Numbered from the stretch's first letter, positions 1-64,000 are shown. The stretch: 64,000 nt of DNA from Nymphaea colorata (GCF_008831285.2 NC_045138.2:2170001-2234000), one strand, 5' to 3'. The notes: a model not told the origin generated them from the sequence alone. Made by a program: numbers and translations.

Positions 1-3000
1 CGTATCCGTAGATCTTGATATCATCAGAGCGATACTCGTTTTCATGAAATCCCAAAGTTTTGGTCATGAGATCACGACAAATATTTAAACAACTTCTACC
101 ATCGATCAATACATGTGGCACAATCATCCTATTGACCTGGATGACAATGTACATAGCATTTACATGATAGTATACTCATTTCGAGAGATCCTCTTCTGAA
201 AAGGTAATTGACTAGTCCTTAGAGGGTTGAATCCAATCTCCCTCAACTATACGTTCTTCCAAGGGGCAGACATCCAAATAGCATGGATCCCCATCCGAAG
301 TATCATCTGATGATTCATCATCATCGCCTCATAAGATAAAAGTCATTGGAATTGTGGTAGTTTCTTTTGACGAACTTTCTACCTTGTTGTTCATCATAGC
401 AATAAAATCTCGAGGTTTCTTACCTCGAATTGTCATCATGACTTTGTTTAAACTGCCTTCATCAGAAGGTCAGATGTGCTCTTGCCATCTTCCCGTGATC
501 ATGAGAATGAATTCCTTAATACCTCAGGCATACTATCATCATCAATCTTGAGATCCTTGTTGATGAAATCTTGAATAATGTTTTTGAGGACAAAACAATC
601 CTCAGTGTCATGACCAGGGGCACGATGAAATTTATATAGTTCTTCTCTATTTCCTCTCATCATTTTTGGAGGCTTTGATACTTTTGCCAAGACGATAGTT
701 CCTTTAGCAAGGAGGTACTCTAGGATCTTCTTGCAGGACTGGATGAGAGGGTGAATTTCCGGTCATAACTCGAGCCTGGGTGTTTGTTTTTCTTTTCTTC
801 ATTGCCTTTGGGCAAATGTATATTCTTCTTGTGATTGCTTCTTTGTCATATCGATAATTGTTGTCGTTGTCCTTTCGAATACTGCCTTCAGCTATGAAAT
901 GTGTAGGCAACTATGTCATCCCTCCTTTCTTTCCATTTTCCTTGTACTTAGGAGAAATGATTCCATCAAAATCATCTTCCTCAATTGAATTTGCTTGTTC
1001 AATTAATTCCGCAAAGGTCTTGATTGGGGCATTGCAGATGAGTCTTTTCAAGGGCTGGGTGAGATTTTTTCTAATAAGCAACAAAGTTTGTGTTCCAGAA
1101 ATTGGATCCTTCATCTTGTTGCACTGAATTCTCTATTTTTTTATGAATTCTCAAGCCTTTTCGCCTTGTTTTTTATGGAGACTGCAAATGGTATTGAGAG
1201 TTAGAGGCATGGTAGAATTTTGCTCAAATCTTTCAATGAACATGTTAATCAATCTGTCAAACTCCTTTAGTTTGTCTGAGTTGACATTTTCTTTGTACCA
1301 TTGTGTGGCAATGCCTTCAAGACTTCTCAAGAAATAGCAAAACAATGCTTTGTTATTTATCCAAATTTTGTAGCAATCATTGAAAAAAGTTGAAAGATGA
1401 ACGTGTGGGCAGGTGGTGCCATTATATCTGACGAACTCCCTGAGCAAGCCCTTCATGTCTTCTTCTCCTTCAATACCAAGGTAGTAATCCTCACATGAGC
1501 ATGAGTGTTTTTCTTTTCCCTAAGTTCATGATTGTTCATTATTTTTTCCATTTTATGGAACTTGCGCTTGATCGGACTTTCATCATCACTTGATTCGATT
1601 AATTCTAACTTAGTTTTTTTCTTCTTGCCCTTGATATCCTTTACTTTCTCTTCAGAATTCTCACTGTCTTAGCTACTGTTGGGGATATACTTCTTTGTCT
1701 TTTTACCTCTTTTGGTAGACTTTCTCTTCCTTTTGGGTTTCTCCTCTAAACTTCCAGTGGTGATGGGGCTAGGTGAACAACTTTCCTCCATATCTATTTT
1801 TCCTTGTTGCTTTTCTTTGTTGTCTTTTTCTTCTTAAGAGGAAGCAGTTTGGGTTTTTCCTCCTTGCTTGTTGTGGAATCCGAACTCAGATGATCTTCGT
1901 CCCGGTCTATAAGAGAAGATTTGTTGTTTTTCTTCTATTTCTTTTGATTGGCAGCCTTTCCATTTTCTTGTTCTGAAGTAATCATCAAGGTCTTTTGTTC
2001 TGTTTGCTCCCTCATGAATCGCTCCATGAATAACTGAAACATATGGTAGCCTTCTGGCTCAATTATGAGGAGCTTGTATAGCTTGTGATCTGGTTTCAAC
2101 CATCTTGTTGTCTTTCAAGTATTTACCTTACGAGACAAGAAAATGAAAGACATTGGAAGGAAATGATGACAAAATGAAGGTTCATATTGCATTAAGAATT
2201 TTAAAAGTTACATCTAAGGAAAACACTAACAAAGATGACAACAACTAAAGATGACATAAGGAGTACAAAGTTGACAACATAAACTTTGAGGGAAGGATGG
2301 ATGATGGTCGGTTGGCATCCCACCACTCCGCATATTCCTTCTTTACCATTGGGCCTGTGAACCAAGTGTATGATATTTGTGCTTTTCATTCTTGTCGAGC
2401 TACTGCAAGCAATGCTGCTCATTGAGGACAGCTGAGGTCGAATTGAGTAATAGCTCCGATTAGTGCATGCATAGAAACCAACTTCTGCCTTTGAGAGAAT
2501 TGTCTCATGCATTTATTAGCACAATAATCAACAATGAAGTAAGGGCCCAAGAGTGTGGTACGCCCATGATAATGATGATTGTATCGAGGTGGACTCTAAC
2601 AATGATCAAAATAGTCCCAAACGATCTCTTCTTCATTCATCTTTTTGATCAAACAGTGGTATTGCTCTAAGATTGTCAATGTTCCATCAGTGTTTCTGAA
2701 TAAACTGGCTTGGGGTCCCGCATGCTTGAGAACCCATAATTGTAAAGCATATGCACATCCTTCTATGAAGTCGGTATCTCCAATGCTGAAGCGGGTGACT
2801 CCTCGGTAGAGAAAGGCCAAGGCTGTCATTGCTACTGACAAGTGTCGGGTCCCACTATGTCCCCATATCCAGAAAAGTTGGGCAATACAAACTTCTAGGA
2901 GGTCACTTCCATAAGTAAAAAGGGTCACTCCTACTTTCCAAAGCATCATACAATGTTTGATTCCTCCTATGGTTTTTGGAGGTAAGGTGGAAGGTTCAAC

Positions 3001-4287
3001 ATAGACTCTAAATTCTTCATACAAGTTTTTCAGGTTGATGCTTTGGCTCTCATGGTTTTCTACTAGGGGCCAAGTTTTCGTCTAGTAAAGTGAGATATAA
3101 GGTTATTTGCATTAACCTTAGTCGGGTTCATGATGAATGTTTCTCCAATTATTCATTTGGACCCCAAGTTGGGGTATGGAGGTCTAGTATTTCGGCAAAT
3201 TCATCTAATAATATTATCATTTCTCCCCATGAAATAAAAAAAGAGGAGGTCCCTGGGTTCCAATGCTCGGCAATTGCATGCATCAAATTTTCATCCATTG
3301 ATTGCATTCTTCCGACTGCCACTGTCTCTAGCCCACATTCTTCAAAGTAGGAAGAAAACATCGTACAGAAGGTGGGATGCCACAACCGATACCATTCGGC
3401 AGGCACAGGTTTAGACTCAAGAGAGATGTAAGTAGACTGTTCGGGCCCTTCCCCAAAGAGGATGTGATCATAAGAAAAGGTGACACCATGGTGGAAATAA
3501 TACATCTTGAATGATGACTTTAAAGGATAAAGATTGAATTAGTGAAAAACATTGACTAGGTTGACAAAGACAACATGAAGTAGAAGTATACAATGAAGTT
3601 GTAAATCATCACATAAGGTTTAATGCATATCAACATACATCATATGAAATAACTTTAGTAGAAAAATGGGTATATGGACCTAATTGAGATAATTTTATGT
3701 CACGATAATCCAATGTCAACTTATGCTTATATACTTTATCCAAATCGCTTAGTACTAGCATAGATTTTTCTTTAGGCAACTAAGGGTAGGGTTAATCAAC
3801 TTCTTCTTGATCACTCATCGATATACCACTAATTACCACTCATGGTACTAACGAGGGGGCTTTCCCACCTAAGGTGTGGTCCAGTTGTAAGGCTTAGTCT
3901 TGTGCTACCGCCTAAGACTAAGCCCGACAACATGATGACCGGGACAAATAGTTATGAGAAATTTTGATATATGATGAATCATGCAAAATAATTTGTCTCT
4001 AGTGCAATGTTGTCTAAGATGAAAAATAAATAGAAGAACAAACTCTTTAATTGAGGAGGGTTCTATTTGATCATAGATCTATGTAAACATGATTGATCCT
4101 CCTCAATTAGTCTAAAATGCAAGAAAACAAACACAATCACCAAGCAATGTAATGAAACGCCGACGAGATCAAGGCCAAAGAAGGAAACATGCTTTGTCAT
4201 CGACGATATATGAGATGTTCAAGTTAGTGAAAATGCATCAATAATAATCATAGCTAAACGATGATGGGTCCTATCATGGTCACCATC
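1..4287 (-). mobile_element. Degenerate Ty3/Gypsy (Ogre/Tat-like) internal region: extra 5' ORF with plant-mobile-domain similarity, gag and aspartic protease; runs off the left edge
   Basis: Minus-strand fragments: PMD-like 3505-2596 (AIAEHWNPGTSSFFISWGEMIILLDEFAEILDL; GCAYALQLWV), retrotransposon gag 1456-1151 (YNGTTCPHVHL...SLEGIATQWY), knuckle-like FHRAPGHDTEDCFVLK at 690-499, and protease-like ITFSEEDL...VLIDGRSCLNIC at ~230-70. Many stops and frameshifts. Confidence 0.85.
4268..4285 (-). promoter_or_regulatory. Primer binding site of the Gypsy element (probably tRNA-Arg type, degenerate)
   Basis: Minus strand reads LTR end ...CAACA, 2 nt, then TGGTGACCATGATAGGAC. The tRNA assignment is from memory of plant tRNA-Arg 3' ends. 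Confidence 0.6.
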
Positions 4288-5176
4288 TGTTGGCATCCCC
4301 AAAAATTTTATTTATTTTGGTTTTTGGAGTGCTCCAAAAAAATGAGTTTTTGTTTTGAAAGAAAGAAATGGACTCACCCATCGGTACGAGGATCGGCCGT
4401 TCCCGGCGCCTTTATCAGGGCTAATCAATCCAAGGGCTATGTTTATCATTGATGCATTTCATTTTAACTTAAACATGTTTTCACTCTATATGCAGTGTAG
4501 TGTTTGAGAAAGTGTTCACGTTTCAAGATTTTGAGAAAGCTTTAAAGAATCTTTTGAGAGTGTAAACATTTTGAATTGAGGAATTCTTTATAAATATTTG
4601 AAAAACTTTGCAGATTTCCTTTTGAAGTCACTTTAGTGTTTTCTTAAAGTCGTGTTCTCTTAAGACTTTAAGTAGGTTTGAGATTTTTCTTTAATTCGGT
4701 TACCACGTAGTTAGAGTTCTATCTCAACTTGCTTAAGTTCTTTAGAATGGTGCTTGTGATCATAAGTGATATTGAGTGAGGGTGAATGCATGGATGCATT
4801 GATCCTATATGATTAGAAGAAAGTAAAGCATTTCCACCACAATATTCATCTAAGAGCATTCCTAGCATAACATACATCTAAGATTTTCCTCTTTTTATTA
4901 CTTAATATAAACACTTTTATAAAGAAAGAAAATTTTTTGAAATTGGATTGGGGTTGTAGACCACCAAGCATGAATCCAATATTGGGTCATTACTTGAGTT
5001 TTGGTCTTGGTGAAGTCAGTAAATGAAAATCCTTAGAGAAAAATGTCCCAAAGGGATGAGACAAAGATGAGATACTCCCTTAGAAAGAAAGAAAGAGGGA
5101 AAGAGATGTCAAAGATCACTAAATGAAAGATTTCAAAAGAAGAGAAGATAAGTATCTTCATACGTATGTTCATGCT

Positions 5177-5207
<31 letters not shown>

Positions 5208-7430
5208 AAGCCTTTGAAGACAAAATCTTAACTTGAATAAAGAGGAAAAAGAAGTTCTTAAAAGAAAGGGAGGAAGAAGGAAATGCACATATACATGTAT
5301 ATATTATCACATGTACACTTGTATGAAAGTTTTCTTAAAAAAAAGGTATGGATTGGAAGAGAAAGTGAGATTTTAGACGCAAAGAAATAAAGAAATATAT
5401 ATATATATAGAGAGAGAGAGAGGTAAGAAATTTATCAGAGAAGACATTTAATTTGAAGAGAGTAATAAAAGATTCTAGAGAGAGAAAATAGAACACATGT
5501 ATATATGTATTCATGTATATGTGAAAATTTGTAAAATAAAATATGAAAACATAGAGAGAGAAGGATGAAGGGAATCATCATGTGCACATATATGTATATA
5601 ACATGCATGTACATATGTGTCTTCATGAGATTAAAAATCAATAAATGAGAAATAACCGACTTCAAGTTTGATGTAGGCTGGAGGGAGCTTGGACTCATGC
5701 AAAAGCATAAGAAAACTCTCCAAGGCCGCATTAGAAAGGGTTTTTCGAAAATAAAAATATGATTATAAACATAAAATATAGTTATTTCATTGGTTACAAG
5801 AGAATATGTTTCTTCCACTGTTGGGTATGGAAGAAATTCAAACAACATGACAAGGAGCTCATTGGGTTTACTATCTTGATGATTAAAAGGAAGCTAACAT
5901 GAAATGACATGTAAATGCATATAAACATATATATATTCGTGAGGGTTTTCCCTGGGTTAGATAAGCCCCAACCTCCAAATAATTAACATAAGAATAAAGA
6001 GAGAATCTCAAGTCATACTCTCATTCTCACTGTACATTCACATATATGAATAGAGAAAAGTTAAGCAAATATGCATTAACAATATCTCCAAAATCAAACA
6101 AATTTCAAGTAATAGAAAGAGCATGTTCAATCGTAGAATACAATATAATCTCATATTTTGATGCACACGGTGCACTCAAGCATAATTTCTTCACTCTAAA
6201 ATAAAGACTTGGGAGCTATCTCATATGACCATAGGGAAATGAAGATCAGAGGAAATAAGGAAACTAAAACAAAGCTATATTCAGGAAAAGGGACGACATA
6301 TTTCAATCATAAAATGAAATGTTACTTCACCTTCTCATGCTCTGGTGCACTCAAGAATAGCTTCTTAACTCTAAAATAGTTATTTTAAAGCTTTCTTATA
6401 TGGCCACGAGGAGATGAAAAAGGGAAGAAAGAAGAGAAAGAAAACAAATGTTATATTAAAGAAAAGAGAACATGATTTAATCATAGAATGAAATATCATC
6501 TCATCTTCTCAAGCTCTCGGTGCACTCAAGAATAGTCTTTTGACTCTAAAGTCAAGATTTGAGAGCTATCTTATATGACCATGAGGAGATGAAAAAGAGA
6601 AGAAATAAGGTAATGACAAGACTATATTCAAGAAAAGATAGAACAACAACAACAAGAATATATTCAAGAAAAGAAAGAGCAACAACAACATGAATATATT
6701 CAAGAAAAGAAAGAGCAAAAACAACAAGAATATATTCAAGAAAAGAAAGGGCATGATTCGATAATAAAATGAAATATCATCTCCTCTTCTTATGGTTCCG
6801 GTGCACTCCAGAATAGCTTTTTGACTCACAAGAGGAGACTTTAGAGCTATCTTATATGGCCATGGGTAGATGAAGAGGAGGAAAAATAAGGAAAAAAAAT
6901 AGAGTGGGATGTTGATTACATACCTATAATGAAAAAGATTTTTGGAAAAGTGAACAACCTTGCTTGGAGTGATCCTAAATCCCCTTGAGTGAAGCTCCAA
7001 GGTGATGAAAATGATGCCTCCAAGAGAGTTGTGACTTGATGAAACTTGCACCCAAGGTTGGAGAGGAAGAGAAATGAAGAGGAAGCAAATGGAGGAGGAG
7101 AGCTAAAAAACTCTAAGTCCTCAAGTGGGAATGCACTACAGTTTTCTCAAGGGCTAGCTCATGCCCAAGAGAGAAGATTATGGGGGTATTTACAGAGAGT
7201 TTTGGAGCCGAAACTCAAAATTTAAATGTTTTTGAATTTCACAAAATTTTCATCCGAATTTCAAAGAATTTTGAATTATTTTCAAATTTTTTTTTTCTAA
7301 AAAATAGGTTTTGACTAAACGAGATTGGCCCTTAGCCCTGCAAATACCCCTTTGGGGTGTACGCAGGGTTAATGCCCACCCTAAAAATAAAAAACCAACC
7401 CCCAAGGACTAGTTTTGCAAGAAAAAAAAA
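4288..7430 (-). mobile_element. 5' LTR of the Gypsy element, truncated at its 5' end
   Basis: Begins TGTTGGCATCCCC on the plus strand next to the PBS. Aligns in inverted orientation with the solo LTR, e.g. 4290-4400 with 10150-10270 and 7321-7408 with 8028-8116. Confidence 0.8.
6160..6870. repeat. Tandem repeats inside the LTR: four ~180-bp units plus ~30-bp sub-repeats
   Basis: GGTGCACTC(A/C)AG..ATA...ACTC recurs at ~6169, 6343, 6519 and 6800. ATATATTCAAGAAAAGAAAG..CAACAAC repeats over 6620-6750. Confidence 0.75.
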
Positions 7431-7445
7431 GGGACCTTATGAACC

Positions 7446-10270
7446 TGTTAGCACCCCAAATTTTTCCAAAAGTACTGTATTCAGATTTAATCCTAGGCCC
7501 AAAACAAATTTCCAACTATGCAATCTAAAATGAATTTTTAAACCCAAGTTTAGATCCAAATTAAGCATTTCAAACTCAAAATCTAAAATCAAGTTCAAAA
7601 CAACAAAGTTTGATGCTATGAGCGTCACTCACATGCACAGACCTTCCTTTTGTTTTATGTTTCATCCTCACACCAAAAATTTGTTTTTGAAGCTTAACCC
7701 ACTCACTAGAACACATCGGTGGCTAATTGAACAGAATCTGGACTCAAAATGAGCCCGGAGTAGCCCAAAATGGATTCGGCTGCCCGTTTTTAACAAAAAA
7801 CTTTTCTTTTAAACATTTTAAGTAAAAAAATGTGTTCTATAGAAACAACATTTTTTTATTTCTTTTCATTATATTTTATTTAAATTTAAAAAAATAAAAA
7901 AATATTTTGCTCTGACGCATGCGAGCACGCATTCACCCGATGCACGAGCGCATGAACACACACTGTGTCATGCACTACTGCACACTGACGCGGTCTGCGT
8001 GCCAAGAACACCCCCCCGCTCTCCATCTCCTTGGAGAGCTGTTTTGGCATTTTTGGGTGGGCAATAGCCCAGCCCACACCCCAAATGTGTGTTTGCAGGG
8101 TTAATGACCAATCTCATTGGTCAAAGTCTTTTTTTAAAAAAATAAATTATTCAAAAATTCTTTGAAATTCGCATAAAATGTTGTGAAATTCAAAAAAATT
8201 GAAACTTTGAGTTTTGGCTCCAAAACTCCTTATAAATACCCAACAATCTTCCCTCTTGGGTATGAGCTAACCCTTGGTGAATTTCTAATGCTTCTTCACT
8301 TGAAGATTTGTCTCTCTTAGTATTTCTCTCTTCTTCTCTTTTTTACCTTCTCCAACCTTGGGAGCAAGCACCTCCAAGTTCCAACTCCTCAAGGGAGCAC
8401 AAGAAGACCTCTTAAGGGGATCATTTCATTAATTTAGAGCTTCATCTGAGGTGATCTTTCAATCATCCAAAGGAGGAGGCACATATATATCCGAGATAAG
8501 TAGGTCTCCATTTTCATTTCCACTTTTTCTCTTGCTACCTCTCCATGGACGTGCAAGAAAGCTCAAATGATTTCTTACCTGGAATCAAGAGCTATATCTT
8601 GAGTGCACCGAGAGTATGAGCAAGGCATAATAAATTTCATTTCTTCATTTATTTCTAAAATATTATTGTTATATTGCTTCATTCATCATTCATGCTTGAA
8701 ATGATGATCATGAATGGTGTTCTAATTTTTCTAAATTGAACGTATGGTGAGAATGAGTGTTTGGGGTTGGGACTTCTTCATTCTTGTGTTGATTTTTGAT
8801 ATTGGGATTTGTCCAACCCAAGATAGCCATTCACGAATTTGTACATGTTAAAGTGCATCTTCATGTCCTTTTCACGCTTAGTTTATTTCTTAATCACCCG
8901 ATTAGGAACCCCAATGAATGTTTTGTCATTCCCCATTCCATGAGTAGTTGATTTTCTTTCATACTCAATGGTGGCAGAAATGTATTTTCTCGGTGCAAAT
9001 AATATGATTTTATGTTCATATTTGGAAGCATGTTTTTTCAAAAGATTTTCAAAACCAAATACCCTCCCTAATGCGGCCTTGTAGACTTAGTTTAGGATCT
9101 TGCAGGAGCCCAAGCTTCCCTCCTGCCTACATAAAAAATTGAAGTCAGATATTTTCAATTCATTTCTTGATTTTAACTTTCTTGAAGACATATTATATAC
9201 GTCTACGTGTACATGAATATCTTTCTTTGCCTTTCTCTATTTATGATTTAACATACGGTTACAAATTCTCATATACTTATATATTAATATATATACGTGT
9301 ATTTCATTTTAAAATCTCTTTTTTTCTAAAATGATGTTCTCTTCTCTACTTGATTTAAACTTCATTTTCATAAGTTTTCATATATGTATCTATACGTATA
9401 TATATATATATATATACATATATGTGTGTATATATAAATATGTATATGAATATGTATTTCTCTTTCTTTTAAATCTTTAATTTTGTGATTTTCAAGATAT
9501 CTTTATTTGTTTCATTCTCTATGTTTTTCATGTGATCAAGTCTTTCATCTTTTTCATTCTTTTGAACATTTTTCTCTCAAGATCTTTTTCATTTGCCCAC
9601 TTCACCAAGACCAAAACTCAAGTAGTGACCCAATATTGGAATCAGGCTTGAGGGTCTACAACTTCATTCCATTTTCAAAAGCTTTTCTCTTTTCATAAAA
9701 AATATTTATTACAAAAACCTTAGATGTATGTGATGGTCGGAATGTCTTTAGATAAATGTTGTGGTATAAATGAAACATGTAGGGTCAATCCATTCATGCA
9801 TCCACATTCACTTAACATCAATAATGAGCACAATCACATCTCTAAAACAACTTAAGCAAGATGAGATGGAGCTCTCTAATTAGGTAGTAACCGAATTAGA
9901 GTAAAGCTCAAACCTACTTAAAGTCTTAAGAGAACACTAGAGTGACTTCAAAATGATTCCCAAGCTTTCCGAATGATATTTACAAAGATTTTCTAATTTT
10001 AGTTTTCTCCAAAATGGTTTACATTCTCAAGTAGTTCTTCAAAAACCTTTTCAAAAGTTTGAAATATTAAACTTTCAATATTTTTCTCCAAAACTATACC
10101 ACATATAGAATGAAATGCAACAACAATAACCATAGTCTTCGGGATGTTTACCCTCGGTATCCTCGTACCGACGGGTGAGTCCCTTTCTCTCTCATTTTCA
10201 AAATAAAACCACATTTTTCTGGAGCACTCCAAAAACCTAATCCAAATAATTTTTTTTGGGGATGTAAACA
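7446..10270 (+). mobile_element. Solo LTR (2825 bp) of the same Gypsy family
   Basis: Termini TGTTAGCACCCC...GGGGATGTAAACA (TG..CA with short inverted ends). Perfect 5-bp TSD GAACC at 7441-7445 and 10271-10275. Confidence 0.9.
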
Positions 10271-10275
10271 GAACC

Positions 10276-12115
10276 TTGTCAAGAAGTTGAGAATAATTAC
10301 TTCTATTAACACAATTGGTATGTAGCGGCACCCTAGATAACAGCCAAGATCAGTGTAGTGTTGCATACAGGAGCTCTCTTGAATACTTTGAACAACATTG
10401 TCATGAACATTAGGGGAAATATAAAATAGAGATTTAGAAAAATTCACCCTCTGTCTAGAAAAGGAGCAAAATTTATTACGACAGTCCATCAAAGTCACAC
10501 ATTTCTCAACTGTAACCTCACCCATAAGAATCAAATCATCAACAAAAGAAAATAGATGTGACAAACAGGGACCACCTCGAGATAGAAAAATAGGTTTCCA
10601 AGCTGCATCATGAATCGAAGTATCAATAATATCATAAAGTTTTAGTAAACATATAACAAAAAGGTAGCTGAAAGAAGGTCACCTTGTCTTAATCCTCTAG
10701 AAAGTTTACAATAACTAGTCAATTCTCCATTCCAAAGGATATTCATCTCAGTTGAAGTCACACAAAATATGATCAAAGATGCCAACACAAAGAGCAAACC
10801 AATATCCACATGAACCCAACAGGGAAAGTCCCAATCACCCAATCATAAGCCCTTCCAAAATCTATTTCAGTATCATACCACCGAATTTGCCTTTTTTCTG
10901 TCTAAGAGAATGAAGAGCCTCTTGAACCACAATAACATTATCTGAAGTTCCTCCCCTTAGGATAAAGCTACTCTGAGTTGGAGAAATTAAATTTCCTAAG
11001 AAAGGTCGAAGCCTATGAACAAGTAATTTAGAAAGTAGCTTAACAATAACATTATACATAAATATAGGCCAAAATTGAGAAACTGATTATGAGATTTCAA
11101 CTTTAGTAATAAGAACAATCAAAACCTGACTTAAAGTAGCATCAAATTTACTAGATAAGAAAGCATCATGAACAACTTTGCCAATAGAGGATTTAACTAC
11201 TTCCCAATTAGCAATGTAGTATCTAGCTTGAAGACCATCTGGCCCAGGTGCCTTGAAAGGGGCCATAGATTTTAAATCCTTAAAAATCTCACCTTCCTAT
11301 GGAACATGGGACAGGTTGAGCACCTGTTGATCCCCCATAGGCACACTAGTCTTTGGACAACTAGACTTAAATTTAGAATCAACAGTTTTTGTAGAATACA
11401 CCTTGTGAAAGTGAGAAATAATCAATTGCTTGATAAGGTTAGGATCCAAAATCCAATCACTATCTTCTGCTTTCAAGGACAAAATTTTATTTTTATTCCT
11501 CTGAATAATCGTGGTGGTGTGAAAAAAATTGTATTTCGATCACCAAATTGAACCCAATTTGAATGAGACTGCTGAAACCACATCATCTCCTCTTGTGTCA
11601 AAGTAGTATTATATTCTGCAGATAATTTCTTTTCTAATTTATACAGAAAAAAGATGAGGCCTAGTTTCCAAAGCTTGTTGAACACCACCAAGCCTAGCTA
11701 ATAAATGTTGTTTCCTTCGCAAGATATTAACAAAAACAATATGATTCAATTGTTTGAAAGAGGATTGAAGACAGGTTAACAATTCATGCAAAGACAAAAC
11801 TTCCTTCCAAGACGAATGTAAAACCATACCAAAATCAGAATAGTATTGCCAAACCATCTCAGAATAGTATTGCCTAACTGGCTTTCAAGAAACAAGAACT
11901 GGACAATGATCACTATGAGCACAAGGAAGATTCAGAATAGAAGCATCAGAAAAATAATGCTGCTACTTCCCATTACACAAGGCCCTATCAAGTTTCTTCT
12001 TAATTAAGAAATTAGGGTCCTGGTTATTGGTCCAAGTAAACTGACAACCTCCTGCATCAAGTAAACTTAACTGTTGCTGATCAATGACATCATGAAATTG
12101 TTGCATTCTACACAG
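10276..12115 (-). mobile_element. Degenerate L1-clade LINE ORF2 (endonuclease and reverse transcriptase)
   Basis: Minus-strand motifs FTW and HSDHCP (endonuclease), GDRNTIFF, KAPGPDG, RLRPFLGNLISPTQSSFI, RGLRQGDLLS and SHLFSFVDDLIL (RT). Frameshifted, and interrupted by the solo LTR. Confidence 0.9.
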
Positions 12116-12189
12116 ACTCTACTGCACCATAGATGTTCTTAAGTAAGGTTCAGACACGAACTTAAGATAGGCGTCAGGACCTTTTTAAG

Positions 12190-12600
12190 GCATTGATACC
12201 CGATTCTTGATCTGATCCAGTTTGGCATCTATATCAAATAGGCCCAATCGAATAGCTAGGTCGATCCAATATATAGGATCCCAATACCATATATACAAGA
12301 ACAGGGTCCCTTTGCGAGCAAATACTCATGGCACGGTGCTGATGTTGTCCATGTAACATAGAAAATATCTTGCTGGCTGGAACCGGACTGAAGGATAGAC
12401 TGCTGCTCCAACCCAACCACGACAACTTTTATTTAGAGTTTAATGAAAATTAAGAAAAAAATAGTAGCAGAAGTCAGGATAGGTGTGAACTTAATGAAAT
12501 ATCATTTATTTCCTTAAAAAAAAACTTATACATGGAAGTTAATCCAAAAAATAAACTCTCCAAATAAGATAAATAGCAGCACTGAGGTATCAGAAGCTTG
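12190..12600 (+). promoter_or_regulatory. Copy A of the DEFL upstream/promoter module
   Basis: Aligns with the reverse complement of ~38150-38540. Contains the shared TATA-like AAGATAAATAGCAGCAC (GATAAATA at 12568-12575). Confidence 0.75.
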
Positions 12601-12659
12601 ACAGTGATCAAATAGAATGATGCCTCTCTTTCCCTCTCTATTGGTGGTTAAACAAAAAA

Positions 12660-15600
12660 AAAAACTTCTGTTGATCGGACATTTTATCTAGTGCTATGCT
12701 GCATTTGGGTGAGTGGGAAATAACCACCATCCAGCATAAAGGCAAAGGTCCCATTGAACTTTTTGTTTCCTTATGTAATATTGTCTACATTCGATACCTC
12801 AGAGTGCAAACGCCCCAGTTGTGCTTCAACTTACACATCTGTGACTTCCTTTTTGTAGCAAAAGAGATTGACGCTCTTGACGCTCAAAATGAAGACTGTT
12901 TGAATGCCAGCCCTCCTTTCACCCCAAGCAGTGGCGTTAATCCCCTCGGGAACACATCCAGTTGCCTTCATTTTCCTACTTTTTCAACGAGTGAAAAAAA
13001 TTCCTTTAATGTTTGCATTGCATGATACACTATGAAATGGCTTTGCTTGTCTTTTTGCATGAAATCCTTTCGCTTACTAAATACCACAAGATTTTACAAT
13101 GCACGCAACCATCATTTCCTTTGTTCTACATGATCTACAATGTCAAATATTTACCTTCTGTGAATCAATCAAGAAATTAAGTCGACGCCCCAAGAACAAG
13201 AAAGAAATGGGTCGAATTGAATAAGGAGTAAGCAGCGTAAATTCTTTCCTGGTTTGGAGGTAGAGCTGGAGTGCTATTTGAATCACCCTCTTAGCACTGA
13301 AGAAAACCCTTTTACTCTCATTTCCCCAATATCACCCCCTCTTCCCCTCACATTGGTGGCTTCTTGAGCGCCATTTCGTAGCGACCTTCGCCCTCTCCCT
13401 CCCATCCAGTAGCAGAGCCACATTATGGCTGTTGCAGGTGCTTGCCCACACCAGCCCACAAAATTTTCTTTATTTAATGTCTTAGGGAAGCAAGAGTAAA
13501 AGGCCTTTCTTCAGTACTGAGGAGGTGATTCAAATAGCACCGCCGCTCCACCTCCCAAACCAGAAAAATATTTTCCGTGCTTACTAATTCACCTGGGATG
13601 TTTCTTTCTTATCATTTGTCAAGGTTCTTGGGGTCTCGTTGTTGTTGGTTTCTTCATTGATTCTTAAAAGACACTGGACATTGATGATGACGAGCAAAGG
13701 AAATGGCAGTTGTATGCGATGTAAAATTCTACTGCATATAGAAAGATAAAGGTTTTCACGAAAAAGATGGACCAAGTCGTTTTCATAGTATATCATGCAA
13801 TGCAAACATGAGATCTTCTAGGTTTGAGAAACATAGATTTAAGATGAGACCCTTCTTCCTCTGATCTTAAATCCGACCTTTTATCAATCTAAAAAAAAAA
13901 AGTAAAATAATGATCTTAAGTGTAAATCTTAGGTCTGACCTAAGATCCTTAGTTTGATGAACCATGGACTTTACCATAGATCTTTTCCCACATCAGCAAA
14001 AGATCTATGGTAAACAAGAGTAAAAGGGATTTCAGCCCACAAAATTTACTTTATTTGCATGTCGATATTTCATTAATGTCATAGGGAAACATTAGTAAAA
14101 CGGTTTTCTTCAGTACTGAGAAGGTGATTCAAATAGTACCACCGCTTCACCTCCCAAACCGGGAAAGTATTTTCCCTGCCTACTCATTCACCTGGGCTGT
14201 TTCTTTCTTATCATTCATAAAGATTCTTGTCTCGAGTCAACGCCAAGTGTACTTTGGAATAAGTCGCGGGTCCCTGTCGATGCCATGTCATCGGTGGGTA
14301 CCGGTCTCTTTGAGGCTCCTGGTCAGCAACAGCTGGCAGGGGGTCCAGCGTATGTGGAGGTGAGGTGTATCCACGTGGAACCCATTCAGGACCCCTTGGT
14401 CACGTGACTGCCTTCGCTTCTGGTGGCGGGAAGCGGGGGGCAGCCACCGTTCCGTTTGGCTGAGGGCTCCCTATCCCCCATTTTCCATTTTTATTTTTTA
14501 CCTTTTTAATAATTTATTTTTTTTGCTCTATAAATACTAGTTAGTTAATAATTTTTCATGTTTGAGAGGGAAGTACCACTTTTTTTTTCTATGGTGGCGA
14601 AGCAAACTTTTTTCAGAAAAGGCTGAGAGGAAAAACCAAGGGTGATGGAATCGGGGACCCATCGCACTCGGTTTCTTTCTCGCGACCTTTATGGAAAAAA
14701 ATTTTCGTTGCCACTAGAGAAAAGAAGAGTGGTACTTCCCTTTCAAACATGAAAAATTATTAACTAACCCATATTTATAGAGCCAAAAAAATAAATTATT
14801 AAAAAAGAAAAATAAAAAAGGAAAATGGGGGATAGGGAGCCCTCAGCAAAATGGAATGGTGGCTGCCCCCCGTTTCCCGCCACCAGAAGCGAAGGCGGTC
14901 ACGTGACCAAGGGGTCGCGAATGGGTTCGATGTGGATACACCTCACCTCTGCATACGCTGGGCCCCCTGCCAGCTGTTGCTGACCAGGAGGCTCAAAGAG
15001 AACGGGTACCCATCGATGACATGGCATCGACGAAGACCCGCAACTTTTTCCAGAGTACACGTGGCGTCGAGTTGGCCTCCACCTGTAAACTCAAATAGAA
15101 ATTTTCTTTCGCAAGGTACTAAATACTTACTTGAAGCAGTGACTCGAGTCTCGTGGGCTGACCCATATAACTGGACTGAAGTCCATCATAATCCAAGCAC
15201 TTAAAATAAAGTTTTAGAATGCGGTCCATGGAGCATGTATCTCTGCCCCTAAATGTATGATGAGATTCTTCCAACAGCGTGAAGATCACAGTTTCCAGCT
15301 TGTCAAGGAGCTCTGTAACCAGTCTGCTGAGCAAATCAAGCAGTGAAATAGGCCCAAATTTATAAACATCTATCGCATGATCCTGCTTTGTGAAGGCGTT
15401 GGTGTAAATAGCAGGTGTTCACATCCCCCAATTTCAACCAGCAGAAATCAGTGGTGGGGCAAGTTTTTTCATCCGTGGGCACTTGCATTGGTGACACAAT
15501 TTTGGCATGGGCATTGCATAAAATTTTACAGTATAACAATGTGAAGTTAATACAATATAATGAATTTTTTGATGGACTGGCATGGGCAGTGGCCCCCAGC

Positions 15601-16345
15601 CAACAAGTAACTCTGCTTCTGGCAGAAATGAGACTCTTGCTTTCAACATCTCTCAGATGTGAGAGAGAGAGAGAGAGATATATTCATCTTTCTAGCAGTG
15701 AAAAATTAGAAAATGTGGAGAAATGTGATTATCTACCCAAAAAATAGGTCCGGAGAATACTATTATAAGTTGAGCTTCTACCTAGGGTTCTTCTTCTTTA
15801 GAAACGCACATACCTGCCCAAAAATAGCAGTTGTATGCATTGTAAAATTCGGCAGTGTATGAACAGGGAAAGTTTTTCAAGAAAAAGACAAACCAAATTG
15901 GTTTCCATAGTGTATAATTCAAACAGACACTAGAGACATTTTCCTTGACTCATTGTAAAAGTAGGAAATTGAAGACAACTGAATGACAATGTAGTACCAG
16001 ATACCCTCTCCGATTTTTTTTTTTTTTTTGAAAAAATTGACATGTAAATTTAAAAAAAAAAATTATTTGTCCTACATAGAAATTATGAAAAATTATATTC
16101 GGTCCTTGTCAAAAATTTGAAACTATAATTCAGCCTCTCTCATAAAAAAAACTTGGCTTCATCCCTGGCAGTGGTTGAACTATAGTTTCAAAATTTTAAA
16201 AGGGCTGAATTATATATATTTTTTAATTTGTTTATATTTGTACATGTTTTATTTTTTAAAAATATGAAAAGAAGCGATGGACATTGCCAGCCCCCCTTTG
16301 GCTCTGCCCCTAATGGCAAAGGAAATGTCCGAACAAGAGACCGCT
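12660..16345 (+). ncRNA. Putative long hairpin RNA unit A
   Basis: 13010-13318 pairs with 13494-13808. Outer 12955-13130 also pairs with 15820-15990, and 12665-12690 with 16318-16342. The right arm is duplicated at 14015-14232. No credible ORF. Transcription is inferred. Confidence 0.5.
14236..15071. mobile_element. Foldback element (MITE-like), almost entirely palindromic
   Basis: 14236-14645 is the reverse complement of ~14660-15071, e.g. CGCCAAGTGTACT / AGTACACGTGGCG and GAGGGCTCCCTATCCCCCATTTTCC / GGAAAATGGGGGATAGGGAGCCCTC. No clean TSD seen. Confidence 0.7.
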
Positions 16346-17216
16346 TTCCAAAGACTTGCATGTGGAGACGTCTCTTTCCAGTTAAGGCAACTTTTAATAT
16401 CAATAGTTAACTAGAATCAGGTTGCCTGTGTCTCTTCATTAGCAATATGCATGGCTATCGATGTCATTCATTTTTTTCCATTGCATTAATTAGGTTCACA
16501 ACAATATGGTTCATGCATTGGCTGTATAAAATATTGTGCAACTCGAAAAGAACTTGTTTCAAAAATGTTTCTTATTTGTGGTAAAAAAATAAAATAAAAA
16601 CAATCTCTTTCTTTTCATGTTGTCATTACATTGAAAACTAAACCTATATATGCAGGCATCCAGATTTTTAATGTTGTTGGCTTTTATGTAACTTGATTTT
16701 TGTTATTTGGAAAACAATTAATAAATAATTTGCTTTGACTTGGCTACCTTAACACGACTTGCAAGTGAAAAGTTTGAGGTGGTAATTGTATGAATGAATC
16801 GGTCGATTTAGTGATTAATCAAGTGACTTTATTATGACAAAAAAATTAAAATCAATAATAAATATAAATACAATATTGTATATCATTGGCACTCTTTAAT
16901 TAATGAAATTAATTTGCCAGCGATTCAATTCCTTTACGTCAAGTCAGGTTCATTTTGACAACATTGGCAACTGATAAAAAAAAATCATGTGGCAAAATTT
17001 TGATCAAAGAGCTTCATTATAATTGTTCTAAAGATGATATCTAAGAAAGAAAGTTTGCACACTAATTAGGAAAATCAAAAGTCCTACCTTGTATTTACCT
17101 ATTGTTTCAGATTACATTTGTTCAGCCTTCTAAACTTTGGCTATTGGAGAGCAGAATATGATGAATGGGTTCTCTGCTACACCCATATGAAAATCAAGTT
17201 TTTTTGTGGTTCATAT

Positions 17217-17974
17217 TAGGCCTTGGCATCGGGCCAGCTCGATGTCTAAAACTGGAGCCCAGGTCTGACTTGGTTAAAATCACTTTTAAATATAAAATGA
17301 TTGTTTAATAATAAAATATATATCTTTATTAAATAATGTTGATGGGCCGCTAGAACAAATCTAGGAGACTTAGCGGCTGGTAGTTTATTTCACAATGATA
17401 TTGGAGAATGGTTATTTGGCTTCATTTGTCGTGCGGGCTATGGTCATATAACTAAGATTGAACTTATTGCTATTCTTCATAGTTTAAAATCAGCTTGGGA
17501 ATGTGACTTTCGTAAAGTTATTGTTGAATCAGATTCCTTATTAGCTGTGAATAAGGTTATGAAGAAGTGCAGCCTTGTGACCCTTTACTCCAGATTGTGA
17601 AACACTGTCAATAATTGCTGAGATGAGATTGGGAGTATGTCTTATGTCATACGTACACAAAACCTATGTGTGCTGATTTTTTTGCCTTATGGGCATTTCA
17701 AGGATCCTTTGGAGTGACCTTTCTTACCAATCCACCTGGTCATTTGCATCAGTTGATTGATGAAAATCTGATTGGTGTTGTTTGACCTCGTGCTAGAGTT
17801 AGTTAATATGGTTCTAAACCACTCCATTGTATATATATATATAAAATAAATCGGGTCAAATCGGACCATGTCTGGCTGACCTGGGCGGGCCCTATAGATT
17901 ATCGGGCTGGTTTTTTGGGCCAGGGCAGATCCGGTCGGGTACCCATCAGGTACCCGGCCCGATGCCCAGGGCTA
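17217..17974. mobile_element. hAT-type MITE containing a LINE RNase H-like fragment
   Basis: TIRs TAGGCCTTGGCATCGGG / CCCGATGCCCAGGGCTA and 8-bp TSD GTTCATAT (17209-17216, 17975-17982). Internal 17335-17790 (+) reads NVDG..GEWLFGF..KIELIAILHSLKSAWECDFRKVIVESDSLLAV. Confidence 0.85.
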
Positions 17975-18978
17975 GTTCATATTCAACTCACCAACATGCA
18001 TGTTTTTTCTTTTTATTCAATTAGCCTTGATAAACTATTGTGTATCGGTCTTCCAAGCATATGATTAGATTTCCTAATTATAGTTCTGCTTTTTTTTTCT
18101 TTTTAGTATTTCATTATTGTTCAAGGTTGTGATGTGAACTTTCCCATGGTGTTGTGGTCATAAGCGTTAATGATTGGGCCTCACCCACAATTTAAAAAAA
18201 AAAAATAGCAAGCAAGGTAAGCAGGTGTCCATGTTATAAAGTGAAAACTTGTATCCTTGAAACCAAAGTCTCGATCATGTTCAACTTAACGATCTTAGTT
18301 CCAAGCCTCTGCCCAAGTGGATGGAGCTCCTGTGCCCAATGACTGTGTGTTAGTTGGCCCTTGCAAAGAATGTTGTTTCATGTATTTTCTGCATGATATA
18401 ACCTTCTAATGTGTTTGTTGCCATGTAAGTTGTCATGTTCCATATGAATTTCTCTAGAAAAAAAAATATTCGCTTCAAATATTTTTGTTGTTCGAACTTA
18501 GTAAGGGCACTGGTCCAAACTATATATCAAAGACTGGGTTTAAGTGTGCACTAGGATTTCCTAGTATATTTAGATTTATTTTAAGTGCACTTTCATTTCG
18601 TTCTTATCTAGTGTTTTGAGAGCATCAAGAAATCCTTTGTTCCATCTTAAAAGAGAGTTTTGATTACTGCAAGTCACCAGCTAAAAGTTAAGTAAGCAAG
18701 AGGAGTATTTCATCGTACCACCCAACAAGATGACATAAGTTCCTGAAATGGCTCTAGCTCTGCCTCTCCCTGTTGGACCACTGAGAAAGAATTGTTGGGT
18801 TGGGTCGATTACCGCTGACAACCAATGAGGGACGGTCACAATAAAGTTTTCAAGTCGTTTTACTCCCTTGCTTCTTTACAAGGCAGTGGCGTAGCCACAT
18901 TGTGACTGGTGTGGGTGACTGGTGTGGGTAGTTGTCCACATCAGTCTCTTAAAAGTTCTTTATTTTTAAATGAGAATC

Positions 18979-20395
18979 CTAAACCACATGGGTACAGATA
19001 CAGTTTGGGTACAGGTACGATGATACGGTTATGAACACGACAATTTAAAAAATGTGGGTATGGGAATACGGTAGGTTATATTTATATATATATGCAAAAT
19101 AATATTAAAAAAACAAAATGAAAGCAATATTTTAATAAACAGGTGATATGAATCAAAACATTATATGTTAATGAACAATAACTCTAAGGATAGAATGAAA
19201 AGTAAGGTGAAAAAAATTAAATCAAAATAAAATTAAGTTGTTTGGATCTAAAAGGTACCCAAGCGTGTTTAAGTTCTCACTTTGGGTACATGACAAGGCA
19301 ACATGGGTACGTTGACCTTATTGAAATACTCATGTGACTTTGGCTAAATGTAGGAGATAGGACGAGTCAAATAGACGTAACCAAAAGCAAAACTTAAATA
19401 CTACATGTGGTAGGCTTCAATTTTATTTTCTTAATGTGAGCACTTTCTTGTTAGCAGTCGCCTTGAAAACAATTATAAAGTTGTTTTATCAAAATTTTGC
19501 AAAATGTTTAATTCCAGTTGCCAATGTTGTTTAAATGAGCCTGAATATTATTGGTCGTAATGCGATCGTATTGCTGCCAAATTTGATTAATTTATCGATG
19601 CAAAGAGTGCCAATGTGATATACACAAATTATTTTATATATTTACTATTGTTTTTAATTTTTAATATGTTTTATTTATTAAAATATAATGGTATTATTTT
19701 TGCTGTAATCGAGTTAATTGAATGATCACTAAATCTATTCAAATAGGCGAACCTTCTCTCACAATATGTTCTCTTGTAGCCAAGTCAAAACCTACTAGTT
19801 GATGATTGTGTTTGACAAGCGAATTATTTATTATTCGTTTTCATGGAAATGTTTCCCTGAGTTTGATTTTACAATGCATGGAATTGCCATTTCCTTTGTT
19901 AATTTGCAGTGTTTCTGATTGCATTATACACTATGAATGCCACTGGTTTCTCTTTTTCATGAAAATGTTTCCCTAATTTTCATCTTCCGAGAATTTCACG
20001 ATGCATACGATTGCCATTTCCTTTGCTTCTGGAGTATGTATTTGCATGATACACTAGAAAACCACTTGGTTTGTCTTTCTCATGAAAATGTTTCCCTAAT
20101 GTTCTTATATTGGGAGTTTTACAATTCATATAATTGTCATTTCTTTGCTCCTCATGGTGCTAATCAATGTCCAATATGTGCATGTTGGGAATCAACCAAT
20201 GAATTACAAACTGTGGGTTATCATTGTGCAAATTTGTAAGAGCAGTGAAAGAGAATTAGGAAACATTTTGACGACCTCCACAGAAAATAGGGGCAGGCCA
20301 CGATAGTGGATGGTGCGTCTATGCTTCCCCTCTCTAAAGACCAGTTAGGAAATTAAGATAAAGAGTTATGTACAAGTTGTGCATGATGCATTGCT
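18979..20395 (-). repeat. Inverted partial copy (3' half) of the hairpin unit, including a shared MITE at 18979-19343
   Basis: Reverse complement of ~52430-54340 and ~55890-57724. The ORF-track pseudo-ORF 19937-20239 matches 52588-52827 and 55952-56134. Confidence 0.85.
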
Positions 20396-20570
20396 GGGAT
20401 GGGACCAGAAAATTTTTCATGAGGGAACTAAATTAAAGTTTTTAAATTTTGACTAGGTTCAAAATATCATTTTTCAAAATTTTTATATTGAACAAGTGAA
20501 ATTTTTAAAATTTACATGTAATTTAAAATTTTTTTTTTTGAGGTGGGGCCAGGGCCCATGCAGGCTAGCA
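20396..20570. mobile_element. ~200-bp hAT-type MITE (CAGGGGCGGAGCC-type family)
   Basis: Same family as 48616-48811. Other copies lie at ~44970-45085, 48256-48445 and 52290-52430. Confidence 0.7.
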
Positions 20571-20699
20571 GTGAGGCCATCATCATCTCTTCTAAAATTA
20601 TCAAAAAACATACAAGCGCATAAAACTGAAAGGCTAATCACTCCCTTCACTGCTAGCAGTGAGGCCATCATCATCTACTGGGGATTCTTGAGGCCGTCA

Positions 20700-20975
20700 T
20701 ATCTTTCTTTTTCTTCATCTTTCTTTTTCTTCATCTTTTCCTCTTTTCCCTCTTCATAAATTCGATCACTTTCTCTAGACAGGGAGTCCTGTTGTCTTTC
20801 TCATGGCTGGTCCTTGGCATCAATCTCTCCGCAACATCTGCTCGGGTTACCTCTACCCTCCCATTCTCAAACAACTTCTTTACTTCATCAAACAAAATGT
20901 GGTCCTCCAAATTCAAGAAGTTCTTGGCAAGAACAGTGAACCCCTCATAGGTGCAGTAAGACATCTCAATATGCC
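20700..20975 (-). pseudogene. C-terminal fragment of a plant BCS1/ASD-like AAA-ATPase gene
   Basis: HIEMSYCTYEGFTVLAKNFLNLEDHILFDEVKKLFENGRVEVTRADVAERLMP matches the family's post-AAA tail. No upstream AAA core is present. Confidence 0.85.
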
Positions 20976-20999
20976 TTAGCCATGATTATGGGACTTCAG

Positions 21000-22250
21000 A
21001 AAGGGGTCTTCTTGAAGATTGATCATTCCCAGCATATGATTAGAGGTCCTAATTGTAGTTCTTTTTTTCTTTAGTTTTTATTCATTATTAGCCAAGGATG
21101 TATTGTGAGTTTTTCCTTGGTGTTGCCCTCATAAGCATTGATCCTTGGGGCTTACCCACGATAAAAAGAAAAAGAAAAAAAAAAAGAAGAAAAAATGGCG
21201 AGCTAGCTAGGTAAGCAGGTGCCCATGTTATCTTGTGAAAATATGAATCCTTGATACCAAACTTTCATTTGCATTCAACTTAACGATCTTGGGTCCAAAC
21301 CTCTGCCCAAGGGGATGCAGTTCCTGTGCACAATATTTGTTAGTAGGCCCTCCCAATGAATGGTGTTTCATGTATTTTCTCGTTTTATGCATGATATAAC
21401 CTGCAAATGTGTTTGTTTTTATCTAAATTACCATGTTCCAAATGAATTCCTCTTAAAAAAAAATGGGCTTCAAATAATTTTTTTTTTGTTGTTATTAGAA
21501 CTTAGTAGGGGCATTGGTTTGATCTATAATATATCGAAGGTTGGGTTTCCATGTGCACTAGGATCGCCTTACTATTTAGGTCTATTTTAAGTGGTACTTT
21601 CGTCCAAGAAATCCTCTTACTTTATTTTCCATCTAAAAAGAGGATTTGAGTTCTGCAACAGCAATGAATAAAAGTTGGATGCAAATGAGGAGTATTTCAT
21701 GTTATTACCCAACAACAGGGCGGAAACCTCCCACCCTTCTTCCTGTCTCCCAAGGGCAACAAGCACACTTCGGTGCCTTGGGGTAACAATTCTGCTATAC
21801 TTCAAATTGCATATCAATATGCCCTTCTCCCCACCTTTGTATAAGTTGATGCTCCGCTATAAGTTACTGAGTGTTTTTTTTTTATTTGAAGAGCTTGGTT
21901 ATAAGTCAAACAGATAGTAATATTCCTCATATCTTAATAAGGTCATGTCCCAATTTTCCTTAAGAACATCTATGGCTGACTAGTTATAACAAAATTACAA
22001 ATTTGTCATACTCTCGTAATTAATTAACAATGTCAAAGATAGGTTTTTGAAAAGAATCGGCCAATTAAGTGATTCAAATCCTTTTTTCTAAAACATAAAA
22101 AAAATAACTTACAATAAAAACTATTAAATAATCCAAACATGATATGTGGGAGTCAGCCTCTCAATCAAATACATTTGCCACTAACTCGGCTCAAACTGGC
22201 CCGATTCAGGTGGTGGGCTCAAATAACATTCCTTCCCTGATGCATAATCT
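21000..22250 (-). repeat. Inverted copy of the inter-unit spacer and distal promoter module; 18040-18730 is a second copy of the spacer part
   Basis: 21195-21935 is the reverse complement of 47020-47775. 21935-22250 matches the reverse complement of 50180-50320 and 60230-60310, and matches 38570-38740 directly. Confidence 0.8.
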
Positions 22251-22489
22251 AGGACTTTATATCATCAACTTCTGTATTTTCCACCTTGTAGATCCACAAG
22301 GGCAGTTACTGATATGATTAGGTTTTTCAATCAGGAGTTAAGAATGGTCCTACAAAAATATTGAATATGATTAGAATGTGTTTTTTATGGGGGTAAGTTA
22401 CCATAAATTTTTCCACGGACAATGGAAAAAAATAGAGAAAATAATTGTATATATTGAAAAAGTAACCGTATTAAACATTACCAAAAAAA

Positions 22490-22905
22490 AAAAAAGATCA
22501 CCTGAGTGCATACTATCTATAAGATTAACACGGAAGTTATGGCTCTCGTGATATGGCCCATTCTAGCCCGAATCATGGATCGCAATCAAGAAGTGTTTCT
22601 TAAAGCCAGAGACAGTCATGACCAAATACTTCTTGCTACTAATCTGGTTGACAGTTTTAGTAAGAATAAGCAGGAAATGATTTGTCTAAAAAGATGGATC
22701 TTTTCAAAGCCTATGATAGGGTCTCAGGGTCATTTTTCAAGGAAGCTATGATCCATGTAGGGTTCCATGTAGATTGGGTGGCTAAAATTATGCTATGCAT
22801 CCAAATTGCCTCATTCTCTATTCTCAATAATGGAGAAGAGGATAGGGAGTTTAACTACTAGAATGGGCTTCATGAAGGAAACCCTCTATTTATTTATTCT
22901 TATGG
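22490..22905 (+). mobile_element. LINE reverse transcriptase fragment
   Basis: Reads KMDLFKAYDRVS..F..GF...WVAKIMLCI..ASFSILNNG...NGLHEGNPL, with stops and frameshifts. Confidence 0.8.
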
Positions 22906-22907
22906 AA

Positions 22908-23250
22908 TTAAGGCTGCACAAGAGCTAAGTCGAGCTTGACTCGACTCAGATAGCTCGAGCTCGAGCCTCGAGCTCAACTCACTTAACTCATTTAACTCGT
23001 CTCTGTCAACCTGTCTTGTTTTTTTTTAACAAGTTTAAGTTGTCAATTCATTAACTTGTTTAACTAATTCAGCTATGATAAACCAGTTTTAAGTAGTCAA
23101 GTCAAGCCAAATTTAAACGAGTCAAGTTCTTACAACTCTAACTTGATGGAGTCAAGTTCTTACAACTCTAACTTGATGCATTTAATGTTTGGAGTATAAA
23201 TTTAAGCTAATTTTGGAGTCAAGTTTTTTTTAGCGAGTTTGAGTTGTAAA
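22908..23250. mobile_element. Decayed TCGAGC-rich MITE-like element
   Basis: Starts TAAGGCTGCACAAG followed by repeated CGAGC/GACTCG subterminal motifs. The right end is unclear. Confidence 0.4.
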
Positions 23251-25070
23251 GGCTTATATGGAACTCATTACTCTTGCTTTTCCATTAGAACTTTGTCCTT
23301 AACACATCATAGGGGAATGCTCGTGTGGGCAAAACTCCCCCCTCCAGTGTCTCGTGTTTTCAAAGTCTAAGGTTGTGTCGGGTCCTAAGCATAGTAACAG
23401 TGCACATCACTCTACCATGTAAAACTCATTGAAATAATGCCTCTTGTGAGAATTGAACAGGTGACTTGTGGCATTATCTATCAGTCCGACCAGCCACATT
23501 ATGTCCCTCATGACTTTACATTCACCCGAAAAGCTTCAAAAAATGCGTTGCCATGGATGGTAGGGAGAAGGATAGAGGTTTCGGCTTTTTTATTGAACGG
23601 TAGAATGAAATGCTCCTAATCAAAATGGACCCGCTAACATAATTGGATCAGGATCATGCTATTTGCCGATCCAAACTGCACAATGCAAGACATTTTAAGT
23701 AATTAGTCACAATAATAAGCCTTGTTTGCTTAGCACATTGGAGTGCGTCCGATCATGTGAAGCTGGCAAAGGTTGGTGCCTTTTTGAGACGCAAGTGGGA
23801 ATCTAGATGGATCGGATATTTATGATTCCACCCCTGGATCTTTTTTTATTGAGCACTATGTTTTTTAAAAAAGGGAAAGAAGAAAGGGTAGCGTGATTAA
23901 CTGCCACGTTTACACTAATTAGAAATTAAATACCACCGAAAGCAAGCAGAAATTAAAAAATGAGAATAAAATATCCAAAAAAAAATCATTGGATCGTGGG
24001 TAGGTAGGGTTCATACCCGAACCCATGTTTTTCCATGATTCTCTTCTTCTTCTTCTTCTTCTTCTTTTTATATTTTTCTGACCATTTCTGGTAGATGCTC
24101 ATAATTGGTCCTGGTGACCTCCAGATTCCTACATTACTCTTGCTTTTAAAGCCCAAGATGCCGAGCTTGCGGAGGGAAGCATAATCTTGCTAATGATGTC
24201 TTAATGCTTAACGGGTAATCAAGGAACTTTGCCTCTAACATTCACTGGTTCTTGGAGGAGATGGAATGTCAGTGTGGGATGAGGATGAGCACGCTCAAGT
24301 CAACCTTGATAGCCTTCAAAATCTCGACTGAGAAGAACGGTAGGTTTGCTAGAATCTTAGAATCGGAAGATGGTACCCTATTGATGAACTATTTTGCGCC
24401 ACCCACTATTTACAAGGCCTCTACCATGGGCCATGGACGGTAGGCGAGGTCCAGAAGCTAGGCAACATTTATGGGAATCTTGCAGGGAGAGTGGGAGACG
24501 TTCATGGATATGAAATGGAGTGAATAGGAGAAGGAGTTAAGCGTAAGATATGGTTGTGCAAAAGTCTTCTTTGCATACAAGATGGTGCAGAAGAGCATGA
24601 ATTATGGATGGAATCTGTGTTGGAACTTCACCTGCTGACTCAGTTCCCAGAGAGAATTTCTCCTCTGCCATTCCCGCCCGTTGAGGAACAAGGGAGAGTA
24701 GGACCGACTCCTCTCTCTTTCATAATGTCTCTAAAATTGTCAAGCAATGTGCCGCTGATTCTCAAATGTGTCAATTCTTTCTTATCATGGACATGCGTCA
24801 GCATTTCATCATCAATGAGTAATAGATAAATTTTCTTTATCATGTCATTGAGGCCATTAAAGTTGGATTTGGCCAAGAGTTCCAACAATCTGTTCATACC
24901 CTACAGCAATTGCAGATGTTAAATAACCAGTCTGGGGAGGAAAAACATCACTAATAATCCAACTGCGTATTTCTCTCGAACTTCAAAACCTAATCTCTAC
25001 GGAGTATACCTGCGAAAGTATAAGATAACTCAGCAATCCTCAGAATAATAATTAAAAAATAAAAGGAGAC

Positions 25071-25107
<37 letters not shown>

Positions 25108-26688
25108 GTTCATGGTTCTTGCGGGTAAAAGATTTCTCACCCTTGACTTCTGCTTCTAGAAAAGGTACTCTTCTGTCAAAGTCTGTTCAATTTCCTAACG
25201 ATGAATCCACTCGCTTGACCATCCACCAAGCATTCCCCTAATCTTAGTTTGTACCTGTAATAGTTTAGCCACTATTATATCTATAGCGGTTTAAATGTCA
25301 TTTTTTTCACCGCTATAGATCTCCATGTAGTGACTATAATCATCACTACAAGCTGTTGCGACGTGTATAATGGTGTTTTAGGGGCCCTTGGTCACTGGTA
25401 CAGCCGTGTGATGTATTCAACTTCAGATAAGATTGATTTGTATATATACAAATCTATAATTGTTGTAATTGCTGTCTCTCTCCACCTCCCCCTTGTAAAA
25501 TGTCAATTATTGTCAAACTCCGAGGACTTTTGCCATTAGTAGCTCTTGTCAATTCCCAAGAGCCTTGGCTATCATGAACAGCGGTCTTGCCCATGGGGAA
25601 TGACAAGAGATCGATTTGCATGCATATCTTCGTGGACACAAAGATACATTTTAGAAATTATAAAGGTATATGTACATTTTAATCTTTTGATATTTTTATA
25701 ACAGAGGCATTTTAATCATTACAGTTTCCGACGGTCGCACATAACCAGCTTCCCAGTTATAAATTCAATTTTTTTAAGAGAATTGCCTACTGCCATGCCC
25801 TTTGGGAATGGCGGTGGACATTGCCAACGGCCCAAGGCACGCCCTTGGGAGTTGAAATGTCAGTTGCTTTTCTGACCATTAGATATTCTGGCTAATGAAC
25901 ATTATGTATAAGATTTAAAATTTTTAAGGGGAACTAACATAAAAAAAAAAAGAAAAAGAAAAGAAAATTTGTTGAAAAATATCAATAATAAAAATAGAGA
26001 TTTTTTTGGGGTCTGTGTGGGTAACTGTCCACACATAACTCACACATGAGTTTCAAAAACATTCTTGTACTGATTGTCTCCCCCGCTTTTATGTTTTTTT
26101 TAGTTCATACTGTTGGAGCAATTGAAGTTACAGCTGAAGTTGTGAGTCGTCGCCTGCACAGTAAGTTCACTAGCGACTCCAATGTTCAAGTGAAAAAGTA
26201 GCGACTATCCCTGTAGAAAACAACGGAGCAAGAGGAAGAGGAAGAAAGCAAGAAGAGCAAGTCAGATTTAGGGGTTTCCTTCTAAGGGGCTCCTCACGAA
26301 TCCTCTTCTCAAGAGAGAGTTTTTAAAACATTAAGCATTGCTGGGTATAAGTAGCCAGCCCCTTACGTTTTCCCCAAATCCCAACAGCGGTTAGCGTGAG
26401 ATTTTTTAGGAAAGAATTGAGATAAATATGAACTTTATCTCGTTGCAGAATTTTTGAGCTAATTTCGTAACTGTAAGGCAGTTACGAGATATCCGGATAG
26501 GGCTCAATGGCCACTATCCAACATCTCCCACTTCGCCATGAGACCACCAGTTTGCTTCCACTATATGTGGGTTTCCTTCATTTAACTAGTTACATGGTTT
26601 TCCATAATTGGTTTATCCATCGTAACCTAAACTTTATTCAAGGTTTACAGCGAGGTTTTCCATTCAATGGTTTTTCCTTCGCAACCTT

Positions 26689-29600
26689 TCAAATATATCT
26701 TAGCCCCATATGAGCTACATGTTTTGAAAGCATGTCTTCAGATATTTCCTTAGTCAAGGGATCGGCTACCATATCATTGGTAGGCAAATAATCAACCGAG
26801 ATTTCATTTTTCTCAATCATTTCATGAACATAATGGTATTTTACCATTATATGTTTACTCTTTGAGCTAACAGCTCTATTCTTCATTAGAGATATTGCTG
26901 ACTGATTATCACAGTACAGTTGAACTGGTTCATGATCAAAATTTAATACCAAATCTTTCAAGAATCGATTTATCCAGACAGCAAAGGTAGTTGCAACATT
27001 ACATGCTACATACTCTGCTTCTTGAGTGTGCTGAGCAACACATCCCTGTTTCTTACAGGACCAAACTATCGCTCCACTTCCAAAGAGGAAAACGTACCCC
27101 GAAGTGGATTTATTGTCATCTTTGTAGCATGTAAAATCTGCATCGAAATAGCCAACTAAAGTTAGCTCATCTGCTGATAAGACAATTTTAGTCCTTTCGT
27201 TCCTTTAATATACTGAAAAATCCTTTTGACTGCTTGCTAATGAGGCCATCTAGGATTACTTTGATAACGACTTACCAGACCGATGGGAAAGCTTATGTTT
27301 GGTCTAGTACAAAGCATTAAATACATCAGACTGCCAACCGCTTGCGCATACGGAACATTTAATTTTTGTTGTCCTTCACCAGGACAATCACTCTTGCTTA
27401 AGTTTGCTCATTTAGCTATACGAGTTCCAATTGGTTTGCAGTCTAACATATGAAATTTCTTCAACATATAATCAATATATCATTCTTGGCTTAAACTTAG
27501 GATTCTTGAGTTTCTATCTCGAGTGATCTTTATTCCTAATATATAGGATGCTTCACCCAAGTCCTTCATTTCGAAGTTCTTATTCAGTCATGTCTTCGTT
27601 TTGAATATCATGTCGTTATCATTTCCTGTTAGTAATATGTCATCAACATATAATGATAGAATACAGAAAAAACTCCCACTTTTCCAAACATATACACAGT
27701 GGTCTAGTTGGTTCGCAACAAACCAAAGTTTTGTAATTGCTTTGTGAAAAGCAAAATACCACTATCTCGGCGACTATTTCAATCCGTACAACGATTTATT
27801 CAGCTTGTACACTTTGTCTTCCTTTTCCTTGATGACGTACCCCTGTGGTTGAGTCACATATATAGTTTTTTTCAACTCGCCATTTAGGAAAGCAGTCTTC
27901 ACATCCATCTGACAAATATCCAAGTCATAGAATGCTGCAATAGCCAAAATTATTCTAATTGATGCAAACTTTACAACCGGCGAATAGGTTTCTGAGTAGT
28001 CAATTCATTCCTTTTAAGAAAAACCTTTATCCACCAGTCTAGCTTTGAATTTTTTTACTGATCAAATAGCTTTATATTTCTTCCTCAGTACCCATTTGCG
28101 TCCAATGAGTTTTCTATCATTAGGAAGATCTATTAATTCTCAAACTTCATTCTTTTCTATGGATTCAATTTCTTCATCCATAGCATTCATCCAATCTGAC
28201 GATTCATGTGAGCTTATGGCTTCGTCATATGTCAGATTGTTAGACATTTCATCAATATCTGCTTAATAGCACAGCTCCTCTGCCAGATACACATAATAAT
28301 CATCCAAATATGAAGGAGGGACTCTAGGTCTTTTATGACCTGATAACGTCTGAGATGACGAGGTATTCAAATCAGTTAGTTCATTACCTAACTGATCTTC
28401 AGTCGGTTCATTACCTGACTGTTCCTCAGATGATTCCAGTTCAGTTGGTTCATTGCCTACCTGGTTTCTAGTTGGTTCATTACCAGACTGTTCCTCTGAA
28501 TAAATCAGATCATCTAGTATATCATTTCGATATTCAACTGGATCAATATCTTTATTATTGAGTTCTTCTAAGAACTCTACATCTCTGCTTTCTATAAGTC
28601 TCATAGTTGAATGATATAATTTGTAGCCCTTGGATCCTTTTGGATATCCAATAAATACACATCTTACTGATCTGTTATCTAGTTTATCCATTTTTGGATC
28701 TAGAATTTCACGTGTGTTACAGATCCCCATCTCCTCAGATGTCTCAGATCTGGTTTTACACCAGTCCATCTCTCATAAGGAGTGGTTGGGACTGCTTTGC
28801 AGGGTACTTGATTTATTGTATACATAGCTGTCAACACATCTTCACCCAAAAAAACTTTTTCTAATTGTGCACCTGCCAACATGGATCTCACTATGTTCAA
28901 GAGGGTTCTGTTACACCTCTCAACCACACCATTTTGTTGTGGTGTCCTAGGCATTGTCTTTTGCCTATTAATTCCAAGGTCATTACAGTATTTGAGGAAT
29001 TCATTAGAAGTGTATTCTCCTCCACGATCAGACCTTACAACTTTGATATACCTCCCAAATTGTCTCTCGACTTCATATTTGTATTCCTTGAATTTCTCAA
29101 GTGCTTTTGACTTGTGTCTAATCAAGTATATATAACCAAATCTTGAGAAGTCGTCAAAAAATGTTATGAAGTATAACTTGCCACTATGAGTTTGGACTCT
29201 AAAAGATCCACAGATATCAGTATGAATTATCTCCAATAGTTCAGTGGCCCGAATTACTTAAGACGGAAATGGTCTCCTTGTCATCTTTCCATATACACAT
29301 GACTTGCATTTCGCGAAATCATTTATATTTATGTCAGGTATTAAACCTTGTTGTGCTAGAGTCTTCATCTTTTTTATGCATATATGGTTTAATCTTTCAT
29401 GCCATAAGTTTACATTCACACTCATTGTACAATCTAAATAAGCAGAACTGGAAGCGTCATTCATATCATTAAGCTTGAACATACTATGTTCTTTTACAAA
29501 TTTTTCATGGAACGTGAACCTTCCATGTTTTCCCACTGCTACTTTTCCTGGAATAATGCAAACTTCAAAACCTTTCCCAGTCATTGCGGGAACAGACATA

Positions 29601-30756
29601 AGATTCTTTCTCATCGAAGGGACATACAAAACCTCATTGAGTACGACACTAGTATCTCCAACATTTAGTCGATATGCCCCAACTCCCATGACGTTACAAT
29701 ATGAGTTGTTTTCCATATAGACCTTGTTTGTTCTAGGACTCAATTTTTCTATGTGAATCACACCTTCCGTTGTGTTTGCAATATGACGAGTAGCTCCTAA
29801 ATCAACCCACCAACCAGTCAAATCCCCATCTGCAAACAAACATTTTGACACAACACAGATGACTTCTCTGTCAGAGTCTCCTTGCGGCTTCCTCCTGTTG
29901 TTGTGGTCCTGACCATTGTTATCTTTCTTATTCGGGAATTTCGTCCTGTAGCTCTTCCTGATATGTCCAGGCTTTCCGCATCTGTAGCATTTCACTACAA
30001 TTCCTTGAGATTTCTTAGTACCTACAAAATTGCCCTTAAACTTGCCATCGTTTCGATTTTTAAATTGTTTGGATCTTACGGACACATGATACTAGCAGGT
30101 TTACCCTGGACTGTCATCAGTTCTGCATTCTTTCTCTTGGCCAGACGTTGTTGTTGTAAAGCTAACTGTATAGAAAGCTTTTCTAAAGTAAGATTATCAA
30201 ATTGAAGACTCAAGACAGTAACTGCCATATCCCAAGAAGGAGGTAGGCTGTTCAGGATTGTGCTAATCTGCATATTGTCAGATATAACATTCCTTACTAC
30301 GGCTAAATCTTTAGCCATGACCAACAACTTATTAACATGGTCCATTACATTGTCTGACTCTTTCATCCTATAGAAATTATACTGTTCTAACAGTAATTGT
30401 ACGTGCAACACAGTAGTGGTGTTCTATTTGGAAGATATAGTATCAAACATTTCCTTAGCCGTTGGACAATCCTCAAATACCCTAATTTGATCATCTTCCA
30501 TGAAAGTTAACATGATGGTTTTAGCCATTTGGTCATCAGAGGTAAATGACTCATGTGCCTTTCTTTCCTCATCTGTAGGTTTATCTCCTAAAGAGGGAGA
30601 AGGCTGGTTGATCACATAAATGAGTCTTTCCAAAGTCAAGCCCAACATTATCCTACGTTTCCATGCATGAAAATTTGTCCCATTTAATTTATCAGTCTTA
30701 GCTAATTTAGAGGCTCCCACTCTTGATGTCATTTCTAAGTTAATTTCCCATGGCAA
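26689..30756 (-). pseudogene. Copia gag-pol (gag, zinc knuckle, protease, integrase, RT, RNase H), fragmented
   Basis: KLNGTNFHAWK, CYRCGKPGH, WWVDLGATRH, IHTDICG...RSDRGGEY...PQQNGVVER, QMDVKTAFLNG, YVDDIL and LYCDNQSAI...SKHI...MVADPLTK in Copia order, with multiple stops and frameshifts. Confidence 0.95.
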
Positions 30757-31904
30757 GTAAAGGACAATAATGACAAAAGGGAAAAAATCACAATAAATAT
30801 CACATCAATTGATCTTAAAGAAAGTATTTTATAGCATGTACATCAATCTCAAACAACATTTTAAAATAATATTTAGAACAATAGGACTTTGGATTAAATA
30901 CATAACTCTTTTCAGAGTTATTTTCAAAACCCTTCTTTTACAATTTCTAACAAGCTTGAGGGTGTCTCTATGAAATTCTCATAAAATCGTGGTTTCCTAC
31001 TGAAATTGCAAAATAATTTTTCAGAACCCTCTTTTAGTAATTTCTAATAATTTTAGGGTACCCAAAAGCAATTTCTTATAAACTTCCCGGTTTCTGTTGA
31101 AATTAACTTTCCCGAGCCTCTTTTTGAAAAACTTTTTAGCAAAAATGTTGTGGCTTTAATTTTTGAGAAATGTAACACCCTTTTTGGAAAAAGTGCATAA
31201 ATAATGGACTGTATTTGTAATTTTTGAATTTTGACTATAAAAACCCCCTTTTCACCCGTTTTCTCTCATTTTCTCTTTCGTCGTCTTTCTCCTCACCGAG
31301 AGACCGACTTCCCTCTCAAGAAACCCTAGCCAAGGGTTCCGCCTCCCTCCTCACTACTGCTTCTGTAACCACCGCCACCGAGAGAAGGCCATCCACCTTC
31401 ATTTCTACCGCACAGACGACTGCAGGAGTCGAGTTCGTTTTGCAGAGGGCGTCTAAGGCCGCTTTTGCTGAAACTGGCTCGATTCCACTTCTGTCGTTTG
31501 ACGTTTTCGGCCACGGCCTCCTTTGCGCTTGTGTTGTCTTCGCTGTGAGGAAGACAAGCTCCCCACAACCAGCAGTAGATAAACTGCATGATGGTCTAGT
31601 GGTCTCAGAGGACGGACAGGAAGAAGTTTGCAAGGCATCAAACGCCGTCTTCCTCCTCTACCCATGTTGCCTTCCTTTTACTAGAATGAGGAAAAAGCTC
31701 CGCATCTGGCACGAAGAGGTGATTGGAACTCCGGCCCGAAGGGCAACTGATTTCTGATCGTTATAGAAAACAGGAAGCAGAGGATTCCGTGGTTTTAAAA
31801 CAAAGATGAGATCTCTTTAAAATAGGCAAAACAGAGAGAGAGCACAGGCACCAAAGAGGAAGGAGACACATTTGAACACAGTGGAGTTTTCGTCTGTAAC
31901 AGAG

Positions 31905-34900
31905 GATTCACAAACAGAAATCCAGATTAAGGTTCTATGATTCATTCCATCCTTCTCCTTTATTTATTTTGGGTCTTTGAATGTCGAGCAGAGCAGGCTC
32001 TGCCTCCTGTGCTACTGTTTGTCAGAGACGCAGGTCAAAACAAAATTTACTCTAGCAGTGGAGTTCTTTATGGACAGATCGTCTACGTGGGTCCAAAAAA
32101 AAAAATTTACAGAGCCGTTGGGCTCAATCCTGGTCTCAGTCTCTCGCAGACACAGAGAATAAAAGCATAATATATAGAATAGAGGATTTCATACCCAATC
32201 AATACTATCATGTTTCATGCTTGAACTCAGTGTAGTCTAGTATGCTTTATTTTTAGTAAATAGATCACAGCATGATACATGCATGATGCACAGACGAGAC
32301 ACATGCTTCACAGTAGTATAATCTGCACAGGCACAGGCACCACAGTAGTCAAAATCACTTACTAGTGTTCGATAGAGATGGCTCTGATACCACTGTTGGA
32401 TCAATTGAAGTTACAGCGGAAGTTGCGAGTCGTCGCCTGCGCAGTAAGTTCACCAGCTGCTGATTCACAAACAGAAATCCAGATTAAGGTTCTATGTTTC
32501 ATTCCATCCTTCTCCTTTATTTATTTTGGGTCTTTGAATGTCGAGCAGAGCAGGCTCTGCCTCCTGTGCTACCGTTTGTCAGAGACGCAGGTCAAAACAA
32601 AATTTACTCTAGCAGTGGAGTTCTTTATGGACAGATCGTCTACGTGGGTCCAAAAAAAAAAATTTACAGAGCCGTTGGGCTCAATCCTGGTCTCAGTCTC
32701 TCGCAGACACAGAGAATAAAAGCATAATATATAGAATAGAGGATTTCATACCCAATCAATACTATCATGTTTCATGCTTGAACTCAGTGTAGTCTAGTAT
32801 GCTTTATTTTTAGTAAATAGATCACAGCATGATACATGCATGATGCACAGACGAGACACATGCTTCACAGTAGTATAATCTGCACAGGCACAGGCACCAC
32901 AGTAGTCAAAATCACTTACTAGTGTTCGATAGAGATGGCTCTGATACCACTGTTGGATCAATTGAAGTTACAGCGGAAGTTGCGAGTCGTCGCCTGCGCA
33001 GTAAGTTCACCAGCTGCTGATTCACAAACAGAAATCCAGATTAAGGTTCTATGTTTCATTCCATCCTTCTCCTTTATTTATTTTGGGTCTTTGAATGTCG
33101 AGCAGAGCAGGCTCTGCCTCCTGTGCTACCGTTTGTCAGAGACGCAGGTCAAAACAAAATTTACTCTAGCAGTGGAGTTCTTTATGGACAGATCGTCTAC
33201 GTGGGTCCAAAAAAAAAAATTTACAGAGCCGTTGGGCTCAATCCTGGTCTCAGTCTCTCGCAGACACAGAGAATAAAAGCATAATATATAGAATAGAGGA
33301 TTTCATACCCAATCAATACTATCATGTTTCATGCTTGAACTCAGTGTAGTCTAGTATGCTTTATTTTTAGTAAATAGATCACAGCATGATACATGCATGA
33401 TGCACAGACGAGACACATGCTTCACAGTAGTATAATCTGCACAGGCACAGGCACCACAGTAGTCAAAATCACTTACTAGTGTTCGATAGAGATGGCTCTG
33501 ATACCACTATTGGATCAATTGAAGTTACAGCGGAAGTTGCGAGTCGTCGCCTGCGCAGTAAGTTCACCAGCTGTTGATTCACAAACAGAAATCCAGATTA
33601 AGGTTCTATGTTTCATTCCATCCTTCTCCTTTATTTATTTTGGGTCTTTGAATGTCGAGCAGAGCAGGCTCTGCCTCCTGTGCTACCGTTTGTCAGAGAC
33701 GCAGGTCAAAACAAAATTTACTCTAGCAGTGGAGTTCTTTATGGACAGATCGTCTACGTGGGTCCAAAAAAAAAAATTTACAGAGCCGTTGGGCTCAATC
33801 CTGGTCTCAGTCTCTCGCAGACACAGAGAATAAAAGCATAATATATAGAATAGAGGATTTCATACCCAATCAATACTATCATGTTTCATGCTTGAACTCA
33901 GTGTAGTCTAGTATGCTTTATTTTTAGTAAATAGATCACAGCATGATACATGCATGATGCACAGACGAGACACATGCTTCACAGTAGTATAATCTGCACA
34001 GGCACAGGCACCACAGTAGTCAAAATCACTTACTAGTGTTCGATAGAGATGGCTCTGATACCACTGTTGGATCAATTGAAGTTACAGCGGAAGTTGCGAG
34101 TCGTCGCCTGCGCAGTAAGTTCACCAGCTGCTGATTCACAAACAGAAATCCAGATTAAGGTTCTATGTTTCATTCCATCCTTCTCCTTTATTTATTTTGG
34201 GTCTTTGAATGTCGAGCAGAGCAGGCTCTGCCTCCTGTGCTACCGTTTGTCAGAGACGCAGGTCAAAACAAAATTTACTCTAGCAGTGGAGTTCTTTATG
34301 GACAGATCGTCTACGTGGGTCCAAAAAAAAAAATTTACAGAGCCGTTGGGCTCAATCCTGGTCTCAGTCTCTCGCAGACACAGAGAATAAAAGCATAATA
34401 TATAGAATAGAGGATTTCATACCCAATCAATACTATCATGTTTCATGCTTGAACTCAGTGTAGTCTAGTATGCTTTATTTTTAGTAAATAGATCACAGCA
34501 TGATACATGCATGATGCACAGACGAGACACATGCTTCACAGTAGTATAATCTGCACAGGCACAGGCACCACAGTAGTCAAAATCACTTACTAGTGTTCGA
34601 TAGAGATGGCTCTGATACCACTATTGGATCAATTGAAGTTACAGCGGAAGTTGCGAGTCGTCGCCTGCGCAGTAAGTTCACCAGCTGTTGATTCACAAAC
34701 AGAAATCCAGATTAAGGTTCTATGTTTCATTCCATCCTTCTCCTTTATTTATTTTGGGTCTTTGAATGTCGAGCAGAGCAGGCTCTGCCTCCTGTGCTAC
34801 CGTTTGTCAGAGACGCAGGTCAAAACAAAATTTACTCTAGCAGTGGAGTTCTTTATGGACAGATCGTCTACGTGGGTCCAAAAAAAAAAATTTACAGAGC

Positions 34901-35246
34901 CGTTGGGCTCAATCCTGGTCTCAGTCTCTCGCAGACACAGATAATAAAAGCATAATATATAGAATAGAGGATTTCATACCCAATCAATACTATCATGTTT
35001 CATGCTTGAACTCAGTGTAGTCTAGTATGCTTTATTTTTAGTAAATAGATCACAGCATGATACATGCATGATGCACAGACGAGACACATGCTTCACAGTA
35101 GTATAATCTGCATAGGCACAGGCACCACAGTAGTCAAAATCACTTACTAGTGTTCGATAGAGATGGCTCTGATACCACTGTTGGACCAATTGAAGTTACA
35201 GCGGAAGTTGCGAGTCATCGCCTGCGCAGTAAGTTCACCAGCTGCT
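31905..35246. repeat. Six tandem 557-bp copies of Copia leader + PBS + terminal ~67 bp of the 5' LTR
   Basis: Exact 557-bp period (GCTCTGATACCA at 32381, 32938, 33495, 34052, 34609, 35166). Copies are nearly identical. Confidence 0.97.
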
Positions 35247-36349
35247 CCAGTGTTCAAGTGAAGAAGTAGCGACTATCCCTGTAGAAAACAACTGAGCAAG
35301 AGGAAGAGGAAAAAAGCAAGAAGAGCAAGTCAGATTTAGGGGTTTCCTTCTAAGGGGCTCCTCACGAATCCTCTTCTCAAGAGAGAGTTTTTAAAGCATT
35401 AAGCATTGCTGGGTATAAGTAGCCAGCCCCTTAGGTTTTCCCCAAATCCCGGCAGCGGTTAGCGTGAGAGATTTTTTAGGAAAAGGTTGAGATAAATATG
35501 AACTTTATCTTGTTGCAAAATTTTTGAGCTAATCTCGCAGTTACGAGATATCCGGATAGGGCTCAATGGCCACTATCCAACACATACCCCTCCATAGGAC
35601 AAAGTGATTCTTCCAAAACAAGAAGCTTGTTGGGTGCCCGAATCATGGTTCGTGCCATAGTTCTCATTTCTAAAGTTTGCACACTGTTCCAAGGAGATCA
35701 AGTCTCAGGTCACCGTTGTCTTGTGCATGAAAGTGAATTATATTTTCTCGATCGGATGATATAACACCACTAAAGTTGTGGTTTTTTTTACTCGACTCGA
35801 ATTGAAGCAGCCAAGGGACGGAACCCCAGTAGAACACTATCGAAGGATTTTTTACTTGATTCAACCACATGAAGCTTTGGCTCGCATGAGTACTGATGTT
35901 CCTTGAACTCTAGGAGGGGGCATGTTGGGTGTTTGGTTAACTCGAAGACCATCGTGTTCTTAGAGCACATGTACCTTTGACATGTGCATTAAGTTCATGT
36001 TCTTAATTCGGAAATTAATATGGAGTGTTTATGTCCAGAATTTGATTGTTATATTTAAAAGCAATATCTGTATGTACATCATGTTATTTAAAACAAAAAC
36101 AACGTACTTTTTTATCACATGAACATGCGTTCCATGAACAATGTGTTTTTCTTATCAATTGTGGTCGAAGTCACATGGCACTTCAATAAAGTCTAAAAGT
36201 AGGTTCTTGATACACTTGAGTACTTTTTACGAGGATGTTCATCCAATTTGCTTAATTTTTTTAGCTAATTTTTCATTCTGTTTTTTAGAGTTATTGTTCA
36301 ACAACTTGTAACATTTTTTATTTTTATCACTTGTTTATCTAAATATTGC

Positions 36350-36354
<5 letters not shown>

Positions 36355-36418
<64 letters not shown>
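36355..36418. repeat. (TA)n(GA)n microsatellite
   Basis: Directly visible. Other simple repeats lie at ~5178-5207, 9395-9420 and 25071-25106. Confidence 0.95.
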
Positions 36419-37282
36419 CACCTGTATACCCACATTTTCTAAAGTTATCATATGTGTATTTGTATCTGTATCTACATACCAGTGCCCAAAGTATACCCGT
36501 ACCATATATGAGTTTGAACCTAGCTTAATTAGGGTATTCAAGTTTGGGTTGTTTAATATGAACGGTAGTGGAGCTTAGATTGTTCATGCAAATAAACAAC
36601 TGAAATGTAATGAGCTAACGTTTTCGAGCTCGGTCTCGATCTCTTTGATTTGCCATGAAGACTTGATGAAAATTGGGGAAAAAAAGGTCCACCATGAAGT
36701 TGAAGGTGGACTCGAATTTGTAACCATTTTATTGAAAAAGGAGGAATATTAACCTCTGCAAAATTGTTTTAAATAACTTGTTTTAGGTGTTTATATAAGA
36801 GAATTGTACTCTGAAACTGAGTATTTCATGCATATCCTCCAATAGAAACTCAGTACTGTGCATGGAGCAGAGTTCGCGGAAAGCAAATTCTTGATCTTAG
36901 TGTCTCTCTCTCTCTCTCCCCCCACAGCAGAAGTGATGCAGGTGGTCCGGACGGAGGAGAAGATGAAGATGTCTGAGAAATGTTGGTCAGTTTAAGATGC
37001 AATTTAGCTTTCTATCACTGCGTTTTACGTTACTGAGAGAGCACGTGATCGTTAAGCCTCTGATCATCCTGAGTGCGTTTCCATGAACAATGAACATCAA
37101 TCGATAAAATAGAGGCACTCTTATTGCAAAATCTGGACTGCATCTAAGAACTGATGATCAAGAACTAAGACTTTGATCATATATGTGCCCTGAATTTCAA
37201 AATGCAATGATGATCTGATCATAATTAGGATGAACTATGAGAATGGTCAAGAGATATTGATCACAGGTAGGGAATATGATCA

Positions 37283-38089
37283 TCAGCAATAGCGGTGACA
37301 CTGGCCGCCGGGGTGGCCCAAGTTCTTGCACTCGCCGTCCCTGCAGCCCTTTCCGACGCAGAAGGAGTTGCACCGGCTTTCGTCCACTCCATTCCCCTTG
37401 TGGCAGCCATTGTAAGGGTTGGTGCAGCACGCTGAATCCGGTTGTATTTCTGCTCCCTTGCAGCCTAAGCAAAAGCCATATCACAATGATTCCTTAATTT
37501 TATGGATAATTTGATCATAAAATAAATAAATATGTACATATATATGCACGTATATATGTAGGAAAAAATGCACTATATATGTACATATATATAGGTTGGT
37601 GTACATATACATATACATGCACGTATATATGCACGTATATGTGTAGGAAAAAGTGCACTATATATGTAGGAAAAAAAATATGTACATTAATTCATTTGTT
37701 ATTGAGTATTTTCCAGAAAAACAGAGAAAAGTTGGCACTGGTCTAAGGCGAACTTTACTTATTTGATATTTTTTTCTGAAAAGAGCCTCCCTTGTTAAAT
37801 GTAACTATAAAAGGTAGTCCATTTTCTGAAATTAAACAAAATGCAGTCCAAAAATGGATATTAAGTTTTTGTTGGTTAATTATGTAAGCAGACCTTCGAC
37901 CACATCTCGGTTTAAAAAAGAAAAAGGATTAATTAAGGTGAAAATAAGCATCTAAAATTACCAAAATTAACCAAGAAATGTTGGTAATTAATTATGCTGC
38001 TTATAACTTGAGAATAATTGATACAGGAACTTGCCTGAAATCAGAAGGAAGTACGCGAAAAGGGCAATAACAGTAACTTTCTTTGCCAT
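37283..38089 (-). CDS. Secreted defensin-like (DEFL) cysteine-rich peptide, 78 aa, two exons: 38089-38035 and 37464-37283
   Basis: Spliced ORF MAKKVTVIALFAYFLLISGCKGAEIQPDSACCTNPYNGCHKGNGVDESRCNSFCVGKGCRDGECKNLGHPGGQCHRYC*. Signal-peptide exon 1, phase-1 intron with AG|GCAAGT donor and TTTGCTTAG| acceptor. The Cys pattern CC..C..CxxFC..C..GxC..CH(R)YC resembles the Arabidopsis DEFL20-28-like class. Exon 2 is GC-rich. Confidence 0.9.
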
Positions 38090-38740
38090 TGTCTTCTTCT
38101 TCCTTCTTCTCTCAGCAGATTTTCCAATCGACTGTGGTGTTTTTGACACCCTTGTGCTGCTATTTATCTTATTATGGGTAAAAATTACTTTTAATTAACT
38201 TCCAAGTATATACTATTCTTTTTTGGGAAATAAATGATATTTTCTTAGGTCCAGACTACCATATATGATTTCCAGCTGTCTCTATTTTTCTTAATTTTCA
38301 TTTTAAAATAGAGGCCTTAAGATGGATATCATCTTGTTGTTCTCAATAGGTCGGAGCAGAAATCCATGATCCAATCCATATCTGTTCAGTTGGATCTGAA
38401 TTTGGTGTGTTTGCGTGCTCACAGTGGGGGCATGTTCTACATACTATTTGGATCCTATATTTGGTGGTATCCGATTTTCTGATCGAACTTTTTCAGGTAA
38501 TTGTGGCTGAACTGGATCGGGTCATAAGTCGGGTCCCACTGGCATGTCTTCAAAAGTCGTGTCCATCTCTTCCTAAGGATATGCACGAGTACCAAAATTA
38601 TAAATTTATCATGGTTAATTTCCTATTATGTTATAAGGATAGGTTCTTTGAATCAGAATCAACAAAAATACCAAATCATTTATGTTTTTAATCAGTTATC
38701 AACTAAACTTTGCCAATTCAGCTGACAGGTTCAAATAAAC
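38090..38740 (-). promoter_or_regulatory. DEFL 5'UTR and promoter; TATA-like GATAAATA at 38168-38161
   Basis: The TATA-like box lies ~75 nt upstream of the ATG, followed by a purine-rich UTR. The region is conserved in several paralogous copies in this window. Confidence 0.7.
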
Positions 38741-39678
38741 ACAAATGATTTTGAAAGATTTAATCCATGAATGATACTCTGTAAGATATTATGAACTACT
38801 ATATTTTTTGTTTTTGGATTCTTAAGAGGAGGTATACTTACCAAAGAAACCTTCATGTGACTATTTTGGTAGTCTAAGGATAGCATGGTTCTGATAGAAT
38901 ATCCAATATTCGATTTTAAATCTGAATTCATGTAGTTGGGTTTGATAAAAATGCATCAGATTAGCATCTTTTCTTACCTCTCATGTCCAATTTTCATGGG
39001 CATCAAGATAGATACTTGTAAAATTTTGAATGAAAACAGTAACAAGTCATTTCATGAATCCACCCTAAAACATGTGACGTAGTATTTCATGAATTTGCCT
39101 CAATATTTATTACTATTTTCACTGTCAAACAGTAGGCTACTCTAAACTCTTGCCCAAAGATGCATTACTTTGGAGAAATTCTTTCAATGAATAGGAAATC
39201 AAGGAATAACTGGTTGGAAGCAGGGGGCACAGAAGGCAGGGGCCATGCCCCTCCCACCAAAAAAAACACCAGTAAATTTGTTTTTTTTTTTAATCTAAGA
39301 GTAATTTAAAATAACTCATTTTGCACATATAAAAATGCTGAAAAATTATATTTTGACTCCTGTCAAATTTTTGAGACTATAATTCGGCACCTCTAATGAA
39401 AATGTCCTATCTTCATGGTTCATGGAAGGCTTCAGGTTTCCATGACTTTTTTAGGACGTTAATGCATTCCTTCACTTTTGGGGACCAAATGAAAACCGAT
39501 TCGGTCTTTTTCAAAATTTCATAAAAGCTCCACAATACCAAGGCTATTTCATATTACAGCTATCTTGCATTGGAAATCAACGTTATTTGAACCTCCCTGA
39601 ATCGGGCGAATTTGAGCCGAGTCAGTGGCAAATTTATTTCTTCTATTCAATGATCGATTCTCTCTTATTATGTTCTGA

Positions 39679-40429
39679 TAAGGATGGGCATCGTGTCAGG
39701 CCGGCCCGGCTCGTTAAAAATAAAAAAATCAAAGCCCGGCATTCAAAACGGGCTGGCCCGAGGCCTGGCCCGTTTTTAAACGGGCCGGACCGGGCCCATG
39801 TAATATCGGGCCTCGAGCTTTGGTTTATGCCCGAGGCCCGGCCCGGCCCGGCCCGATTATTAACGGGCTGGGCCGGGCTTTGAGGCGGGTTGCTACTTGC
39901 TAGCCTCTAGCTCACTCAAAAAATGAGCACGAACTTAAACAATGTGCACTTAATAGAATAATAAAAACAAGAACAACACCAACCAGTAAAAAGTAGTCCT
40001 TTGGAGGAGTACTCGATGCAACCGACGATGAAGCAAGTAGAGCAGTTGATGCCGGCGACCGACGGGAGGACTAGAGGAGGCAGCCAAGGGGCAACGGCCA
40101 ATGAGGAAGACTAGAGGAGGCAGTCTCGAGCTCGCGGCGATGAAATTTCTTAATGAAACGAAAAGAGGAAAAGAAAACCTAACCTATAACCCTAAGTTCC
40201 TAATTCTCCAAGTTCATTTTTTTTAAAGAAAGAAAAAAAAAAACTCATGTCGGGCTTATCGGGCCGCCACCGATCACAGTGGCAGGCCCGGGCCCGGCCC
40301 GGTAATTACCGGGCCGGGCCGAGCCCGATAAACTTGGCCCGGAAACTTTTTTGTCAAGGCCCGGGCCCGGGCCCGTAGCGGGCTGGGTACCGGGTACCCG
40401 GCGGTGGCCCGGCCCGGTGCCCAGGCTTA
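39679..40429. mobile_element. hAT-type MITE with GGCCC-rich subtermini
   Basis: TIRs TAAGGATGGGCATCG / CGGTGCCCAGGCTTA and 8-bp TSD TGTTCTGA (39671-39678, 40430-40437). The empty site is visible in the paralog at ~60320. Confidence 0.92.
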
Positions 40430-40439
40430 TGTTCTGATT

Positions 40440-40870
40440 GTTTAAATATCTTTTTGGACTAAATTTTAATCTTTTGTAAAAAAAGATTTGAATAACTTAA
40501 TTGGCAGATTCTATTCAAGGCAGTGGCACCCGATTCATGATTTGATCCAGTTCAAAGGCCCATTTGTTAGAAAATATTCAAGGTACAATGCTGATCGGAT
40601 CAAAGGAACTGGACTGGAGCCTGGACTGAAAATTAAGAAAAATATATGATCAGAAATCAGTACGTGCGGGAACTTAATTAAATATCATTTATTGCCTAAA
40701 AAAAGTAGCTTATACATGGAAGTAAGTAGAAGAAATAATTTATCCAAATAAGATAAATAGCTGAGGTATCGAAAACAAAGTTCCGCTGAGAAAGAAATGA
40801 AGAAGAAGACAATGGCGAGGAAGGTAGTTGCCCTCTGAGTGTACTTCTTTCTGATTTTAAGCAATTAAGT
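40440..40870 (+). pseudogene. Copy C of the DEFL promoter, 5'UTR and exon 1, with a premature stop
   Basis: GATAAATA at 40752. ATG at 40812 reads MARKVVAL*VYFFLIL against DEFL MAKKVTVIALFAYFLLIS. No exon 2 follows. Confidence 0.85.
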
Positions 40871-41418
40871 TCCTCTAGTAAGTCTTCCATCCAGCGAATA
40901 CAACAAAAGTTAGGCATCATTTTGCTTTTCCGACCTTTGTTTGTCCCACATTTTGATGTTTCTCTGCCTACATACCAAGCAAATAGCTTCCTACATATAT
41001 ATATATATACCTCTCAAAGGACAAAAACATTCTGAGGATGCAAATGGTCGTCAATTTCTCCATTCTATTCATTTCAATGTACTTAAACAAAAAAGCTTAC
41101 TCTTGTTCGGACATTCTCTCCATCGGACATTCTCTCTAGTAATAAGTGGGCAATCGGTTGTCTTCATTTTCCTACTTTCATAATGAAAGAAAAACGCCTT
41201 TACTGTTTGTGTTACATGATCTACTATTAAAACCACTTGGTATGTAATTTTTTTGTGAATTTTTTTCTCTTTAACAGCTTGAGCAAACTCTTCACTTATC
41301 CATCTACTGGGTAGGAAACTACCATACTTTCTTCTCTCATAGAGGGAGAGGGAGGAGGAGAGACAGATCCACAGCTCTTTGTCTTGTCAAATATATAGCA
41401 AATTCTTCACTTATCATC

Positions 41419-43899
41419 CCTCTCCATCTCCTCCTTGCCCTTCCATGATTTAAAGTAAACCGAACGAGTATTTTCTCGAACAGATTATGTAATCGTCAAA
41501 TTCCTCGCCGCATCAACTGTTGTTAACAAATCCATGTTTTTCTCTTCGTGAACATTTCAAATTATTTCCAGAAATAAAATCCGTCCATGCAAATGTTTTC
41601 AACTTTAAATTTAACATTTTGAATAGTAATGAAAAAAAAAAAGAAACGAAAGGAAAGGGTAGTAAACATTGCATAGAAGTATTGCATGCCGTCGGTGAGC
41701 TGGGAACAGAGACAAATTTAGAAGAGATTGGAAGGAGGTGATAGAATAAGCATAAACAGCTTCTCTCCTGTTTGCCTCATTAAAATATTTCTCTTGGGGT
41801 TTTCTTGTTTTCTAGAATTCTAATTGACAAATTCATCCTCCCCTTGTTGACAAATTGCTTTCTATTGAGGGATGCTCCATCAGATCACGGCACCATTCAA
41901 TATCAGAAAAGGAATAAGAAGATTTCCCAATGGATGAGTGTATGTATTTATGGACAATCAGGAATCAGATGCATTGCTTTGTAAAAACTTGTGACAACCA
42001 CCATTACCAACATCACAACACTGAACAACAAGGGAGAGACAGATCGAGGATAAAGACTACAAATGGCAGAACTCTCATCGGACAATGGTACACAGAATGA
42101 TCTCAGACGCCGCTGGGAATTCCATTAATCAACGGATAAACTCAAGATAGAGCTCCTTCTTTGCCCAATTTGGTTTTGTTGCTGGGCACAAAGGTGAAAT
42201 CAAATATAAGCTCCTTCTTTGTCCAATTTAGAAAAATTTATAGGTAGCAAGTTATCTGAGACGGAAGCTGATACGTTGATTGTTGACAAGGGGGTGGACG
42301 ACCAGTCCAAGTTACCCAGACGAATAGGTCAGTGTTCGGGAGTGGCGTTTATGGTAATTGAGGGGATGAGGAGGGGCTGCTTAGGGAGCGAAGCTCTCCT
42401 TTCAAAAAATGGGAGGGTGAAGCGGTCATTGAACATACCTAAACCCCAGGTTAAGCTAATTTGTCGACAGAGGGAACCATGGTTAGACCATCGTTAAGTA
42501 CTAGAAAATGAGGCGACGTGTCTCAAATCACTCGGTGATCCATTGCTCCCATGTTTTCTGCCTCGAGGATTTACATGTAAATTTTAAAAAATGTAATTTG
42601 GCAGAAAACATGGGAGCAATGACGACGTGAAAGCGTGGACTGGATTTTATCAACAGATCACCGATTGATTTCAGACACGTCGTCTCTCATTCTCTCAGTA
42701 CTTAACCATGGTCTAACCATGTTTCTCCACAAATTACCTTAACCTGGGGTTTAAGTGTGTTCACCCTCCCTTTTTTTTTTTTTTGAGAGGAAACGCTTCC
42801 CTCCCTACAGCCCTTCCTCATCCCCTCAATTACCACAAAAGCCACAACCGAACCCTGACCTATTCGTCTCGGTAACTCAGTCCACCCCCATGTCAACAAT
42901 CAACGTATCAGCCTCCGACTCAGATTACTTTCTATCTATAAACTTTTCTAAATTGGATAAAAATGGAGCTTATTTGATTTCACTTTTGTGCCCAGCAACA
43001 AAACCAAATTAACTCAAGTATCAAACTTTTAGATTCACAACCGAATTATGATCCCACGATAACTAAATTGAAAACAAGTCAACAAAGACCAACTAAACTA
43101 CGTCTCTCAGGGCAACCTAAACTTTGATTCAAATAAGAAGAAAAAAGAAACCTACTGCCTTCTCCAATTCTATTGCCCTAGGAAGGCCTTGCTTTAAAAT
43201 TTATGGTTCTAAGTAAATTGAAGATATGAGATGTTGGACATGGGAGTGAGGATCGCCGCCGGCCACTAAGCAGAGCGATGCCGTCCTGAGCAACCAATCT
43301 GAATCCCACGCCACCACCGTCGCTAGCTGCCAGATCGCCGCTTTTCCTTTCAAGGAATTCCCGGTGGCGTCTGAGATCATTCAGTGTACCATTGTCCGAT
43401 GAGAGTTCTGCCATTTGTAGTCTTTATCCTCGATCTCTCTCTTCCTTCTTGTTCAGTGTTGTGGTGTTGGTAATGGTGGTTGTCACAAGGTTTTACAAAG
43501 TCATGCATCTGAATCCTGATTGTCCATAGATATATACACTCATCAGTAAGGAAATCTTCTTTTTCCTTTTCTGAATCAAATGGCGGCGTGATCTGATGGA
43601 GCATCCTCGAATGGTCGTACAGGCTCACCAAGGCATGCAATACTTCTATGCAATGTTTACTAACATTACTAGTTTTTTTTAAAAAAAAATGATTACTATT
43701 CGAAATGTTAAATTTAAAGTTGAAAACATTTGCATTGATGGATTTTATTTCAGGAAATAATTTGAAATGTTCACGAAGGGAAAAAAGTGGATTTGTAAAC
43801 AACAGTTGATGCGGCAACTAATTTGACGATTACATAATGAGCTTGAGAAGATACTCGTTCGGTTTACTTTAAATCCGGAGAGGGCAAGGAAAGGAGAGG
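41419..43899. repeat. ~2.5-kb foldback (long inverted repeat)
   Basis: 41419-42123 pairs with 43354-43899, and 42166-42561 pairs with 42600-43010. The ORF track shows mirrored pseudo-ORFs (41520+/43817- and 42219+/42899-). Confidence 0.92.
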
Positions 43900-44384
43900 C
43901 ACATATCGATTTTAAATCCTACTTTCATAATGAAAGAAAAATGCCTTTAGTGTTTGTGTTGGATGATATACTATCAAAACCACTTGGTATGTCTTTTTAT
44001 GATTTGTTTTTCTTTAATAGTGTCCTTTTTTTGTGCTGTAAAAAATGACACTAATATGCAAATTGAAGCATAGTAAGAGTTTCACCTTCAGGTATCAAAA
44101 GCAGCTGGACCCTAGGAGTGTGGGGGCATACTCCAGCCTTCACTAGGGCGATGGGAATAGCCTCTTGCTCTCCCCATGGGTGCCTTTTGTGAATAGATCA
44201 AGAAACTACATATTGCATGTAAAATATTGTTAATCGGCATTCCTAAAAACCCCAAGAACCTCTACCAATACTAATAAGAAAGTGGAACTTCATCGCTTGT
44301 TTCATGAGGTGGCACCACCCTTGTAGTGCTTGATGGTGTTCTGACACTCTAATATGGAGCAGCACAGCCCAAGCTGACTAGTGT

Positions 44385-44965
44385 GTGTATGTGTGTGAAA
44401 AGGTGGAGGTCTTCTGAGTATTTACTGTCCAGCGGGAGCAAACGCTTCACTTATCCATCTACTGGGTAGGAAACTACCATAATTTCTTCTATTATAGAGG
44501 GAGAGGGGGGAGGAGAGACAAACAAACACATCTTTGTCTTGTCAATCTACCATCTAAAGTGAGCAAATTTTTCACTTATCAGAGCAACCAAAAACCAGTT
44601 TGATAATGTGGTCAACTGAAGCAAATGCTATCAAATTACAACAACCACCTACATGGTGGTTGTTTGTAATTTAGTAACACTTGCTTCTCTTGAGCACACG
44701 TTTGGGGTGGTCTTTTGGTTCTTTTAAGTTGTTCTGCCATGCAATTAACCAAACGTCAGCTCGTGCCCCCTGAAAGGCGAAGGAAAAAATTTCTCTTTAG
44801 ATGATAGTAGATTGGCAAGACAGGGCATCTCCCCCTCCCTCTTCCTATATGGCAGAAGAAATTATGGCTCTTAATTTCCTACACGGTAGATAGATAAATG
44901 AAGATTTTTCTCCCGTTGGACAGTAAAATAGGCACAAGATCTCTTCCTCTCTTTCTCACACTATA
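44385..44965 (+). ncRNA. Imperfect ~580-nt hairpin (unit C, first inner hairpin)
   Basis: TTTACTGTCCAGCGGGAG pairs with CTCCCGTTGGACAGTAAA, and GTCTTGTCAATCTAC with GTAGATTGGCAAGAC. Apex CAACCACC-TACAT-GGTGGTTG at ~44653. Confidence 0.55.
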
Positions 44966-45274
44966 TACTCTGGGGCGGAGCCATAAATTTTTCATGAGGG
45001 GGGCCAAATTAAAGTTTTTAAATTTTGACAAGCACTGAAATATCATTTTTCAAATTTTTTATATAAGACAAGTGAAATATTCTATAGTTATTAGATACCA
45101 ATAAGGGCTGGACCCAAGGGGGATGGATGAATACTTCAGCAAGGCGGACCACATAGGTTCTTGCTGACCCAATGGGTTCCCTTTGAGAATAAACCAAAGT
45201 TAGTCGGCATTGCTAGAACCCCAAAGAAACCCTACCAATAATAAGAAACAAATAGGCCAAGCAAAATGGTGGAA

Positions 45275-45750
45275 GGTGATGGAGGTAGTCAGACTGAGCT
45301 GCTGCAAAAAAGTGGCAGGACTTCCTCGCTTGTTTCATGAGGTGGCACCACCCTTGTAGTGACTGACGGTGTTCTCAGGCTCTAGTCTGGAGCGTTGCAG
45401 CCCCTGCTGACTAGTGTGCGTATATGTGGAGAGAGGTAAAGGTCTTCTGGTTATTTACTATCTAGGGGGAAAAAACTCTTCACTTATCCATCTATTGGGT
45501 AGGAGAAACTATGGCCCTTAATTGCCGAGCTGGTAGATAGATAAGTGAAGACTTTTCTTCTGTTGGATAATAAATAGCTACAAGACTTCTGCATCTTTCT
45601 CTCTCACTAGATACACGTACCCACCAGCATGGGCTGCACTACCTCCAGACTAGAGGGCGATGACACCACCAGAGCGGCATTGCCTCATGAAACACGCAGT
45701 GAAGTCCCACCACCTTTTCACGGCTGCTCACTAAGACTACCTCCATCAAC
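45275..45750 (+). ncRNA. Imperfect ~480-nt hairpin (unit C, second inner hairpin)
   Basis: GATGGAGGTAGTC pairs with GACTACCTCCATC, CTCTAGTCTGGAG with CTCCAGACTAGAG, and TCTTCACTTATC with GATAAGTGAAGA. Loop at ~45498-45531. Confidence 0.55.
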
Positions 45751-48615
45751 TCTATCTTTAGATTTAAAAAAGAAAAAGTTCAAGCTTAGACCCTTGAGAA
45801 GGGGAATGATAGGGCACACCATCCACAAGACTGGCCTGCCTCTCCTTTCTTAGAGGCTGTTAAACTATTTCTTGATTTTCTTCACCCCAGGCAACAAGTT
45901 ATGATAACACATAACTTTTGGTTTCTTTATTAATTCCCTAAGAGAGTGTCCGACATCGTACTGTTATATTGGCCAAAGAAACTGCCTGAAAAGTTGAGGC
46001 AAATTCATGGAACCCTGTAACATAGTGTTTTATAGATTTACCTCAAAAATTTGAGCAGAATTACTGAAAAATAACAGTCTATTATGAATGCCAAACAGTC
46101 CCGAAAGACAAAACATTGGATATTGACGAGGTTCATGAACAATGGAAACAACAATTGTATGCACTGTAAAATTTTGTAGTATCTGAAAATTTGGTGAAGG
46201 TTTTCATAAAAAAAAAAAGAAAAAAAAGTGGCTTTTATAGTCATGCAATACATACCCTAGTGACATTCTTGTCTAATCGAGGAAGTGGGAATTGAAGGTA
46301 AGTTGATTCCAAGATAAGAAAAGTGAAACTTATCCTATGTAGAACTACATTGTTCTTGTTTGACTACAAATTGTTTTCTCATTCAATTGCATGAATTTTA
46401 CTGTAACGAACCCTACAACATATTTTCTTCAACAATCATATCTATCAAACTTAATTTTAACAAATGCAACTAGAAAATGAGATGAGAATTACAGTTCACG
46501 CATGTGAATTGCCAACAAATCATCCTGAAAAGAGAACCATTTCCATATGGTGAAAACGATTTCATACTAATTGGGAGCATTCTCTGGAACTTATTTAACA
46601 TAGCAAAATTATTTACCATTACACCGTTCCCAAATTATATTGCCTTAGAAGAGTACAGGCTTCCAGTAATTGTCAGTTCCGCAACCCCAGTCCTGCTTTT
46701 GTCTGAAATGAAAAAAGGATAGAGAAAATCAATTGAAAAGGAAACAAAATAACATGGTAACCTTCATGAGACAATGACAATAATGTTTAATAAGACAATA
46801 ACGTATCCAATATAGATATATACAATTTGCTCATTTCTCTTGATCTTCAACACTATATCTGCAAAGTATACCTGCAAAAGTATAAGCAGGAAAACAATTC
46901 AATCCTCAAAATACAAAAAACAGGATACTAGAGAGAGAGAGAGATTGAGAGAGATCCATCATTTTAGCTGTGAAAGATTAGAAAATTCAGAGAAACATAT
47001 GCATACCTAGAAAAAAATAGATATGAGTAATACTACTGTCTGTTAAACTTATACCAAGGCTCTTCTAGTTAAAAAAGAAAAACTCAGTGGAGCATCAATT
47101 AACACAAAAATAGAGAGAAGGGCATACCGATATGCAAGTTGAAGTATAGCGAAAGTGTTACCCCAATGCACCGAAAGCAGGCTTGTTGCACTTAAGAGAT
47201 GGGGAGAAGGGTGGGATGCTTCGGCATTTTTGTTGGATGGTAAGATGAAATACTCCTCCTTGATCTTGCTCACCCAACTTTTACCCAGTGCTCTTGCAGA
47301 ACTCAGATCATCTCTTTAGATGAACAATATGGTAAGAGGATTTTTTGCTGTTCTCAGCACTAGACAAGAACGAAAGTACCACTTAAAATAAACCTAAATA
47401 GTAGGCGATCCTAATGCACATGGAAACCCAATCTTTGGTATATTATAGTTTGAATCAATGCCCCTACTAAAGTTCAAACAACAATAAAAAGATTTGAAGT
47501 CGATTTTTTTTCTAGAAGAATTCATTTGGATCATGACAATTTAGCTGAAAACAAACATATTTGTAGGTTATATCATGTAGAAAACGAGAAAATACATGAA
47601 GCACCATTCTTTGGGAGGGCCTACTAACAAGCATTGTGCACAGGAACTCCATCCCCTTTGGCAGAGGTTTGGACCCAAACATTGTTAAGTTGAATCAAAC
47701 GAAAGTTTGGTTTCAAGGATTCATGTTTTCACATGATAACATGGGCACCTGCTTACCTAGCTGGCTTGCTATTTCTTCTTTTTTTTTTCCCTTTTCTTTC
47801 TATTGTGAGACAGTACAACAATGCACTTGATTACTCTGGAGATTCTTTTTTAAGTTTGAAAACACTGAACCAGGTCCTCATAAAAACACATTCTAATCAC
47901 ATAAGTATATTTGTAGGACTCTCCTCAACTTACGTTTGAAAAACGAAAAGGTGCTCATATTTGAAACTATTTCACTGTAATTGTTGCTTCAACTATGGAA
48001 TATGTCAAGCTAAGGTAGGAAGTCAAGTAAAAGTTTGAATCCAGCCACAGAACAATTTAGTTTACGTACCCAAATCTTTACATGTGAGTAATGGATTCCG
48101 ATGTCTGTGAAAATTGCACCTCTAAAATCGGACTTGGTAGGAAAAAAAGATGATCTGATTTACCTTTCTCCACCAAATCCTGACTAATTGAATAAGAATT
48201 TAAAATCCAATATATATAACTGGATTGCATCTGAGTCACTGACATCCTGCATGCCCAGGGGTGGAGCCAAGATAGGGCCCTCTTGGGCCTTGACCCCACC
48301 TCAATGTTTTTTTTTTAATTTATATGTAAATTGCAGAAAATTTCACTTGTTTTATATTAAAAATTTTGGAAAATGATATTTCGGTCCTAATCAAAATTTA
48401 GAAACCTTAATTTGGCCCCCTCATGAAAAATTTGTGGCTTTGCGCAAGTGCAAGCATGATCAGACAACCGAAACTAGCGCATGAAGGTTTCCATGGTGAG
48501 TCTCCCGCCATATTTGCACTTGTGAATCTATAACGTGGAAAACATAGTAGTTGATGATGTCAAATCATAGAGTATTCATTAGGGTTGGCATGCATGTTGT
48601 TTGAGCATGCCTGAA

Positions 48616-48811
48616 CAAGGACGAAGCCAGAAATTTTTCATAAAAGGGGCCAAATTAAAGTTTCTAAATTTTGACTAGGACTGAAATATCATTTTTCAAA
48701 ATTTTTATGTATAACAAGTGAAATTTTTTAAAATATACATGTAATTTTTTTAAAAAAAATTGTTGAGGTGGGCCCAGGGCCCATGTGGCCCTTACCTTGG
48801 CTCCACCCCTC
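48616..48811. mobile_element. 196-bp hAT-type MITE
   Basis: Degenerate TIRs CAAGGACGAAGCC / GGCTCCACCCCTC and 8-bp TSD TGCCTGAA (48608-48615, 48812-48819). Confidence 0.88.
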
Positions 48812-48994
48812 TGCCTGAATCGGGCCGTTTTGAGCCAAGTCAGTGGTAAATTTATTGATATGATTCATTGGCTGATTCTCACTTAAGTTTTTTCTTTAAT
48901 TATTATTATTTTCTTTTTTAATCAGCTACAAAGTTCATTTTGTACACTGCAGGAAGTTCCATTTTTCTCTTAATGGGAGTTCTAGCTCCATCCT

Positions 48995-49400
48995 TGCGAG
49001 AAAATCACACGTTTGATCAAGTACGCTACTGATAGATCTCTCCAGTTATTATGGTGTGTGCTTCTGGAGGAGCGCGCTTGCAAGAAGGAAGTTTGAGCTT
49101 GATGCAAATGGCTAAAATATCTTCTGCTTTATACAATTATCAATCAAATAAAATGTTATTCTATGTATCAATCCTTACATCCCCTACAACTGGTGGAGTG
49201 ACAGCCAGTTTTGGTATGTTTGGGAGATATCATTATTGCTGAACCCAATGCTTGCATTGCATTCAGGGTAAAAGAGTAATTGAACAAACATTGAAGAAGA
49301 CAATACCTGACCGTTCACAAGTAGCGGAGTATTTCATTGTCTGCACTTTCAGTTCCATGGGATCTTTCCCTGCCCTTGAACTTGAACCAAAGAAATTCAA
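48995..49400 (+). pseudogene. accD: Plastid-derived accD 3' fragment (NUPT)
   Basis: [81 protein letters not shown], with frameshifts and an internal deletion. Confidence 0.95.
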
Positions 49401-50140
49401 GTCAAAAAAGTAGTAGAGCAATATATTTAGTTATTCCTAGGCAAAAAATTAGTTCATTTCGTTTATCAGAATTGAAGTAGCAAGGATGGAGCTTTCCTTG
49501 CTGGCATAAAGACAATTTGTAATTGTAGTGAAGTAGTAAGAATCAGAAGTTTCAGAGGATTTTTTTCTCCAGCTCCATCTTTTCTTTTAACTACCTTTAC
49601 TAATGAGTAATCAGATCAGGGACAGACCATTTAGCAACAGAGCAGGATAAAAGATCAAAGTAGTGTCTTTTTCCTTCAGAGAAATCCAAATTAGAGAAAT
49701 CCGAAAAAGCCCCCTCCCCCTTGTTACATATTAAATGTTCCAACCTAACTAAGATATAGAAATCAATATGCAACACTTTTATATCTCCCCAGAATCATTC
49801 ATTTTTAATATGAATCCTTGTTGGATGCAATTATAACTGATCCTTGAGAAGAAATTTGTTTTGAAACATAAGTGAGGAATAAGAATAATAAGATTCTCAT
49901 GCATATATTTTCTAGAAAAGGATGAGTTAGTACACTAATTTCTATTTATTTTAGATCCACATTCTTTGCACTCATATTCTAATAACTTAGAATATAATAT
50001 TAATATACTTATAATTATAATATATAATTATAATAGATATCTTATAACAAAGAGAAGTATCAATTAAAAACACCGAGGCACCGATTCAATGACAGATCTC
50101 AACTTATCCTCTATTTTTATGCCTTTAGTAGGCCTATTAT
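49400..50140 (+). pseudogene. psaI: Plastid accD-psaI spacer and truncated psaI start (same NUPT); psaI ATG at 50089
   Basis: 50089-50136 reads MTDLNLSSIFMPLVGL (PsaI N-terminus), downstream of accD as in plastid gene order. Confidence 0.85.
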
Positions 50141-50159
50141 TTTTATTTAATTCAGATCA

Positions 50160-50775
50160 TTTATGTTTCAGAAAAAAAATTGAATCACTTAATTGGCCGT
50201 CTATGTTCAAAAACCCATTTTGATATTGTTAATTAATTTTGGGACCATGACAAAAATTTGTAATTTTGTTATAAAGAGCAGGCATAGGTATTCTTAGAAA
50301 GTTGGGGTATGACCTTATTGTGATCAGTGCCATGGGCGCCTTTAGAAGGCAGTGGCACCTGGTTCGTGATCTGATCCAATTCAGCCTCTATATTAAACTA
50401 GGTCCAATCAGATAACAGGATTGGACCAATATATAGGATCCAGTGCCATACTGATGGGATCCACACAAAAGAAGATATATTGCTGGCATGAGCTGGACTG
50501 GAGCATGGACTGCTACTCTGACCCAATGACGACAACCTTTACATTGAAATTAATAAAAATTAAGAAAAATATAGTAGCAGAAATCATGATAGGTGTGAAC
50601 TTAATTAAATATCATTTATTTTGTAAAAAACATAGCTCACACATGGAAGTAAGTAAATGAAATAATTTCTCCAAATAAGATAAATAGCAGCACTGTGGTA
50701 AAGAGAACCACAGTGAATTAGAAAGGTCTGCTGAGAAAAGAAAATAAGAAGATGATGGCGAAGAAAGTAAATGAC
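50160..50775 (+). promoter_or_regulatory. Copy D of the DEFL promoter, 5'UTR and first five codons (MAKKV)
   Basis: AAGATAAATAGCAGCAC at 50677. The UTR CCACAGTGAATTAGAAAGGTCTGCTGAGA matches DEFL CCACAGTCGATTGGAAAATCTGCTGAGA. ATGGCGAAGAAAGT at 50755. Confidence 0.85.
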
Positions 50776-53260
50776 TTTAGTGTCTGCATGCAATTGCATG
50801 GTATACTATGGCCACCACTTGGTATGTATTTTTATGAAAACTTTTCTTTTTATCAGCATAAATTTTCTGTGCTGCAAAAAGAAAACACCAATATGCAAGT
50901 TGAAGCACAATAGAAGCATCTGATTGAAACATCAAAAATAACACTAAACCCTGGAGGATGGGAGGAAAGAGAAAAGCTTCAGCCTTCACTCAACATTGGA
51001 AATTGCCTCCTGCTCACCCAAAAAACTTTCCCTTCCCATGTACTACAGAATTTGACATTGCATACAAATGCCATTTCTTTTGCTCTCCATCATCAATGTA
51101 CAATTGGTTTCTTTTGAGAATCTATCAAGAAATTAAAAGCTGCATGTAATCAATGTTCGTAGGCATTGCTAGAACCCCCAAGAACCTTTACCAATATGGA
51201 CCACGCGAAAAGGTGGAAGGCGATAGAGGTAGTCGGAATAGTAAAGGTTGCGTACACAGCTTACGTATGCCGTAAGAAGGGAGATGTTTTTATAATTAAA
51301 AAAAAAAACATGTCTTTTGTAGTCATGTCATTTTTTTTATTTCTATTTTTAGTACTTTTGCCATTAACCATAATGGCATATGAACTTTTGTTGTAGTGGA
51401 AGTAAGCTGTTGAAAAGAGGTGGTGGAACTTGATTCCTTGTTTCATGAGGCGGTGCCACCCTTGTAGTGGTAGATGGTGTTCTTGCACTCTAGTCTGGAG
51501 TAGTGCAGCCCAAGCTGTCTGGGGTTTGTATGTGAAGAGAGAGGCAGAGATCTTCTGGTTATTTACTGTCCAACAGGGGAAAAACTCCACTCATCTATCT
51601 TATAAAGACCTGAAATTCCTTTTATCATGGAGGGAGAAAGGGGGGAGGGAGTAAAATAGAAATCTCTTTGATGCCAATCTAATTGCTAGAAAGAGAAAAT
51701 TCTTCCCCTATCGTGCTTAGACATTTATTAAGCATCCAATAAGGAGGGAGGTGGTGGGCATGAGGTGAGATTTGGGTAATTACATAGCAGAGCATCTCAT
51801 AAGGGCCAAAAGATCAACTTCACAGTGTGATCAACGAAAGTAGATGCTATCCAATTACAACAACCAGCGTGCCCGCGGGTTGGATGTGGTAGGCATGGTG
51901 GCTGTTGTAATTGCATAGAATTTGCTTCCATTGTCTGCACTTTCAAGCTGTTCATTTAGTTCTTTTGAGTTGCTTCGCTGTGCAATTTACCAAATGTCAG
52001 CTCATGCCCACCACCTCCCTTCCTATTGATGGTTAATAAATGTCGAAGCAGGATAGGGGAAGAATTTTCTCTCTTTAGATAGAAGATCGGCAAGATAGAG
52101 TCTTCCCCCTTTCCTCTATGAGAATAGAAATTATAGTCTTTAATTTTTCGAACCGAGTAATATGTACAGGCCTATGCACATTTGCATTGTTTGCAAGTTT
52201 CAGTGCATGATAAGTACTCATAAAAGTGGGCTAGGAACCCAATGCAAGTGGGCCAAGGTTACAGTTGGCATGCCTTAAAAGGCTATGCACCAGTATTAAA
52301 AAAATACTTGTAAATTTTAAAAATTTCACTTGTTCTATATAAAATTTTTGAAAAATGATACTGCGAACCTAGTCAAAATTTAAAAACTTTAATTTGGTCC
52401 GCTCAAGAAAATTTTTTGGCTCCGCCCCTGGTATGCACCATGCATGACGGCTTGTAGATAACTCTTTATTTTAATTTACTAGCTCGTCTTCGGGGAGGGA
52501 AAGCATAGGCACACCATTCACAAGACTGGCCTAACTTTCTCTTCCATGGAGGTTGTCAAAATAATTTGTGGTTCTCTTTCACCGCTATTATAAATTGGCA
52601 TTATGATAGCCCACAATTTGTAATTCATTGGTAGATTCCCAACATGCACATATTAGACATTGATGAGGACCATGAGGAGGAAAGAAATGACAATCATATG
52701 AATTGTAAAACTCCCAATATATGAACTTTAGGGAAATGTTTTCATGAGAAAGACAAACCAAGTGGTTTTCATAGTGTATCATGCAAATGACAATGCTAGA
52801 AGCAAAGGAAATGAAAATTGCATGCATGGTAAAATTCTCAGTAGATCAAAATTAGAGAAACATTTTCTTGAAAACAAGAAACCATTTGTAGTGTATAATG
52901 CAATCAGAAACACTACAAATTCACAAAGGAAGTTTGCAATTCCATGCATTGTAAAATGAAACTCAGGGAAACTTTTCCATGAAAACGAGAAACCAAGTGT
53001 ATTTTCATAGTGCAGAATGCAAACAGAAACACTAGAAACAAAACAAATGAAAATTGTGTGCATTGTAAAATTCTCAATATATGAAAATTAGGAAAACATT
53101 TTCATAAAAATATTAAGACAAACCAAGTGGTTTTCATAGTGTATTATGCAAACACAAACACTACTGATATTTTCTTTGACTCGCGGTGAAAGTAAGAAAT
53201 TGAAGGCAACTGGATGCCAACCTAGCACCACTAGAGGAAATGTTTCAGAGCTTTCCAAGG
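50775..53260 (+). ncRNA. Putative long hairpin RNA unit D
   Basis: Inner hairpin 51600-52145 (apex ~51880). The 5' segment 50780-50850 pairs with repeated 3' modules in 52730-53165. Confidence 0.5.
52680..53165. repeat. Four degenerate ~120-bp tandem repeats in the 3' arm (also 56045-56525 and, inverted, 19835-20150)
   Basis: Recurring GAAA..TTTTCATGAAAA..AAACCAAGTG..TTTTCATAGTG..ATGCAAA..CTAGAA.CAAAGGAAATG..TGCATTGTAAAAT. Confidence 0.75.
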
Positions 53261-54448
53261 ACTCACATGTGGAGACATCTCTTTGTAGAAAGACACACCT
53301 TTTAAATGTCTCAAAAAGTAGCCAAAATAAGTTACTTGTGTCTCTTCATCAGTAATGTGCCATTATGCTGACACTAATATGGTTCATGTTACTGGGGACC
53401 TAAAAAAAAAAGTTGTTCAAAAAAATGTACCTTATATGCAAAAAAAAAAACATTCTCATCATTTTCTTTTGTTATTATTTTGAAAAGTAAACATACAGAT
53501 ATATGTAACTTGGTTTAAAATTATTTGGAAAACAAACAATAAATAATTCGCTTGTCAAACACAATCGTCAACCAGTAGGTTTCGTCTTGGCTACCTTGGC
53601 ACAAATTGCGAGAGAAGCTTTGTCTATTTGAATAGTTTTAGTGATCATTCAATTAACTTGTACAACAAAAATAATATCATTATTTTTTAATAAGTAAACC
53701 ATATTAAAAAATTAAAATCAATAATAAATGTATAAGATAAATTGTGTGTATCACGTTGGCACTCTTTGCATCGATTATTTATCAAATTTGGCAGCAACCC
53801 GATCTAATTAGGTCCAATAATATTCTGGTTCATTTAAACAGCATTGGCAGCTGGAATAAAACATTTTGCAAAATTTTGATAAAACAACTTCTTTATAATT
53901 GTTTTCAAGATTACTGCTAAGAAGAAAGTGTTCACATTGTGAAAAGGAATCTAAAGCCTACCTACCACATGTAGGATTTCCTAAGTCACATGGGTACTTC
54001 AGTAAGGCCCACATACCCATGTTGCCATACCACGTACTCAAAGTTGGAACTTGGACACATTTGAGAACCTTTTAAATCAAAACTGCTTAATTTTACTTTG
54101 ATTTAATTTATTTCACATTATTTTTTATTCTATTCTTAGAGTTATTGTTCATTTACATATAATGTTTTTATTTATATCACTTGTTTATTAGAATGTCGCT
54201 CTTATTTTGATTTTTTTTGTATTATTTTTCTTATAAACATAAATATATCATGTGTATCTCCGTACCCATATCTTTTAAAGTTACCATGTCCATATCTCCG
54301 TACCCGTATCCAAACAGGACTCGTACCCATGTGACTTAGCTTTTGGCCTGTTGGAACTGAACATAAACTGTATCTGCTCAGCTGCACCCATTATTTACAA
54401 AAGTTAATTAAATAATAACTAGAAATATATAAAATATTGTAAAAGAGA

Positions 54449-57400
54449 CAGTGAATTAGAAAGGTCCGCTGAGAGAAGAAAGTAAGAAGATGATGGCGAA
54501 GAAAGTGAATGACTTTAGTGTCTGCATGCAATTGCATGGTATACTATGGAAACCACTTGGTATGTATTTTTATGAAAACTTTTCTTTTTATCGGCACAAA
54601 TTTTCTGTGCTGCAAAAAGAAAACACTGATATGCAAGTTGAAGCATAGTAGAAGAATCACCTCGAAACATCAAAAATAGCACTAAACCCTGGAGGATAGG
54701 AGGAAAGATGAAAGCTTCAGCCTTCACTCAACATTTGAAATTGCCTCCTGCTCACCCAAAAACCATTCCCTTCCCATGCACTACAGAATTTTACATTGCA
54801 TACAAATGCCTTTTCTTTTGCTCTCCATCATCAATGTACAATTTGTTTCTTTTGAGAATCTATCAAGAAATTACAAGCTGCATGTAATCAATGTTCGCAG
54901 GCATTGCTAGAACCCCCGAGAACGTTTACCTATACAGACCACGCGAAAAGGTGGAAGGCGATAGAGGTAGTCGGAGTAGTAAAGGTTGCGTGCACAGCTT
55001 ACGAATGCCGTAAGAAGGGAGATGTTTTTATAATTAAAAAAAAAAGCATGTCTTTTGTAGTCATGTCACTTTTTTTTATTTATATTTTTAGTACTTTTGC
55101 CATTAACTATAATGGCATATGAACTTGTAGTGGAAGTAAGCTGTTGAAAAGAGGTGGTGGAACTTGATTCCTTGTTTCATGAGGCAGTGCCACCCTTGTA
55201 GTGGCAGATGGTGTTCTTGCACTCTAGTCTGTAGTAGTGCAGCCCATGCTGTCTGGGGTTTGTATGTGAAGAGAAAGGCAGAGATCTTCTGGTTATTTAC
55301 TGTCCAACAGAAGAAAAACTCCACTCATCCATCTTATAAAGACCTGAAATTTCTTCTATCATGGAGGGAGAAAAGGGGGGGGGGGGAGTAGCATAGAAAT
55401 CTCTTTGATGCCAATCTAATTGATAGAGAGAGAAAATTCTTCCCCTATCCTGCTTAGACATTTATTAACCATCCAATAAGTAGGGAGATGGTGGGCATGA
55501 GCTGAGATTTGGATAATTACAAAGCAGAGCATCTCATAAGGACCAAAAGATCAACTTCACAGTGCGATCAACGAAAGCAAATGCTTTCCAATTACAACAA
55601 CCACCATGCCCGCGGAAGGGATGTGGTGGGCATGGCTGTTGTAATTTGCATAGAATTTGTTTCCATTGTCTGCACTTTCAAGCTGTTCATTTAGTTCTTT
55701 TGAGTTGCTTCACTGTGCAATTAACCAAATGTCAGCTCATGCGCACCACCTCCCTCCCTATTGGATGCTTAATAAATGTCGAAGCAGGATAGGGGAAGAA
55801 TTTTCTCTCTTTAGATAGAAGATTGGCAAGACATAGTCTTTCCCCCTTCCTCTATGAGAAAAGAAATTATAGTCTTTAATTTTTCGAACCTGGCCTAACT
55901 TTCTCTTCCATGGAGGTTGTCAAAATATTTTGTGGTTCTCTTTCACCGCTATTATAAATTTGCTTTATGATAACCCACAGTTTGTAATTCATTGGTAGAT
56001 GCCCAACATGCACATATTGGACATTGATTAGGACCATGAGGAGCAAAGAAATGACAATCATATGAGTTGCAAAACTCCCAATATATGAACATTAGAGAAA
56101 TGTTTTCATGAGAGACAAACCAAGATGTTTTCATAGCGTATCATGCAAATAACAATGCTAGAAGCAAAGGAAATGGCGATTGCATGCAACATAAAATTCT
56201 CAGTAGATGAAAATTATGGAAACATTTTCATGTAAACAAGAAATCAAGTGGTTTTCGTAGTGTATAATGCAATCAGAAACACTACAAATTAACAAAGAAA
56301 ATGGACATTCCATGCATCGTAAAATGAAACTCAGGGAAACTTTTCCATGAAAACGAGAAACCTAGTGATTTTCATAGTGCACAACAGAAACACTAGAAAC
56401 AAAGGAAATGAAAATTGTGTGCATTGTCAAATCCTCAATATATGAAAATTAGGAACATATTTTCATAAAAATATTAAGACAAGCCAAGTGGTTTTCATAG
56501 TGTATTCTGCAAACACAAACACTACTGATATTTTCTTTGACTCACGGTAAAAGTAAGAAATTGAAGGCAACTGGATGCCAACGTAGCACCACTAGAGGAA
56601 ATGTCTCAGGGCATTCCAAGGACTCACATGTGGAGACATCTCTTTGTAGAAAGACACACCTTTTAAATGTCTCAAAAAGTAGCCAAAATCAAGTTACTTG
56701 TGTCTCTTCATCAGTAATGTGCCATTAGGCTGACACTAATATGGTTCATAGTATTGGGTGCCTAAAAAAAATGTTGTTCCAAAAAATATAACTTATATGC
56801 AAAAAAAAAACATCCTCTTTATTTTATTTTGTTATTATTTTGAAAAGTAAACATACAGATATATGTAACTTGGTTTAAAATTATTTGGAAAACAAACAAT
56901 AAATAATTCGCTTGTCAAACACAATCGTCCACCAGTAGGTTTGACTTGGCTAGCTTGGTACAGATTGTGAGAGAAGGTTCGTCTATTTGAATAGATTTAG
57001 TGATCATTCAATTAACTTGTACAACAAAAATAATATTATTATTTTCTAATAGACAAACCATATTAAAAATTAAAATCAATAATAAATATATAAGATAAAT
57101 TGTGTGTATCCCGTTGACGCTCTTTGCATCGATTATTTATCAAATTTGGCAGCAACCCGATCTAATTACGACCAATAATATTCAGGTTCATTTAAACAGC
57201 ATTGGCAGCTGAAATAAAACATTTGGCAAAATTTTGATCAAACAACTTCTTTATAATTGTTTTCAAGACTACTGCTAAGAAGAAAGTGTTCATATTGAGA
57301 AAATGAATCTAAAGCCTACCTACCACATGTAGGATTTACCTTTTGCTTTTGGTTGTCTATTCAGCCTACCTTGTCTCCTACTTTTGGCCTAAGTCACATG

Positions 57401-57830
57401 GGTACTTCAGTAAGCCCACGTACCCATGTTGCCGTACCATGTACCCAAAGTTGGAACTTGGACACATTTGAAAACCTTTTAAATCTAAACTGCTTAATTT
57501 TACTTTGATTTAATTTTTTTTCACATTATATTGTTCATTAACATATAATGTTTTTATTTACATCACCTGCTTACTAAAATGTTGCTTTTATTTTCATTTT
57601 TTTGTATCATTTTGCACATAAACATAAATATATCATGTGTATCCCCATACCCACATCTTTTAAAGTTATCATGTCCATATCTCCGTACCCATATCCAAAC
57701 AGGACTGGTACCCATGTGACTTAGCTTTTGGCCTGTTGGAACTGAAACTGTATCTGCTCAGCTGCACCCATTCTTTACAAAAGTTAATTAAATAACAACT
57801 AGAAATATATAAAAACATTGTACCATAAGA
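54449..57830 (+). ncRNA. Putative long hairpin RNA unit E, a recent tandem duplicate of unit D
   Basis: Colinear with 50711-54440. Begins inside the DEFL 5'UTR (ATG 54493, MAKKV). Inner hairpin at 55333-55880. Confidence 0.5.
57389..57724. mobile_element. hAT-type MITE; copies at the equivalent site at 53981-54339 and 18979-19343, related partial copy at ~36165-36520
   Basis: TIRs CTAAGTCACATGGGTAC / GTACCCATGTGACTTAG and 8-bp TSD CTTTTGGC (57381-57388, 57725-57732). Confidence 0.9.
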
Positions 57831-60224
57831 TTAAATGTAAAACAATCTCCTCAAGGGCATACTTGGAAATAAGAAGTTTGAAGTTCTAAATAATTTTTAA
57901 GTTGGCTGAAGCTTTGTTCAATATACTAAAGTTCAAATATTGCTTCTTGTGAAAATACGTTGTTCCCATTCAACCATAAATTTTCAAATTCAATTGTAAG
58001 AATCTTACTGTAACTCTACAACACATTTTCTTCAACAATCATATATGTCAAACTGAATTTAAACAAAAATCAATTAGGAAAATGAGATGAACACAACAGT
58101 TGACATATGCAAATGACCCACACTACATCCTCGAAAGAGATTGACTTACAATAATTGCCAGTGCTGCAACCCCAGTCATGCTGTTACTTGAAATGCAAAA
58201 GGCATATCGTGCAATTGAGAGGAAAAAGAAAGCAAAATAACATGGCAACATTCATGAGAATATAAATGCAGTCAGCACAAATCACAAGACAATATGTTTA
58301 GATACCCTATCGAAGACTGATATCATAGTCACAAAAAGTGCTTTTTTTCAAAAAAAAAACATGATAAATTAAATTACTGTTTAAAACTAAAAAAGCACAT
58401 TTTTTGAAAAAAACATGTTTTTTCACTTTTTTCATTTCCTTCATTTCTTTCATTTTTTAATTCCCAACAGTTGTTTTCTCATTTTCTATTTTTGATTTGT
58501 TGCAGATCTACCTATCTTTTGTTTTTTGCGTTATTAGTTTCTCACTTATTTTATTTTTTCTAATTTTTATTTTTTAAATTTTTAAAAAATTAAGTATTTT
58601 TATCATTTTTTTCAAGCTCATCATATTATACTCGAGAAAAACCTCGCTGTTTGGAACTCCAAAATGTTATATGTGACTATGATTGATATATACAATCTGT
58701 TGATTCTCTTGATCTTCAACACCAAGTCTCTGCAAAGTATACCTTCCAAAGTATAAGCAAGATAACAAAACAATCCTCATAACACCAAAAAAATGAAATA
58801 CATGAGAGAGAGAGAGAGAGATCCATCATTTTAAGAGTGAAAGATTAGAAAATGCAGAGAAGAATGCACATGTACGTACAAAAAAATTAATCCAAGGGAT
58901 ACAACTCTCTTAGACTTATATCTAGGTTTGTTCTTGTTAAAGAACGTCAACTTCATTTGATGCAAAATGGGGAATCCTTGCTCCGTGGGACAAAGAGCAC
59001 AAGTGGTTCTTGCAAAACAAGAAGCATTCTGGGTGCCAGAATCAGCTACTAATGATTTCAAATAACAAAACAAGCATTCAATTGGCAGTGCCTCAGAGTA
59101 TTTGAGTTTTATTGTTTTCCTTAAGCATTGCAATGTTTTATAAGGAAATTGAGGAGGGACATATAGCTATATATATATATATATATACACATGATATCAA
59201 CATACAAACTTATGGTGCATTCCTAAAGGCTTCTTTAGAAACTTTTTGTTTGTCACAGGTGGCTCTCTTAAAAACACTTGATATATCGGTGTGTGTTTCT
59301 AACATATTAAGAAATAAAATGTTAAGAGTTTCAAATAAGAGTAGACATTCAACTAGGTACCTGATGGGTATAAAGTTGATGGTCAGGCCAGACCTGATAA
59401 CTAAATGGGCCAGACTTGGGCTGCCGCCAAATGCTTTGAGCCAGCCTGAACCCGACTTTGTCGAGCCTTGGGCCATGTCAGCCAGGCCTGATGCCAGGCC
59501 TTACCCCCATCCCTCCTAGGTACTAGGCATGCTGTCAGTGCATCGGGGTGATGCTCCACTATATTTCAACTTACATATCAAGCCCGCCCAACCCTTACCC
59601 TTCCTTCCTTCCTTTCTTTTGGCAGTATAGGGAGTGTTGATCCTACGAATAGAAGCTAGCTGCCTACTGGCCCCCACCTAGTCTGTTGTGCCAATCCCTT
59701 AAGGATTCATGTAATACTAATTCATTTTTTTTCCAAAATAATGCACATTTTTTAGAATCATTAATTTGTGTTAACCTTGACAATATGAAGAAGATATTTC
59801 AATCTCACCAGTACTTTTGTTGGAACAATAAAAAAAATATTTCACTGTAATTGTCTGCTTCAATTGTGGTATATATCACATGCAGGTTGGAAGTCAAGTA
59901 AATAGTTTGAATTCAGCAGGAATGCATTCATTTTCTTTACTAAAGGTCCCATACCCAAATCCTAACATGGATTTATTGGATTTGGATGTCTGTGGCAATT
60001 GGATATGTATTGCATTTGGCAAGAAAAAATGTTGATCTGATGTATCTTTTTATCAATTCCCACTAATTGATTTCGGATTTAAAATCCAATTATGTGAAAT
60101 TGGATTGTATCTGAATCATTGACATCCTACCTCAGACCGCCAAAACTGGCACATGAAGGTTTCCATGGTAAGTACAATCCATTTAGAGGAAAATAGAGTA
60201 GTTTATGCATTAGGGATGGATTCT

Positions 60225-60900
60225 TTGGAAATCAACGTTATTTGAACCTGCCGGAATCGGGCCGATTTGAGCCGAATCAGTGGCAAATTTATTTGTTTGA
60301 TTGAATGACTGATCCTCTCTTATTATGTTTTGAATATTTTAATATATTTTTGGATTAAATCTCAATCTTTTATTAAAAAAAGATTTGAGGAACTTAATTG
60401 GCCGATTCTATTCAAGGCACTGGTACCCGATCCATGATCTGATCCAATTCAGCCTCTATCTTAAAATAGGTCCATTCAGATAATTGGGTACCAATATATA
60501 GGATCCAAATACCATATATATAAGAACACAGTCCATTTGTGAGCAAATATTCACACCGCGATGCGGATGGGGCCCATATACTGGATCACAGACTACTGCA
60601 GCGACCCAATCATGACATCCTTTATTTTGAAATTTAATGAAAGATAAGAAAAAATATAGCAGCAGAAACCAAGATATGTGTGAATTTAATTAAACATCAT
60701 TTATTTCCTAAAAAACATAGCTTATACATGGAAGTAAATAGAAAAAATAATTTCTCCAAATAGGATAAATAGCAGCACTGAGGTATCGAAAACCACAGTG
60801 AATTGGAAAGGTCTGATGAGAAAGAAATGAAGTAGAAGACGATGCCGAGGAAGCTGGTCGCCCTTTAAGTGTACGATTTTAAGCAATTAAGTTCTTCTAA
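60225..60900 (+). pseudogene. Copy F of the DEFL promoter, 5'UTR and crippled exon 1
   Basis: GATAAATAGCAGCAC at 60764. ATG at 60842 reads MPRKLVAL*, with the stop at the same codon as copy C. 60418-60570 aligns with the reverse complement of 38400-38545. Confidence 0.85.
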
Positions 60901-61154
60901 TAAGTCTTTCATAGAGCAGGTTTGAATATGAATAACAAAAGCCCGTAGCCAACCCAACCTTTTTGTCACCATCATCTTTCATTCAGTTGCTACAAGGCGG
61001 GAATCTGACCACCTCTTTTTTAGAAAAAAGCTGAAACACAATCTGTGGTTAGCTAGACAGCTGATTCACACCCTACAAACTAAGCAAATAGCTTCCTGCA
61101 CCCTCTGCCATTGCATATATATATATATATATATATATGTCTCCATTCTATTCA

Positions 61155-63550
61155 TTTCGTCTTGTTCAGACATTTCCTCTGGTAATACGTGGGCAATGTA
61201 TTTAAACAAAAAAAGCTTAGTCCTTTTTGTGTTGCATGATATACTATCAAAACCACTTGGTATGCCTTTTTTATGAAATATTTTTTCTTTATTGGTGTCA
61301 ACTCTTTATGCTGTAAAAAAGCCGATACTAGCGTATAAGTTAAAACATGATAAGAGTATCACCTTGAGGTACCAAAAGTAGCTGGACCCTAGGAGCATGG
61401 GGGCAGACATTAGCCTTCACTTTGGTGATGGGAATAGCCTCTTGTTCTCCCCACAGGTGCCTTTTGCAAATAAATCAAGAAACTAAATACCGCATGTAAT
61501 CAATATTGTTAGTCGGCATTGCTACCAATATTAATAAGAAAGTAGAACTTCATAGCTTGTTTTATGAGGTGGTTCCACCCTTGTAGTGCCTGACGGCAGT
61601 TTCTAGTCTGGAGCAGCGCAGCCCATACTGACTAGTCTGTGTATGTTGAGAGAGGTGGAGGTCTTCTGGCTATTTACTGTCCAGCGGGAGCAAACTCTTC
61701 ACTTATCCATCTACTGGGTAGGAAACTACCATAATTTCTTCCATCGTAGAGAAAGAGGGAGGAGGAGAGAGAAACAAACACATCTTTGTCTTGTCAATCT
61801 ACCATCTAAAGTGAGCAAATTCTTCACTTATCAGAGCAACCGAAAGACCAGTTTGATAATGCGGTCTACAGAAGCAGATGCTATCAGATTACAACAACCA
61901 CCAACATGGTGGTTGTTCTAATTTCATAAGATCTGCTTCTCTTGGCCACACTGTAGAGCTGGTCTTTTGGTTCTTTTGAGTTGTTCCTCTATGAAATTAA
62001 CCAAACGTCAGTCCATGCCCGCCCACTCCTTCCTGTTGGTAGGCGAAGGAAAAATTTTCTCTCTAGATGATAGTAGATTGGCAAGACAGGGGCTCTCCTA
62101 TATAGTAGAAGAAAATTATGCCTCTTAATTTCCTATGTAGTAGGTAGATAAGTGAAGAGTTTTCTCCGGCTGGGCAGTAGTAAAAGAGGCACAAGACCTC
62201 TGCCCCTCTCTCTCTGTCACTACATACAGAGGGGTGAAACCAGAAATTTCCTCCTGTAGTATGTGGGCAATTGTCTGCCTTCATTTTTCTTATCTTCATA
62301 ATGAGTCAGAGAAAATGACTTCATTGCTTGGATTGCTTGATAGACTATGAAAACTACTTGGTATGTTTTTCTATTAAAACTTTTTATTTTAGTGAAGTCA
62401 ATTATCTGTTATGTTAAGAAACATTGATATACAAGTTAAAGCATAACATAACTATTACTTCGAGAACGAGAAGCAGCTAGACCCTGGGGGATGGCTGAAG
62501 ACTTCAGCCTTTACTAAGGCGGACCGAACAGCTTCTTGCTCATCCAATGGGTGCCCTTTGAGAATAAACCAATGTTAGTCAGCATTGCTAGAACCCCAAA
62601 AAACCTCTAGCAATAATAAGAAACAAATGGGCCTAAACAAAACAGTGGAAGGTGATGGAGGTAGTCGGAGTGAGATGCCGCAAAAAGGTGGCAGGACTTC
62701 ATCGCTTGTTTCATGTAGTGCCTGACGGTGCTCACGCTCTAGTCTAGAGCAGCACTCCCCATGCTGACTGGGGTGTGTATATGTTCAGGGAGGTGAAGGT
62801 CTTCTGCGTATTTACTATGCACCGTATGGGATCCATTCATTTCACTTATCCATCTGTTGGGTAGGAGAAATCATGGCTTTTAATTGCCTAGCTGGTACAT
62901 AGATCAGTGAAGACTTTTCTTCCATTGGATAGTAAATAGCCACGAGACTTCTGCATCTTTCTCTATCACTAGATACCAGCATGGGCCGCACTACCTCCAG
63001 AATAGAGGGCGATGACACCACCAGAGCGGTGCCGCCTCATGAAACATGCAGTGAAGTCCCACCATCTTTTTGCAGCTGCTCACTATGACTGCCTCCATCA
63101 ACTCTATCAAGGCAAAAATTTCAAGCTTATATAGGCCCTTGAGAAGGGGAATCATAGGCACACCATCCACAAGCCTGGCCTGCCTTTCCGTTCCATAGAG
63201 GCTGTCAAAATGTTTTCTTGATTTTCTTTCACCATTGTTACAAGTTTTCATTGTGATAACACACAATTTTTAATTTCTCGATTGATTCCCAAGAGGCAAA
63301 CATTAGACATTGTTGGGGATCATGAAATGCAAAGGAAATGGGAATTGTATGCATTGTAAAATTCTCCTTACATGAAAATTAGGGAAACATTTTCATGAAA
63401 AAGACAAACCAAGTGGTTTTCATATTGTTATCATGCAAACACAAACATTACTAGAGATATTTTTCTTGACTCATTGTACTGAATGTAGGAAAGCGAAGGC
63501 AAATGGACACCAACATAGCACCAGAGGAAATGTCCGAACAAGAGAGGGCT
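61155..63550 (+). ncRNA. Putative long hairpin RNA unit F: outer stem with two inner hairpins, 61637-62229 and 62651-63102
   Basis: TCTTGTTCAGACATTTCCTCTGGT (61160) pairs with ACCAGAGGAAATGTCCGAACAAGA (63520). The inner hairpins are paralogous to 44385-44965 and 45275-45750. Confidence 0.55.
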
Positions 63551-64000
63551 TTCCAAGGATTTACATGTGTAGCCAAAATCTGGTTAATTAAGCATACGCA
63601 ACTTAGCTACTCTCTTTACAGTAAGACACAACTTTTAAATGTCTAAAAAATAACCAAAATCCGGTTAATTACTTTGAAAAAAATCATTCAATTTTTTTCC
63701 ATTGCATCTGACGCTAATATGGTTATGTTATTAAAAGAACTTGTTTTCAAAAGCAATGTCTTTCTTTTTCATTTGTCATTACATTGAAAAGTAAGGATAC
63801 GCAACGTAGCTACTCCACTGCACCCCATTGTTTGCAAAATTAATTAACTAATAACTAGAAATATTTAAACATATTATACCGTGAGATAAATGTAAAAAGT
63901 TCTTGTGAAGGGTTTATTTGGAAATAAATAATTCTTTCTCAATTTCAATGGAAGGGGAAACCCAGCCCCATGCATCGGAACTTCTAATAATGGAACTTGG

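Follow-up and report, generated by a model that had tools for sequence, protein, structure and literature searches.

Copies of the promoter of a defensin-like (DEFL) gene stand ahead of long fold-backs in a window of 64,000 nucleotides from Nymphaea colorata, the window being the whole stretch of DNA that was analyzed. What are these units: hairpin RNA genes that borrowed a promoter, or remains of duplication and transposition? A sequence-only reading had proposed an amplified family of hairpin genes under the DEFL promoter. The anatomy of that proposal stands and the arms of units C-F are gene-derived, but it gained no covariation, no trigger sites and no targeting of the DEFL gene. The features are listed in Table 1.

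Table 1. Features of the DEFL gene and of units A to F, in positions of the 64-kb window.
Feature	Position	Strand	Details
DEFL gene (promoter donor)	37283..38089	-	78 aa, 10 Cys; exon 1 38089-38035, GC-AG intron, exon 2 37464-37283
DEFL 5′UTR and upstream region, template copied by units	38090..38978	-	GATAAATA at 38168
A, DEFL promoter copy	12180..12595	+	GATAAATA 12568; no exon 1
A, old hairpin	12941..13812	+	a (12941-13195) and y (13190-13332) pair with y′ (13474-13631) and a′ (13626-13812)
A, young fold-back	14237..15070		87% arm identity; unique within window
A, outer arm a′	15820..16013	+
B, deleted remnant	18979..22230	-	keeps distal upstream piece, a′ arm repeats and downstream flank
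C, promoter copy	39570..40890	+	GATAAATA 40752, ATG 40812, stop codon 9; head-to-head with DEFL gene
C, truncated extra arm a and REL2-like upstream sequence	41117..41416	+
C, young 2.5-kb fold-back	41427..43897		arms 41427-42123 and 43354-43897, 85-91% alike
C, fold-back element in loop of young hairpin	42147..43007		flanked by 11-bp direct repeat, one mismatch
C, hairpin 1	43916..44973	+	arm a; stem 44378-44973 = sequence upstream of REL2-like ATG
C, hairpin 2	45268..45758	+	antisense REL2-like codons 45403-45269 pair with sense codons 1-47 (45629-45758)
C, outer arm a′	46080..46336	+
D, promoter copy	50140..50770	+	GATAAATA 50679, ATG 50755; joined to arm a after five codons
D, body	50780..53248	+	arm a, stem 51603-52142, a′ tandem repeats 52602-53248
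E	54448..57822	+	promoterless tandem copy of D, begins in 5′UTR; ATG 54493
F, promoter copy	59834..60912	+	GATAAATA 60764, ATG 60842, stop codon 9
F, hairpin 1	61159..62228	+	arm a, stem 61636-62228, antisense REL2-like codons about 1-30 (about 61626-61538)
F, hairpin 2	62643..63107	+	antisense REL2-like codons 62762-62643 pair with sense codons 1-45 (62981-63104)
F, outer arm a′	63251..63544	+	predicted pairing with partial arm a 62272-62370

The two-exon layout of the donor, with a hydrophobic leader and a Cys-rich mature part, fits a DEFL gene. Its exon 2 is 72% identical (E 6e-18) to a Victoria cruziana protein, P0006, which matches the Pfam family Defensin_like (PF10868) at E 3.5e-4, under the curated cut-off; exon 2 of the gene in the window has no PF10868 match. 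The gene had been called intact, which is likely but not certain, because a GC-AG intron is needed and because the C-terminus reads CHRYC instead of the CHCYC of the Victoria homologue, with Arg for one conserved Cys. To the predicted hairpin units this gene only lends its promoter.

The reported recurrence of the DEFL promoter and its TATA-like box on the plus strand was borne out for four copies, in units A, C, D and F, which are 70-76% identical to the promoter of the gene (E 1e-18 to 1e-30). Each carries the word GATAAATA, which lies on the minus strand in the DEFL gene, and GATAAATAG is kept in 4 of 4. The copies are on the same strand as the fold-backs and 5′ of them; their activity is a prediction from sequence. 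Unit E has neither promoter nor TATA word. Exon-1 starts do recur, in C, D, E and F, and are absent from A. In all four the peptide is lost as described, by a stop at codon 9 in C and F and by fusion after MAKKV in D and E, where chimeric frames of 52 and 51 codons, respectively, are retained. Copies of exon 2 are likewise absent, and tblastn below E 0.7 returned the DEFL gene alone.

The promoter core appears to be conserved better than the arms, just modestly. Among A, C, D and F, 96 of 135 core columns are invariant, compared to 88 of 155 in arm a′ (p 0.014), but the excess for substitutions is gone without unit C (109/137 vs. 128/173, p 0.28), and there is none over the distal promoter (p 0.36).

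Each unit is bounded by an arm, a or a′, of approximately 250 nt. The existence of this shared outer arm was confirmed; it is confined to units within the 64-kb window. Inside the same arms the inserts differ, with REL2-like sequence in C-F and a module y, not REL2-like, in A, where a second y′ is found at 14071-14230. Beyond A, C, D, E and F there is a sixth copy, the minus-strand remnant B, in which neither promoter core nor hairpin is present. The copies have long flanks in common on both sides and have therefore spread by segmental duplication. Units D and E are 88-93% identical. The promoter copy of unit C is interrupted by an insertion between 39678 and 40427, and unit D has more upstream promoter pieces at 47964-48885. 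One unit without a promoter (E) and one without promoter core and hairpin (B) were counted against function.

The inner hairpins fold as claimed: there are seven, of 457-801 nt, with z-scores of -12 to -28 against 8 dinucleotide shuffles each, and in each of them 20-139 of the 21-nt windows have 19 or more bases paired. They do not form one class, however, since two ages are seen, a shared old one (67-78% arm identity) and a unique young one (85-91%). A 56/60 paired stretch in unit E, whose stem includes a 32-bp unbroken helix, is significant by permutation (p 0.012); D gives p 0.07 and the five other hairpins are not significant. Mutator elements make target duplications of 9-11 bp, and the element in the loop of the young unit C hairpin is likely a Mutator-type miniature transposon. 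It is self-complementary over 42167-43010, and the first 20 bases of its left end are unmatched at the right end.

By homology, the shared inner hairpin is formed by the 5′ end of a REL2-like (DUF630/DUF632) gene, duplicated in inverted, head-to-head orientation. The REL2 family consists of leaf-shape genes. This candidate target had been overlooked in the sequence-only reading. Units C, D, E and F together have eight arm copies with the first 30-47 REL2-like codons, of which six run antisense and two sense. When the 233 stop-free segments of at least 38 aa were scanned against Pfam, three, all of them stem arms, matched DUF630 (profile positions 19-45 or 22-45) with E values of 1.3e-5, 8.5e-4 and 0.0044, under the curated cut-off; no other family was found among them at E ≤ 0.01. 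A fourth arm matches DUF630 at E 2.3e-4 when translated through with X. A profile of the arms matched one of 1245 candidate proteins, a REL2-like protein of N. colorata in which both DUF630 and DUF632 occur (E 2e-10). With residues 1-47 of this protein, tblastn found six arms; E is 4e-6 to 4e-9 for four of them, and the other two match weakly (0.07, 0.36).

Codon-compatibility alignment recovers all eight arms, with scores of 105-182 compared to shuffle maxima of 70-83, but six arms agree with REL2-like codons at only 80-89% of informative sites, which was counted against a silencing function. The best 21-nt windows are compatible with the codons at 19-21 of 21 positions, and fully so in one window of each of the four hairpin 2 arms of C and F; these values derive from the codons of the protein and set an upper bound, degenerate sites being easily satisfied. 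The coding part is paired only in hairpin 2 of C and of F. In D, E and hairpin 1 the stem is the sequence upstream of the REL2-like ATG and the antisense codons are single-stranded (codons about 1-30 at about 44280-44371 in hairpin 1 of C; about 1-41 at about 51512-51390 in D; about 55247-55127 in E, with the stem at 55340-55885 and a′ repeats at 55965-56609). In a plus-strand transcript the 5′ arm would be antisense to the REL2-like gene and the 3′ arm sense. No protein-coding source was found for the arms of unit A or of the young fold-backs. The units, earlier described as ORF-less, do lack long ORFs, but they hold gene-derived sequence, the stems corresponding to the decayed start of a REL2-like gene. 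With arms derived from a gene, the hairpin-RNA reading is therefore supported and a likely target can be named.

In the comparisons made, nothing points to selection for pairing in the stems, and the shared arms are just 67-78% alike, which also speaks against a working hairpin. Covariation between paralogues, looked for as support of the hairpin reading, was not seen in three paralogue pairs, where 693 columns gave 1 compensatory vs. 3 control columns and 9 columns changed in both arms compared to 7.8 expected. Deeper splits gave 3 vs. 0 (p 0.125) and 1 vs. 0, neither significant, and a tree with the 5′ arms kept together is not rejected (p-AU 0.185). Recent pair breaks have no G-U bias (34 G-U vs. 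28 A-C, p 0.26), there is no strand bias, with the plus strand folding better in just 4 of 7 hairpins, and paired arms have diverged no more slowly than the unpaired arms of D and E (p 0.12-0.52). The observed/expected CpG ratio is 0.18-0.43 in six REL2-derived stems vs. 0.48 in the window; three of the four promoters reach 0.49-0.62, promoter D being stem-like at 0.22. These counts, which are small, would fit long methylation of the stems and not of the promoters.

Could the family be a dead relic? A repair or copying accident in a DEFL pseudogene would have produced a fold-back once, followed by tandem segmental duplication and functionless decay, perhaps of what was long ago a silencer of the REL2-like gene. 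The lack of covariation and of G-U bias, the equality of stem and flank differences between D and E, the absence of a third-position excess among the arms and the deleted copies B and E all favor such decay. So does the persistence of old inverted repeats in this region, seen in a 6-kb inverted pair at 4286-10272 that is unrelated to the units and has diverged to a similar degree. Nevertheless, the TATA-like word has survived in every promoter copy and few indels separate the copies of the core, five units retain a fold-back after 15-30% divergence, two newer fold-backs sit inside predicted transcripts, and the covariation test, with 74 changes per arm, has little power. A dead relic is a possibility we consider rather unlikely.

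An origin from a transposon together with transposon-type silencing is improbable. On this view an ancient Pack-MULE or fold-back element, with arms a and a′ as its terminal inverted repeat, would have captured the REL2-like fragment and inserted into a DEFL intron, giving only polymerase-IV-type 24-nt RNAs, possibly as an ovule siren locus. The units resemble Pack-MULEs with tandem terminal repeats in that they end in long inverted arms, repeat these arms in tandem (in B, D and E, as in tomato elements) and contain captured gene pieces (PMC3310237). Different inserts occupy the same arms, an 11-bp target duplication flanks the young core in C, and 218 siren loci are described in Nymphaea colorata, with an enrichment for DNA transposons (bioRxiv 10.64898/2026.08.14.744852). 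In contrast, Pack-MULEs as described are dispersed and have target duplications (PMC3310237), whereas the Nymphaea units are local, with the common flanks of segmental duplicates. No convincing target duplication was found at the matching a/a′ ends in A, C and F, although one could have decayed in copies of this age, and within 64 kb no copy of arm a lies outside the units. Such an origin is compatible with a silencing function.

No phasiRNA trigger was found: a scan with three asparagus miRNAs (miR2275, miR2118; asparagus sequences only) gave no site above chance, the best penalty of 8 falling within the shuffled range. None of 19 Rfam matches reached the gathering score (best MIR8562, 60 of 211 bits). 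SCR/SP11 is defensin-like, and the S-locus hairpins had been named as an analogue. Targeting of the DEFL gene is not supported; no 21-mer of 11 stem regions has fewer than four mismatches to the DEFL gene or its promoter, and the 15 at four mismatches, vs. 5 with one shuffled target, are mostly A/T-rich. That the units are reproductive phasiRNA or proto-miRNA precursors with non-REL2-like targets or none, their REL2-like origin being incidental (compare CYP450 for YUP), is very doubtful, for although asparagus 24-nt phased loci are described as 90% inverted repeats without miR2275 sites (PMC6120631), YUP silences a gene other than its source (PMC12371187), D and E keep a well-paired stretch of 60-90 nt and all units share arm a but have different inserts, that stretch has been deleted from the 5′ arm of C and F, and trigger sites and Rfam families are lacking in the searches just given.

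The architecture had been thought to be without a described case, which is too strong. In soybean, GmIRCHS, a candidate I allele, has the GmJ1 (DnaJ-like) promoter and part of that gene's exon 1 fused to a pseudoCHS3 inverted repeat, and read-through produces double-stranded RNA against the CHS gene family (PMC3406792). Both cases place a borrowed promoter and part of exon 1 ahead of an inverted repeat of another gene. GmIRCHS as described is a single locus with a perfect 1087-bp tail-to-tail repeat and demonstrated double-stranded RNA and phenotype, whereas Nymphaea has a DEFL promoter, a head-to-head repeat of a 5′ end, 67-78% arms and five or six copies with differing inserts. Endogenous inverted-repeat siRNA loci and young miRNA genes are similar in having long imperfect polymerase II fold-backs, cut by DCL2/3/4 to mixed 21-24-nt RNAs (PMC10827316); such loci are recognized by their small RNAs. 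The 24-nt reproductive phasiRNA loci of asparagus and lily are also long non-coding fold-backs without a miR2275 site, but are defined by phasing and meiotic-anther expression, and the account consulted describes no borrowed promoter (PMC6120631). SULF of Antirrhinum and YUP of Mimulus are lineage-specific small-RNA loci from incomplete or inverted duplication of a protein-coding gene; they are single loci with mapped phenotypes, and the description cited mentions neither a borrowed promoter nor a tandem family (PMC12371187). Small-RNA precursors of the Brassicaceae S locus are proto-miRNA-like hairpins near a small cysteine-rich peptide gene, which they repress (PMC13128112), whereas the Nymphaea stems are at least four mismatches from the DEFL gene and promoter.

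The best explanation, to which we give an even chance, is that a chimera was duplicated in tandem long ago and that the resulting units act, or formerly acted, as hairpin RNA genes silencing the REL2-like gene. The ancestral chimera would have placed a copy of the DEFL promoter and first exon ahead of a fold-back with a REL2-like 5′-end core. In units A, C, D and F, RNA polymerase II would start below GATAAATA in cells in which the DEFL promoter is active, and unit E would be transcribed only by read-through from D. The plus-strand RNA would fold into the predicted stems, and Dicer-like enzymes would cut mixed 21-24-nt RNAs from the best-paired stretches, as with endogenous inverted repeats and proto-miRNAs. 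The same pathway would process other, non-REL2-like sequence from unit A and from the young fold-backs. Guides cut from the 5′ arms would base-pair with the REL2-like mRNA in its 5′UTR and codons 1-47, or would steer methylation to the region upstream of it.

Comparison of the window with itself recovered a family of related units spanning 12.2-63.9 kb. The upstream region of the defensin-like (DEFL) gene, which lies on the minus strand at 37283-38089 (ATG at 38089), has plus-strand copies of 70-76% identity at 12442, 40627, 50552 and 60636, and GATAAATAG is present in each of these four. The sequence-only reading had proposed this recurrence of the upstream region and its TATA-like box, together with imperfect inner hairpins and the absence of a duplicated DEFL exon 2, and all three were borne out: seven inner hairpins gave z-scores of -12 to -28 (folding against eight shuffles each), and the window holds no second copy of exon 2. 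The peptide is indeed lost in every copy, by the routes given in the table for units C, D, E and F and by absence of the exon-1 start from unit A. The proposed plus-strand family (A, C, D, E and F) stood, but unit E proved to have no promoter copy, and a minus-strand remnant, B (22230-18979), had been overlooked. By arm identity there are two classes of hairpin, old with shared arms (67-78%) and young with unique arms (85-91%). The chimeric frames of D (50755-50910) and E (54493-54645) join five DEFL codons to the outer stem arm a, at 93% identity; their survival is probably due to chance.

Exon-1 starts, young fold-backs and the neighbouring retrotransposon
Feature	Position	Strand	Remarks
Unit C exon-1 start	40812	+	stop at codon 9
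Unit F exon-1 start	60842	+	stop at codon 9
Unit D exon-1 start	50755	+	fused after MAKKV, frame of 52 codons
Unit E exon-1 start	54493	+	fused after MAKKV, frame of 51 codons
Unit A young fold-back	14237-15070		
Unit C young fold-back	41427-43897		core with 11-bp target duplication
copia-type retrotransposon	26109-35582	-	Pfam gag, integrase and Pol matches

The donor gene is modelled as encoding 78 aa with a GC-AG intron, and stands head-to-head with unit C. A search of 1.84 billion representatives found a single relative of its exon 2, the Victoria cruziana protein P0006 (72% identical, E 6e-18), and a word-based search with the same exon gave no candidate. P0006 matches Pfam Defensin_like below the cut-off; the peptide C-terminus is CHRYC in the window and CHCYC in Victoria. 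P0006 belongs to a nine-member cluster of near-identical Victoria cruziana homologues (P0006-P0014), whose close accession numbers and same-size longest contig suggest a tandem array. Expression in reproductive tissue is common among defensin-like genes. A resemblance between the downstream flank of the DEFL gene and the unit flanks is in opposite orientation and was not taken as homology.

When the 5′ arms were aligned to the reversed 3′ arms, units C, D, E and F were found to carry one module family. Pfam DUF630 matched three of the 233 stop-free segments of at least 38 aa in the five units, all three in stem arms. A profile of the arm translations led to one protein, the Nymphaea colorata 'ROLLING AND ERECT LEAF 2-like' (REL2-like) protein, which has DUF630 and DUF632 and clusters with Victoria proteins. 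Residues 1-47 map onto the arms; beyond residue 47 no unit match was obtained at a useful E-value. Since these codons occur in eight arm copies, six antisense and two sense, the core hairpin is, as judged from its sequence, a head-to-head duplicate of the REL2-like 5′ end, centered a few hundred bases upstream of the ATG. By continuity, the upstream part of the arms would be REL2-like 5′UTR or promoter. This origin of the arms makes the plant a likely member of the water-lily family. In metagenome contigs there were no matches to an arm motif, and none of 41 pattern hits was a relative of the REL2-like protein. The DUF630/DUF632 family has been connected with leaf rolling in rice (PMC4967057) and with stomatal patterning (PMC7733971).

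Sister copies are 93% (D-E) and 82-89% (C-F) identical, compared with ~68-75% between the arms of one hairpin; the fold-back is therefore older than both duplications. There is no third-position excess among the arms, which indicates that they evolved as non-coding DNA. Loss of parts differs from unit to unit: the coding part is paired only in hairpin 2, one of the two inner hairpins of C and F, and the upstream sequence is paired in D, E and hairpin 1. A 250-nt arm, a/a′, forms the boundary of every unit and is found in no other part of the window. In unit A the REL2-like insert is replaced by another module, y. No Pfam family was found for the outer arms, y, the young arms or unit D in 36 read-through frames. 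The unit C young arm (43181-43620) has a GC-rich inner end, an 81-aa minus-strand frame (43181-43423) and a hydrophobic plus-strand stretch; none of 291 candidates matched this frame at E 10 or better. The arm may represent another gene's 5′ end, and that gene would then be a second target.

The window also contains several other elements. The terminal repeats of the copia-type element are 92% alike, with a 5-bp target duplication; inside it, by its terminal repeat, are about six tandem 557-bp units (31905-35246), 99% alike; this array either arose long after the insertion or is an assembly artefact. At 4286-10272, three nested arm pairs, 67-74% alike, make up another large inverted arrangement, which has no DEFL promoter; by eye it appears to be a pair of diverged long terminal repeats, oppositely oriented, beside a Ty3-type capsid remnant (1151-1516). 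A decayed LINE-like frame (10740-12060, minus strand), seen by eye in translation just upstream of unit A, has no Pfam match. The upstream region of unit D includes a broken accD-like fragment (49040-49340; Pfam Carboxyl_trans, E 7e-4), likely inserted plastid DNA. A 600-800-bp repeat is present in three copies 74-80% alike (18051-18728, 21026-21934, 47019-47807), of which one lies inside remnant B and another downstream of unit C.

Soybean GmIRCHS is laid out in the same way, with one gene's promoter and part of its exon 1 followed by the inverted repeat of another gene (PMC3406792). The units are built like GmIRCHS, as putative working silencers. They differ in their defensin-like promoter, amplified cluster, age, changing cargo and predicted target. 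Looser matches are the inverted-repeat phased loci of asparagus (PMC6120631), the S-locus precursors (PMC13128112) and tandem-repeat Pack-MULEs (PMC3310237). SULF and YUP originated in gene duplications that were inverted or partial (PMC12371187). No report on this locus was found in open PubMed Central or bioRxiv text, and no relevant term appears in PMC12619087 apart from its references; the supplements of two works with Nymphaea small-RNA data (10.1101/2020.04.25.061721; 10.64898/2026.08.14.744852) may include it.

The earlier interpretation of the units as hairpin genes is supported in part, and naming the source gene has made it more precise. The anatomy and orientation of the units are observed, and the most likely mechanism, on which our judgment is evenly divided, is that they are hairpin RNA loci acting on the REL2-like gene. 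Polymerase II would transcribe them from the borrowed DEFL promoters, and the folded-back transcripts would be diced to mixed 21-24-nt RNAs. Products of the antisense arm would act on the 5′ end of the REL2-like mRNA or on upstream DNA, in cells where the DEFL promoter is active. The TATA-like word is retained in all four promoter copies. More columns are invariant among four units in the promoter core (96/135) than in arm a′ (88/155; p 0.014), an excess that disappears without unit C (p 0.28), and there is none over the distal promoter (p 0.36). Numerous 21-nt windows are still well paired, with a significant stretch in one of the seven hairpins (E; p uncorrected). The stems are poorer in CpG than three of the four promoters. 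Between C and F, identity is mostly 85-90% in stem windows and 69-83% in arm-a windows; between D and E there is no such difference.

That the units are a dead relic is a less likely but substantial alternative. Compensatory changes numbered one, against three in control columns, of 693; paired substitutions were not overrepresented (9 against 7.8 expected), there was no G-U bias (34 against 28) and no strand preference in folding energy, and deeper splits gave only non-significant hints of covariation. The paired arms diverged no more slowly from the REL2-like source gene. An apparently faster decay of the hairpin-1 antisense arms was an artefact of a deletion after about codon 30. No miR2275 or miR2118 site, Rfam family or pairing of the stems to the DEFL gene was found, nor any tRNA or tmRNA gene. 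Function of the units is, overall, close to an even call. An origin of the Pack-MULE type, yielding only heterochromatic or siren-type RNAs, is improbable, and least probable are precursors of phasiRNAs or proto-miRNAs with other targets. A miR482/2118-like stretch noted by eye in D was rejected, every 22-mer in the window having at least five mismatches from three asparagus miRNAs.

If silent, the cluster is an ordinary decayed duplication. If transcribed, it would offer a natural series of hairpin genes that have decayed to different degrees and whose source gene is named, from an early-diverging lineage of flowering plants in which small-RNA loci have received little description. In the inverted-duplication model, siRNA-producing hairpins become miRNA genes, and this route could then be tested on paralogues within one cluster. 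A DUF630/DUF632 gene would be predicted to be under small-RNA control, and a new silencing locus would have gained tissue specificity from the borrowed promoter of a small secreted-peptide gene. It is a doubtful extension that, in the water-lily family, the DEFL promoter now serves as a silencing cassette that is reusable and specific to one cell type. Its five or six copies would have been kept over 15-30% divergence while the cargo changed (the REL2-like start in C-F, y in A, younger fold-backs in both A and C), and this natural array of hairpins might let a single reproductive cell type knock down other genes besides a REL2-like gene of cell patterning.
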